Of a DNA stretch of 64,000 nucleotides, positions 1-64,000 are shown one piece after another; the stretch's first letter is position 1; each line of letters begins with the position of its first letter. Made by a program: the position numbers and the translations under genes. The stretch covers positions 1 through 64,000 of the forward strand of contig QPMI01000071.1 in NCBI GenBank assembly GCA_004431415.1. The letters are read 5' to 3'. The notes below the pieces were generated by a model. It was not told where the DNA came from, did no database searches, and saw nothing but the letters and a program-made list of their open reading frames with translations. This DNA is from Cyanophora paradoxa CCMP329 (taxonomy: Eukaryota > Plantae > Glaucophyta).

Positions 1-3000
1 GGGCCGGATTTCGACTTCTTGCTCCATCATCTCCCAGAAAACCGCCATTCTTGCGATCGGGCCCGGCGATGCACGCCTCGACGCGCGCGCATCATTGAAA
101 CGACGCAGGCGATGTGGTGCTCCTCGCCGGTCGATGCCCGTCGGCGTGTAGCGCGGATCTCCCTGCAAACCGCGGCCCGCGATCTCGGCGATCGACGGCG
201 TGTCCAACGGCGCGCCGATTCGACGGAGAAAGTCCTCCGGAATGGTGAGAGCGGCCGCCAGTTTGGACTTGGACACGCACTCCAGGAACCGACGGGCGCC
301 CTCGGCCGTCGAGTAGTCGAGGGCGGCGTACTGGGGCACGTATTCGCTGCCCTCGGCCGGGCCCGGAATGGCCGTCCAGTAGAGGAGATCTTTGATTCGT
401 CTTCCGTATCGGGTGCCCAGAGAGGGTGCGCGATCTGGCGCAGCTGCTGTGGGACGAGGGCGGAAGGATGAAGGTCGGGGACTTTTCCGCCGCCCCTCAT
501 GCATCGCAAGGCCGCCGCAACGGCCGAATTGGCCGAGAGGTACGCGCGCACGTCGGACTCGTACTGCTCGCTCGTCGGGGCTGCCGTTGCGAGTCTGGGG
601 CTTCAGGGCGACGGCGAGGCGGGCGGCGTCGGCCACGTTTCCGGGCGGGTTGATGCGAAACTCGACAGGGGAGCCGTCGGGGCCTTGCCCCGCGCGATAC
701 ACGGGCTCGCCACCTTTACGAGTTTTCCGCCGAGTGATTCGATCGCGTAGGCGACGGCGCTCCGGTACACACGGTACAGGCAGGAATCCAGGCGCCGAGA
801 GAGAGTGGCGCGGTCCTCTGCGGTCCGAGCCTTTTTCGACGGCCTCTCTTCGCCTTCGGACCCTTTTCCACCGTCTTCGTCGGTGTCGGAAGCCGCCATC
901 TTGATCGCTTCAGATTCGGCATCTTCGAGGGCCTCCTCCTCGGGCGGCGCTCGGAGGGAGCCTTTAGAACCGCTGGCGAGAGAGGCCTCGAACTCCTCGA
1001 CAACGGCTTTGATCGCGCCGTCCGAGGCTCCCGTGTCGCCGCGAAGGGCGAGCGCCCTCGCCAGAAGAGGGCCTTCGACGATCTTTAGGTCGACGAGGGC
1101 GGGGCTCGCGGCGAGGCGGGCGAGTCCCGCCGCCTTGACATCGTCGATCGAACCGAAGGCGATGGTCGGCAGGTGAAAATTGAAGGGGTGGAGCGGATGG
1201 AGCGGGTGCAACTCGGGGACGCCGAGCGTTGCCAAGATCATCTCCGTGCTCTTCTTCACCCTCGTGAAGGGATTGCAGGCGGACCCGGACGAGTTCGAAG
1301 CGACGTTATCGATGTCGCACTTGGCCTCGCGCGCCGCGTACGTGGGCTCGTCGACCTGGGTGAGGTAGATGCCGAGGCGCGCGCGCCTACGCATCGACTC
1401 GATTGTCTTGCTGGCCATAAAGTCCTCCGGAGTTGTCGCGTAGAGCGGCTGCCCAAGCGTCATCGAGACCTGAGCCTTGTTTAAAACCGCCTGGATGGCC
1501 GACTCGTACTCCTCGTCGCATCATCCTGCGATATGCCGAACTCTTCGCCGAGAGAATTACCGCTCCCATTTCGATCGTCGCCGGACTTGGAGACGAAACG
1601 CACAAAATCCCCGTGGAAGCGGCAGTCGAAGGAGATGCCGGGGGTGGTAGCCAACAAATTCGGGGCGTACTCTTGAGATTTGTAGACGGCGTCCCCGGTC
1701 CGTCCCACCTCGGCCACCAAGGATTTGAATTCTTTCGCATCCAACGACACCCGTTCGAGGAGGTCCCCGTGGTTCGCGATGTAGACGCGCTGCGCGCCGA
1801 GATGGCACATCAACTTCTCCACGAGCATCCGATCGGGCCAGGTGTGATGCGCATTCCGCTCGGCGGTCACGTTTGCGTACACCATGGCGAGCAGGCGCTC
1901 CTCCTCAACATATTCGCGCCATCGCCGCTCGAAAGACTCGTCGTCCTCGTTGCGCTCGCGCTGAAAAGGTCGGAGCGACCCTTTTCCAACTCGGCCAGGC
2001 GTCCCGCCCAGGCGGACGAAAAGATGGCGTTCCGGGTCCACGGGAAGGGTGGCCTCCTTGTCCGCGTCCGAGAAACGCTGGCAGTACATGTTGAGACGTA
2101 CGTGGTTCGCCGAAGGAAGCTCTTCCAGATGCCGCACGCGGTTTTGCCTGGACCTCGCGATCCGTCCCTCCAGTCCGCCCAGCGTCCGTCATGAGCCTGA
2201 ACTTGGGCCGGAACACGTGCCCGTCGAAGCCGACTTGAACGACGTAGTTGGCCATGATCACATCCTTCGTATTCCATTTCTCGGCGTCGTTCAGGTCGCG
2301 TCGCCGCTCGGCGGGGCAGTCGGCGAAGCCCAAAAGGACCCGCTTTTCGGTAAATTGCGGGTTCAACGCGGCCATAACGGCGAAGTTCCGGAACATGTGC
2401 TGCTTGTCGGCGTGCAGGTTTGACGTTCGTATCACTGGTCGTCCCTTTGCGCTCTTTGTAGCCGGTTTCGGAAGGCATGCCGCGGAGAAGAAGGGGCTCC
2501 AGGCGATGGGCACGACAACGTGGACCTCTTCGCGGTAGCGAGCGAGGGACTCGGGCTCGAGAGTTGGAAGACGACCATCGTCTCGCCGGGCGTACCTGGG
2601 ACGCGAGAACTTCGAGGTGCCAAGGCTGCAAATCCTGGCACATCGCGATCACCGACTTGCTCCGTCGCATCGCACGGAGGAGTCTCTTCCACGATTTCTT
2701 CCGGATGCCGTTGAACGTCTCGGAGCTCGAAAAGCGACCGAGCAAGCAGTTAAGCTCGTCCGCAATGAGAATCCCGCGCCGCGAGTCGATGTTCTTGACG
2801 TTTTCAGCCTTGTGAAAGCTCTCCGCGCACACGACGATGCGATCGTGCATCAATCGCTTTTCTTGTCCCGTCTGCTCTTCTCCTTGGCATTTCCGGCACC
2901 GTCCCGGTAACCTCGGAAGCGCTGCGCGTGAAGGGGGCTGTTCTCGTCAACCTCGCCTTGCGCGCGTCCGTTTGCGATGTACGTAGCGTAGCGAGCCGTG

Positions 3001-5473
3001 GGCTCGGAGGCCGTGGCCTTCGATAAGAGTTGCGATTCGAGATAGTTGAGAAGTCCGTTCGGGTTGTCGGCGAGCACGGCGCGCGTCTTCTGCGCGCCGC
3101 ATCCGGCTGCAATCGCGATGGTGTGGGGAAGGGCCACCTTGGGGTCCGTTGAGGAGCGCAGCCGGGTCACCATCACGCCGTCGCCGAGGTGGGGAAGATC
3201 GTCGATCATGATGACCTTGTAATTGCACGACGGGTGTAGATGCCGCGGTCTTGTCGCCTCCGGGATGAGGGCTGGTCGATCGGGTGGCGAAAGATCCTGG
3301 GCGAGGCGGGCGCCACTGCGGGCGACGCGAAGGAGAGGTCGGGACGCGCGTCGGCCGAGTGACTGAGCATTGGCTCCAGAACGTTGGTTCGAATGGCATC
3401 CGAGACGGCCATCACTGGTCTTTGACCGGGTTTTGAAAGAAAATGCTCCGCTTGAGCTCCATGCCACACGCTCCGGCCATGAAGCGGGCCGGACCTGACC
3501 CGACTTGGCGACGGAGATAAAGTGCGTCGTCGAACTTTGTAAACGCGGCCCGCAACGCGGCCGCGTCCACGCGAGAGAGGGACGCGTTGCACGTCTCCGT
3601 CTGATCTTGACCGTTCAAGCTCTTGTAGCGGCACTTTACCCAGACTTTCCGTCGAGAAGGCTGACGCAGGCCATGTGGTTCGTCTCGTCCTTCGAGCCGT
3701 AGTAGACGGCAATGACGAGGCGGTTTACCTTGGCCTCGAGCACCTCCCAGTACGGATGGATGACGTCGCGTTCCTCGGCGGGCGTTGCGCCGACGGCGTC
3801 GAGGCTCCGAGCGAGCTTGGGAAGCGGCGGAAGGTCGGACTCGTACACGCACGAGTGGAGCATGGCGTTGAGGGTTTCGAAGAAATTCTTCTCGAGCTCC
3901 ACAATCTTTTCGCCCGGACCCCCGTATGCCGTCGTGGTGAAGTGGATCGCGTGGTTCAGCTCGCACTGAGAGCTCATACAACGGACGCTCGCCCGAAACA
4001 CGCCAGGCATGCCGTTTCCGCAAACGGTGACGAGGGCGCGGTTGGTCTTATGGTGGAGACCGTACGGACACTCGCCCTGCAACGCGTTGAGGGGATTCGG
4101 AACGGTCACAAAGTTGAAGTAATTGATGGTTCGGCCGCTGTTGCACGTCTTGGCGTTGCGGCTCGTAAACGTAAGCGCCCGATGGCCGTCCGGGAAGAGC
4201 TTTTCGCACACGCGAAACGCGACATCGAATGCCTCTTTGCACTCCGACGAGCCGCCGCCGACGTCGCTACCAGCGATTGTAATCGACGGCACCGGTAGCG
4301 CGCTCGGTGGCTGGCCGTGGGAAGACTCGCCGACGCTCGGGATGGATGGATTGCTCGTAGTTCGCTGCGATATAGTCGTGAAGGCGACGGAGGTGCCCCG
4401 AGAACGCCTCGATCGCCCGGGTCGGGCGCCTCGCGAGGGATGGGAACATCGAGGAAATCTTTGTTGGGGTCGAGCGGTGGGTAGATCATCGCACAGTACG
4501 AGTTGCTCTTCGGGTTTCGCGCGTCCGGAAGGCGTAGACCTTGGCCGCGGCTCCAAACTCCCTCGTCGACATGACGCGAGATGCAGGCGATCTTCTCCTC
4601 GGAGAGCACCTTGAAAACCCGCGAGAACCGCGCCGAGATCTCGTTGCGAAGGCTAGACGCGCCCTCCGGATTGTCCAGACGAAGGCAAAAATGCTCAAAG
4701 TCGTCGTGAAAGACATGGGCCCCGCGGAAGCCCAGGACGACGAAGGGCTTACGGTCGGGACCGAAAGTCTTTGCGATCTCGACGGCGCACTCGACCACAC
4801 GCTCCAGCGCGGCGCTACCGCGGATGTACTCGGCGTACGTGCGGCATTTGTCAAAGTGCTCCTTAAGGGACTTGAGCGCCGCGCCGTCGCCCATCCGGTG
4901 CGCGCTGCTCGACGATTTGAGAAGCTTCTCGCGTCCAGCGCACGCCTCGCTCAGGTCGGCGTCCACATCCACATAGGCGCGGCTGTACACGACGGTTTCG
5001 CGACCGCCCGACGCCGCGATCACCTTGTAGTCGAAGGTGGACTTGAGGAACTTGCCGCGAAAATCATCTGCCTCCAGACGACGAGCGGAATGGAAGGCGA
5101 ATTTTGGGCCAATGTACGGATTGTGGGGATTGTTTCCGACGGGCTTGACGAAGGCCTCGATTGTCGGCGGGGGAGAGGGCCAGGGCGGCTCGGCGCGCTC
5201 GGAGCCGGCGGCCTCTGGTGCGGCGAGCTCGAGCATGCGCGTGCCCGCGACGCACGCGTCCGCCATCTCGACATCGACGTCGCGATCGGCCGTCGAGATC
5301 GCCTTGGCCCCCGCCGCGGCCTCGCGATCGTGGTTCGCCGGCAACACCTCCATGCTCTTCGTTTGCGATATCGATATCGATTGTGCGCCGATTTCAGCGC
5401 CCCGTTCGCCTTTTCCAGCAGCAGGCGAGGGTGGAAGAATCGCACGAATTCGTGCGTCCGTCTCGACACTCAT
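1..5473 (-). CDS. Primase-helicase fusion, copy 1 (3' end outside window; apparent frameshifts)
   Basis: Same sequence as 34177-39669, split over several ORFs by 1-nt indels absent from copy 2. Confidence 0.8.
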
Positions 5474-5586
5474 GTCCGAGGGCCGGGTACCGTCGACGTC
5501 CGGGGCCCGGACCTTCACGGCACGCCCCGGGCCCGTCTCCTTATATATGTGCCGGCCCCTCCCGGCACGTGCACGGCCCCACGGCC

Positions 5587-6023
5587 ATGACCATGGCCAT
5601 GGCCCCTCCTCGAGCTCCCGAGCCCCGCGTCGGGGATCGCGTCCCCCGGCCCCTCCCCGCCCCCGCCCGGACCTGCCGGGCCTGCGGCGGAGCCGCTCCT
5701 CTCGTCCGCCGCAGTGCACTCTGCTGCGCCTGCCGAGCGCGGTACGAGCGCGAGCGCAGGAGGGCCGTGCGCGTGACCGCGGGGGGCCCCTGCCCCGCGG
5801 CCAGCGACGTCGACCCCCGCGTCGGACGCGTGCGCCGCATCTGCAAGCGATCCGACGGGCTCGTCGTCGCCTACTGCGGCCGCTGCCGAATCGTTACCCC
5901 TCCAGTCCTTCCAGATGGCGACTGAGGCAGGTTTTACAACGGTGCCCAACGTGTCGGCGCGAGGACGATCGAGCTAGAGCGGCGATGCTGAGGGGGCGCG
6001 CCGTCTTGGAGAAAATTGCATAA
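5587..6023 (+). CDS. Small Cys-rich zinc-ribbon protein, copy 1 (indels)
   Basis: Duplicate of 39783-40223. Confidence 0.5.
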
Positions 6024-6065
6024 ATAGATGCGAAACGCGGGAGCATTCGAGGTACCCACTGGGCC

Positions 6066-6737
6066 ATGACGCTCGAGCTCGTCCCGTACGACCCCAAGTG
6101 GGGCGCTGCCCGCTGCTGGCTCGCCGTCGAGCCCGAAGAGGATTCGAGCGTGCGGTACGAGGCGGTTGAGCAGCCGCTCGATGGGGACCCGGCGAGGGAT
6201 TTTCGCGCACGTCGTCAGCACGAACAGTTTGCGACGCTTTGCTTTGTGGCGTGGCGGTGCTTTCGCAATCGTTTCCGCGAGCCTCCTCGGGGAATCTGCG
6301 TTCCGGACGAGTGTCCCGTCTGTCTGGACCGCCTCTTGCGGCCCGTCGCCCTCTCCTGCGGACACGTAATGGATTTCCACTGCCTCGTACGCGTGCATCA
6401 CGCCACGTGCCCCCTCTGCCGCGCCGCGGTCGAGCCAGACGGGATCTACGCGCTGACCGACGAGCACCGTCGCCGGGCGGCCTCGGAGGAGGGTTACGTC
6501 CAGCGGCTTCGCGAGGCCGCCTCGCCCGACGGCGATCTCGGCTGGATGGCCGATCGGATCCGGCGAAGGCTCGCGGACCCGTCTTGGATGGCGTGGGACT
6601 CGGCCGAAGAGCGCGAGAGGAAGGCGCGCCTGCAATTGTACAGAAACTGCGGCGCGTCGAGGGCTGCGGCCGGTATCGATGCTCCATTTTCGCAGAGAGC
6701 CTCGGCCGTGGCGGTCGGCGGCGCATGCGCAGGCTGA
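6066..6737 (+). CDS. RING-finger protein (C3HC4-like, Asp at one ligand position)
   Basis: CPVCLDRLLRPVALSCGHVMDFHCLVRVHHATCPLCR. Confidence 0.85.
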   Translation: MTLELVPYDPKWGAARCWLAVEPEEDSSVRYEAVEQPLDGDPARDFRARRQHEQFATLCFVAWRCFRNRFREPPRGICVPDECPVCLDRLLRPVALSCGHVMDFHCLVRVHHATCPLCRAAVEPDGIYALTDEHRRRAASEEGYVQRLREAASPDGDLGWMADRIRRRLADPSWMAWDSAEERERKARLQLYRNCGASRAAAGIDAPFSQRASAVAVGGACAG

Positions 6738-8027
6738 ACGTCGGACGCGTATACGTGCATGTACGCGTACGTATAGCGCGTATACGGCCGCAACCATAGC
6801 CAGTCGAGCTAACGTACGCGAAGTACTCAGCCGAGTCCCAGTACGAGTAAACTTGTAAATGAAATGAATCAAAATCGTCCTCGTCGAGCTCGAGCTCGAG
6901 AGAGTGTGTCGCGGTCGCGGCCGATAGCGATAGCACAACGCGAGCACGTCCGCGCGCGGCGTGGGCGTCGGCCCTCGGCAGGCCGGCGCCCCACGCACAG
7001 GCCTAAGGTCGGCGCGCGCGCGACCATGGGCGGCGCGCCCTCGAGCTCGAGCTCGAACGCGAGCTGGCGGCGCCTGGCGCTCGCGGCGGGCGCGGCGGAG
7101 CGCGGACGCGCGCGCAATTCGTGTCTCAGCGCGGGACAGCGCCGGCGGATGGCTATAGGCTATAGCTAGCGCTGGCGCCGCCGGGCCGGCCGCGTCGGCG
7201 CGGGGGCCCGGGGGCTCGAGCTCGGCGCCTCGCCCCGGACTTCGAGCGCCCGCGGCCGGCGCAGCACTAGTACGTATACTGGGATCCGGACCGCCGGCGC
7301 CGGACCGGCTGCAGGGGCCGGGCCGCGGCCGCCGGGCTCGGCGTCGCGCGCGGCGACATCGATCTCAGGAGTCCCGCGCCCGTTGCCGGGCCACTCCGAG
7401 CCCCTAGGCAAAGCGGCCTCGCCTCCGTGACAGATCTAGCCATAGACGGCCGCGGCCCGCGCCGCGGGCCGCGCGCGGGCCCGGCGGGCGGCGGGCGGAG
7501 GCGATTGCGACCCTAGATGGTTCGCCCTCGGCTCCGTGACAGTGACTCAGTGACTCTACCGGTACGGCGGTACCGTCTCTACGGCGGAGTCTACGCCGAC
7601 TCGACGTGCGACGTCGACGTCGACTCTCTCGCCGAGTCCCGGCCCCCGGGTCCGGGTCCGACGTCGACGCCGACTCGACGTCGACGGTCGCCGAGTAACA
7701 TCACTGTACAGTGTACATATATACTATGATACTCAGGCTATGATATATATGTACACCATAGTCGAGCTCGAGCGGCCGTCGGACCGCGAGTACTACGGTA
7801 CGAGTTCCGAAGTTCGAATTCGAAGAACTGATCATGATGCGCATGCGCATTCAATGATTCAATGATATCGATCATGATCATGATCATGATTGCGCATGCG
7901 CCGTGCACATGTACTAGGTACGTCATCATCGGCGTCATGATGATATGGATGCCATGATGCGCATCACGCGCGCGACGGGTACCGGGCGTACTACCGGCCC
8001 GGCGGTGGTCCAGCTAGTGCAGTCGAC

Positions 8028-8160
8028 GTCGCGTTGAAGTTCACGCGACGGGTGGTCCGGTGCAGTCGCGTTGAAGTTCACGCGACGGGTGGTGCTGTGC
8101 AGTCGCGTTGAAGTTCACGCGACGGGTGGTCCGGTGCAGTCGCGTTGAAGTTCACGCGAC
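8028..8160. repeat. 4 x 37-bp tandem repeat, each with the imperfect palindrome GTCGCGTTGAAGTTCACGCGAC
   Basis: Palindrome starts at 8028, 8065, 8102 and 8139; an AT-rich tract follows. Confidence 0.9.
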
Positions 8161-10033
8161 GGTCCAGGGCAAAACGAAATAATTTCGATCATGAAAATAA
8201 TTCTATTTTCCATGAATGACCCCCCGAGCCGGCGCGCGAGGGGCCCGAGGGCTCAGGTCTTTTATATGTTTTGAGCCCATGGGACACGCGCGAGGGGCTG
8301 CGCGAGGGGTCTTTTATATCATTTAGAATTAGATGTCGGCCAAAAATAGACCCGGCCGGGGGCCGGGACCGAAAATAAAATTTTTAATTTAATTGCCACG
8401 TATAAAAACGTACCGGAATTGCCGAGTCGATAAATTGCCGAGGCCAGCTAGACAATTAAATTGAGACAATTGCCAAGTTCTTCTATGGCGTCCTAAGAGA
8501 ATCCCTACCCCAAACAACATTGCCGTGTCGTTAAATTGCCGAATTCGGCGCGCGTATACGTCTCGGCAATTATTAATTACTAAGTTAATTAATATTTGCG
8601 GCAAGTTGCCGGCAACTACGCGGCCTACGCCGGCCGTAATGCGGCCGCGGTACTACCGTACGCGTAGTACGTATACAGCCCGGCCGCGGCCCGCCGTATA
8701 CGTACTACGTAGTAGTACGGTAGTACTACGTATACGCGGCGACCGCGGCGCCAGGCGCCGCCAGCTATAGCTATTAGCTACTAGCCTAGTAGGCTATAGC
8801 CTACAGCTGCGCTTCTGCGCTACAGCTCACCCGGCGGTCGGAGCTGTACGTATACTACTACGTATACGTAACCGTCGCGACCGCCCGGTGCGCGCGCGCG
8901 CCGCCCCAGTCGATCCCAGACTCCGGCCAGGCTCCCGCCGGCCGGCCCTCGAACGGACCGTCGGACGCAGGCGCGCCCGATTTGCCGCGGGTAGAATCTG
9001 GCAGTTCGCTACCATTAGCTCGGTCGAACGAGCGTCGATCCGAGCACCATGCATATATATATGCATATGCATGTCGATGGCGACGTCGACGGCCCATCAA
9101 AGTGCGCATGCGTGGCGGGCGAAGAACCGATCTGGACCCTCGAGATGATGTTAGATCACTTTTCAAAGTTTCGCGCAGGACCCCGCCGACGCATTTTGAT
9201 GGCTCACTCGACCGAGCCTCCCGCCCGTCGGAGGCAGCTCTAATGCATCAAACGTTGATTACTGATCGCTCTCTTATTCGCATCGAGGAGGACGATGATG
9301 GCTCGCGCGCCCGGGCCGCTCGGGCGCTCTAGATCTAGATCTGCGGCCAAGACTTCCCTCCGCAGTGCGCTTTAGCGAGCGCGTGCACGCACTGTTGTCG
9401 TTCTGTAACGCATACCGCGCGGTTGAACTCAAGATGGAGTTCTCGCCGCACGGGGGCTATGCGCGTGCACAACGCGGAGACGCGCTTGCGGCCGTCCGCC
9501 GCCGCGGGCCCTCCCCGCCGCGCCCGTTCCTCCGGAGTCCAGCCCGCGCTGCCCGCCACCGTCCGCCGCCCGGCCGCGGCCTCGCCCGCCGCGCCCCGTT
9601 CTCTAGCCCGCACTGCGGCCATCCGCCGCCGCGGGCCCTCGCCCGCCGGCGCGCCGCGTCCCGTCCCTCCATCCCTCCCTCCGGATCCGTACTAGTCTCG
9701 CCCCTGCGCTTCCATTGTTCGCCACATTGCGACGGAAAAGGATTTCTAATTATAAAATGGAACAACGTTCTATAGCATAGCTACTAGCTCGAGGCTCTAG
9801 GGCTCTCTAGATATGGAGTATGTAGTTCGCTTATCAATCGGGGCATGCGCACCCCTGCTTTCCTTTCCCCGACCAGAATCTGACTTTCTCTCTTCTTTTG
9901 CAATCAGAAACCTCTTTACATACACGTTAACCAATCTGTAATAAGAAGAACAAGAACGTAATAAAAGTACAAGGTTTTTAATTGTCCGAAGAGTACTAGA
10001 CTAGTTAAATTAAAGGAAAGATAGAACGAAAGC

Positions 10034-13000
10034 CTAAATCATACCATCAAATTGTCGCCGATCGCCCGCTTGTGCCTGGCGGAGGAGTGTGATTCGAGCA
10101 CGAGATGACAGGAGGCGGTTCCGAACGCGGCGCATCCTCGTCGACCTCGTCGGCCTTGCGCTTGCGGCTGCTGGGGCGAGGTGTCGGCGGCGTTGCTCCA
10201 TCTTTGCGCGAGGATCAAGGTTGGGCGCGAGGCACGGTCGCACTGCATACCTTTCGGAGAGCGACGGCGTGGCGACCGTACGGGGGCTTGGCGGGCGCCC
10301 TGCTCGCCGCGTGCGCTCGCGCGCGCGCCCGGCACGAGGTACTCTCCTCGCGGAGCGGAGCTTTGGCGACCTCTACGCTTTTGCGGGCTGTTGCCGGTGC
10401 CCACGGTCGCCGCCGATGCCGCGGCGCAGACGCGGGCGCGATGCAGCGCCGCGCCCCCGCCGCGTCCTCGGAACGCCTCCCTCGCGCTTGCCCGTGCGAA
10501 ATGCTTCGCATTGCGCGAGGACCGTCCAGCGGCTCTTCGGCTCCCCTCGGCGGACGGCCTGTTTCACGCTCTCGTAGTCGATGTCCTTTTCTGTCGCCTG
10601 ATTAAGCAAGAACGGGGCACGCGATGGGACGGACCTGATTCGTGGAGATGAACCCGAAAACTTCCTCGAAGACCTGGTACGTGAAGCCCGTACATTGCGT
10701 CCGACGCGAGCTCGTCAGTTCGTCGCGAAGCACTCCTCACGGAAGAGACGCTTGACCGACGGGGAGTCCCTTTCCTGCCGCTTCTCGTTCTTCACATTGG
10801 CCGCTCCTCCTGCTTGAACTTCATGATGGACTTGATGATCTCGCGGCGGAGTTTGGCTCGGTGGCATGAAGATGCTGCGAACAGGATTAAACGCGAACGA
10901 ATACGCACAGGACGGCGTACTCTTCCGAAGCGACGAAAAAACTTGTCGTCATGTTGAGCGGATAGTTGGTCGCGGCGACTATAATCGGACACGGCCGGGT
11001 CGCTGTGCGAACTCGCCGGTGCTCGACGTCGTTGTAGAGTTTGTCCACCGCCGTCGCAACTAACACTCTGTGAGTCGCGGGAAACGTGCACGAGCACTCG
11101 AGCGTACCGTGTTCAGGACCTTCTCTGCAGTTCGTCCGTCGACGGCTTGGAAGCTGGACGGTCGTATCCACCTCGCTGGACCAGACGTATTACGAGAGCG
11201 CCATATTTATCACAGGAATCGAGGTGAACGCACTCTAACATAAAAACGACGTCTGCATGTCGTGGGCGATGTTGAAGAACGCCTCGACGACCTTCTCGGA
11301 TTGCCCGTACTGCTGCAAGATCAGGGATGGAGCGGGTGCGCCGGCGAACGGCGAGCACGTATTCGTTGATCTGGACGGCTTGTACTCGAGGAAGCTGTAC
11401 CCGATGCGGCGAGCGAGCTCGCGCGCGAACTGTGACTTGCCTGTGCCCTGCGCGACGCAAATCAGCGAGCGCGAAGCGGGCCCCGCGCGGAATCACGACC
11501 GGCGGGCCGAACAAGAGACTCCAGTGGCGAGAGGCGCTGAAGGGACGGCCATCGTCCGCCGCCTCGTCTCCCTCGTCGGGGTCCAACCGGTTTGGACCGA
11601 GGGCCTGCTCGAGGTCTTCCATGGTCCCCTCCGGAACGACTGGCGACCGAGTCGGATAAGATTCATCGAGGCGCGGCGACACGCTCGCACCATAGGGATG
11701 CATGCTCGCGAGGCGCTCGTTGTCGATGAACGCCTTTTGATGTTCTCCGCGGCCTCCGCCTGAGCCCACACACCGCCTTGCCCCACGCCGTTTCGAAGTC
11801 CAACTTTCTGTCGGAGAACGTGAGAACGGATCGCCCCCGCCGCGAGGTGCGGGCAAGAGGCACCGATCCATGTCGGGGTCGGTCTTGGCCATTGTGGTGC
11901 AGGTAGAGGGGGTGTTCGGTGGTAGATTGGATCTCGGGTCGAGGAGGCATGACAGAAGGGCGTCGTCGCCACGCAAGCCTTCCTCCGCCACGTGTGCTTC
12001 TAGCGACCTTCGGACGGTCTTGATGAGCTCATCTCCGCGCTCCGCTTCTGCCGCCTACTCTCCTCGCTCTTCGACGCTCGACCGCCCTTGGCGGGGGCGG
12101 GGGCGCGGCCGCCGCGCCGGAGCCGTCGGCGCCGCCCCCGCCCCCGGCGCGCGTGCTCCTCCACATCGAGGACCGCCTGCCCAAGAGAGAAGTTGGGCGC
12201 GTTGAGCTTCTTCACGTGCGTTCGCGTCGTCTTCGGGCCCATCATGCGCAGACAGGGAAACGCCCGGAGCGCCGCGCCGATCTTGCGAATCCGCAGAAGC
12301 TGCGCATGCGAGCGAGGCGTCAGGGTGGCGCCCGCGCCGACGAGCGGGATCGGGCGGACCACATCGACCAAATTCTTCTTCCCCTTTTCGATGTCGGTGT
12401 GGTTGACCGTCTTGTCGCGAAAGTCTTGGACCGTCCCCGTCGTTTCGAGGAGAGCATCTTCGCCCAGTCGAGCTTGCCGCCCGGATCTCGATCGAAATCC
12501 GCTATCTTCTCCTCGACGAGGCCTCGAATCCGTTCGCTCAGGGTCTTGCTGCTCAACGACTCGACCGCTCGCCCCGCCTTCTTCTGCGCATCCTCCTCCT
12601 CTATCCGCCGACCTCGTACTCGTAGAAAGGACGACATACTGCGACGAAAGAGCTCGTCGGCGGCAGAGTGGGAATGGGATTGGGAGGCGTTGTACCTGGC
12701 AAACCATCATAAAGGTCGCGGTGTTCTCCAGCTCGCCTGCCGTGACGATGGAAGCGGCCGCCGACATGAACCGATCCAGCTCCCTGTACTTGCTCGATCG
12801 TTCTTGATTTGCGAGATGAGATCCACAGGTGCGGAGGCGGCGAGCCCGCGCATGGCCGCGGACAGCTCGCCCGACGCGAACGGGTTGACGCTGACAATTG
12901 CGCTGTTGGAGGAGCTTTCGCTCGCATCCGCCACCACCGTGCCCGCTGGCGCCGGCGCCGTGCTCGACGACGGCAAGGCTGCGGCTGGCGAATGCTGAGG

Positions 13001-14059
13001 TGGTCGAGGGACGACCCGCCGAAAGCTGCCGAGCCAGCCATCCGCGAGATTCTCGACGATGACCTCCGCCTGTACTCGACCGTCGCGTCGGCGCGACGCG
13101 TACGGCCCTTGCGCGGGCGGTCTTGATCATCGTCCGAATCGTCGCCAGCTTCTTCGCCTGCTCGTCCTCCTCGTTCTCCTCGTTTTCTTCTCCTCCGTCG
13201 CCGTCGCCGGCCTTGCCGTCGCCGCCGTCGCCTCTTGGGACCTTCTTTCTCCTGCGGCGCTGCCCTTTCTCCGGCTTCGAATTCTTTTCGCGCGCCGCGG
13301 CCGAGTCGAACACGCGCTTGAACAGATCCAACGCTGGTTCGCCGCCCGCTGCAGCCCTCCGGAAGCCCCGCAGTGTCGTGGTACTTTGCACAGACGGAGC
13401 CTGTGTTCCCGAGATTGACGGCCTCGGGACTCCTCCGCATGCGCTGCGCATCGAGCGGTTACAACGAGACACTCTACACAGTCGGTACGATGCGCACCAC
13501 TCCGCAATCGCGTTCCTGTACCGCGGAAGCGCTCGTCCGAGATGAAGCACGGAAGACACAATCGGCGTCGTGCGCCGCAGTCGGGCTTGCAGAACGAGAC
13601 CGGGAGCAACAACACCTGCTTACATACGACACAATGACCTCCGCTGCGGATCGGCGTTAGCGGAGCACGGCGCGCCGCGGTGCTCGTCATAGCGCGCACC
13701 CGTCGACTGGGCGGCGGGGCGGCGTTCGGCGGCTTCTGCGGACCTACGCTCCCGCCCGACTGCATCCGCTACGCGGAGCTTTCGCGTGGGCGAGCTTTCA
13801 CGGTACCAGCCGGCCAAGCGGTGTCTCCCATCTGCTAAGACGCGTTCCAGCCGGTCTGCCGCGTTTTTTCGTCCCTTTCGAGCATCGTTGAGCCCCCTTT
13901 CAATTCCGGCCTCGCCCCGGATGAGGACGACAGCATCGGCGAATTCGCGTGCGTTCGTCTCGTATGCAGCCTGAAACGCGAGCGCGCATGTCGGCGCGCC
14001 CTTGCGTGCCCTAGCTCGCGAGCGCGAACATGAGAGGTCGAGCCCACATCGTGGTCCAT
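10034..14059 (-). CDS. Spliced gene (~10 introns): N-terminal RING-like Cys cluster + classical AAA ATPase (VPS4/spastin/CDC48-like); ends approximate
   Basis: After removing GT-AG introns (e.g. 11448-11499, ~11313-11358, 11176-11233, 12639-12695) and using both copies: TGVLLFGPP|GTGKSQFARELARRIGYSFLEYKPSQINEY|QYGQSEKVVEAFF, Walker B VVFMLD|EVD, second region of homology IVAATNYPLNMDDKFFRRFG. N-terminus has HCVVCKQVLLLPVSFCKPDCGARRRLCLPCF. Confidence 0.85.
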
Positions 14060-14489
14060 GACACCCCCGGCCGTGCGTTACTGCTCCTCCTCGGCCCTCG
14101 AAAGCTTAAGATGACTCGCCATCCAACTTTGACACATACAGAAGCTCGCTCGAAACGTTCCTCGAAACCGGTGCAGTTACTGTGCCATGGGGCCTCCTTC
14201 CCGGAGTCCCCGCGGCCGTCACGGTGCCGCCCTGAATCCTTTCAGGGCTCGACGCGGTCCGCCCGCCGCCACTCTTGACGCGCTCGCGCAGACGCCGATC
14301 GGGCTCGCGGCGAGGACGACGCCAAGCCCTGCGACGCGGTTCGGCTCGTCGCTCCTCGCGCGACCTGCGCCGGGTCGAAGCGACAGCTTATAATGCTTAG
14401 ATACATGCCGCCGGGGCAGGCGGAGCTCTCAATGCGCACCTTGGGCGTCGTACGTCCGCTCCCCAACGCCCGTTTCGTACAGACTCTAC

Positions 14490-15975
14490 TACAGAGTCAT
14501 CCCGCCCGCGCAGATGGAGGTGGTGACTGAGCTCGCGGGGTACGAAGGAAACAGAACAGAACCCACCGCCGCCCTCCGCCGGCCCGTGCCCCCCGGCGGC
14601 CGTCATGGAGCGGCGGCGACTCCGTCTAGGACGTGGCGGCTGCGGTGCCGCGCGTACCCCCCGGCTGCCGTCACGGAGCGGCGGCGCGTCCCTCTAGGGC
14701 GGCGCGGCCGCGGCGCCGCGCGTACCCCTCGGCCGTCACGGAGCGGCAGCGCCTCCGTCTACGGGGGGGGGGCGGCCGCGGCGCCGCGCGTAGCCCCTCG
14801 GCCATCACGGAGCGGCGGCGCCTCCGTCTAGGGCTCTCCCTCCACCAGCATCTCTTTCCTTCGAACCCCCGCGGCGCGGTACGCCCTCGCCCGACTCCGG
14901 CGCCGCCCTAGAGGGAACTGACTCGGCTCCGTGACGGGCGGCGGGGGTAGGTGCACCCTCTTTCGTTCGTACCCCCGCGGCACGGTACGTCCCTCGCGCG
15001 ACGCTGGCGCCGCCCTAGAGGGAACTGACTCGGCTCCGTGACGGGCGGCGGGGGTAGGTGCACCTCTTTCCTTCGTACCCCCCGCGGCGCGGTACGTCCC
15101 TCGCGCGACGCCGGCGCCGCCCTAGAGGGAACTGACTCGGCTCCGTGACGGGCGGCGGGGGTAGGTGCACCTCTTTCCTTCGTACCCCCGGCGGCGCGGT
15201 ACGCCCCTCGCGCGACGCCGGCGCCGCCCTAGAGGGAACTGACTCGGCTCCGTGACGGGCGGCGGGGGTAGGTGCACCTCTTTCCTTCGTACCCCCGCGG
15301 CGCGGTACGTCCCTCGCCCGACGCCGGCGCCGCCCTAGAGGGAACTGACTCGGCTCCGTGACGGGCGGCGGGTAGGCCCGTGTCTCTTTCCTTCGTACCC
15401 CCGCGGCGTGGTACGTCCCTCGCCCGACGCCGGCGCCGCCCTAGAGGGAACTGACTCGGCTCCGTGACGGGCGGCGGGGGTAGGTGCACCTCTTTCCTTC
15501 GTACCCCCGGCGGCGCGGTACGCCCCTCGCCCGACGCCGGCGCCGCCCTAGAGGGAACTGACTCGGCTCCGTGACGGGCGGGGGGGTAGGCCCGTGTCTC
15601 TTTCCTTCGTACCCCCGGCGGCGCGGTAAGCTCCTCGTGCTACCCAAACCCCTGAAGATGCCACTAAGATATATATAAAAAGCCAAATAGATAACGAGTA
15701 CAACTCTCATCCCCGCCCGCGCAGATGGAGGAGCCCACCGAGCTCGCGGGGTACGAAGGAAAGAGGACAGAGCCCACCGCCGCCCTCCACCGCCCGTACC
15801 CCCCTCGGCCGTCACGGAGCGGCGGCGCCTCCGTCTAGGGCGGGGCGGCCGCGGCGCCGCCCGTACCCCCCTCGGCCGTCACGGAGCGGCGGCGATTCCG
15901 TCTAGGGCGGGGCGGCCGCGGCGCCGCCCGTACCCCCCTCGGCCGTCACGGAGCGGCGGCGATTCCGTCTAGGGC
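14490..15975. repeat. Repeat module 1: partial core + 4 x ~67-bp A units, 7 x ~107-bp B units, TATA core, 3 x 67-bp A units
   Basis: CTAGAGGGAACTG at 14908, 15015, 15122, 15229, 15335, 15441, 15548; CTAGGG of A units at 15835, 15902, 15969. Confidence 0.9.
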
Positions 15976-16319
15976 GCGGCCGATCTCCTCCCTCAACCGT
16001 GTACCCCCTCGACAACCTCCACGCGGACGACGAGCCCTTTCCGCATACACGTGCCCTCGTTCGCTTCCACATGCCCTCTGCAACGCCTCTCCCGCCCCGT
16101 ACCCCTCGATACCCCGGCCCGCCCGCCCAACTCCCGCCGTCGCTCGCGGATCGCGAGCCGACTGCGCGCGTTGTTCTCGAATATACGTGATTTGCGGATT
16201 CAACCGAAACGCTGGACGCGTGGGGCGGGAAGGCGCTTTCGCTCGAATTCAACTGACGGCGTGCTTAAAGGCGGAGCAGACGGTCCCTGGACGCACATTT
16301 GCCATCGACCTCGACGATC

Positions 16320-16795
16320 ATGGAGGCCTCTACCGTCGTTCAAAACGCCGCCCGTCGCATCTCCAGCGCCCTCGTCGCCGGTCGACCGATCGCCCTCGCG
16401 CTCCGGACTCCGACCCTGCTCAAGCGCGTCGCCGAGGTCGTCGAGCCCGCCGTCGCCAGCCTCCTCGTGCGCGCACACGTCGTCGTACTGCCGGAGCCGC
16501 GCGGCCACTGGCTCGTCCGCATCACCCCGCCCGGAGCTCAGGAGCCCGCCTCTTGGGGATCAGCGACGAACTCCCCGCCTCCGAGAGCGCCGTCCTCGCC
16601 CTGCTCGCGGGGATTGAGACCGTCGTCGCCCGCTTCGCGCGGGCCGAGGCGGACGAGCTCTCCGCAAAGATCCTCGCGGATCCGCGCATCGCGCACCTGC
16701 GGCGCCGCGTGGGCGTCACGCGCCAGGAGGTACCCGGAGCACCGAATTCGATCTTCTGTGTTTACGCGGTCGGCCGCGGCGCGAGCCGTAGTTGA
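16320..16795 (+). CDS. Hypothetical 158-aa protein, copy 1 (1-nt indel at ~16567)
   Basis: Duplicate of 50699-51175. Confidence 0.6.
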
Positions 16796-17534
16796 CGCGT
16801 TCGTAGGCTCCGTACAGCTAGAAAACGCAGCGCTATAGCTACAGCCAGGCCGTGATGCAATAAGCTCGTCGACGTCTGTTTCGTAAATGCGTACCCCAAA
16901 TCCGCTGATCATGGGAGCGAGCCGGGGCGAGCTCTGCGGCGAGCCGCGAGGCGCGTCGCTGTCTAGCGCTCGTTGCGGGCGTTTCGCTCGCACAGCGAGC
17001 GTCCAGCAGGCCACATCGGCGTGTCACCGGAACGTATCGTTGCAGCGCCCCCAGCGCGACGCAGATGCGGCGGTTGGGTGAGAGAGCCGCGGATCGGAGA
17101 CCTCGGCGGCTCGGATCGCCTCGGCTTCGTGCCGGCGGCCGGCGGGTGTGGCGCGCGCGCGCCCGAGGTACTGTACCTTCGCCTCCGACCGCAACAGCTT
17201 CCGGACGATATTCGCGGTCGAAAAGTCGAGGAGATGGCGGAGGACTGGTGCGCCGTGCCATATGCATCGCGCCGCGCAGCGAGGTCGAGCGCCTTGATAG
17301 CTTACAACCGCGCAGGCCTGGGTCGTCCGGCGCGGACGAGCTCGAGGCCCGGCGGCCGCGGCCTCGATCGAGCGGGCTACGTGCGCGTTCTACCGACACG
17401 GCCCGAGCTCCGTGATAGGCGGCGTGGACCCACGCCGGACGGGCGCGCGGCCAATCTAAGCGGATCCGGAGTCGCGTTCGCAAGCTGTCGCCTTCGATAC
17501 GATAGGTGCGCCCGTTGCTCAGCGCCGGCGTCCC

Positions 17535-18700
17535 GTTAGAGGGGCTTGACGCGGCTCCGTGACGGGCGGCGGGGGTAGGTGCACCCCTCCTTCGTTCGTA
17601 CCCCGCGTAGGAGGTGAATTCCGCGCCCGACGCCGACGCCGCCCTAGAGGGAACTGATGCGGCTCCGTGACGGGCGGCGGGGGTGGGCCCGTGTCTCTTT
17701 CCTTCATACCCCCGGCGGCGCGGTGAGCCCCTCGCCCGACGCCGGCGCCGCCCTAGAGGGAACTGATGCGGCTCCGTGACGGGCGGCGGGGGTGGGCCCG
17801 TGTCTCTTTCCTTCATACCCCCGGCGGCGCGGTGAGCCCCTCGCCCGACGCCGACGCCGCCCTAGAGGGAACTGACGCGGCTCCGTGACGGGCGGCGGGG
17901 GTAGGTGCACCTCTTTCATTCGTACCCCCGGCGGCGCGGTGAGCCCCTCGCCCGACGCCGACGCCGCCCTAGAGGGAACTGACGCGGCTCCGTGACGGGC
18001 GGCGGGGTAGGTGCACCCCTCCTTCGTTCGTACCCCGCGGCACGGTACGTCCCTCGCGCGACGCCGACGCCGCCCTAGAGGGAACTGACTCGGCTTCGTG
18101 ACGGGCGGCGGGGTAGGCCCGTGTCTCTTTCCTTCGTACCCCCGCGGCGCGGTACGTCCCTCGCCCGACGCCGGCGCCGCCCTAGAGGGAACTGACGCGG
18201 CTCCGTGACGGGCGGCGGGGTAGGCCCGTGTCTCTTTCCTTCGTACCCGGTGACGCGGTAAGCTCTCGTGTCACCCATATCCCTGAAGTTGTCACTAAGA
18301 TATATATAAAAAGCCAAATAGATAACGAGTACAACTCTCATCCCGCCCGCGCAGATGGAGGAGCCCACCGAGCTCGCGGGTACGAAGGAAAGAGGACGGA
18401 GCCCACCGCCGCCCTCCGCCGCCCGTGCCCCCTCGGCCGTCACGGAGCGGCGGCGATTCCGTCTAGGGCGGGGCGGCCGCGGCGCCGCGCGTACCCCCCT
18501 CGGCCGTCACGGAGCGGCGGCGATTCCGTCTAGGGCGGGGCGGCCGCGGCGCCGCCCGTACCCCCCTCGGCCGTCACGGAGCGGCGGCGATTCCGTCTAG
18601 GGCGGGGCGGCCGGGGCGCTGCCCGTACCCCCCTCGGCCGTCACGGAGCGGCGGCGATTCCGTCTAGGGCGGGGTGGCCGGGGCGCCGCCCGTACCGTGT
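17535..18700. repeat. Repeat module 2: 7 B units, TATA core, 4 A units
   Basis: Same unit sequences as module 1; core ACTAAGATATATATAAAAAGCCAAATAG at ~18294. Confidence 0.9.
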
Positions 18701-18916
18701 ACCCCCTCTTCGGCCATCGCGGTACTTCCTTCCCGCCATCGCAACGCATATACCAAGCAATAACTCGCGTACACGCACAGGAGCGGGCGCTTTCCGCCGT
18801 CACGGAGCGGATGTGAATCCTCCAAGGCCTGGGTCGGCTCTGTCGAGCGCGTGAGCGAGCCGCCCCCCGCCCCTAGGACAATTGCCCGTCGCTCCGTGAC
18901 AATACCGATCCTTCGC

Positions 18917-21900
18917 TCAGGTACGCGTCTTTGGCGGGCGACCGCGCCGCCGGGCAGGCTGGGCGCCGCGCCCGGCGCCGCCGCCGCGCGACGACGACGG
19001 AGACGAGGACGGCGTGGCAGGCGCCGGGAGGCCCAGCAGCTCCAGAACGCGCTCGGGGCCGGTTCGGATCTCGACCGTGCCGTTCCGTCCCTCGTACTCG
19101 ACGGGATAAAGTGACGAAGGAAAGCTCCACTCGCGCGGTCCGCCCTCCTGGCTCGGCGCCCACGCGCCGCCGAAGCGCTTCAGCACCACGAAGCGTGACT
19201 CGTACTCGCCGCTCGGCAGGTCGATCGTCTGGACGAGGCGCGCGAACCACACGCCGGGGAGCGGGCTCGCCGCGTGCGTCGCCAGCGCCGCCACCACCTG
19301 CCCCGCCGGGTACGGCGAGGCCGACCGCCAGTGCAGGTGGTAGAGGGGCGGCGCGGGGCCGGCGGCGGCGACGCCGACGGGGACGGGCTCCTGGGAGGCG
19401 CCGCCTCGGCGCCCGCGCGCGCGGCCGAGGCCACGCCGGCCGCGCGCGCCACGGAGGAGGCCGCGCGAGCAGTAGTGCTCGTGGGCCCGCGCCCCGGCCG
19501 AGTTCTTAAACTCCTTGCGGTGCGTCAGGGCGGCGGCGCGGGGGGGGCGGCGCGGGGCGGGGCGGCGCGACCTGCTCACCCGATCGCAGGGCGCGCAGTA
19601 CCTCTGCTCGGCGATGGCGAGCTCGCGCTCGAGGGTGTAGTCGGCGTCCCAAGCGCGCGGCCTGTCGGCCCCCGTCCGCCGCCGCTTGGCCTCTTCGCTC
19701 CCGTCGGACGCGCCGCTCCCGTCCTCGCCATCGTCCTCCGAGTACGAGCTGGAGCTCTCCGCGCCGCGCCCCGCGCGGAAACGCGCCGAGGCGGACGGAG
19801 GCGCGGTTGACGGCGCCGGCTCGTCGTCGGCGTGCTCCTCGGAGCCTCCACCGTCGTCCCGCCCCACCTCGGTCCCGCCGCCCAAGCTCCCGCCCGCCGT
19901 CGAGGGCGCGGGGGATCCGGACGGCGGCGGCGGCGGCGGCGGCAGCGCCGGTGCCGGCGGGAGTTCGAGGCGGGGCGGCGCCTCGGCCGCGGCGGCGCTC
20001 TCGCGGGCCCGGAGCCGGGCTTCGTCGTGCTTGACGGCGAGCTGCTCGAGGTACGCCACCGCCGCCGCCGCCGTGCGCGCCCGCGCCGAGTAATCGTAAT
20101 TTTGCGTCGCCGTCAGCACCGAGTGGCCCAGAAGCTTGGCTGCCGGCGCGCGGGTGGGGCGAGGGAGGCGAGGGGGCGGGGGCGCTTCGGCGTACCCGTC
20201 CCGTCGACGACGGCGGCCGCGGTGTCGCCGGAGATGCGGTTCGCCGCGGCCTCGTCGCGCACGTGCGTCGTGATGATGGCCCGCATCGCCTGCGCCGTCA
20301 CCGGTACCCCCGTCCACTTTTCCGTCACGCGCTTGACAAAGACGCTCCAGGCCGAGTCGGAGAGGGGCGCTCCCGAGGCGCTCGTGAAGAGCCAGCCCTC
20401 GTCCGCGCCCCCCGGCAGCGGCGGGAGGAGGAGGCGCCGGTACCGCTCGACGTACGAGGTGAGCGGCCGCTGCACAAACTCCGGGATCGGGTAGCTGATC
20501 GCCCCCGCAGTTTTCGCGGTCTTCGACGAGAGGACGGCCTCGCCCTGCCCGCGTCCGCCCGCATCTGGGTGAGCGTGATTGTCCACGCGCCGCCGTCCCG
20601 CCGCAGCGTGTGGCCGATCCTGCGGGGGCGCAGAGGGCAGGACGGGGCCCTCGCTCGGCGCGGGGCGACGGCGCGGCGCGGGGGTACGGCACCTGAGGCG
20701 GCGGACGATGCCGACGCGCGAGGGCGTGGAGACGAGGAGCGACAGGAGGACGCCCTCGCGGAGGGCGAGCGCCCTCTCGTACTCCAACGGCGCCCGCTCC
20801 GCCGCCTCGAGCGCATCCAGCCGCGCCGAGAGGAGCGCCTCGAACGGCACCCAGTTCGGTCCGCGCTGACGCCATTTCACGCCTTCGCGCTTCTCCTTTC
20901 TCAGCTGGGCGATCAGGTTCCGCAGCGGGCGCCCGTGGGGGCCCTCGGAGCCGGCGGCGGCGCCGGCCGTCCGCGCGTGGACAAAGGAGTGGGCCTGGAG
21001 GGCCGCCTGCGTGTACCCCGCCAAGGTGCCCGCCCGGACCCTGCGCTCGCCGCGGAGAAACGCGAGGAACCGCATCCACAGGTCGATAAAGTCGACGCGG
21101 GCGCCGGAGAAGAGGTCGAGCGTGAGAGCGCCGTCGATCTTCTCGCGGAGGGCGCAGTACCCCAGGAACCGGAGGAGCGTCGTCCGCTCGTTCGCCAGCG
21201 TCGTGGAGCGCTCGACGGCGGCGCCGGGGCGGTCGGGGTTGAGGAGGCGGGTGCGAAACTCTTCGTACGCGGCGAGCTGCGCCTTGAGCTCGCGCGACTG
21301 ATCCTCCTCGCGCAGGCCGTACGGGGCGCCCCGCTCTGCCGGCTCGTCGCCCGCGGGGCCTTCGTCCTCCTCCTCGCCGTGCTCGTCGGCCGGGGGTACG
21401 GGCGGCGGGGGCGGCGAGGCCCCCGCCTCGGCGGACCCCTCGGGATCGGCGCCGCCCGAGTCCGACTCGGACTCGTCCGGCTCGGCGGGGGCGGGCGCCG
21501 GCGGGGCGCGGGCGCGCTTGGGGGGTACAGGGTCCCCGGCGGCGCCGAGCACCACGCGCTCGGGGTCCACGAGGGCGTCCACGTCAAAGAGCGTCGCCCC
21601 GCCGTGGTCCATGCTCTCCAGCATCCGCCGGTACGCCAGCCGCTTCTCGGCGATGAATTTCCCGTTGTCCTTTGCGATCTGATCCGCCATAGGGCCCCCG
21701 GGGCGGAAGAAGTGGATGGAGCCCTGCTCGAGCTCGTCCGACCACGGAAAGCCCGTCGTCGCCTCGACGATCCCCACGTCCGCGATCCAGAGGACCCCTG
21801 CGCGGTGCGCGCGGCATGAGTTTGATCCCGTTACCCCCGCGGAATCGAACCGGGCCCCGCACAGATGCCGCATTGGAACCCGTCCCCCTGGAGGCGCCCA

Positions 21901-23313
21901 CCGGCCGTCTCCTCGCGGTACGCGTGCGCGGGAAAGGCCGCCTGGGCGGCGTAGAGCAACCTGGCGTCGCAGGGCGCGCCGAGGCTGTCCCAGTACCGCG
22001 TCGTCCTGCGGGGGCGGCGCGATCGCGAGTGGCGCAGAGGACGCGGGCTCGGGCGCGGGGGCGCGGGGCGCGGCGCCGTCGGACCTCGCGGCGCCGGAGA
22101 GCACGAGCAGCGTCCAGTGCCCGCCGCTGTTCGACGTCCGCTCCGCCCCGCGCCGCGCGATCGACGTCGAGACCGGGCAGAAGAGGGTACCCCCGCGCCA
22201 CGAACCCCAGGGCCTTGCGCTGACGCCGCTCCTCGCCCGCCGCAGCGTAGCGCCGAAGGAGGCTCGTCAGAATCTCCACCGGCATGGGGTACAGGGCCCG
22301 CACGCGCGCGTTCTTGGCGCGGTGGAGCAAGAGGCTCATCACGTTGGCGACGTGCGTGTCGGCGAGCCACTCGCGCGCGCCAAAGATACCGACCCTGGGT
22401 CCCGCAGGCGCCGGCGCGGGGGCCGCGGCGGCGACGGTGGCGGGGTCGGCGCCCTCTAGCACGAGCCGCTGGCGGCGAAAGTCGAGGTGGAGGTTCGGAT
22501 CCCGGCCGGGGAGATCCTTCAGGAGGCTTTCGACGGCGACGGCGCTGAGGAACGCCCAGCGGCGCGCCGAGCTCCGCGTTCGCTCCCCGTCGACCTCGGC
22601 GCCGATGCCGGCGTAGTAGGTGAGCGTCCTCGTGAGCATGCCGAAGCGCTCGCGCCCGACGCTGAGCGTCGTAACGTTCCAGCGGTGCGGGCCGCCCGAC
22701 GCGAGTTCCGGGAGGCGGCGCTCGATCTCCCGGCGGAGCGAGTTCGTGGCGCGCGAGGAGCCGTAGAGGAGCTCGGAGAGCGACGCCATGGGGACCCAGA
22801 GCTTCAGGTCCGGAGCCTCGATCCGGGTCGCCGGCAGGGCGTAGAGCCGCTCGCCGCCGACGCGCACGACGTGCAGGTCGTAGCGGGAGAGGGCGCACAG
22901 GCGGCGGCGCTCGTTGGCGGCGTAGAACGCGGTGGCAGCGGCGCGCTTCCGGGCCTCGTCGCTGTCCGCCACGCCTGGTCGACGACCTCGAGCACGTACC
23001 TCATCGACAAGAGGCGCGGCGGGTCCTCGGGCGTGTACTCGCCGCGCCGGACGGCCCCGAGGGTCTCCAGGAGGAGGATCGCGTGCTCGCTCGGCACGGG
23101 CCGCGCTGGGACGCCATAGCGCGCGGTGAGCACGTCCTGCACCTCGTCCTCGCCCTCGCCCTCGGCCAACGGCGGCTCGCCCAGGACGCGCGCGAGCTCG
23201 GCAGAGCAGACGGAGGGCCCGGCGTCGGACTTTAGCACCACGAGCTGCGTCCGCCCCCACGGCCCGTCGAACTCGATCAGCTCGTACGCGTCGTGGACCG
23301 TCTGGAAGTACAT
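18917..23313 (-). CDS. Spliced multidomain integrase: unknown N-terminal domain + Ulp1/C48-type cysteine protease + tyrosine recombinase + C2HC zinc finger
   Basis: Protease: REWLADTHV, GGHWTLLVL, RYWDSLG, QGDGFQCGI|WVLW. Recombinase: TPSRVG (R), SSKTAK (K), WLF, TAQAMRAI, T|AKLLGHS, TQNY (Y). Zn finger: CAPCDR|EFKNSAGARAHEHYC. GT-AG introns at 21798-21862, 20620-20692, 20140-20195 and 19514-19579 each restore a motif in frame. Confidence 0.85.
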
Positions 23314-24000
23314 GGTCGCCGGCCGGGCCGTGCGGGCGGGCGACCCGGAGTGGGAGGGGCGAGGTGTTGGGATTCGACGTGCGGGGTGGGATCTATTTAT
23401 GGGTAACCTCGCACCTTTAATCCTCGCGCTCGCGTCGCCGATGTTATCTTTAGTCCCTGCGCACAGGCCGCGCGCGGGGCGGAAGGCCGACGGGAGCGGA
23501 CGAGGCCGAATCGTATCCCCACGAGCCGAGGCCGCCATCCCACGACGTTGATCACGTACGCCCGCCCGGCTTCGTCCCCCCCCTACACCTTACCCCCTCT
23601 GAAATTCGGCCAGGTTTGCCACCTAGGGGCGCCCCGCCCTCGTCGCCCGCCTGCGTCGCGGCGGCGGCCGCCGCGCCCCGCCCCGCATTGACCACGTACG
23701 CCGGCCCGGCTTCGTCACCCCCACCCCCACCCCCGCCTTTGCTAATATTCGGCCAGGTCTTCCACCAAGGCGCTCGGCAACGCGCGGCGTCGGCGACTCA
23801 TCACCGCCGCCCGCGGCGATGAGATCGGTGCGCCCCCGCCGGCTCGGGCTTCGGGGACGGCGCCGGGCGCCCTGCGACGCCGCGAGGCTCAGATCCGAAC
23901 GCGGCGGCGCGGGAGGCGGAGGGCCGTCTGGAGCGGACGTGGCCGAACTCTCCCCAGAAATGCCTCCGATCTCGCTCCTCCTCGAGCTCGTCTTCGTCGG

Positions 24001-24438
24001 ATGACAGCTATGACACCGATGATCCTTCTCTGCTCCGACGGCGTCCATATCCCGTGCCCCGCGGCGCTCGCCGCCGACGCCCGCATCCTCTCCCTCGCCT
24101 CGAGCTGCTCCGACGCCGACGTGGCCCCCGTCCCGCTCCCCTTCCGCTCCTCGCTCGTGTCGGCGGCCGGCGTCGCCCTCTCGCACCCCTCACCCGCGGC
24201 GGCCGCCCTCGCCCCCGGGGCCTACCCCGACCCGCGGGCCGCCGCCTCGGCTCTCGTCTTCCTCGCCGAGCTCGCGATCCTCGCCGATTACCTCGACGCC
24301 CGGCGGCTCGAGCTGGCGTGCGCGGCGCTTGCCAGCAGCGCGTCCGAGCTCGCCATCAAGTCCGCCTGGGCCAAGGCGAGCGTCCGTCCGCCCCCCGCCC
24401 CGCGGAAGCGCCCCTTTCAGGCTATCGGATCTTCGTAG
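24001..24438 (+). CDS. Skp1/BTB-POZ-like protein
   Basis: ILLCSDGVHIPC...ARIL...PVPLPF...LAELAILADYLDARRLELAC resembles the Skp1 pattern L.SSDG ... IPLP ... L.ELI.AANYL.I..L; C-terminal PRKRP is NLS-like. Confidence 0.7.
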   Translation: MTAMTPMILLCSDGVHIPCPAALAADARILSLASSCSDADVAPVPLPFRSSLVSAAGVALSHPSPAAAALAPGAYPDPRAAASALVFLAELAILADYLDARRLELACAALASSASELAIKSAWAKASVRPPPAPRKRPFQAIGSS

Positions 24439-26102
24439 GGACGTGTATTGAACGGCCTCTCCGAGTACTGCGTGCACCGGCGTCTGCGGGGCCAGGGGTA
24501 CAGATTTTGGGGACCCTTGGACCCCTCTCCGGGGACCTAGGGTTCGTTTTGAAACGAGGTCCGGGATCCGCACTAGCAATTTATTCGCGCTCTCCGGGCC
24601 CTCCCCAGCCCCTGCGATGCGTTTGTGCGGGGCCGACTTTTTGTTTAACGGGGTATTCGACGGTCCCTCAATCTGTATTGGACCTTTTGGTTTTTAATTT
24701 TTAGTTTCTTTGATGCACCTTGGCTCGGCACCTCGCTCGGGGTTTGTGTTTCTATGATACTAGGACACGATATTCGCACTCGGTGCCCTGCGTTTCCAAT
24801 ATTTCGGTTTTCGAGCCCTCGGTCCCGCCCATACATGGGAGGGGTCGGTCTCCCGTACCCCGTCCCAGACCCTCCCCCCGCCTCGAGCATCACGTACGGG
24901 AGTGCCCCACCCGTAGAATTCATTTTCAAGCGGGGATTGGGAGGTTTTGGGGGTCAAGGGCCGGGGCTCATGATCACCCCGACGCCACCGCCTCGACCTT
25001 GTCCTCGCGACGGATGCGCCTCCGGAGCTGTATATCTTTGGGCTGGATCGTCACGCTGCGGCGTAGGCGCGCGTCTAGCGCGTCAGGTCGGGCATCGGGC
25101 ACGCGATCGCGGGACATTCAACTTATAATATTAATTAGGGTATCAATGATGATTATTTGGGCGCACCGCTTTGCATGAATGGCCATCAAATTGCCGTCCT
25201 CAAAGGTCTCGATCGCGTGCCTGCGCGCGGGGGGCCGGGGTGGGATGCATATGATTACGTTAATTAGATGTGGGAATTTAGTATGATCATGAGACTTACG
25301 CCTCGGCGGCCTCACGCAGGGCGAGAATCGAGTCCTTTGACCAGCGGATCCCAAACGGGACGTTGGACTCGCCCGTGTTGCGCCGTTCCTTGAGTTGATC
25401 GTCCGTGATCTCCTTGACGAGTCGCAGAAACGGACCGAGCGCGATGATAGGCTGCGTCGACTGCGTTATATGTACATGTTAGTATATCAATATCTATACC
25501 ATAGTATCATGTACGTTTCCGCATACGTAACTTAGTAAGGAAATTGAATGATTATATATAACGTACCTTTTGCCACTTGCGAATTTCCCTGAGAGCCACC
25601 GTGCCCTGAATTTCGAAATCATAGTCGCCGATTCACCAACTCAATGAGTAAGCTTAAGCTTTAAGCTTACTATTAAGAAACGTGTACCGGGCGATAGCGA
25701 TGAGGTTTCTTCACCCCACCGGCCGCGGGAGCGTTCTTTCTCGCGCTCTTGGACGACGACTTCAGAGAGGCGAAGCGCTTGCGCGGGGCCTTGTGTCCGG
25801 TCCCCTTCTTAGACCCTTGCGCGTGTTTCGTGCGCGCCATCCGGGTCCGATCGTCCCGCGCGCGAGCGGCCTGCGAGAGTCGATCGCGTGGGCGTCTAGG
25901 GTGCGGCCCTCGTGGGGGGATCCGGAGGCCTAGGCCTAGAATTAGGGGCCGGGGGGTTCACGGGGGTACTCAGAGGCCCAGCGAGATGCCGCTGCGCTCA
26001 TCTCGCGAACAAACGATTTTCCGGATGTATTTGTGCATCCCGCGAGACCGAAGAGGGGGTACATGGGAATGTACATGCCTAGCTATAGGTTTAATAATAT
26101 AA

Positions 26103-26438
26103 TTAGAACTCGTCGGCGAAGCGCTTCGGCGGGCCGACGAGGCGGAGGGGGGCGCGGGGCTTGAAGCCGGCCTTGATGCATTCCGCCGCGTAGACTTCGT
26201 AGGTAAAGCTGTTCAGCGCGTCGCACACGAGGGCGTCGAGCTCCGGATCGCTGGGGAGGCCGCACGCCGTAATGTCCTCGGGCGTCCAGAGCTTGGCAGA
26301 GGGGCGCGTCTCGGACGTGGGCTTGATCTCGACGGCGGGGTCCGTGCTCGAGCTCGTCGGCGTCGCGACTGCATCGCGATCGGCGAGGGGCGTCGCGCGC
26401 GACGGCGGGCTCGCGTCGGTGTACACGTTGGCGTCCAT
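26103..26438 (-). CDS. Hypothetical 111-aa protein
   Basis: ACCATGG start context, normal composition (LWTPEDITACGLPSDPELDALVCDAL), AT-rich 3' tract. Confidence 0.55.
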   Translation of the reverse strand: MDANVYTDASPPSRATPLADRDAVATPTSSSTDPAVEIKPTSETRPSAKLWTPEDITACGLPSDPELDALVCDALNSFTYEVYAAECIKAGFKPRAPLRLVGPPKRFADEF

Positions 26439-26621
26439 GGTGGCTGGAATTCAACGATCGCGAGGAGATTTAGAGAAAGAGGAATGGTGGTCCGGGCCTT
26501 CCCTGCGGGGTCCCGCCCGCGCAGAATCCCTCGCGGATTCGAGCGAAAGCAGCAATTTCACTATCTTGTATTCAGACGAAACCAGGCTCGAGCGCACGGA
26601 TACACGAATCGAGGATGCAGC

Positions 26622-28554
26622 TCACGCGGCCTCGGCGTGATCGTTGGGGGCCGACGTCGACCCGCCGCCGCCGCCATCCGAGCTCGAGCTCGCGCCGTCC
26701 GCCTTGAGCCGAAACACCGCCGCCGGCATCCGAACCAGGGCCGCCCCGTTCTCGCCCTTGTACGAGGCGACGCGCTCCTGGAGCCGCTGCTCGAGCGCGG
26801 CGACGGCCTCGGCGGGGGCCCGCTGGAGGAGCGGGAGGTAGGCGATAAAGTCGTGCGGGCTGACGCCATCGCCGACGACGCGCGCAAGGCCGGGGAGCCG
26901 CTGCAGGACGCGTGCGCAGGAGCAGAGGTCGGCGTAGACCTTGGCGCACGCCGCCCGGTCCTCGAGGCGCAGGCCGCACGCCTCGAGGATCGGCGAGTAC
27001 TTTGGCTCCACGCTGTCCTTGCGGAAGAGGCCCCAGCTCCTCGGGTTCCGCCCGTTGGCCTCCCGGAAGCGCTCGAACGCGCCGAGGATGCCGGAGCTGA
27101 CGAGGAGGAGGCACCGGATCCGCTCGCGACCCGCGTGCTGCGCGCGGGCGTAGAGGGCCCGCCGGGCGCCGGCGTCGGCGTCGAGCTGGATCCCCACCAG
27201 GGCCGCGTCGACCTGCGGGCGGGGCGGGCATGAGGTGAGGCCGGGGGAGGGGTCGAGATGGAGGGCGTACCCCCGCCGGAGGCCGCGCTCGAGCTCGGCG
27301 AGGGCCGCCGCGCCCTCGTCCTCCTCCTGGGCGGGCGCACCCTCCTCCCCGGCCCCTCGTCGCCCCCGCCCCGCTCCGAGCCCGAGTCGGACGAGGAGGA
27401 GAGCTCCTCCATCGCCCCCTCGAACGCCGCCCGCCGCTCCTCCTCCCACGTCTCCATCGGGTCCGCCTCGCCCTGCGCGCCGGGCGCGCCCTCCTCGGAG
27501 CCGGCGTCGGCGTCGTCGTCGTCGTCGTACTCGGAGAGCCTGCACGTGTACGCCTGGTAGAGGAGCTTGGCGAGCTTCTCGCTCTCCCACGGCGGCCGCC
27601 GCTCGGCCGGCTGCCGCCGCGCCCGCTTGGCGAGGGGCCCCGGGCCCGCGGCGGCGGCGCCCTTGCTGGCGTCTCCGTCCTCGAGCTCGTCCTCTTGCTC
27701 GCGCTCGGCGGCGGCGGAGGCCGCGCGGGCGGGGGCGACGCGCCGCGGCGGGCGGCGCGGCGGCTCCGGATCCGATTCCGCAGAGGCCGCCGCGGCGGGG
27801 GTGGGCTCCGGGGGGGCCGGAGCCGCCCTGGGAATCTCAGCGGGCGCCGGCGCCGAGGAGGACGAGGCCCCCGCGCCGTCGCAGAGGGCGAGGGCGGGGC
27901 GCGCCTCCGGGGCCGACGGGCGCGCCGCCGACGGGCGGTTCGCGAGGTAGACGGCGTGCTGGGCGGCCTGGGAGACGCTCGCCGCGCCGGCCCAGGACTC
28001 GGGGCGCTCGGCCTCGTGGACAAAGGCGCGGTAGGCAAGGTAGCCGTCGACGCGCGACGAGGGGACGAGGGCGGCGAGCGTGGGGTGCGGCTCGCGGCAC
28101 GCCCCCTGCGCCATGGGGCACTCGACCTCGCCCTCGGCGTCTCCGGCGGCGTCGGCGCAGCGAAGGGCCTGCGCGCGCGGCGACGGGGTGAGCGGGGCGG
28201 TCAGGGGGGGTAAGGCGGGGGTACCGGTACCTTGGGGACGCAGGCGAGGCACGCGAGGCCGTGGTGTCCGATGAGGCGGCCCGCCCGCTCGTCGTTGAGG
28301 TCGATCGCGCGGTCGAGGTCGCCGCCGCCGGCGAGCTCGACGATGCTCGCCGCGAGGCACGCCGGGACGTAGGCCGGAGGGTGGAGCCGCTGCGAGCGGC
28401 AGACGGAGCATTGTGGGCGTAGGTCGAGTTCGAGCCACGCCGAGATGTACTTGGGCCGCGAGACCCGCGCGCCGCGCGTATCCAGCGGCGGGGCGGCGCC
28501 GGCGGACCCCGCGGCGGGCTCGGCCCGCTCCTTACCCTTAGCTCCCGTACCCAT
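26622..28554 (-). CDS. Spliced RING-like zinc-finger protein with acidic linker and helical C-terminal domain
   Basis: CSVC...PAC...GHHGLACLACVPK|ALRC...VECPMAQGAC joined across a GT-AG intron at 28169-28230 (CTGAC branch site). A second intron is possible at ~27212-27270, and a probable 1-nt indel at ~27390. Confidence 0.65.
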
Positions 28555-28681
28555 GCAGGCCCGGACGCGATCGCCGCTCGTCCACGAGTGGCCCCCGCGG
28601 GCCGCGGGACGCTCTCCTTTACGAATCGCAGCGGGCCGGCGGACAAGGCGGAGGCCCGAGGCGGGGAGCAAACGCAGGAGA

Positions 28682-29465
28682 GGTGCGCCTACCCCCGCCG
28701 CCCGTCACGGAGCCAAGTCAGTTCCCTCTAGGGCGGCGCCGGCGGCGGGCGAGGGACTTACCTCGCGCCGCCGGGGGTACGAAGGAAAGCGATGCGGGCC
28801 TACCCCCGCCGCCCGTCACGGAGCCGAGTCAGTTCCCTCTAGGGCGGCGCCGGCGGCGGGCGAAGAGCTCACCGCGCCGCCGGGGGTACGAAGGAAAGAG
28901 ACACGGGCCTACCCCCGCCGCCCGTCACGGAGCCGAGTCAGTTCCCTCTAGCGCGGCGCCGGCGGGGGGCGAAGAGCTCACCGCGCCGCCGGGGGAACGA
29001 AGGAAACAGACACGGGCCTACCCCCGCCGCCCGTCACGGAGCCGAGTCAGTTCCCTCTAGCGCGGCGCCGGCGGGGGGCGAAGAGCTCACCGCGCCGCCG
29101 GGGAACGAAGGAAACAGACACGGGCCTACCCCGCCGCCCGTCACGGAGCCGAGTCAGTTCCCTCTAGGGCGGCGCCGGCGGCGGGCGAAGAGCTTACCGC
29201 GCCGCCGGGGGTACGAAGGAAAGCGATGCGGGCCTACCCCTGCCGCCCGTCACGGAGCCGAGTCAGTTCCCTCTAGGAGGGCGCCGGCGTCGGGCGAGGG
29301 GCGTGTACCGCGCCGCGGGGGGTACGAAGGAAAGAGATGCTGGTGGAGGGAGAGGACCGGCCGCGTCCTAGGGAGAATCGCCGCCGCTCCGTGACGGCCG
29401 AGGGGGGTACGGACGGCGCCACGGCCGCCCCGCCCTAGACGAACGCGCCGCCGCTCCGTGACGGC
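28682..29465. repeat. Repeat module 3 (inverted relative to modules 1 and 2): 6 B units + 2 A-like units
   Basis: CCGTCACGGAGCCGAGTCAGTTCCCTCTAG on the + strand, the reverse complement of module 1 B units. Confidence 0.9.
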
Positions 29466-29679
29466 CTTCAAAGGCCGCCGCAGCAGACTTCGTGACGTGA
29501 GCGGCTCTCGGCGACCCATAGGGCGGCGGAAATACGACGCGTGCGCGTCCCGCGCGCGCCTTCCGTGCCCGCCGCGCGAGCCGTGCGGGCGGGACTCCGG
29601 GACTCGAGCGGCGCCCCGCGCCCTCTGCCCGATAAAAGGGCGGTACCCCAGCGCCGGTCACGTGCACGCATCCGCTCCC

Positions 29680-29898
29680 ATGTCGCAGGAGACGGCCCGG
29701 ACGCTCGCCCACCGCCTCGCCCGCGAGCTCCCCCGGCAAGCTCCGATCCTCGTCGCCGTCCCCGACCCCGCCTTTTTCTTGCACGCGATCCACCTTCTCG
29801 AGGCCAACACCAGAGACCTGTTCGCGGACTTTAAAATAAGCTACAAAGCGACTTTGGACGGGCGCTGGGGCGTACAGATGGTCCCGCTCGATTTTTAG
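29680..29898 (+). CDS. Hypothetical 72-aa protein, paralog of the 158-aa ORF N-terminus
   Basis: GATAAAAG box ~45 nt upstream; 13/61 gapless identities with the 158-aa ORF. Confidence 0.6.
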   Translation: MSQETARTLAHRLARELPRQAPILVAVPDPAFFLHAIHLLEANTRDLFADFKISYKATLDGRWGVQMVPLDF

Positions 29899-30219
29899 AT
29901 AGGAGGCGTGTGTTGATTGGAAACCGAGACCGCGCGCCCGGCGGAGGGGCCGACTGCACGAGTGGGGGTGAGCGCGGGTCCCGGGTGGCGTCGTGCGGGG
30001 GGCACGCACCGCCCGAACCGGGTTTCTATGGCGCCGCCGCGCGCGCGAAAGTCCCCCGCGCCCGCCGTTGCACTCGAAGCGAGTGTACCCCCGCTTCCGC
30101 TGCATGTAAAGCGAGTGTAAGTGACCGAAAGGTGGCCGCGAAGGCGCGCTTACAATGTGCGGGCAGGTCTCATCGAAGCAGGTGAGGAAGACGCGCGCCG
30201 CGAGAGGCGTACCCCTGCC

Positions 30220-30920
30220 GCCCCGCCCTAGACGGAATCGCCGCCGCTCCGTGACGGCCGAGGGGGGTACAGGCGGCGCCGCGTCCGCCCCGCCCTAGAC
30301 GAACGCGCCGCGGCTCCGTGACGGCCGAGGGGGGTACGGGCAGCGCCGCGGCCGCCCCGCCCTAGACGAACACGCCGCGGCTCCGTGACGGCCGAGGGGG
30401 TACGGGCGGCGCCGCAGCCGCCCCGCCCTAGACGAACACGCCGCGGCTCCGTGACGGCCGAGGGGGTACGGGCGGCGCCGCGGCCGCCCCGCCCTAGACG
30501 AACGCGCCGCGGCTCCGTGACGGCCGAGGGGGTACGGGTGGCGGAGGGCGGCGGAGGGCTCTGTCCTCTTTCCTTCGTACCCCTCGAGCTCGGTGGGCTC
30601 CTCCATCTGCGCGGGCGGGGATGAGAGTTGTACTTGTTATCTAATTGGCTTTTTATATATATCTTAGTGACAACTTCAGGGGATTTGGGCAGCACGAGGG
30701 GCTTACCGCGCCGCCGGGGTACGAAGGAAAGAGACACGGGCCTACCCCCGCCGCCCGTCACGGAGCCGAGTCAGTTCCCTCTAGGGCGGCGCCGGAGTCG
30801 GGCGAGGGGCGTACCGCGTTGCCGGGGGTACGAAGGAAAGAGACGCGAGCCTACCCCCGCCGCCCGTCACGGAGCCGAGTCAGTTCCCTCTAGGGCGGCG
30901 CCGGCGTCGGGCGAGGGGCT
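30220..30920. repeat. Repeat module 4 (inverted): 5 A units, TATA core, 2 B units
   Basis: CCCTAGAC at 30226, 30293, 30360, 30426, 30492; reverse-complement core TTGGCTTTTTATATATATCTTAGT at ~30645. Confidence 0.9.
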
Positions 30921-31204
30921 TACCTTGGGGCGATGCGGCCCGCATCCCTCTATCCCCATAAAGAGAAGCCGCGACTCGTCCCCCGCGGGGTGTGGATGGA
31001 CGAAGACCGGCGCCCCCCCACGCCGGCGCCGCTTTCATCGTACCCGCCGCCGCCGCCCGCCGGGGCGCTCAGACCCGTGCCCCTCGGGCTGCCGCCCGCC
31101 GCGAGCTTCTCGAAGCGGGCGAGGCGCGCGCTACCTCCGGCCGAGCCGCCTGCGGAACGGGGATCAGACGTGTAAAGAGGACCGGGGCGCGGGACTCGGT
31201 AGCA

Positions 31205-31303
31205 ATGGATTCCGAGGCACCTACCAAGGCCAAAGAGGACGCACACATCGCGGCGGGCGCGGCCGCAAACTCGGACCCCGAAGACGAGGCGACCAAGGGA
31301 CCT

Positions 31304-31334
<31 letters not shown>

Positions 31335-31732
31335 GTAAGGCGCGGCCGTTCCACGCGAGCTTCGAGGGACAGCACGTGGCGTACCTCCTGCACAACGGCC
31401 GCACGTGGTACACCGGCGAGACGGCGAACCTGACGCGGCGGTACAAGGAGCACACGCGCGGCACGATCCGCGGATCGTACACCAAAGGCAAAGGGCCCTG
31501 GCGCCTCGTGGCAGTTGCGGCGCCCTTTTCCAACCGCAGCGTCGCGCAAGGCTTCGAGACGACGCTCAAGGGCAAGTCGGGCGGCCAGGCGAAGCGCCTC
31601 GAGGCGATGCGCAAGCTGGCGACCGAGTACTCGGCGCCGGGCGCGCCGATCGCGGTGCACGTCAACCCGGATCTCTCGGATAGCGAAAGCGAGGGCTCTC
31701 CTGCGAGGGCAGACCGTAGGGGCGTCAGCTAG
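31205..31732 (+). CDS. GIY-YIG endonuclease, SLX1-like
   Basis: VAYLLHNGRTWYTGETANLTRRYKEHTRG...SYTKGKGPWRLV...FSNRSVAQGFE. Confidence 0.9.
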
Positions 31733-31977
31733 GCCGGGGATCGAGCTCGGCCCGTCCACGGGCTCGCACGCATGGTAGAGCGATCTGATGCTGCACGTAC
31801 CTCGCGATCAACTCGAGCACCTGATCCGCGTTTGCTCGCCTCGCGGGAGGGACCGTGGGCTCCTCGGTGTGCAAGCACGGCGCGCTAAAGTAGGACGCGT
31901 ACCGGGGTACCCCCGAACGCGCTTCGTGCGGCGATCCGAGGCGCTCTGTGCCTCGAAATCAACCAAAGCGCATTCCC

Positions 31978-32687
31978 TTAGGGCGTCAAAGGCTGTCCTT
32001 TCCGCTCAATCGCCTCGGCGCCCAAGTACGAGGGCTCGAAGCGGCGGAACGTGCACCCTCGAGTGCGCGGGTGTTCCTCGTGCGCCATGTTCGAGCTGTT
32101 TCGCGCATTCATGGCCCCGAGGCGAGACGCCGGCCGCGCCCGCGGCGATGCCGAAAGGGATGTCGGCCCCCGCGGCGACCGCGGCGGCGGCGACGACGGC
32201 GGGGCTCCTTCCCGAGCTCTCGTGCCTCTCCTGAGCCCGCCGCCCTCCGCCTTTGGCACCCGCCCGCTCTCTGATCGACTCAACATAGTCCGCCGGCCGC
32301 GGTACGTGAGCACCGCCCGTCCGCGCTGGATCGCCCGCACAAACCTCACGAGCTTGCCGCGTCGCCCTCGCAGGTCGTGATGCCAGCCTACCGCGGGCAC
32401 CCAAGGGCGACGTACGCGTCGACGGCGACCGCGCGCGGCCATCTCGCACGAGCGCCCGCTCCAGAGCTTGCGGTCGGCCAGCAGGCGGCGCACATCGTCC
32501 AGCGCGTTCTCGGAGAGCGCCGTCGCGTCGGCCGCGGTGCGCAGAACATCTTTAAGCCGCGCTGAGGTTCGTCCCGTTGCCCGCGCTTCGATGGCGATCC
32601 GGCGTCGATCGCCGCTTCACCGCGCGCCCCGCAGGCATCGCAGACGGCGCCCTCGCACGACCAAAGGATCATCCCTCCGGGGCACAT
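31978..32687 (-). CDS. Possible hypothetical protein (frameshifted), N-terminal Cys pairs
   Basis: Two overlapping ORFs (CEGAVCDAC...; VGWHHDLRG...LVRFVRAIQRG); no recognisable family. Confidence 0.2.
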
Positions 32688-32699
32688 CGGCGGCGGCTG

Positions 32700-33447
32700 C
32701 GATTCGTACCCCCGTGCGTACCGTACCCCGCGCAGGAGGTGAGCTCCTCGCCCAACGCATGCGCCGCCCTAGAGAAAACTGACGCGGGTCCGTGACAGTG
32801 CGCGGCGGGGGTAGGCCCGTGTCTCGTTCCTTTGTACCCCCGAGGAACGGTAAGCTTCTTCATGTCGCCTCAATACCTTGTGGTTGTCACGATCGCGAGA
32901 TGACGAGTACAACTCCCATCCCCGCCCGCGCAGATGGAGGAGCCCACCGAGCTCGAGGGGTACGAAGGAAAGAGGACGGAGCCCACCGCCGCCCTCCGCC
33001 ACCCGTACCCCCCTCGGCCGTCACGGAGCGGCGGCGCCTCCGTCTAGGGCGGGGCGGCCGCGGCGCCGCGCGTACCCCCCTCGGCCGTCACGGAGCGGCG
33101 GCGCGTTCGTCTAGGGCGGGGCGGCCGCGGCGCCGCCCGTACCCCCCTCGGCCGTCACGGAGCCGCGGCGTGTTCGTCTAGGGCGGGGCGGCTGCGGCGC
33201 CGCCCGTACCCCCCTCGGCCGTCATGGAGCCGCGGCGTGTTCGTCTAGGGCGGGGCGGCCGCGGCGCCGCGCGTACCCCTCTCGGCCGTCACGGAGCGGC
33301 GTCGATTCCGTCTAGGGCGGGGCGGCCGCGGCGCCGCGCGTACCCCCCTCGGCCGTCACGGAGCGGCGGCGCCTCCGTCTAGGGCGGGGCGGCCGCGGCG
33401 CCGCCCGTACCCCCCTCGGCCGTCACGGAGCGGCGGCGCTTCCGTCT
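32700..33447. repeat. Repeat module 5: 1 B unit, core lacking the TATA, 7 A units
   Basis: TCTAGGGC recurs at ~67-bp period from 33043 to 33378, plus a terminal variant. Confidence 0.9.
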
Positions 33448-33696
33448 TTATGTTATTTTAATCCTTCTATTTCTAGACGAGTACTCCGTGTATAACTACG
33501 TGTGCCGTAGTACCGTAGGGCTTCCCGTGATCACAGTGCACACGCGCGCGCGGCCGCGATGCGGCCCGTGGAGGCTTCGAATTCGCATGCGGCGGTAGCT
33601 GAGGCAAACCACGAGCCCTCCGTGACAAGTCTCCTTTCGCGCGTGCACTTCAAAATTCGGTAAAACCATCGATATCAAATAATGAACTATCTATAA

Positions 33697-36600
33697 CTAG
33701 ATCTGCATCGCGTCGGCTTCGGTTCCGGGGGCGGGAATGCAATCCGGAGCGGGGGGCGCGGTGACCGCTTCGAATTCGGGGATGGGAGCCGGCGCCGGTG
33801 CCGGCGCGGGCGGCGGGGCGGGGCCATCGAGGCCCCCGCCCAACCAGTCGATCTCCAGGTAAATACTCGGGAAAAAGTGCCCGTGAAGGCGCTTCTCCTT
33901 TCCGTCGATTTTTACGCGCTGCTGGGATCCCTTGTACGTGTTGGAGCGGAGGACGCGAGGGGCCCGCGGCCCGAGTCCCTCCTCGAGCGCGTCCAAGAGT
34001 TCCGTCGCCAGCGGGCTGTGGTCCTTGCCGAGGGCGCGCCCGTCGGCGAGGACGATGTGCTTGTTCGCGTCGGCCATCGCGGAAAAGCTCACCCACGCGC
34101 CGCCGACCCGCACGTGCTCGACCTTGCATGCCTCGGCGTGCTCTCCGCGCGCGCAGCCCGTCTCGGGCCCGCAGAGGGGCCGGATTTCGACTTCTTGCTC
34201 CATCATCTCCCAGAAACCGCCATTCTTGCGATCGGGCCCGGCGATGCACGCCTCGACCGCGCGCATCATTGAAACGACGCAGGCGATGCGGTGCTCCTCG
34301 CGCCGGTCGATGCCCGTCGGCGTGTAGCGCGGATCTCCCTGCAAACCGCGGCCCGCGATCTCGGCGATCGACGGCGTGTCCAACGGCGCACCGATTCGAC
34401 GGAGAAAGTCCTCCGGAATGGTGAGAGCGGCCGCCAGTTTGGACTTGGACACGCACTCCAGGAACCGACGGGCGCCCTCGGCCGTCGAGTAGTCGAGGGC
34501 GGCGTACTGGGGCACGTATTCGCTGCCCTCGGCCGGGCCCGGAATGGCCGTCCAGTAGAGGAGATCTTTGATTTCGTCTTCCGTATCGGGTGCCCAGAGA
34601 GGGTGCGCGATCTGGCGCAGCTGCTGTGGGACGAGGGCGGAAGGATGAAGGTCGGGGACTTTTCCGCCGCCCCTCATGCATCGCAAGGCCGCCGCAACGG
34701 CCGAATTGGCCGAGAGGTACGCGCGCACGTCGGACTCGTACTGCTCGCTCGTGTCGGGGCTGCCGTTGCGAGTCTGGGGCTTCAGGGCGACGGCGAGGCG
34801 GGCGGCGTCGGCCACGTTTCCGGGCGGGTTGATGCGAAACTCGACAGGGGAGCCGTCGGGGGCCTTGCCCCGCGCGATACACGGGCTCGCCACCTTTACG
34901 AGTTTTCCGCCGAGTGATTCGATCGCGTAGGCGACGGCGCTCCGGTACACACGGTACAGGCAGGAATCCAGGCGCCGAGAGAGAGTGGCGCGGTCCTCTG
35001 CGGTCCGAGCCTTTTTCGACGGCCTCTCTTCGCCTTCGGACCCTTTTCCACCGTCTTCGTCGGTGTCGGAAGCCGCCATCTTGATCGCTTCAGATTCGGC
35101 ATCTTCGAGGGCCTCCTCCTCGGGGCGGCGCTCGGAGGGGAGCCTTTTAGAACCGCTGGCGAGAGAGGCCTCGAACTCCTCGACAACGGCTTTGATCGCG
35201 CCGTCCGAGGCTCCCGTGTCGCCGCGAAGGGCGAGCGCCCTCGCCAGAAGAGGGCCTTCGACGATCTTTAGGTCGACGAGGGCGGGGCTCGCGGCGAGGC
35301 GGGCGAGTCCCGCCGCCTTGACATCGTCGATCGAACCGAAGGCGATGGTCGGCAGGTGAAAATTGAAGGGGTGGAGCGGATGGAGCGGGTGCAACTCGGG
35401 GACGCCGAGCGTTGCCAAGATCATCTCCGTGCTCTTCTTCACCCTCGTGAAGGGATTGCAGGCGGACCCGGACGAGTTCGAAGCGACGTTATCGATGTCG
35501 CACTTGGCCTCGCGCGCCGCGTACGTGGGCTCGTCGACCTGGGTGAGGTAGATGCCGAGGCGCGCGCGCCTACGCATCGACTCGATTGTCTTGCTGGCCA
35601 TAAAGTCCTCCGGAGTTGTCGCGTAGAGCGGCTGCCCAAGCGTCATCGAGACCTGAGCCTTGTTTAAAACCGCCTGGATGGCCGACTCGTACTCCTCGGT
35701 CGCATCATCCTGCGATATGCCGAACTCTTCGCCGAGAGAATTACCGCTCCCATTTCGATCGTCGCCGGACTTGGAGACGAAACGCACAAAATCCCCGTGG
35801 AAGCGGCAGTCGAAGGAGATGCCGGGGGTGGTAGCCAACAAATTCGGGGCGTACTCTTGAGATTTGTAGACGGCGTCCCCGGTCCGTCCCACCTCGGCCA
35901 CCAAGGATTTGAATTCTTTCGCATCCAACGACACCCGTTCGAGGAGGTCCCCGTGGTTCGCGATGTAGACGCGCTGCGCGCCGAGATGGCACATCAACTT
36001 CTCCACGAGCATCCGATCGGGCCAGGTGTGATGCGCATTCCGCTCGGCGGTCACGTTTGCGTACACCATGGCGAGCAGGCGCTCCTCCTCAACATATTCG
36101 CGCCATCGCCGTTCGAAAGACTCGTCGTCCTCGTTGCGCTCGCGCTGAAAAAGGTCGGAGCGACCCTTTTCCAACTCGGCCAGGCGTCCCGCCCAGGCGG
36201 ACGAAAAGATGGCGTTCGGGTCCACGGGAAGGGTGGCCTCCTTGTCCGCGTCCGAGAAACGCTGGCAGTACATGTTGAGACGTACGTGGTTCGCCGAAGG
36301 AAGCTCTTCCAGATGCCGCACGCGGTTGTTCGCCTGGACCTCGCGATCCGTCCCTCCAGTCCGCCCAGCGTCCGTCATGAGCCTGAACTTGGGCCGGAAC
36401 ACGTGCCCGTCGAAGCCGACTTGAACGACGTAGTTGGCCATGATCACATCCTTCGTATTCCATTTCTCGGCGTCGTTCAGGTCGCGTCGCCGCTCGGCGG
36501 GGCAGTCGGCGAAGCCCAAAAGGACCCGCTTTTCGGTAAATTGCGGGTTCAACGCGGCCATAACGGCGAAGTTCCGGAACATGTGCTGCTTGTCGGCGTG

Positions 36601-39600
36601 CAGGTTTGACGTTCGTATCACCGGTCGTCCCTTTGCGCTCTTTGTAGCCGGTTTCGGAAGGCATGCCGCGGAGAAGAAGGGGCTCCAGGCGATGGGCACG
36701 ACAACGTGGACCTCTTCGCGGTAGCGAGCGAGGGACTCGGGGCTCGAGAGTTGGAAGACGACCATCGTCTCGCCGGGCGGTACCTGGGACGCGAGAACTT
36801 CGAGGTGCCAAGGCTGCAAATCCTGGCACATCGCGATGACCGACTTGCTCCGTCGCATCGCACGGAGGAGTCTCTTCCACGATTTCTTCCGGATGCCGTT
36901 GAACGTCTCGGAGCTCGAAAAGCGACCGAGCAAGCAGTTAAGCTCGTCCGCAATGAGAATCCCGCGCCGCGAGTCGATGTTCTTGACGTTTTCAGCCTTG
37001 TGAAAGCTCTCCGCGCACACGACGATGCGATCGTGCATCAATCGCTTTTTCTTGTCCCGTCTGCTCTTCTCCTTGGCATTTCCGGCACCGTCCCGGTAAC
37101 CTCGGAAGCGCTGCGCGTGAAGGGGGCTGTTCTCGTCAACCTCGCCTTGCGCGCGTCCGTTTGCGATGTACGTAGCGTAGCGAGCCGTGGGCTCGGAGGC
37201 CGTGGCCGTCGATAAGAGTTGCGATTCGAGATAGTTGAGAAGTCCGTTCGGGTTGTCGGCGAGCACGGCGCGCGTCTTCTGCGCGCCGCATCCGGCTGCA
37301 ATCGCGATGGTGTGGGGAAGGGCCACCTTGGGGTCCGTTGAGGAGCGCAGCCGGGTCACCATCACGCCGTCGCCGAGGTGGGGAAGATCGTCGATCATGA
37401 TGACCTTGTAATTGCACGACGGGTGTAGATGCCGCGGTCTTGTCGCCTCCGGGATGAGGGGCTGGTCGATCGGGTGGCGAAAGATCCTGGGCGAGGCGGG
37501 CGCCACTGCGGGCGACGCGAAGGAGAGGTCGGGACGCGCGTCGGCCGAGTGACTGAGCATTGGCTCCAGAACGTTGGTTCGAATGGCATCCGAGACGGCC
37601 ATCAGCTGGTCTTTGACCGGGTTTTGAAAGAAAATGCTCCGCTTGAGCTCCATGCCACACGCTCCGGCCATGAAGCGGGCCGGACCTGACCCGACTTGGC
37701 GACGGAGATAAAGTGCGTCGTCGAACTTTGTAAACGCGGCCCGCAACGCGGCCGCGTCCACGCGAGAGAGGGACGCGTTGCACGTCTCCGTCTGATCTTG
37801 ACCGTTCAAGCTCTTGTAGCGGCACTTTACCCAGACTTTTCCGTCGAGAAGGCTGACGCAGGCCATGTGGTTCGTCTCGTCCTTCGAGCCGTAGTAGACG
37901 GCAATGACGAGGCGGTTTACCTTGGCCTCGAGCACCTCCCAGTACGGATGGATGACGTCGCGTTCCTCGGCGGGCGTTGCGCCGACGGCGTCGAGGCTCC
38001 GAGCGAGCTTGGGAAGCGGCGGAAGGTCGGACTCGTACACGCACGAGTGGAGCATGGCGTTGAGGGTTTCGAAGAAATTCTTCTCGAGCTCCACAATCTT
38101 TTCGCCCGGACCCCCGTATGCCGTCGTGGTGAAGTGGATCGCGTGGTTCAGCTCGCACTGAGAGCTCATACAACGGACGCTCGCCCGAAACACGCCAGGC
38201 ATGCCGTTTCCGCAAACGGTGACGAGGGCGCGGTTGGTCTTATGGTGGAGACCGTACGGACACTCGCCCTGCAACGCGTTGAGGGGATTCGGAACGGTCA
38301 CAAAGTTGAAGTAATTGATGGTTCGGCCGCTGTTGCACGTCTTGGCGTTGCGGCTCGTAAACGTAAGCGCCCGATGGCCGTCCGGGAAGAGCTTTTCGCA
38401 CACGCGAAACGCGACATCGAATGCCTCTTTGCACTCCGACGAGCCGCCGCCGACGTCGCTCCCAGCAATTGTAATCGACGGCACCGGTAGCGCGCTCGGT
38501 GGCTGGCCGTGGGAAGACTCGCCGACGCTCGGGATGGGATGGATTCGCTCGTAGTTCGCTGCGATATAGTCGTGAAGGCGACGGAGGTGCCCCGAGAACG
38601 CCTCGATCGCCCGTGGGTCGGGCGCCTCGCGAGGGATGGGAACATCGAGGAAATCTTTGTTGGGGTCGAGCGGTGGGTAGATCATCGCACAGTACGAGTT
38701 GCTCTTCGGGTTTCGCGCGTCCGGAAGGCGTAGACCTTGGCCGCGGCTCCAAACTCCCTCGTCGACATGACGCGAGATGCAGGCGATCTTCTCCTCGGAG
38801 AGCACCTTGAAAACCCGCGAGAACCGCGCCGAGATCTCGTTGCGAAGGCTAGACGCGCCCTCCGGATTGTCCAGACGAAGGCAAAAATGCTCAAAGTCGT
38901 CGTGAAAGACATGGGCCCCGCGGAAGCCCAGGACGACGAAGGGCTTACGGTCGGGACCGAAAGTCTTTGCGATCTCGACGGCGCACTCGACCACACGCTC
39001 CAGCGCGGCGCTACCGCGGATGTACTCGGCGTACGTGCGGCATTTGTCAAAGTGCTCCTTAAGGGACTTGAGCGCCGCGCCGTCGCCCATCCGGTGCGCG
39101 CTGCTCGACGATTTGAGAAGCTTCTCGCGTCCAGCGCACGCCTCGCTCAGGTCGGCGTCCACATCCACATAGGCGCGGCTGTACACGACGGTTTCGCGAC
39201 CGCCCGACGCCGCGATCACCTTGTAGTCGAAGGTGGACTTGAGGAACTTGCCGCGAAAATCATCTGCCTCCAGACGACGAGCGGAATGGAAGGCGAATTT
39301 TGGGCCAATGTACGGATTGTGGGGATTGTTTCCGACGGGCTTGACGAAGGCCTCGATTGTCGGCGGGGGAGAGGGCCAGGGCGGCTCGGCGCGCTCGGAG
39401 CCGGCGGCCTCTGGTGCGGCGAGCTCGAGCATGCGCGTGCCCGCGACGCACGCGTCCGCCATCTCGACATCGACGTCGCGATCGGCCGTCGAGATCGCCT
39501 TGGCCCCCGCCGCGGCCTCGCGATCGTGGTTCGCCGGCAACACCTCCATGCTCTTCGTTTGCGATATCGATATCGATTGTGCGCCGATTTCAGCGCCCCG

Positions 39601-39669
39601 TTCGCCTTTTCCAGCAGCAGGCGAGGGCGGAAGAATCGCACGAATTCGTGCGTCCGTCTCGACACTCAT
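33697..39669 (-). CDS. AEP (PrimPol/herpes-NCLDV type) primase + Zn finger + UL9/origin-binding-type SF2 helicase fusion, ~1990 aa, intronless
   Basis: AEP motifs: AYVDVDADL, LGFRGAHVF, VDEGVWSRGQGLRLP. Zn finger: CPYGLHHKTN...RCMSSQC. Helicase motifs: IAAGCGAQKT, VVCAESFHK, ILIADELNCLLGRF, SVIAMCQDL, WNTKDVIMANYVVQVGFD, QANNRVRHL. Start placed at MSVETD, ~70 nt downstream of a TATATAA box. Confidence 0.85.
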   Translation of the reverse strand: MSVETDARIRAILPPSPAAGKGERGAEIGAQSISISQTKSMEVLPANHDREAAAGAKAISTADRDVDVEMADACVAGTRMLELAAPEAAGSERAEPPWPSPPPTIEAFVKPVGNNPHNPYIGPKFAFHSARRLEADDFRGKFLKSTFDYKVIAASGGRETVVYSRAYVDVDADLSEACAGREKLLKSSSSAHRMGDGAALKSLKEHFDKCRTYAEYIRGSAALERVVECAVEIAKTFGPDRKPFVVLGFRGAHVFHDDFEHFCLRLDNPEGASSLRNEISARFSRVFKVLSEEKIACISRHVDEGVWSRGQGLRLPDARNPKSNSYCAMIYPPLDPNKDFLDVPIPREAPDPRAIEAFSGHLRRLHDYIAANYERIHPIPSVGESSHGQPPSALPVPSITIAGSDVGGGSSECKEAFDVAFRVCEKLFPDGHRALTFTSRNAKTCNSGRTINYFNFVTVPNPLNALQGECPYGLHHKTNRALVTVCGNGMPGVFRASVRCMSSQCELNHAIHFTTTAYGGPGEKIVELEKNFFETLNAMLHSCVYESDLPPLPKLARSLDAVGATPAEERDVIHPYWEVLEAKVNRLVIAVYYGSKDETNHMACVSLLDGKVWVKCRYKSLNGQDQTETCNASLSRVDAAALRAAFTKFDDALYLRRQVGSGPARFMAGACGMELKRSIFFQNPVKDQLMAVSDAIRTNVLEPMLSHSADARPDLSFASPAVAPASPRIFRHPIDQPLIPEATRPRHLHPSCNYKVIMIDDLPHLGDGVMVTRLRSSTDPKVALPHTIAIAAGCGAQKTRAVLADNPNGLLNYLESQLLSTATASEPTARYATYIANGRAQGEVDENSPLHAQRFRGYRDGAGNAKEKSRRDKKKRLMHDRIVVCAESFHKAENVKNIDSRRGILIADELNCLLGRFSSSETFNGIRKKSWKRLLRAMRRSKSVIAMCQDLQPWHLEVLASQVPPGETMVVFQLSSPESLARYREEVHVVVPIAWSPFFSAACLPKPATKSAKGRPVIRTSNLHADKQHMFRNFAVMAALNPQFTEKRVLLGFADCPAERRRDLNDAEKWNTKDVIMANYVVQVGFDGHVFRPKFRLMTDAGRTGGTDREVQANNRVRHLEELPSANHVRLNMYCQRFSDADKEATLPVDPNAIFSSAWAGRLAELEKGRSDLFQRERNEDDESFERRWREYVEEERLLAMVYANVTAERNAHHTWPDRMLVEKLMCHLGAQRVYIANHGDLLERVSLDAKEFKSLVAEVGRTGDAVYKSQEYAPNLLATTPGISFDCRFHGDFVRFVSKSGDDRNGSGNSLGEEFGISQDDATEEYESAIQAVLNKAQVSMTLGQPLYATTPEDFMASKTIESMRRRARLGIYLTQVDEPTYAAREAKCDIDNVASNSSGSACNPFTRVKKSTEMILATLGVPELHPLHPLHPFNFHLPTIAFGSIDDVKAAGLARLAASPALVDLKIVEGPLLARALALRGDTGASDGAIKAVVEEFEASLASGSKRLPSERRPEEEALEDAESEAIKMAASDTDEDGGKGSEGEERPSKKARTAEDRATLSRRLDSCLYRVYRSAVAYAIESLGGKLVKVASPCIARGKAPDGSPVEFRINPPGNVADAARLAVALKPQTRNGSPDTSEQYESDVRAYLSANSAVAAALRCMRGGGKVPDLHPSALVPQQLRQIAHPLWAPDTEDEIKDLLYWTAIPGPAEGSEYVPQYAALDYSTAEGARRFLECVSKSKLAAALTIPEDFLRRIGAPLDTPSIAEIAGRGLQGDPRYTPTGIDRREEHRIACVVSMMRAVEACIAGPDRKNGGFWEMMEQEVEIRPLCGPETGCARGEHAEACKVEHVRVGGAWVSFSAMADANKHIVLADGRALGKDHSPLATELLDALEEGLGPRAPRVLRSNTYKGSQQRVKIDGKEKRLHGHFFPSIYLEIDWLGGGLDGPAPPPAPAPAPAPIPEFEAVTAPPAPDCIPAPGTEADAMQI

Positions 39670-39724
39670 GTCCGAGGGCCGGGTACCGTCGACGTCCGGG
39701 GCCCGGACCTTCACGGCACGCCCC

Positions 39725-39782
39725 GGGCCCGTCTCCTTATATATGTGCCGGCCCCTCCCGGCACGTGCACGGCCCCACGGCC
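39725..39782. promoter_or_regulatory. Compact divergent promoter with TTATATAT box (copy 1 at ~5530-5586)
   Basis: CCTTATATATGTG is the only AT-rich patch in the ~113 nt between the helicase ATG (-, 39669) and the Cys-rich ORF ATG (+, 39783). Confidence 0.5.
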
Positions 39783-40223
39783 ATGACCATGGCCATGGCC
39801 CCTCCTCGAGCTCCCGAGCCCCGCGTCGGGGATCGCGTCCCCCGGCCCCTCCCCGCCCCCGCCCGGACCTGCCGGGCCTGCGGCGGAGCCGCTCCTCTCG
39901 TCCGCCGCAGTGCACTCTGCTGCGCCTGCCGAGCGCGGTACGAGCGCGAGCGCAGGAGGGCCGTGCGCGTGACCGCGGGGGGCCCCTGCCCCGCGGCCAG
40001 CGACGTCGACCCCCGCGTCGGACGCGTGCGCCGCATCTGCAAGCGATCCGACGGGCTCGTCGTCGCCTACTGCGGCCGCTGCCGAATCGTCTTACCCCTC
40101 CAGTCCTTCCAGATGGCGACTGAGGGCAGGTTTTACAAGCGGTGCCCAACGTGTCGGCGCGAGGACGATCGAGCTAGAGCGGCGAGGCTGAGGGGGCGCG
40201 CCGTCTTGGAGAAAATTGCATAA
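39783..40223 (+). CDS. Small Cys-rich zinc-ribbon protein (~146 aa)
   Basis: Paired cysteines CRAC, CCAC, CGRC, CPTC; ATG downstream of the TATA; stop followed by an AT-rich TAAATAGA. Confidence 0.55.
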   Translation: MTMAMAPPRAPEPRVGDRVPRPLPAPARTCRACGGAAPLVRRSALCCACRARYERERRRAVRVTAGGPCPAASDVDPRVGRVRRICKRSDGLVVAYCGRCRIVLPLQSFQMATEGRFYKRCPTCRREDDRARAARLRGRAVLEKIA

Positions 40224-40265
40224 ATAGATGCGAAACGCGGGAGCATTCGAGGTACCCACTGGGCC

Positions 40266-40936
40266 ATGACGCTCGAGCTCGTCCCGTACGACCCCAAGTG
40301 GGGCGCTGCCCGCTGCTGGCTCGCCGTCGAGCCCGAAGAGGATTCGAGCGTGCGGTACGAGGCGGTTGAGCAGCCGCTCGATGGGGACCCGGCGAGGGAT
40401 TTTCGCGCACGTCGTCAGCACGAACAGTTTGCGACGCTTTGCTTTGTGGCGTGGCGGTGCTTTCGCAATCGTTTCCGCGAGCCTCCTCGGGGAATCTGCG
40501 TTCCGGACGAGTGTCCCGTCTGTCTGGACCGCCTCTTGCGGCCCGTCGCCCTCTCCTGCGGACACGTAATGGATTTCCACTGCCTCGTACGCGTGCATCA
40601 CGCCACGTGCCCCTCTGCCGCGCCGCGGTCGAGCCAGACGGGATCTACGCGCTGACCGACGAGCACCGTCGCCGGGCGGCCTCGGAGGAGGGTTACGTCC
40701 AGCGGCTTCGCGAGGCCGCCTCGCCCGACGGCGATCTCGGCTGGATGGCCGATCGGATCCGGCGAAGGCTCGCGGACCCGTCTTGGATGGCGTGGGACTC
40801 GGCCGAAGAGCGCGAGAGGAAGGCGCGCCTGCAATTGTACAGAAACTGCGGCGCGTCGAGGGCTGCGGCCGGTATCGATGCTCCATTTTCGCAGAGAGCC
40901 TCGGCCGTGGCGGTCGGCGGCGCATGCGCAGGCTGA
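40266..40936 (+). CDS. RING-finger protein, copy 2 (1-nt deletion in a C-run at ~40610)
   Basis: Duplicate of 6066-6737. Confidence 0.8.
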
Positions 40937-42223
40937 ACGTCGGACGCGTATACGTGCATGTACGCGTACGTATAGCGCGTATACGGCCGCAACCATAGCC
41001 AGTCGAGCTAACGTACGCGAAGTACTCAGCCGAGTCCCAGTACGAGTAAACTTGTAAATGAAATGAATCAAAATCGTCCTCGTCGAGCTCGAGCTCGAGA
41101 GAGTGTGTCGCGGTCGCGGCCGATAGCGATAGCACAACGCGAGCACGTCCGCGCGCGGCGTGGGCGTCGGCCCTCGGCAGGCCGGCGCCCCACGCACAGG
41201 CCTAAGGTCGGCGCGCGCGCGACCATGGGCGGCGCGCCCTCGAGCTCGAGCTCGAACGCGAGCTGGCGGCGCCTGGCGCTCGCGGCGGGCGCGGCGGAGC
41301 GCGGACGCGCGCGCAATTCGTGTCTCAGCGCGGGACAGCGCCGGCGGATGGCTATAGGCTATAGCTAGCGCTGGCGCCGCCGGGCCGGCCGCGTCGGCGC
41401 GGGGCCCGGGGGCTCGAGCTCGGCGCCTCGCCCCGGACTTCGAGCGCCCGCGGCCGGCGCAGCACTAGTACGTATACTGGGATCCGGACCGCCGGCGCCG
41501 GACCGGCTGCAGGGGCCGGGCCGCGGCCGCCGGGCTCGGCGTCGCGCGCGGCGACATCGATCTCAGGAGTCCCGCGCCCGTTGCCGGGCCACTCCGAGCC
41601 CCTAGGCAAAGCGGCCTCGCCTCCGTGACAGATCTAGCCATAGACGGCCGCGGCCCGCGCCGCGGGCCGCGCGCGGGCCGGCGGGCGGCGGGCGGAGGCG
41701 ATTGCGACCCTAGATGGTTCGCCCTCGGCTCCGTGACAGTGACTCAGTGACTCTACCGGTACGGCGGTACCGTCTCTACGGCGGAGTCTACGCCGACTCG
41801 ACGTGCGACGTCGACGTCGACTCTCTCGCCGAGTCCCGGCCCCGGGTCCGGGTCCGACGTCGACGCCGACTCGACGTCGACGGTCGCCGAGTAACATCAC
41901 TGTACAGTGTACATATATACTATGATACTCAGGCTATGATATATATGTACACCATAGTCGAGCTCGAGCGGCCGTCGGACCGCGAGTACTACGGTACGAG
42001 TTCCGAAGTTCGAATTCGAAGAACTGATCATGATGCGCATGCGCATTCAATGATTCAATGATATCGATCATGATCATGATCATGATTGCGCATGCGCCGT
42101 GCACATGTACTAGGTACGTCATCATCGGCGTCATGATGATATGGATGCCATGATGCGCATCACGCGCGCGACGGGTACCGGGCGTACTACCGGCCCGGCG
42201 GTGGTCCAGCTAGTGCAGTCGAC

Positions 42224-42356
42224 GTCGCGTTGAAGTTCACGCGACGGGTGGTCCGGTGCAGTCGCGTTGAAGTTCACGCGACGGGTGGTGCTGTGCAGTC
42301 GCGTTGAAGTTCACGCGACGGGTGGTCCGGTGCAGTCGCGTTGAAGTTCACGCGAC
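42224..42356. repeat. 4 x 37-bp palindromic tandem repeat, copy 2
   Basis: Duplicate of 8028-8160. Confidence 0.9.
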
Positions 42357-44289
42357 GGTCCAGGGCAAAACGAAATAATTTCGATCATGAAAATAATTCT
42401 ATTTTCCATGAATGACCCCCCGAGCCGGCGCGCGAGGGGCCCGAGGGCTCAGGTCTTTTATATGTTTTGAGCCCATGGGACACGCGCGAGGGGCTGCGCG
42501 AGGGGTCTTTTATATCATTTAGAATTAGATGTCGGCCAAAAATAGACCCGGCCGGGGGCCGGGACCGTAAAATATTTTTAATTTAATTGCCACGTATAAA
42601 AACGTACCGGAATTGCCGAGTCGATAAATTGCCGAGGCCAGCTAGACAATTAAATTGAGACAATTGCCAAGTTCTTCTATGGCGTCCTAAGAGAATCCCT
42701 ACCCCAAACAACATTGCCGTGTCGTTAAATTGCCGAATTCGGCGCGCGTATACGTCTCGGCAATTATTAATTACTAAGTTAATTAATATTTGCGGCAAGT
42801 TGCCGGCAACTACGCGGCCTACGCCGGCCGTAATGCGGCCGCGGTACTACCGTACGCGTAGTACGTATACAGCCCGGCCGCGGCCCGCCGTATACGTACT
42901 ACGTAGTAGTACGGTAGTACTACGTATACGCGGCGACCGCGGCGCCAGGCGCCGCCAGCTATAGCTATTAGCTACTAGCCTAGTAGGCTATAGCCTACAG
43001 CTGCGCTTCTGCGCTACAGCTTCACCCGGGCGGTCGGAGCTGTACGTATACTACTACGGTATACGTAACCGTCGCGACCGCCCGGTGCGGCGCGCGCGCC
43101 GGCCCCAGTCGATCCCAGACTCCGGCCAGGCTCCCGGCCGGGCCGGCCCTCGAACGGACCGTCGGACGCAGTGCGCGCCCGATTTGCCGGCGGGTAGAAT
43201 CTGGCAGTTCGCCTACCATTAGCTCGGGTCGAACGAGCGTCGATCCGAGCACCATGCATATATATATGCATATGCATGTCGATGGCGACGTCGACGGCCC
43301 ATCAAAGTGCGCATGCGTGGCGGGCCGAAGAACCGATCTGGACCCTCTGAGATGATGTTAGATCACTTTTCAAAGTTTCGCGCAGGACCCCGCCGACGGC
43401 ATTTTGATGGCTCACTCGACCGAGCCTCCCGGCCCGTCGGAGGCATGCTCTAATGCATCAAACGTTGATTACTGATCGCTCTCTTATTCGCCATCGAGGA
43501 GGACGATGATGGCTCGCGCGCCCGGCGGCCGCTCGGGCGCTCTAGATCTAGATCTGCGGCCAAGACGTTCCCCTCCGTGCCGCAGTGCGCTTTAGCGAGC
43601 GCGTGCACGCACTGTTGTCGTTCTGTAACGCATACCGCGCGGGTTGAACTCAAGATGGAGTTCTCGCCCGCACGGGGGGCTATGCGGCGTGCACAACGCG
43701 GAGACGCGCTTGCGGCCGTCCGCCGCCGCGGGCCCTCGCCCCGCCGCGCCCCGTTCCTCCCGGAGTCCAGCCCGCGCTGCCCGGCCACCGTCCGCCGCCC
43801 GCGGCCGCGGGCCCTCGCCCCGCCGCGCCCCGTTCCTCTAGCCCGCACTGCGGCCATCCGCCGCCGCGGGCCCTCGCCCCGCCGGCGCGCCGCGTCCCGT
43901 CCCTCCATCCCTCCCCCCTCCGGATCCGTACCTAGTCTCGCCCCCTGCGGCTTCCATTGTTCGCCACATTGCGACGGGAAGATAGGATTTCTAATTATAA
44001 AATGGAACAACGTTCTATAGCTATAGCTAGCTAGCTCCGAGGCTCTAGGGCTCTCTAGATATAGGAGTATGTAGTTCGCTTATCAATCGGGGCATGCGCA
44101 CCCCCTGCCTTTCCCTTTCCCCGACCCCAGAATCTGACTTTCTCTCTTCTTTTGCAATCAGAAAACCTCTTTACATACACGTTAACCAATCTGTAATAAG
44201 AAGAACAAGAACGTAATAAAAGTACAAGGTTTTTAATTGTCCGAAGAGTACTAGACTAGTTAAATTAAAGGGAAAGATAGAACGAAAGC

Positions 44290-47200
44290 CTAAATCATAC
44301 CATCAAATTGTCGCCGATCGGCCCGCTTGGTGCCTGGCGGGAGGAGTGTGATTCGAGCACGAGATGGACAGGAGGGCGGGTTCCGAACCGCGGGCGCATC
44401 CTCGTCGACCTCGTCGGCCTTGCGCTTGCGGCTGCTGGGGGGCGAGGTGTCGGGCGGCGTTGCTCCATCTTCTGCGCGAGGATCAAGGTTGGGGCGCGAG
44501 GCACGGGTCGGCACTGCATACCTTTCGGAGAGCCGACGGGCGTGGCGACCGGTACGGGGGCTTGGCGGGCGCCCCTGCCTCGGCCGCGTGCGGCTCCGCG
44601 CGCGCGCCCCCGGCCACGAGGTACTCTCCTCGCGGGAGCGGAGCTTTGGCGACCTCTACGCTTTTGCGGGGCTGTTGCCGGGTGCCCCACGGTCGCCGCC
44701 GATGCCGCGGGCGCAGACGCGGGCGCCGATGCAGGCGCCGCGGCCCCCGCCGCGTCCTCGGAACGCCTCCCTGCGCGCTTGCCCGTGCGAAATGCTTCGC
44801 ATTGCGCGAGGGACCGGTCCAGCGGCTCCTTCGGCTCCCCTCGGCGGACGGCCTGTTTCACGCTCTCGTAGTCGATGTCCTTTTTCCTGTCGTCCTGATT
44901 AAGCAAGAACGGGGCACGCGATGGGGACGGACCTGATTTCGTGGAGATGAACCCCGAAAACTTCCTCGAAGACCTGGTACGTGAAGCCCGCTGACATTGC
45001 GTCCGACGCGAGCTCGTCGAGGTTCTCGTCGGCGAAGCACTCCTCACGGAAGAGACGCTTGACCGACGGGGGGAGTCCCTTCTCCTGCCGCTTCTCGTTC
45101 TTCACATTGGCCGCCTCCTCCTGCTTGAACTTCATGATGGACTTGATGATCTCGCGGCGGAGTTTGGCGTCGGGTGGGGGCATGAAGATGCTGCGAACAG
45201 GGATTAAACGCGAACGAATACGCACAGGACGGCGTACTGCTTCCGGAAGCGACGAAAAAACTTGTCGTCCATGTTGAGCGGATAGTTGGTCGCGGCGACT
45301 ATAATCGGACCACGGCCGGGGTCGCCTGTGCGAACTCGCCGGTGCTCGACGTCGTTGTAGAGTTTGTCCACCGCCGTCGCAAACTAACACTCTGTGAGTC
45401 GCGGGAAACGTGCACGAGCACTCGAGCGTACCGTGTTCAGGACCTTCTGCTGCAGTTCGTCCGTCGACGGCTTGGAAGCTGGGACGGTCGTATCCACCTC
45501 GCTGGACCAGACGTTATTACGAGAGCGCCATATTTATCACAGGAATCGAGGGTGAACGCACTCTAACATAAAAACGACGTCCTGCATGTCGTGGGCGATG
45601 TTGAAGAACGCCTCGACGACCTTCTCGGATTGCCCGTACTGCTGCAAGATCAGGGATGGAGCGGGTGCGCCGGCGAACGGGCGAGCACGTATTCGTTGAT
45701 CTGGGACGGCTTGTACTCGAGGAAGCTGTACCCGATGCGGCGAGCGAGCTCGCGCGCGAACTGTGACTTGCCTGTGCCCTGCGCGACGCAAATCAGCGAG
45801 CGCGAAGCGGGCCCCCGCGCGGAATCACGGACCGGCGGGCCGAACAAGAGGACTCCAGTGGGCGAGAGGCGCTGAAGGGACGGCCACTCGTCCGCCGCCT
45901 CGTCTCCCTCGTCGGGGTCCAACCGGTTTGGACCGAGGGCCTGCTCGAGGTCTTCCATGGTCCCCTCCGGAACGACTGGCGACCGAGTCGGATAAGATTC
46001 ATCGAGGCGCGGGCGACACGCTCGCACCATAGGGATGCATGCTCGCGAGGCGCTCGTTGTCGATGAACGCCTTTTTGATGTTCTCCGCGGCCTCCGCCCT
46101 GAGCCCACACACCGCCTTGCCCCACGCCGTTTCGAAGTCCAACTTTCTGTCGGAGAACGTGAGAACGGATCGCCCCCCGCCGCGAGGTGCGGGCAAGAGG
46201 CACCGATCCATGTCGGGGGTCGGTCTTGGGCCATTGTGGTGCAGGTAGAGGGGGTTGTTCGGGTGGTAGATTGGGATCTCGGGGTCGAGGAGGCATGACA
46301 GAAGGGCGTCGTCGCCACGCAAGCCTTCCTCCGCCACGTGTGCTTCTAGCGACCTTCGGACGGTCTTGATGAGCTCATCTCCGCGCTCCGCCTTCTGCCG
46401 CCTACTCTCCTCGCTCTTCGACGCTCGACCGCCCTTGGGCGGGGGCGGGGGCGCGGCCGCCGCGCCGGAGCCGTCGGCGCCGCCCCCCGCCCCCCGGCGC
46501 GCGTGCTCCTCCACATCGAGGACCGCCTGCCCAAGAGAGAAGTTGGGCGCGTTGAGCTTCTTCACGTGCGTTCGCGTCGTCTTCGGGCCCATCATGCGCA
46601 GACAGGGAAACGCCCGGAGCGCCGCGCCGATCTTGCGAATCCGCAGAAGCTGCGCATGCGAGCGAGGCGTCAGGGTGGCGCCCGCGCCGACGAGCGGGAT
46701 CGGGGCGGACCACATCGACCAAATTCTTCTTCCCCTTTTCGATGTCGGTGTGGTTGACCGTCTTGTCGCGAAAGTCTTGGACCGTCCCCGTCGTTTCGAG
46801 GGAGAGCATCTTCGCCCAGTCGAGCTTGCCGCCCGGATCTCGATCGAAATCCGCTATCTTCTCCTCGACGAGGCCTCGAATCCGTTCGCTCAGGGTCTTG
46901 CTGCTCAACGACTCGACCGCTCGCCCCGCCTTCTTCTGCGCATCCTCCTCCTCTATCCGCCGACCCTCGTACTCGTAGAAAAGGACGACATACTGCGACG
47001 AAAGAGCTCGTCGGCGGGCAGAGTGGGAATGGGATTGGGAGGCGTTGTACCTGGCAAACCATCATAAAGGTCGCGGTGTTCTCCAGCTCGCCTGCCGTGA
47101 CGATGGAAGCGGCCGCCGACATGAACCGATCCAGCTCCCTGTACTTGCTCGGATCGTTCTTGATTTGCGAGATGAGATCCACAGGTGCGGAGGCGGCGAG

Positions 47201-48430
47201 CCCGCGCATGGCCGCGGACAGCTCGCCCGACGCGAACGGGTTGACGCTGACAATTGCGCTGTTGGAGGAGCTTTCGCTCGCATCCGCCACCACCGTGCCC
47301 GCTGGCGCCGGCGCCGTGCTCGACGACGGCAAGGCTGCGGCTGGCGAATGCTGAGGTGGTCGAGGGACGACCCGCCGAAAGCTGCCGAGCCAGCCATCCG
47401 CGAGATTCTCGACGATGACCTCCGCCCTGTACTCGACCGTCGCGTCGGCGCGACGCGTACGGCCCTTGCGCGGGCGGTCTTGATCATCGTCCGAATCGTC
47501 GCCAGCTTCTTCGGCCTGCTCGTCCTCCTCGTTCTCCTCGTTTTCTTCTCCTCCGTCGCCGTCGCCGGCCTTGCCGTCGCCGCCGTTCGCCTTCTTGGGA
47601 CCTTCTTTCTCCTGCCGGCGCTGCCCTTTCTCCGGCTTCGAATTCTTTTCGCGCGCCGCGGCCGAGTCGAACACGCGCTTGAACAGATCCCAACGCTGGT
47701 TCGCCGCCCGCTGCAGGCCCTCCGGAAGCCCCGCAGTGTCGTGGTACTTTGCACAGACGGAGCCTGTGTTCCCGAGATTGACGGCCTCGGGGACTCCTCC
47801 GCATGCGCTGCGCATCGAGCGGGTTACAACGAGACACTCTACACAGTCGGTACGATGCGCACCACTCCGCAATCGCGTTCCTGTAGCCGCGGAAGCGCTC
47901 GTCCGAGATGAAGCACGGAAGACACAATCGGCGTCGTGCGCCGCAGTCGGGCTTGCAGAACGAGACCGGGAGCAACAACACCTGCTTACATACGACACAA
48001 TGACCCTCCGCTGCGGATCGGCGTTAGCGGAGCACGGCGCGCCGCGGTGCTCGTCATAGCGCGCACCCGTCGACTGGGGCGGCGGGGCGGCGTTCGGCGG
48101 CTTCTGCGGACCTACGCTCCCGCCCGACTGCATCCGCTACGCGGAGCTTTCGCGTGGGCGGAGCTTTCACGGTACCCAGCCGGCCAAGCGGTGTCTCCCA
48201 TCTGCTAAGACGCGTTCCAGCCGGTCTGCCGCGTTTTTTCGTCCCTTTCGAGCATCGTTGAGCCCCCCTTTCAATTCCGGCCTCGCCCCGGATGAGGACG
48301 ACAGCATCGGCGAATTCGCGTGCGTTCGTCTCGTATGCAGCCTGAAACGCGAGCGCGCATGTCGGCGCGCCCTTGCGTGCCCTAGCTCGCGAGCGCGAAC
48401 ATGAGAGGTCGAGCCCACATCGTGGTCCAT
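44290..48430 (-). CDS. RING-like + AAA ATPase spliced gene, copy 2
   Basis: Duplicate; the intron splitting Walker A lies at 45779-45832. Confidence 0.8.
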
Positions 48431-48859
48431 GACACCCCCGGCCGTGCGTTACTGCTCCTCCTCGGCCCTCGAAAGCTTAAGATGACTCGCCATCCAACTT
48501 TGACACATACAGAAGCTCGCTCGAAACGTTCCTCGAAACCGGTGCAGTTACTGTGCCATGGGGCCTCCTTCCCGGAGTCCCCGCGGCCGTCACGGTGCCG
48601 CCCTGAATCCTTTCAGGGGCTCGACGCGGTCCGCCCGCCGCCACTCTTGACGCGCTCGCGCAGACGCCGATCGGGCTCGCGGCGAGGACGACGCCAAGCC
48701 CTGCGACGCGGTTCGGCTCGTCGCTCCTCGCGCGACCTGCGCCGGGTCGAAGCGACAGCTTATAATGCTTAGATACATGCCGCCGGGGCAGGCGGAGCTC
48801 TCAATGCGCACCTTGGGCGTCGTACGTCCGCTCCCCAACGCCCGTTTCGTACAGACTCT

Positions 48860-50355
48860 ACTACAGAGTCATCCCGCCCGCGCAGATGGAGGTGGTGACT
48901 GAGCTCGCGGGGTACGAAGGAAACAGAACAGAACCCACCGCCGCCCTCCGCCGGCCCGTGCCCCCCGGCGGCCGTCATGGAGCGGCGGCGACTCCGTCTA
49001 GGACGTGGCGGCTGCGGTGCCGCGCGTACCCCCCGGCTGCCGTCACGGAGCGGCGGCGCGTCCCTCTAGGGCGGCGCGGCCGCGGCGCCGCGCGTACCCC
49101 CTCGGCCGTCACGGAGCGGCAGCGCCTCCGTCTACGGGGGGGGGGCGGCCGCGGCGCCGCGCGTAGCCCCTCGGCCATCACGGAGCGGCGGCGCCTCCGT
49201 CTAGGGCTCTCCCTCCACCAGCATCTCTTTCCTTCGAACCCCCCGCGGCGCGGTACGCCCCTCGCCCGACTCCGGCGCCGCCCTAGAGGGAACTGACTCG
49301 GCTCCGTGACGGGCGGCGGGGGTAGGTGCACCCCTCTTTCGTTCGTACCCCCGCGGCACGGTACGTCCCTCGCGCGACGCTGGCGCCGCCCTAGAGGGAA
49401 CTGACTCGGCTCCGTGACGGGCGGCGGGGGTAGGTGCACCTCTTTCCTTCGTACCCCCCGCGGCGCGGTACGTCCCTCGCGCGACGCCGGCGCCGCCCTA
49501 GAGGGAACTGACTCGGCTCCGTGACGGGCGGCGGGGGTAGGTGCACCTCTTTCCTTCGTACCCCCGGCGGCGCGGTACGCCCCTCGCGCGACGCCGGCGC
49601 CGCCCTAGAGGGAACTGACTCGGCTCCGTGACGGGCGGCGGGGGTAGGTGCACCTCTTTCCTTCGTACCCCCCGCGGCGCGGTACGTCCCTCGCCCGACG
49701 CCGGCGCCGCCCTAGAGGGAACTGACTCGGCTCCGTGACGGGCGGCGGGGTAGGCCCGTGTCTCTTTCCTTCGTACCCCCCGCGGCGTGGTACGTCCCTC
49801 GCCCGACGCCGGCGCCGCCCTAGAGGGAACTGACTCGGCTCCGTGACGGGCGGCGGGGGTAGGTGCACCTCTTTCCTTCGTACCCCCGGCGGCGCGGTAC
49901 GCCCCTCGCCCGACGCCGGCGCCGCCCTAGAGGGAACTGACTCGGCTCCGTGACGGGCGGGGGGGTAGGCCCGTGTCTCTTTCCTTCGTACCCCCGGCGG
50001 CGCGGTAAGCTCCTCGTGCTACCCAAACCCCTGAAGATGCCACTAAGATATATATAAAAAGCCAAATAGATAACGAGTACAACTCTCATCCCCGCCCGCG
50101 CAGATGGAGGAGCCCACCGAGCTCGCGGGTACGAAGGAAAGAGGACAGAGCCCACCGCCGCCCTCCACCGCCCGTACCCCCCTCGGCCGTCACGGAGCGG
50201 CGGCGCCTCCGTCTAGGGCGGGGCGGCCGCGGCGCCGCCCGTACCCCCCTCGGCCGTCACGGAGCGGCGGCGATTCCGTCTAGGGCGGGGCGGCCGCGGC
50301 GCCGCCCGTACCCCCCTCGGCCGTCACGGAGCGGCGGCGATTCCGTCTAGGGCGC
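48860..50355. repeat. Repeat module 1, copy 2
   Basis: Duplicate of 14490-15975. Confidence 0.9.
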
Positions 50356-50698
50356 GGCCGATCTCCTCCCTCAACCGTGTACCCCCTCGACAACCTCCAC
50401 GCGGACGACGAGCCCTTTCCGCATACACGTGCCCTCGTTCGCTTCCACATGCCCTCTGCAACGCCTCTCCCGCCCCGTACCCCTCGATACCCCGGCCCGC
50501 CCGCCCAACTCCCGCCGTCGCTCGCGGATCGCGAGCCGACTGCGCGCGTTGTTCTCGAATATACGTGATTTGCGGATTCAACCGAAACGCTGGACGCGTG
50601 GGGCGGGGAAGGCGCTTTCGCTCGAATTCAACTGACGGCGTGCTTAAAGGCGGAGCAGACGGTCCCTGGACGCACATTTGCCATCGACCTCGACGATC

Positions 50699-51175
50699 AT
50701 GGAGGCCTCTACCGTCGTTCAAAACGCCGCCCGTCGCATCTCCAGCGCCCTCGTCGCCGGTCGACCGATCGCCCTCGCGCTCCGGACTCCGACCCTGCTC
50801 AAGCGCGTCGCCGAGGTCGTCGAGCCCGCCGTCGCCAGCCTCCTCGTGCGCGCACACGTCGTCGTACTGCCGGAGCCGCGCGGCCACTGGCTCGTCCGCA
50901 TCACCCCGCCCGGAGCTCAGGAGCCCGCCTCTTGGGGATCAGCGACCGAACTCCCCGCCTCCGAGAGCGCCGTCCTCGCCCTGCTCGCGGGGATTGAGAC
51001 CGTCGTCGCCCGCTTCGCGCGGGCCGAGGCGGACGAGCTCTCCGCAAAGATCCTCGCGGATCCGCGCATCGCGCACCTGCGGCGCCGCGTGGGCGTCACG
51101 CGCCAGGAGGTACCCGGAGCACCGAATTCGATCTTCTGTGTTTACGCGGTCGGCCGCGGCGCGAGCCGTAGTTGA
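50699..51175 (+). CDS. Hypothetical 158-aa protein; N-terminal domain paralogous to 29680-29898
   Basis: Globular amphipathic composition (MEASTVVQNAARRISSALV...GHWLVRITP); gapless similarity to the 72-aa ORF. Confidence 0.65.
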   Translation: MEASTVVQNAARRISSALVAGRPIALALRTPTLLKRVAEVVEPAVASLLVRAHVVVLPEPRGHWLVRITPPGAQEPASWGSATELPASESAVLALLAGIETVVARFARAEADELSAKILADPRIAHLRRRVGVTRQEVPGAPNSIFCVYAVGRGASRS

Positions 51176-51914
51176 CGCGTTCGTAGGCTCCGTACAGCTA
51201 GAAAACGCAGCGCTATAGCTACAGCCAGGCCGTGATGCAATAAGCTCGTCGACGTCTGTTTCGTAAATGCGTACCCCAAATCCGCTGATCATGGGAGCGA
51301 GCCGGGGCGAGCTCTGCGGCGAGCCGCGAGGCGCGTCGCTGTCTAGCGCTCGTTGCGGGCGTTTCGCTCGCACAGCGAGCGTCCAGCAGGCCACATCGGC
51401 GTGTCACCGGAACGTATCGTTGCAGCGCCCCCAGCGCGACGCAGATGCGGCGGTTGGGGTGAGAGAGCCGCGGATCGGAGACCTCGGCGGCTCGGATCGC
51501 CTCGGCTTCGTGCCCGGCGGCCGGCGGGTGTGGCGCGCGCGCGCCCGAGGTACTGTACCTTCGCCTCCGACCGCAACAGCTTCCGGACGATATTCGCGGT
51601 CGAAAAGTCGAGGAGATGGCGGAGGACTGGTGCGCCGTGCCATATGCATCGCGCCGCGCAGCGAGGTCGAGCGCCTTGATAGCTTACAACCGCGCAGGCC
51701 TGGGTCGTCCGGCGCGGACGAGCTCGAGGCCCGGCGGCCGCGGCCTCGATCGAGCGGGCTACGTGCGCGTTCTACCGACACGGCCCGAGCTCCGTGATAG
51801 GCGGCGTGGACCCACGCCGGACGGGCGCGCGGCCAATCTAAGCGGATCCGGAGTCGCGTTCGCAAGCTGTCGCCTTCGATACGATAGGTGCGCCCGTTGC
51901 TCAGCGCCGGCGTC

Positions 51915-53090
51915 CCGTTAGAGGGGCTTGACGCGGCTCCGTGACGGGCGGCGGGGGTAGGTGCACCCCTCCTTCGTTCGTACCCCGCGTAGGAGGTGAA
52001 TTCCGCGCCCGACGCCGACGCCGCCCTAGAGGGAACTGATGCGGCTCCGTGACGGGCGGCGGGGGTGGGCCCGTGTCTCTTTCCTTCATACCCCCGGCGG
52101 CGCGGTGAGCCCCTCGCCCGACGCCGGCGCCGCCCTAGAGGGAACTGATGCGGCTCCGTGACGGGCGGCGGGGGTGGGCCCGTGTCTCTTTCCTTCATAC
52201 CCCCGGCGGCGCGGTGAGCCCCTCGCCCGACGCCGACGCCGCCCTAGAGGGAACTGACGCGGCTCCGTGACGGGCGGCGGGGGTAGGTGCACCTCTTTCA
52301 TTCGTACCCCCGGCGGCGCGGTGAGCCCCTCGCCCGACGCCGACGCCGCCCTAGAGGGAACTGACGCGGCTCCGTGACGGGCGGCGGGGGTAGGTGCACC
52401 CCTCCTTCGTTCGTACCCCCGCGGCACGGTACGTCCCTCGCGCGACGCCGACGCCGCCCTAGAGGGAACTGACTCGGCTTCGTGACGGGCGGCGGGGGTA
52501 GGCCCGTGTCTCTTTCCTTCGTACCCCCCGCGGCGCGGTACGTCCCTCGCCCGACGCCGGCGCCGCCCTAGAGGGAACTGACGCGGCTCCGTGACGGGCG
52601 GCGGGGTAGGCCCGTGTCTCTTTCCTTCGTACCCCGGTGACGCGGTAAGCTCCTCGTGTCACCCATATCCCCTGAAGTTGTCACTAAGATATATATAAAA
52701 AGCCAAATAGATAACGAGTACAACTCTCATCCCCGCCCGCGCAGATGGAGGAGCCCACCGAGCTCGCGGGGTACGAAGGAAAGAGGACGGAGCCCACCGC
52801 CGCCCTCCGCCGCCCGTGCCCCCCTCGGCCGTCACGGAGCGGCGGCGATTCCGTCTAGGGCGGGGCGGCCGCGGCGCCGCGCGTACCCCCCTCGGCCGTC
52901 ACGGAGCGGCGGCGATTCCGTCTAGGGCGGGGCGGCCGCGGCGCCGCCCGTACCCCCCTCGGCCGTCACGGAGCGGCGGCGATTCCGTCTAGGGCGGGGC
53001 GGCCGGGGCGCTGCCCGTACCCCCCTCGGCCGTCACGGAGCGGCGGCGATTCCGTCTAGGGCGGGGTGGCCGGGGCGCCGCCCGTACCGT
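51915..53090. repeat. Repeat module 2, copy 2
   Basis: Duplicate of 17535-18700. Confidence 0.9.
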
Positions 53091-53308
53091 GTACCCCCTC
53101 TTCGGCCATCGCGGTACTTCCTTCCCGCCATCGCAACGCATATACCAAGCAATAACTCGCGTACACGCACAGGAGCGGGCGCTTTCCGCCGTCACGGAGC
53201 GGATGTGAATCCTCCAAGGCCTGGGTCGGCTCTGTCGAGCGCGTGAGCGAGCCGCCCCCCGCCCCTAGGACAATTGCCCGTCGCTCCGTGACAATACCGA
53301 TCCTTCGC

Positions 53309-56300
53309 TCAGGTACGCGTCTTTGGCGGGCGACCGCGCCGCCGGGCAGGCTGGGCGCCGCGCCCGGCGCCGCCGCCGCGCGACGACGACGGAGACGAGG
53401 ACGGCGTGGCAGGCGCCGGGAGGCCCAGCAGCTCCAGAACGCGCTCGGGGCCGGTTCGGATCTCGACCGTGCCGTTCCGTCCCTCGTACTCGACGGGATA
53501 AAGTGACGAAGGAAAGCTCCACTCGCGCGGTCCGCCCTCCTGGCTCGGCGCCCACGCGCCGCCGAAGCGCTTCAGCACCACGAAGCGTGACTCGTACTCG
53601 CCGCTCGGCAGGTCGATCGTCTGGACGAGGCGCGCGAACCACACGCCGGGGAGCGGGCTCGCCGCGTGCGTCGCCAGCGCCGCCACCACCTGCCCCGCCG
53701 GGTACGGCGAGGCCGACCGCCAGTGCAGGTGGTAGAGGGGCGGCGCGGGGCCGGCGGCGGCGACGCCGACGGGGACGGGCTCCTGGGAGGCGCCGCCTCG
53801 GCGCCCGCGCGCGCGGCCGAGGCCACGCCGGCCGCGCGCGCCACGGAGGAGGCCGCGCGAGCAGTAGTGCTCGTGGGCCCGCGCCCCGGCCGAGTTCTTA
53901 AACTCCTTGCGGTGCGTCAGGGCGGCGGCGCGGGGGGGCGGCGCGGGGCGGGGCGGCGCGACCTGCTCACCCGATCGCAGGGCGCGCAGTACCTCTGCTC
54001 GGCGATGGCGAGCTCGCGCTCGAGGGTGTAGTCGGCGTCCCAAGCGCGCGGCCTGTCGGCCCCGTCCGCCGCCGCTTGGCCTCTTCGCTCCCGTCGGACG
54101 CGCCGCTCCCGTCCTCGCCATCGTCCTCCGAGTACGAGCTGGAGCTCTCCGCGCCGCGCCCCGCGCGGAAACGCGCCGAGGCGGACGGAGGCGCGGTTGA
54201 CGGCGCCGGCTCGTCGTCGGCGTGCTCCTCGGAGCCTCCACCGTCGTCCCGCCCCACCTCGGTCCCGCCGCCCAAGCTCCCGCCCGCCGTCGAGGGCGCG
54301 GGGGATCCGGACGGCGGCGGCGGCGGCGGCGGCAGCGCCGGTGCCGGCGGGAGTTCGAGGCGGGGCGGCGCCTCGGCCGCGGCGGCGCTCTCGCGGGCCC
54401 GGAGCCGGGCTTCGTCGTGCTTGACGGCGAGCTGCTCGAGGTACGCCACCGCCGCCGCCGCCGTGCGCGCCCGCGCCGAGTAATCGTAATTTTGCGTCGC
54501 CGTCAGCACCGAGTGGCCCAGAAGCTTGGCTGCCGGCGCGCGGGTGGGGCGAGGGAGGCGAGGGGGCGGGGGCGCTTCGGCGTACCCGTCCCGTCGACGA
54601 CGGCGGCCGCGGTGTCGCCGGAGATGCGGTTCGCCGCGGCCTCGTCGCGCACGTGCGTCGTGATGATGGCCCGCATCGCCTGCGCCGTCACCGGTACCCC
54701 CGTCCACTTTTCCGTCACGCGCTTGACAAAGACGCTCCAGGCCGAGTCGGAGAGGGGCGCTCCCGAGGCGCTCGTGAAGAGCCAGCCCTCGTCCGCGCCC
54801 CCCGGCAGCGGCGGGAGGAGGAGGCGCCGGTACCGCTCGACGTACGAGGTGAGCGGCCGCTGCACAAACTCCGGGATCGGGTAGCTGATCGCCCCCGCAG
54901 TTTTCGCGGTCTTCGACGAGAGGACGGCCTCGCCCTGCCCCGCGTCCGCCCGCATCTGGGTGAGCGTGATTGTCCACGCGCCGCCGTCCCGCCGCAGCGT
55001 GTGGCCGATCCTGCGGGGGGCGCAGAGGGGCAGGACGGGGCCCTCGCTCGGCGCGGGGCGACGGCGCGGCGCGGGGGGTACGGCACCTGAGGCGGCGGAC
55101 GATGCCGACGCGCGAGGGCGTGGAGACGAGGAGCGACAGGAGGACGCCCTCGCGGAGGGCGAGCGCCCTCTCGTACTCCAACGGCGCCCGCTCCGCCGCC
55201 TCGAGCGCATCCAGCCGCGCCGAGAGGAGCGCCTCGAACGGCACCCAGTTCGGTCCGCGCTGACGCCATTTCACGCCTTCGCGCTTCTCCTTTCTCAGCT
55301 GGGCGATCAGGTTCCGCAGCGGGCGCCCGTGGGGGCCCTCGGAGCCGGCGGCGGCGCCGGCCGTCCGCGCGTGGACAAAGGAGTGGGCCTGGAGGGCCGC
55401 CTGCGTGTACCCCGCCAAGGTGCCCGCCCGGACCCTGCGCTCGCCGCGGAGAAACGCGAGGAACCGCATCCACAGGTCGATAAAGTCGACGCGGGCGCCG
55501 GAGAAGAGGTCGAGCGTGAGAGCGCCGTCGATCTTCTCGCGGAGGGCGCAGTACCCCAGGAACCGGAGGAGCGTCGTCCGCTCGTTCGCCAGCGTCGTGG
55601 AGCGCTCGACGGCGGCGCCGGGGCGGTCGGGGTTGAGGAGGCGGGTGCGAAACTCTTCGTACGCGGCGAGCTGCGCCTTGAGCTCGCGCGACTGATCCTC
55701 CTCGCGCAGGCCGTACGGGGCGCCCCGCTCTGCCGGCTCGTCGCCCGCGGGGCCTTCGTCCTCCTCCTCGCCGTGCTCGTCGGCCGGGGGTACGGGCGGC
55801 GGGGGCGGCGAGGCCCCCGCCTCGGCGGACCCCTCGGGATCGGCGCCGCCCGAGTCCGACTCGGACTCGTCCGGCTCGGCGGGGGCGGGCGCCGGCGGGG
55901 CGCGGGCGCGCTTGGGGGGTACAGGGTCCCCGGCGGCGCCGAGCACCACGCGCTCGGGGTCCACGAGGGCGTCCACGTCAAAGAGCGTCGCCCCGCCGTG
56001 GTCCATGCTCTCCAGCATCCGCCGGTACGCCAGCCGCTTCTCGGCGATGAATTTCCCGTTGTCCTTTGCGATCTGATCCGCCATAGGGCCCCCGGGGCGG
56101 AAGAAGTGGATGGAGCCCTGCTCGAGCTCGTCCGACCACGGAAAGCCCGTCGTCGCCTCGACGATCCCCACGTCCGCGATCCAGAGGACCCCTGCGCGGT
56201 GCGCGCGGCATGAGTTTGATCCCGTTACCCCGCGGAATCGAACCGGGCCCGCACAGATGCCGCATTGGAACCCGTCCCCTGGAGGCGCCCACCGGCCGTC

Positions 56301-57705
56301 TCCTCGCGGTACGCGTGCGCGGGAAAGGCCGCCTGGGCGGCGTAGAGCAACCTGGCGTCGCAGGGCGCGCCGAGGCTGTCCCAGTACCGCGTCGTCCTGC
56401 GGGGGCGGCGCGATCGCGAGTGGCGCAGAGGACGCGGGCTCGGGCGCGGGGGCGCGGGGCGCGGCGCCGTCGGACCTCGCGGCGCCGGAGAGCACGAGCA
56501 GCGTCCAGTGCCCGCCGCTGTTCGACGTCCGCTCCGCCCCGCGCCGCGCGATCGACGTCGAGACCGGGCAGAAGAGGGTACCCCCCCGCGCCACGAACCC
56601 CAGGGCCTTGCGCTGACGCCGCTCCTCGCCCGCCGCAGCGTAGCGCCGAAGGAGGCTCGTCAGAATCTCCACCGGCATGGGGTACAGGGCCCGCACGCGC
56701 GCGTTCTTGGCGCGGTGGAGCAAGAGGCTCATCACGTTGGCGACGTGCGTGTCGGCGAGCCACTCGCGCGCGCCAAAGATACCGACCCTGGGTCCCGCAG
56801 GCGCCGGCGCGGGGGCCGCGGCGGCGACGGTGGCGGGTCGGCGCCCTCTAGCACGAGCCGCTGGCGGCGAAAGTCGAGGTGGAGGTTCGGATCCCGGCCG
56901 GGGAGATCCTTCAGGAGGCTTTCGACGGCGACGGCGCTGAGGAACGCCCAGCGGCGCGCCGAGCTCCGCGTTCGCTCCCCGTCGACCTCGGCGCCGATGC
57001 CGGCGTAGTAGGTGAGCGTCCTCGTGAGCATGCCGAAGCGCTCGCGCCCGACGCTGAGCGTCGTAACGTTCCAGCGGTGCGGGCCGCCCGACGCGAGTTC
57101 CGGGAGGCGGCGCTCGATCTCCCGGCGGAGCGAGTTCGTGGCGCGCGAGGAGCCGTAGAGGAGCTCGGAGAGCGACGCCATGGGGACCCAGAGCTTCAGG
57201 TCCGGAGCCTCGATCCGGGTCGCCGGCAGGGCGTAGAGCCGCTCGCCGCCGACGCGCACGACGTGCAGGTCGTAGCGGGAGAGGGCGCACAGGCGGCGGC
57301 GCTCGTTGGCGGCGTAGAACGCGGTGGCAGCGGCGCGCTTCCGGGCCTCGTCGCTGTCCCGCCACGCCTGGTCGACGACCTCGAGCACGTACCTCATCGA
57401 CAAGAGGCGCGGCGGGTCCTCGGGCGTGTACTCGCCGCGCCGGACGGCCCCGAGGGTCTCCAGGAGGAGGATCGCGTGCTCGCTCGGCACGGGCCGCGCT
57501 GGGACGCCATAGCGCGCGGTGAGCACGTCCTGCACCTCGTCCTCGCCCTCGCCCTCGGCCAACGGCGGCTCGCCCAGGACGCGCGCGAGCTCGGCAGAGC
57601 AGACGGAGGCCCGGCGTCGGACTTTAGCACCACGAGCTGCGTCCGCCCCCACGGCCCGTCGAACTCGATCAGCTCGTACGCGTCGTGGACCGTCTGGAAG
57701 TACAT
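53309..57705 (-). CDS. Ulp1-protease / tyrosine recombinase fusion, copy 2
   Basis: Duplicate of 18917-23313; its indels are complementary to those of copy 1. Confidence 0.85.
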
Positions 57706-58387
57706 GGTCGCCGGCCGGGCCGTGCGGGCGGGCGACCCGGAGTGGGAGGGGCGAGGTGTTGGGATTCGACGTGCGGGGTGGGATCTATTTATGGTAACCT
57801 CGCACCTTTAATCCTCGCGCTCGCGTCGCCGATGTTATCTTTAGTCCCTGCGCACAGGCCGCGCGCGGGGCGGAAGGCCGACGGGAGCGGACGAGGCCGA
57901 ATCGTATCCCCACGAGCCGAGGCCGCCATCCCACGACGTTGATCACGTACGCCCGCCCGGCTTCGTCCCCCCCCTACACCTTACCCCCTCTGAAATTCGG
58001 CCAGGTTTGCCACCTAGGGGCGCCCCGCCCTCGTCGCCCGCCTGCGTCGCGGCGGCGGCCGCCGCGCCCCGCCCCGCATTGACCACGTACGCCGGCCCGG
58101 CTTCGTCACCCCACCCCACCCCGCCTTTGCTAATATTCGGCCAGGTCTTCCACCAAGGCGCTCGGCAACGCGCGGCGTCGGCGACTCATCACCGCCGCCC
58201 GCGGCGATGAGATCGGTGCGCCCCCGCCGGCTCGGGCTTCGGGGACGGCGCCGGGCGCCCTGCGACGCCGCGAGGCTCAGATCCGAACGCGGCGGCGCGG
58301 GAGGCGGAGGGCCGTCTGGAGCGGACGTGGCCGAACTCTCCCAGAAATGCCTCCGATCTCGCTCCTCCTCGAGCTCGTCTTCGTCGG

Positions 58388-58821
58388 ATGACAGCTATGA
58401 CACCGATGATCCTTCTCTGCTCCGACGGCGTCCATATCCCGTGCCCCGCGGCGCTCGCGCCGACGCCCGCATCCTCTCCCTCGCCTCGAGCTGCTCCGAC
58501 GCCGACGTGGCCCCCGTCCCGCTCCCCTTCCGCTCCTCGCTCGTGTCGGCGGCCGGCGTCGCCCTCTCGCACCCCTCACCCGCGGCGGCCGCCCTCGCCC
58601 CGGGGCCTACCCCGACCGCGGGCCGCCGCCTCGGCTCTCGTCTTCCTCGCCGAGCTCGCGATCCTCGCCGATTACCTCGACGCCCGGCGGCTCGAGCTGG
58701 CGTGCGCGGCGCTTGCCAGCAGCGCGTCCGAGCTCGCCATCAAGTCCGCCTGGGCCAAGGCGAGCGTCCGTCCGCCCCCGCCCCGCGGAAGCGCCCCTTT
58801 CAGGCTATCGGATCTTCGTAG
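58388..58821 (+). CDS. Skp1/BTB-POZ-like protein, copy 2 (indels)
   Basis: Duplicate of 24001-24438. Confidence 0.6.
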
Positions 58822-59065
58822 GGACGTGTATTGAACGGCCTCTCCGAGTACTGCGTGCACCGGCGTCTGCGGGGCCAGGGGTACAGATTTTGGGGACCCT
58901 TGGACCCCTCTCCGGGGACCTAGGGTTCGTTTTGAAACGAGGTCCGGGATCCGCACTAGCAATTTATTCGCGCTCTCCGGGCCCTCCCCAGCCCCTGCGA
59001 TGCGTTTGTGCGGGGCCGACTTTTTGTTTAACGGGGTATTCGACGGTCCCTCAATCTGTATTGGA

Positions 59066-62000
59066 GCTTTTCGCATGACTTTCCTAACAAGTTTTAGTTT
59101 TCCTCGGTTGCAGTTGCGAGTTGATCGTATTCAAGATCATGATTAGTTGTTCTCAATAGACCTCTCTTCCGCCGGACCCTTGTTGCGTCTTCAGCCTCCT
59201 GTACATGTTGCATTGTTACCCCATGGCCACTTTCTGGCTCTCAGAGTTTGATCATTTATACCCCGCTTTCTATTTATAATGAATTGCTTGGAATCTTTGT
59301 TTGGTGCGGCGTCGTCGTCTGCAGCTGATGATATCGATGCATCCGATCCTGTCTCTCTTGTGCCCCCTAAAAAAATTATTCTCTGCGTTCACGTGTCCCT
59401 CGCGCGATCGAGCTTGTCGTGACCATGAGTCTTCTGAATTTTATTACGTCATTTTCTGAAATGAGGCCTTGCATTGAATTTTGATTTGCAATTAATTGTT
59501 GTCTAGATCCGTAGACTTCGGCAGTGTCGGCCATGAGCTTCACCTCAAGCAACTCGTGGGCTTTATGATCAGTCGACGATGGCCAAGCAAATTTAAAGTT
59601 TAAGCACCAGCGTCAGAGCCCGAGAGCAAAGGGGACGGCCGCGGGCCTTGGCCCCCCTGCAAGCTGCGTCGCCTGGGCGGGCTGTTAATATCGCACGACA
59701 AATTGCACGATCGGGCTACAAATCAAATACAAACACAAATACACATGCGTTTACAAAGCATCTAAACTTAGTAAGTTTAATATAAGCCTCGATCGCGAAT
59801 TCTACTCTAAACTTGAATGCCATATGCATGATGGTTAACAAGCACATTTCGAAACGTTGTCAATATTTCGAAACCATGTCAATATTGAGACTTAACGCGA
59901 ACCTCCAATTAACTTAGTAACGTGCACGTGCGCCGCGGCGAAGCCAAGGCAAGCTCAGCGGCTCATGATCATGATCATATCATTATATTAGTTGCGTGGA
60001 CATATCATTAGACGCAGATCTAGATCGCCGCGTTCCGAAGTTCGGCGCGTCGTGCACGAGAGGTGCGCGGTGCAGCGAGGGACGCTGCGCTGATCATGAA
60101 GATGAACTTTCGGAACGACGGCTACGCCGATTCGAAGAAAACGTGTACTCCCCGTTGACCTGTGCGACCTGTTCAATTCGCTGAGCCCGCGCGACTCGTG
60201 GCTTCGAAATGCAATCGGAAGCAGTCGGAGGAGGAGAAGTTGGCGGCTCGCCGCCCGCTCGCTCTCAGCCAGTCGACCAAGCCGCAGCAGTGCCGCGCGC
60301 GCCGCTTCCGATCCGACTGACGGCTTCAAGCCGGCCGGAGATCGAGCAGGAAGAGGCGACATGCCAGCTGTACCCGCGCGCGAGTCATCGGCAGTGCTGC
60401 CTCTCCCGAGCGGGATCCATCGCCGGCCCGATCTGCGCGGGCGTCTCTCATCGCATCACCCTGCACAGGTCGAGTAGCTGATCCCTGCAGCTGAGCGGCC
60501 TGAGCCGCCCTTCGCTTCGACTGCTCAGCTAAGCCTCAATCCAGCCGGCGCCCGCGCGCCAGCGCTTCGCCCCGTCGGCCTCGGACGCTGCGCGCCTCTC
60601 CACTCTTCTCCGCCTGCGGTGCGCCCCATCGCCCCGTGTGCTGCGTGGCCGGGCCTGAGCGCTGCTCGCCCCGCAGAGCCTGAGCCCCTGGCGCCGACCC
60701 AGGGGCAGAGAAGAACCGCTGCTTTCGAGATCTGCCGGACGCAGCTGCCAGCGGCGTGGCTCGGCGGGTATTCCCGAGCTTGCCTGCACTCTTCCTGTGC
60801 GCCCCCCGTCCTTCCCGTGCCCCTCGGCGCGGCAGGGCCTGACCTCGGCTCGGCCCCGCAGCGCGCGAGGGGCGGCGGGTCGCTCCCGAAGCCGCGCCGC
60901 GGCCGAGCGGGTCTGCGCGCGGCTGCACGCCCTGCGGCCTCACCCGTGGCACCGGGCCCCTCGCCGCCCGGACTCAACCGCGTCTCAAGCGGCCACCGCC
61001 GCCACCTGATCCCCGCCGGACCTCTCTCGTCCCCGCACCGACCGCGGACGAACGCGGCGCCGCCCCGGCCTCAGCCCCGCCCCTAGCCGTGCCTGCGCGC
61101 TCGATCCCCGCCGGTCCTCCCTCGTCCCCGCGCCCTCTGCCCGACCTCGGCTCGGCCCGCCCGACCTCAGTTCGGCCTGGCAGCTGCAGCGCGCGAGGGC
61201 CGTGCGGCCGCCTCGGGAGCCGCGTGGCGGGTCCTCCGCGCGCGGCCGCCCTCCCTCGCTCCGCCGCACCACCCCCGGTCGGCCGCTCCGGCCGCCTCCG
61301 CGGCGCCGGCGCGGCCCCATGCGGCCTCCCCACGAAACTCTCTCCCGGACCGCCGCCTTACCGCGTCCCTTGGACTCCGGGAGCCCATTTCCGCCCCGGT
61401 TCAGCCCCGCCTCGATCCCTGCCTGCGCCCTCGTCCCCGCGCCCTCTGCCCGAGCGCAGCCCTCTGCTCGTCCCTCGGACGCGCCGCCGCTCTGAAATCG
61501 GTCCGCCGGCGGGAGCCCTCCCCACGCCGCGCCGCGTTTCCTTCTCCTGCGTCCGTTCGGCCATGTACTCGGCCCTTCTCGGTGCGCCCCGATCCTTCTC
61601 GTACCCCTCTCGTAACCCGCGGCGCGTATCCTTCTCGTCCGACTTGGACTCGGCCCTGCAGCGCGAGAAGGGCCGCGGATCGGATCGGGGGCCGCCTCAG
61701 CAGTTCGCTCCCGCCGGCCCAGCCCTGTCCTCCGACTCCCGCCCTATGCCTCGGCGCGGCGCAGCGCGTCGGCCCAATGCGGCGCAGCAGCGCAGGCCCT
61801 TCCGGGGGCCTTGCCCGCAGCCACGCCCCCCCCCCCCCCCCCCCTCTCCCCCGCGCCTGCCGCTGCCCCCGCGTCGGGCCTCGGCCGCGGCCGCCCGTCC
61901 CTCGCCCGCGGCGTCGGTGCCGCTCTCCTCCCGGCAGCTGCCTGCCGCTGCGCTTGCCTCCGCTCCTTCCGCCCCTCCCCCCCTCGCTGCCGCCGCCCTA

Positions 62001-64000
62001 CGCCCCCTCCGCCTCCTCGCATGCCCCGGCGGCGCTGTCCCCGTGGATGGCCCGAGCGGCCACCGCCGCCCCCCGCTCCCCGGCTGTCCTCTCTGCCCTC
62101 GCTACCTTTACCCCCTCCGGCGCACTCGCTGCCTCGGACGGCTCGGCCTTGACTCCGCAAGTCCGCCTCCAGCCGCCCTCGCTGCCTTTACCCGCTTCGG
62201 CGCCTCTCTGGCGCGGGGCACGCCCCTTCCGAGCCCGCAGCTGGGCCTGTCGCCCCGCCCGCCGCCGCCTCCTCCTCCCGTCCCCTCCCCGCCCCCCCCC
62301 CCCCCCCCCCCCCCCCCACCCTCCCCCCGGCCCTTCCGCGCCCGGAGCTGGGCTGCCGCCCCGCCCGCCTCTTTCTCCTTCGCCTCCTCCTTCCCCCACA
62401 TCCCTCGCCCCGCCCCTGCCCTTGACCCTGTCCGGTGCGCCCCGATCCTTCTCGTACCCCTTCTCGGTCCTTCTCGGTCTGACTTGGGCTCGGTCCCGCA
62501 GCGCGCGAGGGCCGCGGATCGGATCAAGGGGTCGCCTCGGCAGTACGCGGCCGCCCCGGCCCCACCTCCGGCGCCCCTCCGACCGCTTCCGCTCCCTTCG
62601 CCCCTCCGGCGCCGCCCAAGCGGGGGGGGGGGGGGGGGGGGGGGGGGGGCGGCGCCGGGCTCCCCCCCCCCCTTTCGTCTTCTCCGCGCCCAATGCGCCC
62701 GCGGGGGCCTCGCCGCCATTCCCCCGCCAAGCCTCTGCGCGGCCGCTCTCGCTCTTGAGACGCCACCCGCCGCGGCCTCCTCCCTCCTCCCGAACCCGCA
62801 GGCGACCCGGGCCGCTCCCTCGCCCCCCGCGGCGCCGCTGTTCCCGTGGAGTGGACGCCGCAGCGCGGCGCGGCGGGCCTCGGGGCCTCCGGTCTCGGCC
62901 CCGTCCGGCGCCGTGTCACCCCTCGGGGGTGCCACCCCGCGCCGTCCCCGCCGGCGGCCTCGGGCCTCCGGGCTCGGCCCGGCGGCCGCCCACGCTCGAG
63001 GCCGCGGCCGCGGCGCCGCTCGCTACGCGTCTCTACGCTCCTCGCGACCGCCGCCCCTCGCCGTCCCCGCCGGCGGCCTCGGGCCTCGGGCTCGGCCCGT
63101 CCGGTCGTCCCTCGGCCGCGGCCGCGGCCTCTCGACGCCCTCTCGACGCCGCGGCCGCGGCGCCGCTCGCTACGCCTCTCTACGCTCCTCGCGGCTGCCG
63201 CCTGCTCGCGGCCGCTGCCCCGCGCCGTCCGCGCCAGCGCCCGCCACTCCCCCCCCTCCGAGGCTCCGCCCCGGGCCATGCCCGCCCCCCTCCGGCCCAT
63301 CATCTTGGCCCGCAGTAGCCGGTGCGCATCGCCCCTTCCCCTGCTTCAAAGCCGACCTGAAGTATGCCCCCGGCCCGGCCCCGCAGCGCAGCGCCGGCGG
63401 GCTGGAGGGGACGGCCGGCCGCCTCGGGAGCCGCGGGTACGAGAGGCGGGGAAGCTCAGCGGCTTGAGGGGAGCGCGTGGGGCCGCGCCCCGGGCCCGCC
63501 CTTCGGTCGCCGCGGCCCGCGCCACGCCCAGCCCCACCTACCTTTCCCCGGGCGCCCGCTCGCCCCCGCCCCCGCCACCACACGCTGGCGGGGCCGAGGC
63601 CCTGGAGGCTGCGGCAGCTACGGTCCGCCCTGCATCCGGCTCGCATGCCCGCACGCCCCTTTTCCTCCGGCCGCCGGGCCCTTAGGCTTCCAGATCCGTA
63701 ATTCACCCCCCGTTTGCTCTCTGATTCTTCCCAGCCGGCCTTCAATGTCACAGAATCCGAACAAAGAGAATGCATTAAAATTCGACATAGCACAGACAGC
63801 TAGAACTGGACATGCACATGCGGACCCCGCCACCCTGCCGCTGCCCCTGCCCTACGTATACATAATGCCCGGCCCCGCCCCTCACTCCCAACCGAAGAGA
63901 AAAAGTAACGTTCCAGCGCGGGACCTCAGACACCGGTTCCGACCCGGGCAATATCGACAGAGGTGAGGGTCGCGGGAGGGTTCGTCCACACGAGGTGGTT
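59066..64000. other. Flanking DNA outside the element (probably host): ~0.9 kb AT-richer, then low-complexity C-rich sequence with degenerate internal duplications
   Basis: No match seen to 24683 onward, and the GTCACGGAG motif was not seen. Local duplicates include GGTGCGCCCCGATCCTTCTCGTACCCC at ~61581 and ~62434. Long C and G runs. Confidence 0.55.

Follow-up and report, generated by a model that had tools for sequence, protein, structure and literature searches.

In this study, we describe a multi-copy 34-kb tyrosine-recombinase (YR) element of Cyanophora paradoxa, with a sharp end and multiple flanks; the window, that is the whole 64,000-nt stretch of DNA analysed here, holds two tandem copies of it. 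We give a probability of about one half to the reading that this element carries a mixed host-manipulation kit, comprising a protease, a RING protein, a Skp1 mimic and a histone H3 variant. An earlier note had regarded the cargo as dominated by mimics of the ubiquitin/SUMO system, counted as five of about a dozen genes. All five ORFs are present and straddle both copies, but three modules among about 14 genes are supported, and the dominance shrinks to this fraction because the two other RINGs have no RING match. In profile searches, one RING passed the Pfam cut-offs and the CE clan of the protease was recovered from the PDB, while the two other RINGs and, in Pfam, the Skp1-like protein were not recovered. 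Three ubiquitin modules in 14 genes give a binomial P of 0.008, 0.03 or 0.16 at an assumed background of 3%, 5% or 10%, a calculation made post hoc, and the excess is probably real; we regard the ubiquitin genes as a notable minority. As to the possibility that the five genes are untranscribed and absent from relatives, transcription was seen for those open to testing, and diverged relatives retain two of the five.

Results

The complete unit of the element, delimited by self-BLAST and by contig breaks in DNA runs, occupies positions 24683-59065 (34,383 bp), and positions 1-24682 belong to the tandem copy before it, of which they form the right-hand part. In the DNA runs, contigs stop precisely at 24682|24683 and 59065, and the short-read contigs of all three DNA runs give a sharp element end with three continuations; in run X1 the contig depths, which do not equal copy numbers, were 224 for the element, 139 for the junction and 83 and 93 for the flanks. 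Four contigs carry near-identical protein models, and diverged relatives were found on another five. Both the copies and the gene content of the second family were judged from named protein models only, and a single second family is an assumption, the YR relative and the relatives of gene 5 (see below) sitting on different contigs. Comparison of the two copies gave 240 gaps vs 13 substitutions, 192 of the 224 single-base indels adjoined the same base and missing bases were restored in short-read contigs; we therefore attribute the frameshifts to assembly errors. Terminal repeats were absent from the 300 nt searched at each end, where the longest inverted and direct matches were 8 nt, and a 60-nt junction contig points to the lack of a shared core at the element junction, as judged from the right-side junction. 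In runs X15, X16 and X19 GT-AG introns are skipped by the contigs, for which reason these runs were taken as RNA; they contain spliced RNA from at least three regions of the element. The CpG o/e of the element is 1.2-1.45, i.e. not depleted, a finding of little weight for young copies.

The integrase is encoded by a spliced gene on the minus strand (18917-23313, models P0013-P0016), the second gene from the right end of the element. Its product contains, in this order, an N-terminal region, a protease of the CE clan, the core-binding and catalytic domains of the YR, a C2HC finger and a conserved C-terminal domain. Matches of the YR to Pfam Phage_integrase (E 0.02), a PHROG integrase (E 3.7e-4) and XerC (E 0.003) were all below curated cut-offs; the catalytic Arg, Lys, Arg, His and Tyr are present, and the first His of HxxR is replaced in both families. 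The C48-like protease domain (21615-22393, minus strand, two GT-AG introns) has an intact catalytic set in CE order, with His400, Asp417, the oxyanion Gln450 and Cys456 (P0014 numbering), and the His-Asp-Cys triad and the Gln are kept in both families. When its 54%-identical relative P0017 was used against the PDB, it aligned to ChlaDub2 with E 5.3e-5, and the profile gave E 7.3e-5. The protease domain shares 124 of 212 aligned residues (58%) with P0017, and the flanking linkers 26-41%. Peptidase_C48 in Pfam was matched by one of the five models (E 0.035, 14.4 bits vs a cut-off of 20.7) and by none of the other four. The nearest structures are bacterial deubiquitinases/deneddylases and XopD, and no eukaryotic Ulp1/SENP is among the 14 structure matches listed. 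Of the Ulp1-type protease that had been proposed within the integrase, the CE-clan membership is confirmed by the PDB match and the intact triad, while a SUMO specificity is not supported, the domain apparently resembling a deubiquitinase or deneddylase as much as a deSUMOylase.

The RING claimed at 6066 (6066-6737, plus strand, 223 aa; second copy 40266-40936) was borne out by two Pfam RING profiles, the only two of its 13 Pfam matches above the curated cut-off, namely zf-RING_2 (E 6.9e-7, 29.9 bits vs a cut-off of 27.3) and zf-C3HC4_3 (E 1.1e-6, 28.7 bits vs 27). Seven of its eight zinc ligands are canonical, with Asp103 at the fifth position and His105 beside it in the sequence, and a near-identical model exists on another contig; the protein is likely an E3 ligase. 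The Skp1/BTB-like assignment of the 145-aa protein encoded at 24001-24438 (plus strand) agrees with the ESM Atlas, where the top matches, to Skp1 clusters, scored 0.93 and nine of the ten best family-bearing matches fell in one family or clan, with shared-feature counts of 162-170 that lie at the tool's borderline; neither Pfam nor the PDB gave a match. One Atlas cluster near this protein is mostly Nucleocytoviricota. The AlphaFold single-sequence model had a pLDDT of 51, and structure searches returned generic helical bundles only. Language-model features, the single source of evidence here, suggest that the protein is likely a Skp1 mimic. Spliced RNA contigs of its gene were present in all three RNA-like runs examined. 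A spliced RNA contig that runs antisense to the protease/integrase gene ends in the Skp1-like ORF (21315-24434, plus strand, 12 introns modelled). It is represented by 2,425-nt contigs in X15 and X16 with three joints listed directly, the length of the transcript model, 2,390, equals the record span, and four further gaps have GT-AG solutions on the plus strand and none on the minus strand. An overlapping protein on this transcript was considered and rejected, the only coherent long ORF being the Skp1-like one. No sense-spliced integrase RNA is among the contigs listed, and those over the integrase run antisense.

At 10034-14059, where a RING-like protein with an AAA domain had been claimed, we find a Cys-rich zinc finger, ZZ- or RING-like (13457-13642), and after it a classic AAA ATPase with a spliced coding region (~10600-11750); the two form one gene or two with approximate limits of 10034-13765 on the minus strand; in this copy the locus is heavily frameshifted by assembly errors. 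The AAA part holds weakly, two exon pieces having matched Pfam PF00004 at E 0.042 and 0.23. The best structure matches of the AAA piece were katanin/Vps4/spastin (E 0.11-1.9), and its 28 weak structure matches, obtained with 59 aa, included katanin, Vps4, spastin and two NADases and lacked p97; by these weak matches the piece appears nearest to katanin/Vps4, not p97. The RING part was not confirmed, since none of three readings of the finger, whose spliced frame is uncertain, matched a RING family in Pfam, and the best Pfam match was ZZ_ADA2 (E 0.022).

The last of the five genes, here called gene 5 (26622-28554, minus strand, introns 28169-28230 and ~27213-27270), had been described as a second spliced RING-like protein. 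It belongs to the next copy because the span covered by the earlier note crosses the tandem junction 24682|24683, and all five genes still belong to one element. The gene and its first intron are confirmed by an RNA contig, but a RING family was matched by none of nine models in Pfam, and a PDB profile search gave none. Its product has a Cys/His-rich N-terminal domain, an acidic linker and a helical C-terminal domain. The Cys-rich domain is the most conserved part, with 107 of 136 residues (79%) identical in the second family, and ten conserved Cys/His stand in a RING-like order, but with 31 residues between ligands 3 and 4, where the canonical RING spacing is 1-3 residues. RING_4 clusters appeared at 0.77-0.78 in the Atlas, hhalign against the RING at 6066 gave 0.15% and the AlphaFold model had a pLDDT of 34. 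A neighbouring ORF of 111 aa (26103-26438, minus strand) matched no family in Pfam, NCBIfam or PHROGs and is covered by an RNA contig of X15.

A divergent histone H3 of 162 aa, with an H3-type tail and a long loop 1, is encoded on the minus strand at 24974-25840 by a gene with four GT-AG introns, which are AT-richer (GC 0.30-0.54). Its tail matches H3.1 (E 1.5e-9) with two short insertions, and the sole match of the fold exon was Cse4 (E 0.0085), whose loop 1 is exceeded by the extended loop 1 of the variant. Leu and Trp replace Gln69 and Phe85, Thr118 (H3 numbering) is kept and the position of Thr107, the usual CenH3 criterion, is occupied by Gly. One account of CenH3/CENP-A gives as criteria an extended loop 1, the loss of Gln69, Phe85 and the Thr numbered 118, and a divergent N-terminal tail (PMC4359364). 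The variant would thus resemble CenH3 in loop 1 and at Gln69/Phe85, but not in the tail. The gene is intact and maintained in the second family, where the H3 relative P0024 adjoins gene 5, and the H3 piece is 59% identical between families. Over the region 24750-25724, RNA contig cover was found in none of the three RNA-like runs and a DNA run continues through; this missing cover is a weak hint of silence. The H3 variant, the 48 motif copies described next and the antisense integrase RNA do not appear in the earlier note.

Arrays of 67-, 107- and 109-bp repeats with a common 9-bp core lie at 28687-33626, with further arrays at 14597-15980 and 17547-18900 and their second copies. The 9-bp motif has 74 matches in the window vs 0.88 expected, with 48 per unit and none beyond 59065, and the 48 copies stand in non-coding tandem arrays. 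The element also encodes a GIY-YIG nuclease (31205-31732, plus strand; Pfam E 2.4e-8, above cut-off), a 1,990-aa replication protein with a CyRepA1-like helicase (33697-39669, minus strand; NCBIfam CyRepA1 E 1.7e-4, far below cut-off), the N-terminus of which we take from its motifs to be primase-like, and a small zinc-ribbon protein (39783-40223, plus strand; Pfam DZR E 0.033, and a PHROG annotated as HNH endonuclease, E 4.1e-5). The suspicion that the ORFs at 29680 and 50690 are paralogues was rejected. Searches of metagenomes found no relatives of the integrase or gene 5, the replication protein had none beyond the element's own copies, and metagenome and IMG/VR searches, in which pattern searches are weak for intron-split genes, gave no relatives outside Cyanophora.

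Discussion

We suggest that the RING, the integrase protease, the Skp1 mimic and the H3 variant together likely help the element to work inside host chromatin. The protease is fused to the YR and is therefore placed at the integration site. There it would likely remove tags of the ubiquitin family from integration complexes. Host ubiquitin ligases would likely be redirected by the RING and by the likely Skp1 mimic. The H3 variant may mark or protect the chromatin of the element, which would move via a circular form copied by its own primase-helicase. All substrates of these proteins and an effect on silencing are inferred. The Skp1-like gene and gene 5 are transcribed, and the protease, gene 5 and H3 are conserved in diverged relatives. 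Such a kit is favoured by the finding that element genes give spliced RNA although the host methylates most repeats; for C. paradoxa, 32% CpG methylation, focused on repeats, has been reported (PMC12344493). The element is intact, present in multiple copies and transcribed in part, and its host is an axenically grown glaucophyte whose methylome has been published; it offers a direct test of anti-silencing. Counting against the kit are the single source and borderline feature counts of the Skp1 call, the Asp at ligand 5 of the RING, the replaced first HxxR His of the YR and the antisense direction of the RNA contigs listed over the integrase.

The coordinated anti-silencing toolkit of the earlier note, in which the five ubiquitin/SUMO mimics, now joined by H3 and a postulated binder of the 9-bp motif, would keep the element unmethylated and transcribed, is a tentative reading that we think somewhat unlikely. 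While an anti-silencing role of the cargo is plausible, and spliced RNA from three or more parts of the element in a repeat-methylating host (PMC12344493), 48 motif copies in non-coding arrays that recall the VANC target arrays (PMC5735166), the retention of the ten Cys/His in the most conserved part of gene 5 and the adjoining of H3 and gene 5 in two families would all fit, two of the five domains are unconfirmed, the nearest protease structures are bacterial enzymes rather than Ulp1/SENP, the AAA piece appears nearest to katanin/Vps4 and not p97, and antisense RNA overlies the integrase. Furthermore, replication origins would account for the motif arrays equally well, and the motif could act as an origin or enhancer. 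The more telling hints that the element interferes with chromatin are the H3 variant and the 48 motif copies, both outside the earlier gene list. A bolder possibility, to which we give a low probability, is a new class of giant YR transposon without a capsid that replicates itself and assembles chromatin of its own, with an H3 of centromere-type fold features loaded at the 48-copy arrays and the RING, Skp1 mimic and deubiquitinase serving in defence, so that its integrated or circular copies would escape methylation or segregate like mini-chromosomes, antisense transcription from the Skp1 locus throttling the integrase.

Alternatively, H3, Skp1, RING and AAA could be independently acquired host genes without coordination, with only the protease serving transposition and the ubiquitin theme reflecting how common RING-like fingers are. 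Spliceosomal introns resembling those of the host, and richer in AT in the H3 gene, would be consistent with this, three of 14 is unremarkable at the 10% background, and for associations of transposable elements with F-box proteins capture has been considered possible in either direction (PMC12062965). However, the captured genes have stayed intact while diverging strongly from every homologue that can be searched, and this divergence together with the identity between families of gene 5 (79%), the protease (58%) and the H3 piece (59%) argues for long selection on the element; we hold uncoordinated capture to be improbable. Least probable of these readings is an endogenous element derived from a Polinton-like or giant virus, with a capsid that escaped recognition, whose ubiquitin and histone genes would be viral host-takeover genes of an ordinary kind. 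In its favour, size, YR, primase-helicase and GIY-YIG nuclease resemble PLV-type insertions (PMC10120064), Nucleocytoviricota make up most of one Atlas cluster close to the Skp1-like protein, viruses with a lone H3 gene have been described (PMC9145170) and giant-virus insertions have been reported in C. paradoxa (PMC12344493). Against it, Pfam, PHROGs and NCBIfam, whose profiles divergent capsids can escape, matched neither a capsid nor a packaging ATPase among the scanned ORFs, terminal inverted repeats are lacking (longest match 8 nt in 300), the genes are intron-rich and IMG/VR matched the integrase at only two loci over 60 residues, of which L001, the one examined, is a phage integrase.

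An element with a mixed kit has partial parallels among known systems. C48/OTU proteases recurrently stand beside transposases (PMC3212892, PMC2836005), an old theme that its describers linked to transposition and DNA repair in the case of C48. Cryptons with a C48 peptidase (CryptonF-2_PS, CryptonS) share with the element a YR, the lack of TIRs and a Ulp1-related C48 peptidase, and a circular intermediate like that inferred here has been proposed for them (PMC3212892). Unlike Cryptons, the element has 34 kb, about 14 genes, its own replication protein, a protease N-terminal of the YR and RING, Skp1-like and H3 cargo, and the 4-6-bp terminal direct repeat of Cryptons was not seen at its right-side junction. 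Starships are giant YR transposons of fungi, cargo-carrying and capsid-less, with a DUF3435 captain as first gene. The element is likewise giant, presumably YR-mobilised, cargo-carrying and capsid-less, and would extend such transposons beyond fungi; it differs by the lack of a DUF3435 match on all five integrase models (Pfam), by a YR near the right end, its own primase-helicase and tandem arrays, and by its algal host. Ulp1/OTU domains occur in Ginger1, Mutator and Helitron elements (PMC2836005), where, as here, a ubiquitin-family protease is attached to the transposase, and Zisupton with an F-box (PMC12062965) recalls the element in attaching an SCF part to its transposase. However, their enzymes are of the DDE, rolling-circle or KDZ type and they bear a single such module, whereas the element has several free-standing genes and a histone, and it provides a tractable case of why transposases often accompany Ulp1/OTU-type proteases. 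Polinton-like viruses with a YR (PMC10120064) are similar in their 15-40 kb range, YR and primase-helicase, but the element has no TIRs, many spliceosomal introns and no capsid or packaging ATPase found. Few cases are known of mobile elements that counter eukaryotic silencing, chiefly Arabidopsis VANC and viral ligases. In VANDAL/VANC an element-specific short motif is likewise amplified in non-coding tandem repeats (PMC5735166), and the motif arrays are the one point of likeness, the motif here perhaps being an origin or enhancer. Finally, a viral single H3 would, like that of the element, need host H4, H2A and H2B, and its fold is reported to share 73-87% identity with host-type H3 (PMC9145170), whereas the element H3 has a long loop 1, Cse4 as the sole match of its fold exon and a capsid-less carrier.

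Results

BLAST of the window on itself showed that positions 1-24688 are repeated at 34177-59071 with 98.9% identity, 13 substitutions and 240 gap openings. Because the same base adjoins 192 of the 224 single-base indels between the two copies, and short-read contigs restore bases missing in one copy and present in the other, we conclude that frameshifts in the copies are assembly errors. At the right end, the contig of the element breaks off at precisely 59065 in all three DNA runs examined; the three continuations found past this point are the window flank, a head-to-tail junction as at 24682/24683 and a third, distinct flank; one complete unit therefore spans 24683-59065 (34,383 bp). The earlier note had placed five ubiquitin/SUMO-system mimics at 6066..28554, a span that crosses the junction, and hence the fifth gene (gene 5) sits in the next copy; all five are part of one element. 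Within 300 nt of the element ends, terminal repeats do not exceed 8 nt. A 60-nt junction contig suggests that 59065 and 24682/24683 lack a shared core sequence, which is unusual for a tyrosine recombinase (YR) element. The flank at 60500-63600 is a very GC-rich, C-skewed low-complexity sequence with poly-C/poly-G runs, in which DNA contigs branch at about 60600.

Protein models identical or nearly identical to the window ORFs occur on four contigs whose EukProt labels read glaucophyte Cyanophora paradoxa. The same proteome holds one diverged integrase relative, P0017 (54% over the alignment), and five diverged gene-5 models on four contigs (57-66%), which we assume to represent one second family.

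Each unit has about 14 genes, the small ORFs being uncertain. The spliced YR integrase (18917..23313, minus strand) matches Pfam Phage_integrase (E 0.02 on three of five models) and a PHROG integrase (E 3.7e-4), and P0017 matches XerC (E 3.8e-4). Its N-terminal (22145-23313, minus) and C-terminal (18980-19396, minus) domains, 50% and 57% conserved between families, matched no Pfam family. The intronless 1,990-aa replication-type protein (33697-39669, minus) contains a CyRepA1-like helicase stretch (E 1.7e-4, far under the cut-off) and motifs that we take to be primase-like; among 7,985 scored candidates and 1.84 billion representatives its only relatives were its own copies. The unit also encodes a GIY-YIG nuclease (Pfam E 2.4e-8) and, by PHROG profile search, a zinc ribbon protein, and no ORF scanned against Pfam, PHROGs and NCBIfam matched a capsid protein or packaging ATPase. 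Small ORFs between the repeat arrays (16320-16838, 17234-17539, 29680-29898, 30996-31175 and 31978-32442) have no convincing family match. In an unrelated phage contig (IMG/VR locus L001:92-8449) a 2,785-aa protein adjoins an ordinary integrase.

Three of the five domain claims in the earlier note hold, namely the RING, the protease as a CE-clan enzyme and the Skp1-like protein. The RING at 6066, with Asp as zinc ligand 5, scores above the curated cut-offs of two Pfam families. The protease domain within the integrase (21615..22393, minus) is a CE-clan enzyme: in P0017 it aligns with ChlaDub2 (E 5.3e-5) over the His, Asp, Gln and Cys positions, residues that both families retain, and a five-sequence profile does so at E 7.3e-5. 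It shares 124 of 212 positions between families, and the linkers 26-41%. Since Pfam C48 was found on only one of five integrase models (E 0.035) and the 14 structures listed as matches include no eukaryotic Ulp1/SENP, SUMO specificity is not supported over ubiquitin or NEDD8. The Skp1-like ORF (24001-24438, plus) is counted as holding from its ESM Atlas neighbours, which are Skp1 clusters (0.93; recognition 3016; 162-170 shared features, a borderline value); it has no Pfam or PDB match and its predicted structure is too poor in quality to judge the fold.

Neither of the other two proteins was recovered as a RING. The finger upstream of the AAA domain matched no Pfam RING family in three of three readings, its best match being ZZ_ADA2 (E 0.022). 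The AAA assignment itself is weakly supported, one exon at a time. For a 59-aa piece the nearest structures are katanin, Vps4 and spastin (E 0.11-1.9), with no p97 among 28 matches, and the Walker A piece matches only unrelated P-loop kinases. Gene 5 (26622-28554, minus) is a real spliced gene, its first intron being skipped by an RNA contig of run X15. Its Cys-rich domain is its best conserved part (107/136 identities, ten Cys/His retained), and no RING family was found in nine of nine models, nor any structure match or match to the RING at 6066; in the Atlas it falls near RING_4-type clusters at only 0.77-0.78. Three ubiquitin-system genes out of 14 are an excess if the background is assumed to be 2-5% (P 0.002-0.03) but not if it is assumed to be 10% (P 0.16), in a test that is post hoc.

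An intact histone H3 variant gene, overlooked in the earlier note, lies at the left end of the element (24974-25840, minus). The gene has four in-frame GT-AG introns and codes for 162 aa. The tail of the protein resembles that of H3 apart from two short insertions (E 1.5e-9), and for the central fold exon yeast Cse4 (E 0.0085) is the sole match at E 0.01. Loop 1 is long and two CenH3-diagnostic residues are lost. The tail is not divergent in the sense of the CenH3 criteria used (accessible part of PMC4359364), and therefore we do not file the protein as CenH3. One gene-5 model of the second family includes, as a fusion, a piece of a related H3 with 44 identities over 75 aligned columns, so the pairing of H3 and gene 5 is conserved. 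The H3 introns are AT-richer than the element (GC 0.30-0.54), and DNA run X1 has a 7-base insertion and a 31-base skip in them.

All three RNA-like runs examined (X15, X16 and X19, with three study codes) contain contigs that skip plus-strand GT-AG introns upstream of the Skp1-like ORF, at least three joints being seen directly. A spliced contig in X15 and X16 covers 21315-24434 on the plus strand (2,425 nt), a single contig not being proof of a single RNA molecule; a 12-intron plus-strand model of 2,390 nt matches the record span exactly. Four further contig gaps can each be resolved by GT-AG introns on the plus strand but not on the minus strand, inner intron positions being non-unique in two of them. 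As the introns resolve on the plus strand only, the RNA over the protease and the N-terminal part of the integrase is, among the contigs listed, antisense. Apart from the Skp1-like ORF, this RNA contains no coherent long reading frame. It probably reaches about 20570 or beyond, further plus-strand skips being hinted near 20569-20633 and 18988.

Discussion

Taken by itself, the ubiquitin theme varies one that is already known. In the accessible parts of the respective sources, oomycete Cryptons combine a YR with a C48 peptidase (PMC3212892), Ginger1, Mutator and Helitron elements repeatedly carry Ulp1 and OTU domains, which are tied to transposition and repair (PMC2836005), Zisupton carries an F-box (PMC12062965), and transposable elements capture chromatin readers (10.1101/2021.11.30.470311). 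Greater interest attaches to the element itself. We found no match in the literature searched for a capsid-less 34-kb YR element combining its own replicase, an H3 variant and a ubiquitin theme, and no published description among the titles and abstract openings covered. The main text of PMC6704402 lacks 'virus', 'viral', 'histone' and 'ubiquitin', and the accessible texts of PMC10120064 and PMC12344493 lack 'Cyanophora' and 'recombinase', respectively, although the supplements of all three may list the element's contigs; the accessible main text of 10.1101/2021.11.30.470311 lacks 'Cyanophora'. Giant-virus insertions are reported in this alga (PMC12344493, in part).

Excision and insertion of the unit are most likely the work of the YR, perhaps by way of a circle copied by the element's own helicase-primase; this would account for the head-to-tail arrays too. 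YRs make covalent protein-DNA intermediates, and the fused CE-clan protease would be positioned to strip ubiquitin-family tags from such complexes. Judging from their families, the RING would recruit host E2, and the Skp1-like protein would serve host cullin ligases as an adaptor or mislead them as a decoy. For the H3 variant one would expect co-deposition with histones of the host, in line with what has been argued for single viral H3s (PMC9145170, in part).

The anti-silencing reading of the earlier note appears plausible, if overstated. Some regions of the element are transcribed in a host that methylates most repeats (PMC12344493, in part); this would fit silencing escape but also ordinary leakage. 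Overlapping transcription is frequent in this alga (PMC6704402, in part), and the antisense RNA may represent self-limitation or a silencing trigger.

The window contains 74 occurrences of one 9-bp motif, where 0.88 would be expected, with 48 copies per unit and none past the element end. The motif is mostly the core common to three tandem-repeat units (67, 107 and 109 bp) in arrays or sites at 14597-15980, 17547-18900, 28687-30924, 32997-33626, 7423 and 7532, and is also present as single copies upstream of genes. Origin iterons, enhancers and VANC-like targets are candidate roles, motif arrays serving as anti-silencing targets in the VANC system (PMC5735166, in part). The roughly 2.4 kb at 7000-9400, a candidate origin or control region, has no convincing ORF, many short palindromes, an AT-rich stretch and a 37-bp repeat at 8028-8162.

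Follow-up and report, generated by a model that had tools for sequence, protein, structure and literature searches.

A bipartite motif with a fixed 14-nt gap in arrays of a tandemly integrated mobile element of Cyanophora paradoxa: a candidate initiator-binding site

Plasmid iterons are short direct repeats in helical phase that lie beside a rep gene, and the tyrosine recombinase of the yeast 2-micron plasmid is Flp. Rep1/Rep2 bring Cse4 to the STB repeats of this plasmid. In the account of PMC2064333, the 2-micron plasmid is a nuclear selfish DNA whose STB consists of tandem ~65-bp repeats and holds the centromeric H3, Cse4. In HSV oriS, as described in PMC12543377, inverted OBP boxes flank an AT-rich spacer and the C-terminal domain of OBP binds them. 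AEP-UL9 primase-helicases are reported from mimivirus (R8), ASFV (pF1055L), SmDNAV and some mriyaviruses, the last with genomes of 35-45 kb (PMC11253617; 10.64898/2026.08.29.747986). Polinton-like viruses with a tyrosine recombinase are 14-40 kb long, are integrated in protist genomes and also encode a helicase (PMC12220804; 10.64898/2026.06.19.733378). Baculovirus homologous regions (hrs) lie at several intergenic places, each with 2-8 repeats of about 65 bp, and their strength as origins and enhancers grows with the number of repeats (PMC4535591).

The window analysed here is a 64,000-nt stretch of C. paradoxa CCMP329 (contig QPMI01000071.1, positions 1 to 64,000). By its sequence, most of it consists of tandem copies of a 34-kb virus- or plasmid-like mobile element integrated in the genome of the alga (Table 1). 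Positions 1-24688 and 34177-59071 are 98.9% identical, with 13 mismatches and 259 gap columns. The last base common to both copies is 24682/59065, and contigs of two DNA runs (X1 and X12) both end at 24682|24683. The element was not found in the open literature searched; a table of endogenous elements may list it.

The predicted domain order of the 1950-aa protein is the same as in the AEP-UL9 viruses. Spliceosomal introns, a tyrosine recombinase and a histone set the element apart from these, and no capsid, A32 ATPase, VLTF2/3 or HUH gene and no sequence relative were detected. It resembles the Polinton-like viruses in size, in its integration in a protist genome and in its combination of tyrosine recombinase and helicase, but no MCP, mCP or A32-like ATPase was detected and the ATPase of the element is a classical AAA+ with introns. 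Searches for major and minor capsid proteins and the A32 ATPase give no match in Pfam (47, 47 and 13 ORFs or segments) or PHROGs (9); the search sets overlap and cover part of the frames, and introns could hide a divergent capsid gene.

The earlier note described about 50 copies of GTCACGGAG-N14-YCTAGGG with fixed spacing between 14490 and 33447, and this count is borne out. With up to 2 mismatches, the window contains 82 matches against 0.10 expected by chance, 49 of them inside 14490-33447. Of the 62 exact matches, 39 are in positions 1-34176, with 37 of these inside 14490-33447, and the second, partial copy has 23. The tally per 34.4-kb unit is 39 exact and 51 near-exact sites. When gaps of 5-29 are scanned, the gap between the half-sites is always 14. 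A PWM scan gives no additional strong sites, the 4.9-kb flank beyond the element, a small sample, contains no motif and an Rfam search gives no match. Collection scans return single matches (78 metagenome stretches and 1 viral), none of them clustered; these are treated as chance. The core motif is asymmetric. The 9-bp palindrome CCGTCACGG, pointed out earlier, is not conserved, and all three solo sites read TGTCACGG. The spacer, described earlier as free, has an invariant G at position 5 across the five contexts and is constrained at positions 3, 9 (purine) and 12 (pyrimidine).

Most sites lie in two tandem repeat units, A (24 copies per unit of the element) and B (23 copies). The A copies form six arrays of 2-7 with a period of 67 bp (6.4 turns), and the B period is about 106-111 bp. 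All arrays are intergenic, adjoin small genes and have a GC content of 73-82%. A and B had been regarded as unrelated. Outside the half-sites, their consensus sequences agree at 28 of 42 anchored positions against 15.4 expected (p about 1e-5), and they form the inverted arms of one imperfect palindrome, each amplified, centred on a linker. The B arm points one way and the A arm the other, with the inner motifs 223-235 bp apart; B, described earlier as opposite in strand to A, is present on both strands. Outside the motif, the dyad beats 500 of 500 shuffles in all four modules. The linker centre is a TA tract of 15% GC in three of the four modules, ~110 bp from the motif sites on each side. Such dyads do not include the three solos or two converging array junctions. 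A 37-codon ORF after the linker is not preserved in all five copies.

Table 1. Features of the element and of its motif arrays (positions in the window).
Feature	Position	Strand	Remark
Complete element unit, 34,383 bp	24683..59065		The tandem copy before it contributes its right part, 1-24682
RING finger protein	6066..6737	+	Pfam zf-RING_2 E=7.6e-7
Solo motif 1	7402..7431	-	Recurs at 41600-41629
Solo motif 2	7511..7540	-	109 bp from solo 1
AAA+ ATPase, intron-containing	10040..13620 (approximate)	-	Pfam AAA E=1.2e-4, one segment
A array, 4 degenerate copies	14597..14834	+
B array, 7 copies	14848..15628	-	On +, each unit is a 73-nt GT-AG intron and a short exon
Linker 1, dyad centre with TATATATAAAAAG tract	15629..15789		Also an intron on +
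A array, 3 copies	15790..15980	+
B array, 7 copies	17534..18248	-
Linker 2, dyad centre with TA tract	18249..18416
A array, 4 copies	18417..18696	+
Degenerate motif, 2 mismatches	18799..18828	+	Converges on solo 3
Solo motif 3	18871..18900	-	Recurs at 53263-53292
Fusion protein, intron-containing	18917..23313	-	Winged-helix-like N-terminal region, CE-clan (Ulp1-like) protease, tyrosine recombinase, C2H2 finger
Histone H3 variant, intact, 162 aa	24974..25840	-	Four GT-AG introns; tail and alpha3 canonical-like, loop-1 exon CenH3-like
B array, 6 copies	28687..29337	+
A pair	29366..29462	-
A array, 5 copies	30217..30543	-
Linker 3 (inverted module), dyad centre with TA tract	30544..30694
B pair	30695..30924	+	30742-30814 skipped as a minus-strand GT-AG intron in RNA-type contigs of two studies
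GIY-YIG nuclease, short stand-alone domain	31205..31732	+	Pfam E=4.5e-8
Degenerate single B	32767..32796	-	Within spliced 60-nt intron 32739-32798
Linker 4, dyad kept, no TA tract	32799..32996
A array, 6 complete copies; a seventh breaks off within half-site 2	32997..33447	+
1950-aa intronless protein	33697..39549	-	Predicted AEP primase, Zn finger, UL9/CyRepA1-like SF2 helicase, long uncharacterised C-terminus

By a rough measure, the depth of A and B units in DNA runs is about 16-28x that of unique element DNA. This is close to 24 A and 23 B copies per unit and so indicates no large host-wide family of arrays. The depth suggests only a few element copies per genome, and two DNA runs show no sign of an amplified episome. 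Introners and MITEs are dispersed host-wide copies with a TSD or TIR; here, the depth fits the number of units in the element, and the units are tandem. The 3' end of a Helitron has a hairpin and CTAG; this identity was rejected for the motif, as the sites are internal and the unit ends have no CTRR. The arrays had also been likened to baculovirus hrs and to plasmid iterons, and they belong to neither class. Like hrs, the A repeats form several dispersed arrays with units in the 65-70 bp range. The core of an hr is an imperfect 24-30-bp palindrome in an AT-rich context, whereas the present core lacks this symmetry and sits in GC-rich arrays, and a search for an IE-1-like gene in the element gave none. 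The periods of A and B and the dispersal of the arrays in both orientations differ from the layout of iterons. A functional analogy to hrs or iterons is plausible.

All three solos retain both half-sites and the 14-nt gap, as reported earlier, with the 15 fixed bases and the pyrimidine intact in each. Outside the half-sites, they are no more similar to A or B than shuffles are (p 0.06-0.92). In one case, solos 1 and 2, the gap between motifs (79 nt) is the same as in B (77-79 nt) without sequence homology. Inside the arrays, the half-sites have 2 alleles against 6.4 expected in A (p=0.018) and 2 against 6.1 in B (p=0.034); these tests are moderately significant, and the copies are not independent of each other. 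A flank-anchored version of the B test, with one row misaligned, gives p=0.11. Because the solos are perfect without flank homology and the half-sites are less variable inside arrays, the site is likely to be under selection. On these patterns the motif is likely a protein-binding site in DNA, as proposed earlier; the proposal keeps the support of the solos, the allele deficit and the lack of a common RNA fold, and loses its argument from two independent repeat units, which is void since A and B share ancestry. The arrays could instead be neutral minisatellites from one ancestral palindrome, with the motif in A and B by descent and the solos as relics. The homology of A and B, which count once as arms of one dyad, and the modest strength of the allele tests fit such an origin. 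It is nevertheless very unlikely, since drift does not spare 16 chosen bases three times: the solos have every one of these bases at the exact spacing, with no detectable homology left in flanks or spacers.

None of the sequencing runs is recorded as RNA; those used as such are taken to be RNA, a guess that the GT-AG joints support. RNA-type contigs of two studies skip one B intron and the degenerate B intron; the splicing of B units as introns was missed by the earlier note. The GT donor is kept in 23 of 23 B copies, with consensus-like variation, and the TAG acceptor in 21 of 23. These features and one B segment that folds well (z=-3.5) are consistent with an RNA signal, in which B is a repeated intron whose conserved halves would serve as a splicing signal or as a small RNA borne by the intron. 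This is highly improbable. One spliced transcript carries the motif in both orientations and the motif segments share no RNA fold (10 of the 11 that were folded do not beat shuffles), which argues for a DNA signal. On the same transcript A has the opposite orientation and is unspliced, as an 83-nt contig that spans an A unit indicates. Other non-coding parts of the element are spliced as well, and the host is rich in short introns, with a mean of 86 bp in the account of PMC6704402.

A further reading is that a host or element transcription factor binds the motif, that the arrays are enhancers or promoters of neighbouring element genes and that the TA tract is a TATA box. The position of the arrays beside small genes, the TATAAAA of the linker tract toward the A arm and the spliced RNAs that cross the region are consistent with this, and hrs are described as both origins and enhancers (PMC4535591). 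The TA tract is absent from two of five linker copies and sits inside a spliced intron, the start codons of the helicase, recombinase and H3 genes have no motif just upstream, and the small flank sample has none. Regulation of transcription is considered unlikely as the main role of the motif.

The reading that is tentatively preferred, as a possibility, is that the motif is bound by the UL9-like initiator of the element and that the dyads are multiple candidate origins. The 1950-aa protein is likely the initiator and a candidate binder. Its helicase has an Atlas top match of 0.98, to a cluster with Herpes_ori_bp on 53% of its members, and matches NCBIfam CyRepA1 at E=2.2e-5, far under the family cut-off. 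The putative AEP primase motifs were assigned by eye. The helicase has no match in Pfam or in the PDB, solved OBP structures included, and no relative among 1.84 billion representatives; for helicase and recombinase alike, only the element's own copies were retrieved. As in HSV-1, inverted sites surround an AT-rich spacer; the HSV-1 replicon encodes a UL9-type SF2 helicase (PMC12543377), and the helicase here is predicted to be UL9-like. In contrast to oriS, several loci carry tandem arrays of the site, a bipartite motif of 30 bp, and in contrast to OBP, the helicase is fused to a predicted primase.

Under the initiator reading, one protein or dimer would contact both half-sites, whose centres, separated by about 22 bp or two helical turns, lie on the same face of the DNA. 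The binder would be the C-terminal ~750 aa of the helicase, comparable to the C-terminal domain of HSV OBP. Cooperative binding to both arms would melt the TA tract, and the fused primase would then start synthesis. The tyrosine recombinase would excise and integrate a circle, with 24682|24683 as the joint. Each arm of a single ancestral dyad would have been tandemly amplified, to 67-bp A and 107-111-bp B, since additional sites may strengthen origins or enhancers, as is reported of the hrs of baculoviruses. Several features argue against this reading: the distance from site to TA tract exceeds that of the closely spaced oriS boxes, the TA tract is absent from one of four modules, and RNAs that cross the arrays have lost linkers and B units by splicing.

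The earlier note also missed a CenH3-like histone encoded by the element, and this opens a partition reading. In searches of the loop-1 exon against the PDB, Cse4/Cnp1 occupy 9 of the 11 best rows (best E=0.0016), and the first plain H3 ranks 12th (E=0.37). Loop 1 has about 12 residues more than that of H3 and 9 more than that of Cse4, and W is present at the F84 position (RW motif); a longer loop 1 and W for F84 are listed as CenH3 features in PMC3156773. The tail matches canonical H3 (E about 1.5e-9) and is not divergent as in CenH3. No RNA-type contig covers the H3 gene in the two runs examined, which is not evidence of silence.

The arrays could be a centromere-like partition or tethering locus, where the motif is bound by a protein of the element, possibly the recombinase fusion by its winged-helix-like N-terminus, that brings in the histone. 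By analogy, A arrays of 2-7 x 67 bp are comparable to the STB of about six x 65 bp with Cse4 (PMC2064333). Atlas leads of the fusion score 0.90-0.93, and the lead to plasmid RepA_C/RepC/TrfA winged helices scores 0.90-0.92; the top three matches are unnamed clusters and the score is not calibrated for protein parts. Other points against partition are the canonical-like tail and alpha3 and the weak Cse4 match, which could stem from the long loop alone. STB is described as AT-rich and necessarily transcription-free (PMC2064333), whereas these arrays are GC-rich (up to 82%) and transcribed, with spliced RNA entering an A array. The 2-micron plasmid borrows host Cse4 and the host replisome; the element is integrated and encodes its own H3 variant and predicted initiator. 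Partition is a doubtful primary role for the motif.

The profile matches of the recombinase are weak (PHROG integrase E=3.7e-4, XerC E=0.003, Pfam Phage_integrase E=0.022), and the protease motifs of the fusion are seen within a weak PDB alignment (E=0.36). Single-sequence structure predictions have low pLDDT (34 and 35). The motif is unlikely to be a recombinase arm site, as 4 kb separate the joint from the nearest copy and repeats of at least 14 bp are absent from the surroundings of the joint. GIY-YIG nucleases target CNNNG; the motif as such a target is unsupported, the nuclease here being a short stand-alone domain. Two assignments made by eye were also dropped: the small ORFs at 16.3 and 29.68 kb give no BLASTP alignment as paralogues, and the ORF at 24.0 kb has no Pfam or PDB match as Skp1/BTB-like.

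Taken together, the predicted genes could describe a capsid-less integrative nuclear plasmid with its own maintenance kit: multiple dyad origins served by a primase-UL9 initiator, a tyrosine recombinase, and a CenH3-like histone with an H3 tail that is loaded at sequence-defined arrays, which would amount to a self-encoded point-like centromere. This combination is decidedly doubtful. Hardly any replicator or partition sequences have been charted in the mobile DNA of protists. A single small element, in an alga that can be cultured, here brings together a candidate site, the variation that the site allows (five contexts, about 50 copies) and two candidate binders, which makes the pairing directly testable. 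Glaucophytes could gain a nuclear episomal vector from it. Should the H3 variant prove centromeric, the case of a mobile element with its own CenH3 would bear on the idea that selfish circles can give rise to sequence-defined centromeres.

The bipartite motif consists of two half-sites, the second of them YCTAGGG, separated by a 14-nt gap. There are 62 exact matches in the window, 39 of them within the first 34.2 kb, and 14 is the sole gap present among gaps of 5–29. Allowing up to two mismatches raises the number to 82, compared to 0.10 in shuffles, and 49 of these lie inside 14490..33447. The listed arrays (flank-anchored collection) hold 24 copies of the 67-bp A unit and 23 of the 107–111-bp B unit; three perfect solo sites are found besides. 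The feature is thus real and for the most part matches its description in the earlier note, fixed spacing included. The palindrome CCGTCACGG, pointed out in the earlier note, is not kept in the solos. Public collections contain single matches to the motif only.

The motif lies in a tandem duplication. Positions 34177–59071 are 98.9% identical to 1–24688 (13 mismatches, 259 gap columns), and the differences look like read error. The last base common to both copies is 24682/59065, and in each of two DNA runs the contigs end between 24682 and 24683; the unit is therefore 24683–59065. Copies are joined head to tail without overlap, and unrelated DNA without the motif follows. DNA-run depth on unique element DNA, which is not a copy number, is ~220–330, while host contigs that match by chance are a few times shallower; this suggests a low-copy element. 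Relative to the DNA left of the joint, depth on 24683–25476 is 1.2–1.4-fold, and variants of the introns are present, so an extra copy of the element's left end may exist. On the A and B units, depth is ~16–28-fold relative to unique element DNA, which is near their copy number per unit, and only 4–5% of mapped DNA contigs run into unlike sequence. The arrays therefore appear to be restricted to the element. The loose ends at array positions, among those listed, match other element parts by eye.

Features of the element and its flank
Feature	Coordinates	Strand	Remarks
Solo motifs	7402-7431, 7511-7540, 18871-18900
37-bp repeat	8028-8162		3.6 copies, internal imperfect palindrome; adjoins AT-rich 8160-8620, ~500 bp from solo pair; second origin candidate
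Converging A/B junctions	14834-14860, 15975-16000, 29337-29366		conserved
Orphan ORF	16320-16838	+	no family match
Orphan ORF	17027-17389	-	no family match
Recombinase fusion gene	18917-23313	-	introns; winged-helix-like N-terminus (Atlas lead), CE-clan protease (weak match), tyrosine recombinase
Spliced RNA-type contig	21315-24434	+	2425 nt, two studies; antisense to recombinase gene; ends at stop of Skp1/BTB-looking ORF
Skp1/BTB-looking ORF	24001-24438
Two ~83-bp copies	23547-23770		78% alike; upstream of recombinase gene; possible promoter duplication
H3 variant	24974-25840	-	intact, four introns
Orphan ORF	26103-26438	-	no family match
Orphan ORF	26561-28554	-	no family match; Cys/His clusters resembling zinc finger
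Orphan ORF	29680-29898	+	no family match
End of last A array	33447-33480		inside half-site 2, at AT-rich stretch; joint also in DNA-run contig
1950-aa protein	33697-39549	-	predicted UL9/CyRepA1-like helicase
AAA+ ATPase	in element		profile match
RING protein	in element		profile match
GIY-YIG nuclease	in element		profile match
Flank	59066-64000		own 90-150-bp dispersed repeats, long runs of C and of G; motif absent; CpG o/e 1.1 vs 1.2-1.4 in element

The 1950-aa protein contains a predicted UL9/CyRepA1-like helicase (Atlas, 0.98; NCBIfam, E=2.2e-5) and, presumably, the AEP primase and Zn-finger motifs spotted by eye. The label of its cluster is Cyanophora paradoxa, and a ~99% copy occurs under a second contig name; for the recombinase gene there are four models under three contig names. 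Sequence searches, including 1.84 billion representatives, found no relatives of the protein. Primase-UL9 fusions are described for mimivirus R8, ASFV pF1055L, SmDNAV and some mriyaviruses (PMC11253617; 10.64898/2026.08.29.747986; both in part). Among the ORFs scanned, none matched a capsid or packaging gene, and no description of the element was found in the open-access literature searched. The motif carrier is an orphan integrative element that bears introns and apparently lacks a capsid.

The A and B units, previously called unrelated, are not. Outside the half-sites their consensus sequences agree at 28 of 42 positions, where 15.4 would be expected. With the motif masked, the B and A arrays diverging from each linker are inverted copies over ~60 bp, and this likeness exceeds 500/500 shuffles in all four modules. 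Three of the four linkers contain an alternating TA tract. One ancestral dyad, each arm of which was amplified, explains both units, and the two supposedly independent units therefore count once. A second junction, where A and B arrays converge, is also conserved, which makes linker-A-junction-B the higher-order repeat of the arrays.

The flanks and spacers of the three solos have no significant A or B likeness (p 0.06–0.92). The solo pair keeps the B period of 109 bp across an unrelated 79-nt gap, a single case. Among 19 interior A units, 2 extra alleles occur in the 16 half-site columns versus 6.4 expected (p=0.018), and among 18 interior B units 2 versus 6.1 (p=0.034); copies are non-independent in both tests. 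Including the array ends gives p=3e-5 in A and, with one misaligned row, p=0.11 in B. The spacer, earlier called free, is not entirely so: across five contexts one position is always G and three others are restricted to purine or to pyrimidine. The motif is likely a site under selection, and its proposal as a candidate protein-binding site stands; that the arrays are neutral repeats is improbable.

It is very improbable that the motif acts in RNA, even though B units are spliced. In RNA-type contigs from two studies, the B unit is removed as a 73-nt GT-AG intron, with just 21 nt on the shorter side. A degenerate B is removed as a 60-nt intron and the linker is spliced too; these contigs extend into the A array. 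The donor GT is kept in 23/23 B copies. However, A on the same RNA is opposite in orientation and unspliced, and 10 of 11 segments fold no better than shuffles. Spliced RNA antisense to the recombinase and nuclease genes is present as well, and the host is rich in short introns (PMC6704402, in part). We take the splicing to reflect read-through RNA and not to explain why the motif is there.

The half-site centres are ~22 bp apart, two turns on one helix face, a spacing at which one protein or dimer could contact both. The leading reading, held at somewhat less than even odds, is that the motif is a site of the UL9-like helicase and the dyads are origins, the inverted arms around the TA tract acting like oriS. 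In HSV oriS, the boxes are bound through the C-terminal domain of OBP, and its dimers destabilise the spacer (PMC12543377, in part). Both systems have inverted sites around an AT-rich spacer, and the replicon here encodes a putative UL9-type helicase. The distance of the sites to the TA tract, the module without a TA tract and the solos outside dyads argue against this reading. Growth of the arrays would make for stronger origins or enhancers, as described for hrs (PMC4535591, in part); an enhancer role of the arrays is unlikely.

Partition, with the H3 variant loaded at the arrays as Cse4 is at STB, would fit the variant's loop-1 exon, which matches Cse4/Cnp1 first: 9 of the best 11 rows carry these names, the top one with E=0.0016, and plain H3 first appears with E=0.37. 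Loop 1 is ~12 residues longer than in H3 and W replaces F84, both CenH3 features (PMC3156773, in part), and about six 65-bp repeats serve as the Cse4 loading site of the 2-micron plasmid (PMC2064333, in part). However, the Cse4 match is weak, tail and alpha3 are canonical-like, so that the tail is not that of a CenH3, and STB is rich in AT and free of transcription (PMC2064333); partition is therefore unlikely. The variant's tail also has 2-residue and 5-residue insertions and an altered K9 context. The arrays could serve as origins, enhancers and partition sites at once, and they may work like hr, oriS or STB arrays while being a member of none.

Follow-up and report, generated by a model that had tools for sequence, protein, structure and literature searches.

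Genes and Repeats at the Locus

The analyzed window, a stretch of 64,000 nucleotides from a Cyanophora paradoxa contig, contains one full copy and one incomplete copy of a tandemly repeated unit with the following features:

1..24682: preceding copy of the tandem array, truncated at the window edge (self-alignment)
24683..59065: complete repeat unit of 34,383 bp (self-alignment; contig breaks at both ends)
24975..25840 (3' end approximate), minus strand: histone H3 variant in about five exons, with a CenH3-like core and an H3-like tail
26628..28690, minus strand: multi-exon gene, family not assigned (28167-28230 absent from a contig of run X21)
28687..33447: arrays, between genes, of repeats 107-109 bp and 66-67 bp long (28687-29337, 30217-30924, 32997-33447)
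31205..31729, plus strand: GIY-YIG nuclease gene (Pfam PF01541, E 4.9e-8)
33697..39669, minus strand: primase-helicase ORF, 1,990 aa, with AEP-like domain, zinc finger, UL9-like SF2 helicase and 750-aa tail
35920..37401, minus strand: UL9-like SF2 helicase core (profiles, hhalign, model, fold search)
37273-37293, 36940-36954 and 36316-36336, minus strand: Walker A (GAQKT), Walker B and motif VI
38155..38262, minus strand: C-H-C-C zinc-finger-like motif, downstream of the AEP domain (sequence)
38730..39171, minus strand: AEP motifs I (39151-39171), II (38911-38928) and III (from 38766) (sequence)
39737..39743, minus strand: TATATAA box, about 70 nt 5' of the primase-helicase ATG (sequence)
40254..40936, plus strand: RING-finger gene, divergent from the primase-helicase ORF (Pfam zf-RING_2, E 7.6e-7)
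44300..48136 (approximate), minus strand: spliced AAA+ ATPase gene (Pfam AAA match in the other copy, E 1.2e-4)
48969..53088: additional arrays of these 107-109-bp and 66-67-bp repeats (48969-50358, 51929-53088)
53312..56189, minus strand: tyrosine-recombinase-like gene with GT-AG intron(s) (motifs R(PSR)..K..QxxR..LLGH..Y)

A Tandem Unit with Sharp Ends

Self-alignment of the window matched positions 1-24688 to 34177-59071 with 98.9% identity. The ends of the unit are sharp, with contigs breaking exactly at 24682/24683 and 59065/59066, and the units are arranged head to tail in roughly 3-4 copies. Neither terminal repeats nor a target duplication were present at the readable unit ends. Within the unit, the repeat core was counted 24 times, and 4.9 kb of flank contain none. 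In the preceding copy, as assembled here, single-base deletions shift the reading frame of the primase-helicase gene, and the RING-finger gene is open (6054-6734). Furthermore, more near-identical proteins are recorded under Cyanophora paradoxa.

Single-base gaps (199 events) account for most of the differences between the two copies; such gaps are typical of long-read error and would fit an assembly artefact in which one locus was assembled twice. This explanation is hardly credible, however, since a short-read contig of run X1 crosses the head-to-tail junction (from 24653), the depth of unit contigs amounts to roughly 2.5-4.7x that of the flank contig in three runs (about threefold), and another intact primase-helicase copy differs by approximately 12 residues as counted by eye. 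The unit does not represent rDNA because Rfam and tRNA scans returned no match. Likewise, PHROGs gave no match on 12 unit pieces, and sequence searches found no relatives of the unit elsewhere.

The Primase-Helicase ORF

The ORF is read from 39669 to 33697 on the minus strand and is intact over 1,990 residues, in agreement with the single ORF of about 1990 aa described in the first-pass annotation; it is free of gaps in short-read contigs of two runs (X1, 33411-40676; X2, 33410-39998). All 20 listed sequencing runs of the organism carry it; the list includes no RNA run, and run X21 leaves parts of the ORF uncovered, neither of which speaks for or against it. Among the 13 listed of the 25 short-read variants within the ORF, 11 are synonymous, which points to selection. 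Pfam and PDB sequence searches with the whole protein returned no match, and word-seeded and full HMMER searches of 1.84 billion representatives recovered only its own near-identical records as relatives. Judged by its sequence, the protein is an orphan within the known AEP+UL9 architecture, and it likely joins a UL9-like helicase to a primase of the herpes/giant-virus type.

Two UL9-like profiles scored the helicase part with 30.5 and 34.9 bits, whereas the best of 500 shuffles reached 4.4 and 3.3 bits, respectively. The 34.9-bit profile was built from 43 relatives, and its match (residues 875-1221) covers both RecA-like domains of UL9-like SF2 helicases (PF02399 group). Alignment to UL9-like helicases by hhalign gave 93.6% (E 2e-7); the Pfam match to a UL9-like helicase (E 0.031) did not reach the cut-off. 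The helicase model (pLDDT 73.9) retrieved HSV-1 OBP as top solved-structure match (E 2.6e-13) and giant-virus origin-binding proteins among its best fold matches, a result that is partly circular, since the model was built from the UL9-like alignment. The UL9-type SF2 motifs read earlier from the sequence are thus borne out by profiles, hhalign and top fold match, and the helicase is confirmed as UL9-like SF2 beyond chance. A direct search with the helicase against viral contigs, plasmids and phages yielded nothing significant. CyRepA1-only, virophage-like-only and D5-type profiles did not score the protein, and a Walker A motif scan was swamped by Lon proteases.

The helicase part shows, in order, Walker A (GCGAQKT, residue 793), Walker B (IADEL, 906) and motif VI (QANNRVR, 1112). 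Walker A is deviant, with Q797 where 44/44 relatives have glycine, as is motif III, with C948 where 42/44 have aspartate; moreover, the helicase occupies the longest branch (3.67) of a quick tree. These observations would suit a weak or dead ATPase that binds DNA and acts as the primase's scaffold while host helicases unwind, the element being otherwise as described below. Such a scaffold appears doubtful, as eight residues invariant in the 44 relatives are kept (K798, T799, D908, E909, G1085, Q1112, R1116, R1118) and the listed ORF variants are mostly synonymous. The deviations in Walker A and motif III lower the certainty of activity, not of homology, and DNA unwinding by the helicase part is likely. 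In addition, with this ORF the UL9 family gains a naturally occurring Walker A variant.

For the primase part, AEP motifs I (YVDVDAD, residue 167; DxD), II (GFRGAH, residue 248; H) and III (VDEGVW..G..LRLP, residue 302; hD) are all present and in order. A language-model match (Atlas) to AEP_C962R/Herpes_UL52 reached 0.94 with 165 features in common, and 20 of the 23 matches of a motif III pattern search were herpesvirus UL52-type ORFs. The UL52 profile gave 1.5 bits and a mixed profile 6.4 bits, compared with 5.8 bits for a shuffle, and a D5-type profile did not match the primase part. A single-sequence fold of residues 100-556 had a pLDDT of 35, and the corresponding fold search was uninformative. 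The zinc-finger-like motif (C-x4-H...C-x4-C, residues 470-505) had no Pfam match; a C-H-C-C motif following an AEP domain is a pattern that we take to be of UL52/PrimPol type. The primase part, with no significant profile or fold match, likely belongs to the NCLDV-herpesvirus clade of AEPs. Of the domain set proposed initially, the helicase and the zinc finger are retained, and the AEP assignment stands on its three motifs, the language-model match and the UL52-type motif III, not on a profile or fold.

The proposed KilA-N-like tail was not upheld: the peptides cited for it exist (residues 1852 and 1928), but Pfam found neither KilA-N/APSES nor any other family in pieces of the tail, with E limits of 10 and 1. 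A herpes-type origin-binding domain did not rise above shuffles with a 4-row herpes UL9 profile and three other C-terminal profiles, all of them thin. The first-pass annotation had further regarded origin recognition, unwinding and priming as autonomous; unwinding is likely, whereas origin recognition finds no counterpart in the tail (0/4 C-terminal profiles). Its statement that the unit holds no other polymerase agrees with the 44 + 28 pieces scanned, in which none was recognized. Published relatives lacking a polymerase are thought to rely on that of the host.

The Histone H3 Variant

All ten PDB matches of the core exon of the H3 variant were Cse4/Cnp1 (best E 0.018). Loss of H3 Q68, F84 and T107 is a mark of CenH3/CENP-A, and these residues are missing from the variant, whose exon translations read PFLRL, IRWS and EDGNL. 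It further shares with CenH3/CENP-A a W-containing core and a long loop 1, nine residues longer than that of Cse4 in the alignment; a longer, divergent loop 1 is named as a CenH3 feature in PMC2995078. It differs from CenH3/CENP-A in its multicopy place in a repeated unit and in its tail, which aligns to canonical H3 (E 1.5e-9), whereas a CenH3 tail would be unlike canonical H3. The protein is best described as an odd histone with centromere-type features. A literature search retrieved no report of a capsid-less element with a CenH3-like histone and no paper tying Cyanophora paradoxa to CenpA and the kinetochore, and a word search of PMC6704402 (viral, virus, histone, CenH3, tandem, ploid) gave 0 matches.

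With such a histone, the unit might represent a self-priming, integrating nuclear plasmid with a segregation kit, in which the centromere-type H3 would bind the repeat arrays and circles replicating from their own origin would ride the host spindle. This extension is regarded as improbable.

Predicted Recombinase, Remaining Genes and Alternative Origins

Tyrosine recombinases carry the catalytic set R-K-HxxR-H/W-Y. In the recombinase-like gene, catalytic R, K, R, H and Y are present, with Q at the HxxR histidine. Pfam gave no match, and three of five weak tblastn matches (E 3-7, non-significant) were annotated as integrase. The unit is credited with a predicted integrase. Contigs of run X24 lack three CT..AC stretches of the AAA+ gene.

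A defective provirus or satellite derived from a Polinton-like virus (PLV), virophage or mriyavirus-like genome, helper-dependent and with its capsid module lost or too diverged, would be compatible with the 34-kb size, with the AEP-UL9 chains of mriyaviruses and with virophage-size contigs in which UL9-like helicases carry a primase-like part at the N-terminus. Recombinase and GIY-YIG genes are, moreover, common in PLVs. This origin is nevertheless unlikely: no capsid-type or A32-type ATPase segment was recognized among the unit's frames using the general profiles of Pfam and PHROGs, the ATPase of the unit is of the AAA+ type, and neither HUH endonuclease nor Nucleocytoviricota-type MCP or VLTF2/3 was recognized using Pfam and by eye.

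Alternatively, a chromosomal block comprising the host's own CenH3 or an H3 variant, AAA and RING genes together with a few old captured viral genes may have been amplified in tandem, with the primase-helicase serving the host or being a passenger. The introns of the H3, AAA and recombinase-like genes, the lack of terminal repeats and target duplication at the readable ends, the occurrence of the ORF in every listed run and the giant-virus endogenous regions reported for C. paradoxa in PMC12344493 are in line with this segmental duplication. It is considered rather unlikely, as replicase, recombinase-like gene and GIY-YIG nuclease within one unit that has sharp bounds and repeats of its own form a typical mobile-element combination, and no Pfam-recognizable housekeeping gene was found in the unit apart from the odd H3.

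A Proposed Integrative Element

Beyond the intact ORF, its UL9-like fold and the sharply bounded unit in tandem order, all of which are established, the ORF probably encodes the protein by which a capsid-less integrative element of 34 kb, derived from a virus, primes its own replication while borrowing host polymerases, a reading favored with modest confidence. The tyrosine-recombinase-like enzyme would excise and integrate a circle, the helicase would open an origin, perhaps inside the unit-specific 67/107-bp arrays, and AEP and zinc finger would lay primers, leaving bulk synthesis to host polymerases. Tandem copies could result from re-integration or unequal crossing-over. AEP replicases accompany tyrosine recombinases in polisuviruses (bioRxiv 10.64898/2026.10.13.758929).

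Several observations speak against an integrative element. Neither an empty site nor a circle nor a dispersed insertion of the unit was seen, and in X2 and X5 the unit is the only predecessor of the right-flank contig. The recombinase call combines motifs, with their Q substitution, and non-significant matches; the AEP part with no significant profile or fold match, the deviant helicase motifs and the partly circular helicase fold match, all described above, weigh in the same direction. Furthermore, the H3, AAA and other genes are intron-rich and host-like in look, and the unit has no relative found elsewhere.

By itself, the ORF protein adds a very distant member to a primase-helicase architecture that is already known. 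The unit outweighs the protein in importance, capsid-less eukaryotic DNA elements with their own replication protein and integrase being poorly charted. Since Cyanophora paradoxa is a cultured, axenic alga, circles, copy number, expression and histone localization are directly testable.

Comparison with Known Systems

Cryptons and Starships, eukaryotic tyrosine-recombinase DNA transposons, resemble the unit in being capsid-less and in having cargo genes and an intron-containing recombinase, to which the unit's recombinase-like gene would correspond; to our knowledge, no primase-helicase is known from them. The cyanobacterial plasmid replicase CyRepA1 (DUF3854 primase and UL9-like helicase) is also a single-chain primase-helicase, acts as plasmid Rep and has a homologous helicase. 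However, its primase family differs, the CyRepA1-only profile gives the ORF no score, and a quick tree tentatively places the ORF, on a long branch, outside the cyanobacterial group.

Polinton-like viruses and virophages share with the unit an AEP-helicase accompanied by tyrosine recombinase (predicted in the unit) and GIY-YIG nuclease, a size range of 15-40 kb and integration in protist genomes. In contrast to them, the unit has no capsid module found and possesses intron-rich genes, internal repeat arrays and the H3 variant. Herpesviruses provide the top structural match of the helicase core (UL9, HSV-1 OBP) and a likeness in motif III (UL52). In orthoherpesviruses, UL9 and UL52 are two separate proteins, whereas a single chain is encoded here, and the C-terminal DNA-binding part of UL9 has no counterpart detectable in the ORF tail with thin profiles.

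AEP+UL9 single chains are on record for mimivirus R8, ASFV pF1055L and mriyaviruses in PMC11253617 and bioRxiv 10.64898/2026.08.29.747986, and the architecture is therefore already described and not a new kind of machine. Compared with these chains, the ORF is longer (1,990 aa), has an extra tail and a deviant Walker A and lacks a detectable sequence relative; the distinction from giant-virus R8 is drawn from published descriptions. Unlike in the AEP+UL9 viruses, the ORF sits in an integrated unit with no recognizable capsid, packaging ATPase or HUH endonuclease. The same domain order, intact AEP motifs and a UL9-like helicase are described for mimivirus R8, ASFV pF1055L, Ostreid herpesvirus 1, mriyavirus SF2_hel and SmDNAV (PMC11253617; bioRxiv 10.64898/2026.08.29.747986), and mriyaviruses also correspond to the unit in genome size and in the absence of a DNA polymerase.

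Primase-helicase gene and its helicase region

The first-pass annotation's single ORF of about 1990 aa was confirmed as a continuous reading frame on the minus strand.

Landmarks of the primase-helicase gene, with motifs read from the sequence
39669 to 33697, minus strand: primase-helicase ORF, open for 1,990 codons
~70 nt upstream of the ORF: TATATAA
Residues 167, 248 and 302: AEP motifs I, II and III
Residues 470-505: C-x4-H...C-x4-C motif

A contig of short-read run X2 spans 33410-39998 with 25 substitutions and no gaps relative to the window, and one of run X1 spans 33411-40676 with two gaps listed, both outside the ORF. Among the short-read ORF variants listed (at least 13 in total), 11 of 13 were synonymous. 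The whole protein matched no Pfam or PDB sequence, and a word-seeded search plus full phmmer against 1.84 billion representatives returned only near-identical records of the same protein; EukProt records of Cyanophora paradoxa make up three of the four members of this cluster. Two more recorded proteins (one intact with ~12 differences, one fragment) are, by eye, identical to neither window copy.

PF02399 was the sole Pfam family on residues 757-1090 (E 0.031), and in the Atlas, a protein-cluster map from language-model features, residues 740-1420 neighbour Herpes_ori_bp, ResIII and CyRepA1 clusters (0.96-0.98). Relatives came from genomes of cyanobacteria and from viral contigs. A 20-row UL9-like profile built on them gave the protein 30.5 bits versus at most 4.4 across 500 shuffles (hhalign 93.6%, E 2e-7), and with a 43-row profile residues 875-1221 reached 34.9 bits (shuffles at most 3.3); the UL9-type SF2 helicase annotated initially thus stands. 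In a 45-row alignment, K798, T799, D908, E909, G1085, Q1112, R1116 and R1118 are kept, each shared with all 44 others; Q797 replaces an invariant glycine and C948 an aspartate present in 42 of 44. An impaired helicase is conceivable though doubtful, independently of how the unit originated. The helicase model from this alignment (pLDDT 73.9, pTM 0.81) first matched the HSV-1 origin-binding protein in PDB (E 2.6e-13) and giant-virus and herpesvirus origin-binding proteins in BFVD, matches that are partly circular because the model was built on UL9-like relatives. A quick tree separates the protein, which has the longest branch, from the cyanobacterial group; its neighbours are herpes UL9, virophage-like sequences and one from a metagenome (SH-aLRT 92, not starred).

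Probable primase region, zinc-finger motif and tail

Besides motifs I-III, the proposed AEP gained an Atlas match to AEP_C962R/Herpes_UL52 clusters (0.92-0.94), a lead of moderate weight given 165 shared features. Furthermore, the motif III DNA pattern matched viral contigs 23 times, 20 of these in UL52-type ORFs longer than 1,000 aa, and both retrieved ORFs tested matched PF03121. The AEP identity of the N-terminal region is nevertheless likely rather than proven, because a 125-row D5-type profile gave no score, UL52 and mixed profiles scored motif III only, near shuffle level, and a single-sequence model failed to give a usable fold. The C-H-C-C zinc-finger-like motif was recovered at residues 470-505, whereas the suggested KilA-N-like tail was not: residues 1240-1990 matched no Pfam family, KilA-N included, nor any of four C-terminal profiles.

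Extent and copies of the tandem unit

By self-alignment, bases 1-24688 recur at 34177-59071 with 98.9% identity, the copies differing mostly by single-base gaps (199 events; many of the 84 substitutions are alignment artefacts beside gaps). Contigs end at 24682 and 59065 in three runs, and in X2 and X5 the following contig starts exactly at 24683, where we infer that a second, unseen left flank joins. These breaks define the unit as 24683-59065 (34,383 bp); segment 24683-27600 matches the remainder in depth and therefore belongs to it.

Contig depth per short-read run (flank / right end / left segment / ORF)
X1: 5.0 / 12.4 / 14.9 / 18.8
X2: 16.5 / 47.2 / 52.7-77.8 / 66.1
X5: 60.3 / 172 / 200 / 189-216

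The depths, which are no true copy number, fit about 3-4 unit copies, and an assembly artefact as source of the tandem repeat is highly improbable. No empty site was seen in the short-read contigs. The unit's left end (24683-24690, CCTTTTGG) and the right-flank start (59066-59073, GCTTTTCG) share 6 of 8 positions, a resemblance that would suit a recombinase target. CpG is not depleted in 24683-59065 (observed/expected 1.30, against 1.10 in the flank), even though repeats of Cyanophora paradoxa are reported to be CpG-methylated (PMC12344493).

Gene content and H3 variant

A Pfam scan of 44 frames yielded GIY-YIG (E 5e-8), RING (E 8e-7), AAA (E 1e-4) and, weakly, a histone. Nothing recognisable as a capsid, A32-type ATPase, HUH nuclease or DNA polymerase turned up with profiles that are not capsid-specific, in agreement with the earlier statement that the unit holds no other polymerase. 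The recombinase-like gene has no Pfam match; the residues R, K, QxxR, LLGH and Y are present, both copies contain a GT-AG intron, and of its five weak tblastn matches (E 3-7) three are annotated integrases. In the AAA gene and the 26.6-28.7 kb gene, stretches resembling introns are missing from contigs of two putative RNA runs. At 45785-47194, inside the AAA gene, short-read contigs depart from the window at clustered sites and lower depth, a sign that the genome may hold a diverged paralogue or a variant unit at another place.

Between genes of the unit: 67- and 107-bp repeat arrays

The shared core of these repeats is found at 24 places within the unit but nowhere in the 4.9-kb flank; a role as origins or histone sites is speculation. 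Plus-strand small ORFs at 29644-29859 and 50696-51151, each directly after a repeat array, may by eye be paralogues. A 37-bp tandem repeat (3.6 copies; 42224-42358 and 8028-8162) lies in a low-GC, apparently non-coding part. At the unit's right end, a plus-strand small gene (24010-24384 and 58400-58820) looks BTB/Skp1-like by eye, with no Pfam support; alongside RING, this could hint at cargo of the ubiquitin pathway.

About five exons make up the H3 gene. Its core exon matches only Cse4 and Cnp1 (all 10 matches up to E 1, the best at 0.018), in contrast to the tail, which matches canonical H3 (E 1.5e-9). CenH3 is typically changed at H3 positions Q68, F84 and T107, as is this variant. Moreover, its loop 1 exceeds that of Cse4 by nine residues, a longer loop 1 being a CenH3 trait (PMC2995078).

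Proposed lifestyle

The unit is most likely a capsid-less, virus-derived integrative element. Excision and insertion of a circle would fall to the predicted recombinase-like enzyme, opening of an origin and priming to the primase-helicase, and extension to host polymerases. In polisuviruses, AEP replicases are accompanied by tyrosine recombinases (bioRxiv 10.64898/2026.10.13.758929), and host polymerase use was inferred for such primase-helicases (PMC11253617). Duplication of a host block, which would also leave a tandem, is unlikely beside the recombinase-like gene and a repeat core absent from the 4.9-kb flank. A defective provirus is also unlikely, with no capsid recognised among the unit's frames. 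Giant-virus endogenous regions are reported in C. paradoxa (PMC12344493) and may include this locus.

Related proteins and known systems

L322, a metagenome contig of 6,992 bp, encodes a candidate true single-chain replisome.

3-5279, minus strand: fusion ORF, at least 1,742 aa
5414-6547, plus strand: divergent neighbour, by eye like a tyrosine recombinase or protelomerase, no Pfam match

Four parts are fused in this ORF: a family B DNA polymerase matched by PF00136 (E 1e-18), a segment resembling an AEP, a motif of zinc-finger type and, matched by PF02399 (E 3e-27), a UL9-like helicase. A literature search found no description of such a fusion. In virophage-size viral contigs (L257, L258, L260-L263; 10-33 kb) a primase-like N-terminus is fused to a UL9-like helicase, and the neighbour of the L258 fusion gene resembles a virophage cysteine protease. 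Four further contigs (L153, L162, L169, L199) carry UL9-like helicases with N-terminal Toprim instead of AEP (Toprim_3 match in three), so UL9-like helicases pair with unrelated primases. A 37-kb metagenome contig (L321) holds a stand-alone AEP-like gene at 4260-6182 with UL52-type motif III and no Pfam match, close to a terminase-like ATPase fragment (by eye).

Intact AEP plus UL9-like SF2 proteins are described in mriyaviruses, mimivirus R8, ASFV pF1055L and Ostreid herpesvirus 1 (PMC11253617), with SmDNAV as a further example (bioRxiv 10.64898/2026.08.29.747986), and UL9-like helicases occur on bacterial AEPs (PMC5862659). The fusion architecture is therefore not new, and the first-pass annotation's novel autonomous machine was overstated. 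The element around the ORF is a novel version of known integrating replicons that carries an unusual histone, and this histone makes the boldest reading, a self-priming, integrating nuclear plasmid with its own segregation kit, worth testing.

Follow-up and report, generated by a model that had tools for sequence, protein, structure and literature searches.

Introduction

In a 64,000-nucleotide stretch of the glaucophyte Cyanophora paradoxa CCMP329 genome (contig QPMI01000071.1, positions 1 to 64,000, here called the window), a large unit present in two neighbouring copies gives way abruptly to host DNA. The locus raises the question whether this edge and the joint between the copies are the attachment sites of a mobile element, and how such an element would have entered the genome. 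Our answer is that a 34.4-kb element was probably inserted through a circle, with its own tyrosine recombinase as the presumable agent, and that 24682/3 is the likely attachment site. No description of such an element was found in the literature searched, outside which lie the supplementary tables and figures of the Polinton-like-virus surveys, where it may be listed; in their excerpted text PMC8502044 and PMC12344493 speak of viral-like sequence in Cyanophora paradoxa without mentioning this element.

Results

One unit in two head-to-tail copies

Copy alignment showed that the complete unit and the part of a copy preceding it are a head-to-tail arrangement of one and the same sequence (Table 1). 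The copies (1-24688 against 34177-59071) are 98.86% identical, and over these 24.7 kb they differ by 12 substitutions, 259 indel bases and, additionally, the base at the junction. Eight single-C indels of copy 2 (57800-59065) are missing from the contigs of all three DNA runs compared below, and these checked indels are assembly errors. Since they are absent from the short-read contigs, the frameshifts of copy 2, including those in the recombinase gene, are likely assembly errors as well.

The unit holds about a dozen genes, with introns, and its GC content is host-like. The search for terminal inverted repeats gave 0 terminal matches, the longest match within 500 bp of the unit ends being 8 nt. 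The terminal 7-mer recurs once in inverted form inside the left end, and this copy might, on weak grounds, be an accessory site. The segment 41700-43300 is non-coding, AT-rich and palindrome-rich, with a 37-bp repeat at 42224-42358, and is similar in style to the flank at 59700-60050. Two TTTCG words come after the TCCAATA at 24795-24801.

Table 1. Positions of the unit, its junctions, genes and repeats in the window
Feature	Position	Strand	Remarks
Full element unit	24683..59065		34,383 bp, 68% GC; both ends set by contig forks
Preceding copy, right-hand 24.7 kb	1..24682		continues beyond the window edge
Head-to-tail joint, attP-like	24682..24683		without host bases; zero shared bases implied by contig geometry
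Left-end start CCTTTTGG	24683-24690		compared with host half-sites GCTTTTCG and TAATTTCG
Bulged inverted repeat	24662..24684		5-bp arms GGTCC/GGACC around a 4-bp hairpin, 3-nt bulge; role doubtful
TCCAATA	24795..24801	+	inverted terminal 7-mer, which recurs only here in the unit; 113 nt inward of the left end
H3-like gene, five exons, intact	24974..25840	-	162 aa by exon phases
Repeat arrays, 107-109-bp and 66-69-bp	28687..33447; 48969-53088		both orientations
GIY-YIG nuclease	31199..31732	+	Pfam PF01541, E 2.5e-8
UL9-like origin-binding helicase (PF02399), 1950 aa	33697..39549	-	language-model features, score 0.97
RING-finger protein	40266..40655	+	Pfam, E 4e-6 to 1e-3
Intron-rich gene, AAA ATPase motif	44899..48133, approximate	-	Pfam PF00004, E 0.04, below cut-off
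Tyrosine recombinase gene	53309..57705	-	contains introns; product of about 1300 aa with N-terminal domain, C48/Ulp1-like motifs and YR domain
Spliced gene nearest the right end	57790..58834	+	RNA-guessed contig
Element right end / host junction, attR-like	59065..59066		end of the element contig in runs X1, X6 and X11
Host half-site GCTTTTCG	59066..59073	+	flank 1
Single-copy host flank	59066..64000		45% GC up to 60000, then 75% GC

The right end and the host junction

At least half of the words sampled from 57000-61100 were contained in 14 of 24 sequencing runs, and the contigs of four runs were compared with 57800-60400. Three of these are DNA runs, which may be a single campaign on a single strain; the fourth, X15, is called RNA by guess, none of the matching runs being recorded as RNA. 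The junction letters and coordinates given in the first-pass annotation proved correct: after TATTGGA, which ends at 24682 in copy 1 and at 59065 in copy 2, the former continues with C, CTTTT and GGTTTTT and the latter with G, CTTTT and CGCATG. A sharp boundary is indeed present, and the spread of the break as far as 59071 has to be given up, the contigs fixing it exactly at 59065/59066.

The element contig halts at 59065 in each of the three DNA runs, and at least three continuations were seen among the contigs listed. The first, a 1593-nt contig, follows the window flank unbroken from 59036 (depth 74.7, 85 and 118.8), so that 59065 is borne out as the boundary of element and host in each of these runs. 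The second is a 60-nt contig leading into the left end of the unit itself (depth 152.6, 162 and 243.5). The third (545, 559 and 559 nt; depth 76.8, 91.6 and 124.6) leads into a different, second flank, which starts TAATTTCG according to the letters of run X11. The bridging contigs hold 30 element-side letters, one below the expected 31, as a consequence of the fork. Since the continuations were found in independent runs, the 59065 junction is not chimeric, and this base is also where a second copy stops; the first-pass annotation had made its proposal depend on where other copies end, and this contig fork gives the identical position.

An empty allele was not assembled in the three DNA runs, in which the flank contig is unbroken, and neither a left host junction nor a free circle was seen in these data; Cyanophora paradoxa is described as more likely haploid in the excerpted part of PMC6704402. 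The flank looks transcribed from about 60142. The right-end 21-mer gave 0 matches among the viral contigs searched.

The head-to-tail joint and the target motif

The joint contig is exactly 60 nt long in all three DNA runs and consists of 30 nt of the right end and 30 nt of the left end. Contigs of this assembly overlap by 30 letters, and ends sharing c bases in some left host junction would give a joint contig of 60 minus c; therefore the left end is 24683, presumably without a base common to the right end. The same contig geometry implies that zero bases are shared between the left host junctions and the right end. The earlier suggestion that 24682/3 is the junction of a circle was upheld in so far as the ends meet cleanly and without host bases, as expected of a circle; the attP-like role is what this arrangement suggests, tandem joints mimicking circle joints in contigs, from which rare forms are dropped.

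The shared CTTTT to which the first-pass annotation had drawn attention is not borne out as a classical att core, since it is missing from the second flank and the 60-nt joint contig leaves no identical overlap. A 5-nt match between the joint and flank 1 has a chance of about 0.002, and this one is partly chance and partly the TTT motif. The base at +1 differs in the three continuations (C, G and T), and the six bases past the cut read CCTTTT, GCTTTT and TAATTT; common to all three are TTT at +4 to +6 and G at +8. In the two host flanks +4 to +8 is TTTCG. Random flank sites would share a run of five bases at one offset, as TTTCG is shared here, with a probability of 0.003 when the first 8 nt are considered and of 0.02 for the first 30 nt; with four of the five bases also in the left end it is 8e-5 to 9e-4, figures that concern a motif chosen after the data had been seen and just two insertions. 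The target is likely recognised loosely, as NNNTTTSG, without an identical core.

The inverted repeat noticed at the joint is present and complete only there; its geometry has to be corrected, as it contains a 3-nt and not a 2-nt bulge and straddles the joint. Its folding energy is weak (-3.4 kcal/mol, z -1.3), and similar patterns occurred in 4 of 2000 shuffles versus 3 of 46 real windows with comparable GC. With the cut inside one arm and such weak statistics, it was rejected as the core site of the recombinase. Symmetric arms of 11-13 bp around any 6-8-bp spacer were not found at the joint.

Number of copies and loci

The depth of the joint relative to the mean of the flanks was 2.01, 1.83 and 2.00 in the three DNA runs. 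The joint has therefore about twice the flank depth, which suggests that two joints stand against two exits and that there are four copies. The depth of the element contig is only 2.7-3.4 times that of the flank versus the 4 expected for four copies; contig depth is not copy number, and GC bias, or splitting where the copies differ, is our guess for the lower value. Among the named Cyanophora paradoxa gene models there are two more helicase copies matching neither copy of the window, one with 12 of 1950 residues changed, the other a differently frameshifted fragment. They are numbered g507 and g518, and the H3-like model g511 lies between them, which is the order expected of a second dimer. 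A recombinase model matching the window sits on another named contig, and eight variant positions among the contigs (57800-59065) do not correspond to the differences between the window copies. The simplest reading would be two loci with a dimer at each; a 3+1 arrangement is also conceivable.

The recombinase and its relatives

As had been noted, the recombinase gene lies about 1.36 kb inside the end and points inward: its start codon (57705) is 1360 bp from the end, but a spliced gene of the plus strand intervenes. By profile, fold and catalytic residues the protein is a true tyrosine recombinase. Language-model features assign it to PF00589 (score 0.97), and a profile of 80 sequences matches XerC-like proteins (E 2e-8), XerD and XerA (to 6e-7) and Tn1549 Int (3e-6). 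Its structure model, of pLDDT 84, has a match to Cre (E 1.3e-4); folding of the single sequence gave a pLDDT of 43. In the 31 of 92 relatives that cover more than 250 residues, the catalytic residues are kept in most cases (R 30/31, K 29/31, second R 28/31, H 28/31, Y 26/31). The first His of the R-K-HxxR-H/W-Y set is replaced, by Q here and by K in 21 of these 31. The recombinase (P0006) itself matched no Pfam family at E 0.05, PF00589 included, and its match in PHROGs, to an integrase, is weak (E 0.032).

At least six paralogues with 34-62% identity are located on six further Cyanophora paradoxa contigs, as found by looking up 10 of the 92 relatives. P0007-P0011 and P0017 have the same N-terminal and C48-like architecture as the element recombinase and probably represent a family of related elements. 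A C48 match was obtained for P0007 (E 0.011, below cut-off) and none on P0006.

With the recombinase as single query no relative was detected by word-based protein search or in viral or metagenome contigs, and two alignments of relatives used as queries found no recombinase relatives in viral contigs. The best 80 of 105 metagenome loci with distant relatives have a median GC of 63%. In these 80 loci tblastn matched neither the helicase nor the histone nor the N-terminal part of the recombinase; 33 pairwise alignment ends among them gave no clear element termini, and a scan of 32 ORFs neighbouring the relatives in 8 long loci found no capsid. Three of the neighbourhoods may be mentioned in their own right. 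One distant relative (L034:7584-18568) has as neighbours a telomere resolvase (PF16684, E 5e-15) and a helicase of the DEAD type, a setting that resembles a plasmid or virus; a D12-class adenine methyltransferase (L055:565-1413) lies near another, and near a third is a Tc5/pogo-like DDE transposase whose inverted ends are shared (L006:12921-15032).

Other genes and repeats of the unit

The UL9-like helicase had no Pfam or PHROG HMM match, and its relatives were not found in viral contigs; among 7992 candidates it recovered only itself. In the spliced gene nearest the right end, the RNA-guessed contig has three short GT..AG introns over 57857-58817 and runs on towards the recombinase start; the product had no Pfam or PDB match and looks Skp1/BTB-like by eye only. 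The repeat arrays have in common the 9-mer CTCCGTGAC, with 48 copies in the unit and 0 in the flank, and are candidate origin or partition sites. Searches of Pfam and PHROGs for a capsid, packaging ATPase or terminase gave no match (33, 25 and 16 frames), these libraries missing many such capsids and frameshifts breaking ORFs.

The H3-like gene lies 290 bp inside the left end, its four introns are all GT..AG and its frame is intact. The tail of the protein matches canonical H3 (E 1.5e-9), which is also the best match of the C-terminal part (E 8e-15). For exon 3 (helix 1-loop 1-helix 2) all 11 PDB matches are constructs containing Cse4 or Cnp1, at weak E values (0.0085-1.2). Centromeric H3 proteins are marked by a long loop 1, loss of Q68, W at 84 and replacement of T107, and the alignments of the element H3 display all of these. 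The N-terminal tail of centromeric H3 cannot be aligned to that of canonical H3; the element protein differs in this respect, its tail being alignable. It would thus combine a canonical-like tail with a loop 1 region resembling that of centromeric H3.

Discussion

Comparison with known systems

The element functions like a Crypton, a Starship or an ICE, yet it fails tested features of each, and it is probably a variant of its own among the recombinase-mobilised DNA elements of eukaryotes. The yeast 2-micron plasmid is a small episomal nuclear circle with its own tyrosine recombinase, repeat-based cis sites and perfect inverted FRT sites, and it encodes no helicase or histone. The likeness would lie in the nuclear circle with a recombinase of its own and in the repeat-based cis sites; the element has in addition a helicase and a histone.

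Cryptons, as far as the excerpts of Kojima & Jurka 2011 (PMC3212892) describe them, are likewise eukaryotic, have a tyrosine recombinase and no TIRs, and are proposed to move as a circle; some carry a C48/Ulp1 peptidase. Crypton F/S has C48 or GCR1_C as companion domain, and the element recombinase gave a Pfam match to neither. Cryptons code for hardly anything apart from the YR; in that text they measure 353-5999 bp, versus 34,383 bp and about a dozen genes here, and have terminal direct repeats of 4-6 bp, whereas the contig geometry implies no identical terminal repeat for the element, which adds a helicase and a histone to what is listed for Cryptons. The excerpts on Starships (Urquhart et al. 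2023, PMC10104507) show similarly large, cargo-rich elements with an inward recombinase near one end and a loose target consensus extending past the cut, as in the element. Starships are described there as fungal, with a DUF3435 captain as first gene, a direct repeat at the cut and TIRs. The element, in contrast, has no DUF3435 match, a spliced gene lies nearer its end, it has neither of the repeats, and its matching bases begin at +4.

Polinton-like viruses that encode a YR (PMC10120064, PMC12220804 and PMC11296320, in excerpt) are comparable in size range and in having recombinase, helicase and GIY-YIG, and usually make no target duplication, which agrees with the element. An integrase together with a replicative helicase within 14-40 kb, a feature of these viruses, is found in the element too. 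According to the same excerpts they have capsid genes and TIRs of hundreds of bp, neither of which was detected here; the element genes differ further by their introns and host-like GC. In the excerpted descriptions of Tn916/Tn1549 and CTnDOT (PMC5812530, PMC2817482), a tyrosine recombinase acts via a circle with a non-identical overlap on loose AT-rich targets. Tandem arrays are known of other ICEs. Tn916/Tn1549 and CTnDOT are bacterial and conjugative, and the overlap model for the element comes from two sites, which a blunt joint fits too.

Mode of insertion

A Tn916/CTnDOT-type overlap is favoured because no identical core exists. The excerpts at hand provide precedents for it: Tn916 uses a non-identical overlap (PMC5812530), and in CTnDOT (PMC2817482), likewise in Tn916, short matching of the overlap is needed only beside one cut. 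The recombinase would excise and insert the unit as a circle, whose joint would have the sequence found at 24682/3. Positions +1 to +6 would form the overlap, in which only TTT would pair at the first strand exchange; the mismatch would be resolved by replication, and the six bases of the target would have been kept on the right side in both insertions. Dimers would result from the insertion of a dimeric circle, or from a second circle entering a resident end, and the UL9-like helicase together with the repeat arrays would replicate the circle. By analogy with the bacterial elements this geometry may apply in detail, a proposal we make tentatively and with some doubt.

Among the alternatives, herpes-like concatemers made via the UL9-like helicase could have been cut to defined ends and joined to the host by repair, the recombinase only resolving dimers. 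Such a scheme would suit the helicase, the repeat arrays, the dimeric appearance of both loci and the absence of an identical core. The same end base in two insertions and an offset motif common to the left end are unexpected from repair, however, and neither a terminase nor a capsid was matched, so that we regard it as quite unlikely.

Classical recombination of the Crypton or Starship type at a short core (CTTTT or TTT) identical in both partners, with the G/C mismatch as a later mutation, is very unlikely. The improbable 5-nt match to flank 1 speaks for it, as does the joining of the recombinase to C48-like motifs known from some Cryptons (PMC3212892, in excerpt). Against these points, the second flank differs at +1 to +3 and shares only TTT and G, the junction base is at full contig depth in three runs, and each of the two insertions would have to have mutated later.

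Rolling-circle transposition of the Helitron or IS91 kind would also produce abutted joints and tandem copies without duplication, and the zero overlap of the joint and the TC with which the gene-sense strand starts would fit it. Helitrons are characterized by an HUH Rep, TC...CTRR ends, a 3' hairpin and an A|T target. Only TC is present here, and Helitron ends were rejected; the other end is AAGG and not CTRR, there is no subterminal hairpin, A stands next to TC in the host in one of the two flanks, and the three HUH-like strings in six frames lie in no recognisable gene, which makes this mode highly improbable. Mis-assembly or a chimera, for which the many indel errors of the window (259 bases between copies) might be adduced, has a next to negligible probability, as the junction with the flank and the joint between copies are each contained in the short-read contigs of all three DNA runs.

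Insertion by the recombinase through a circle is thus the reading we retain. A wider view of the element, which we consider rather unlikely, would see in it a capsid-less integrative nuclear plasmid of an alga: a 34-kb circle with homology-free tyrosine recombination, UL9-like replication from repeat arrays and inheritance via its own centromere-type H3. It would be the founding member of a family that counts at least six further recombinase paralogues in the same genome.

Significance

Integration by eukaryotic tyrosine recombinases is mostly assumed by analogy to involve a circle and a short identical core. Here the evidence of both ends, the joint and two targets suggests that integration took place without an identical core; the alga can be cultured, and the question is testable. 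The element is intermediate between Cryptons, Starships and Polinton-like viruses, and its H3 variant with centromeric traits bears on whether mobile circles may borrow or supply centromere machinery.
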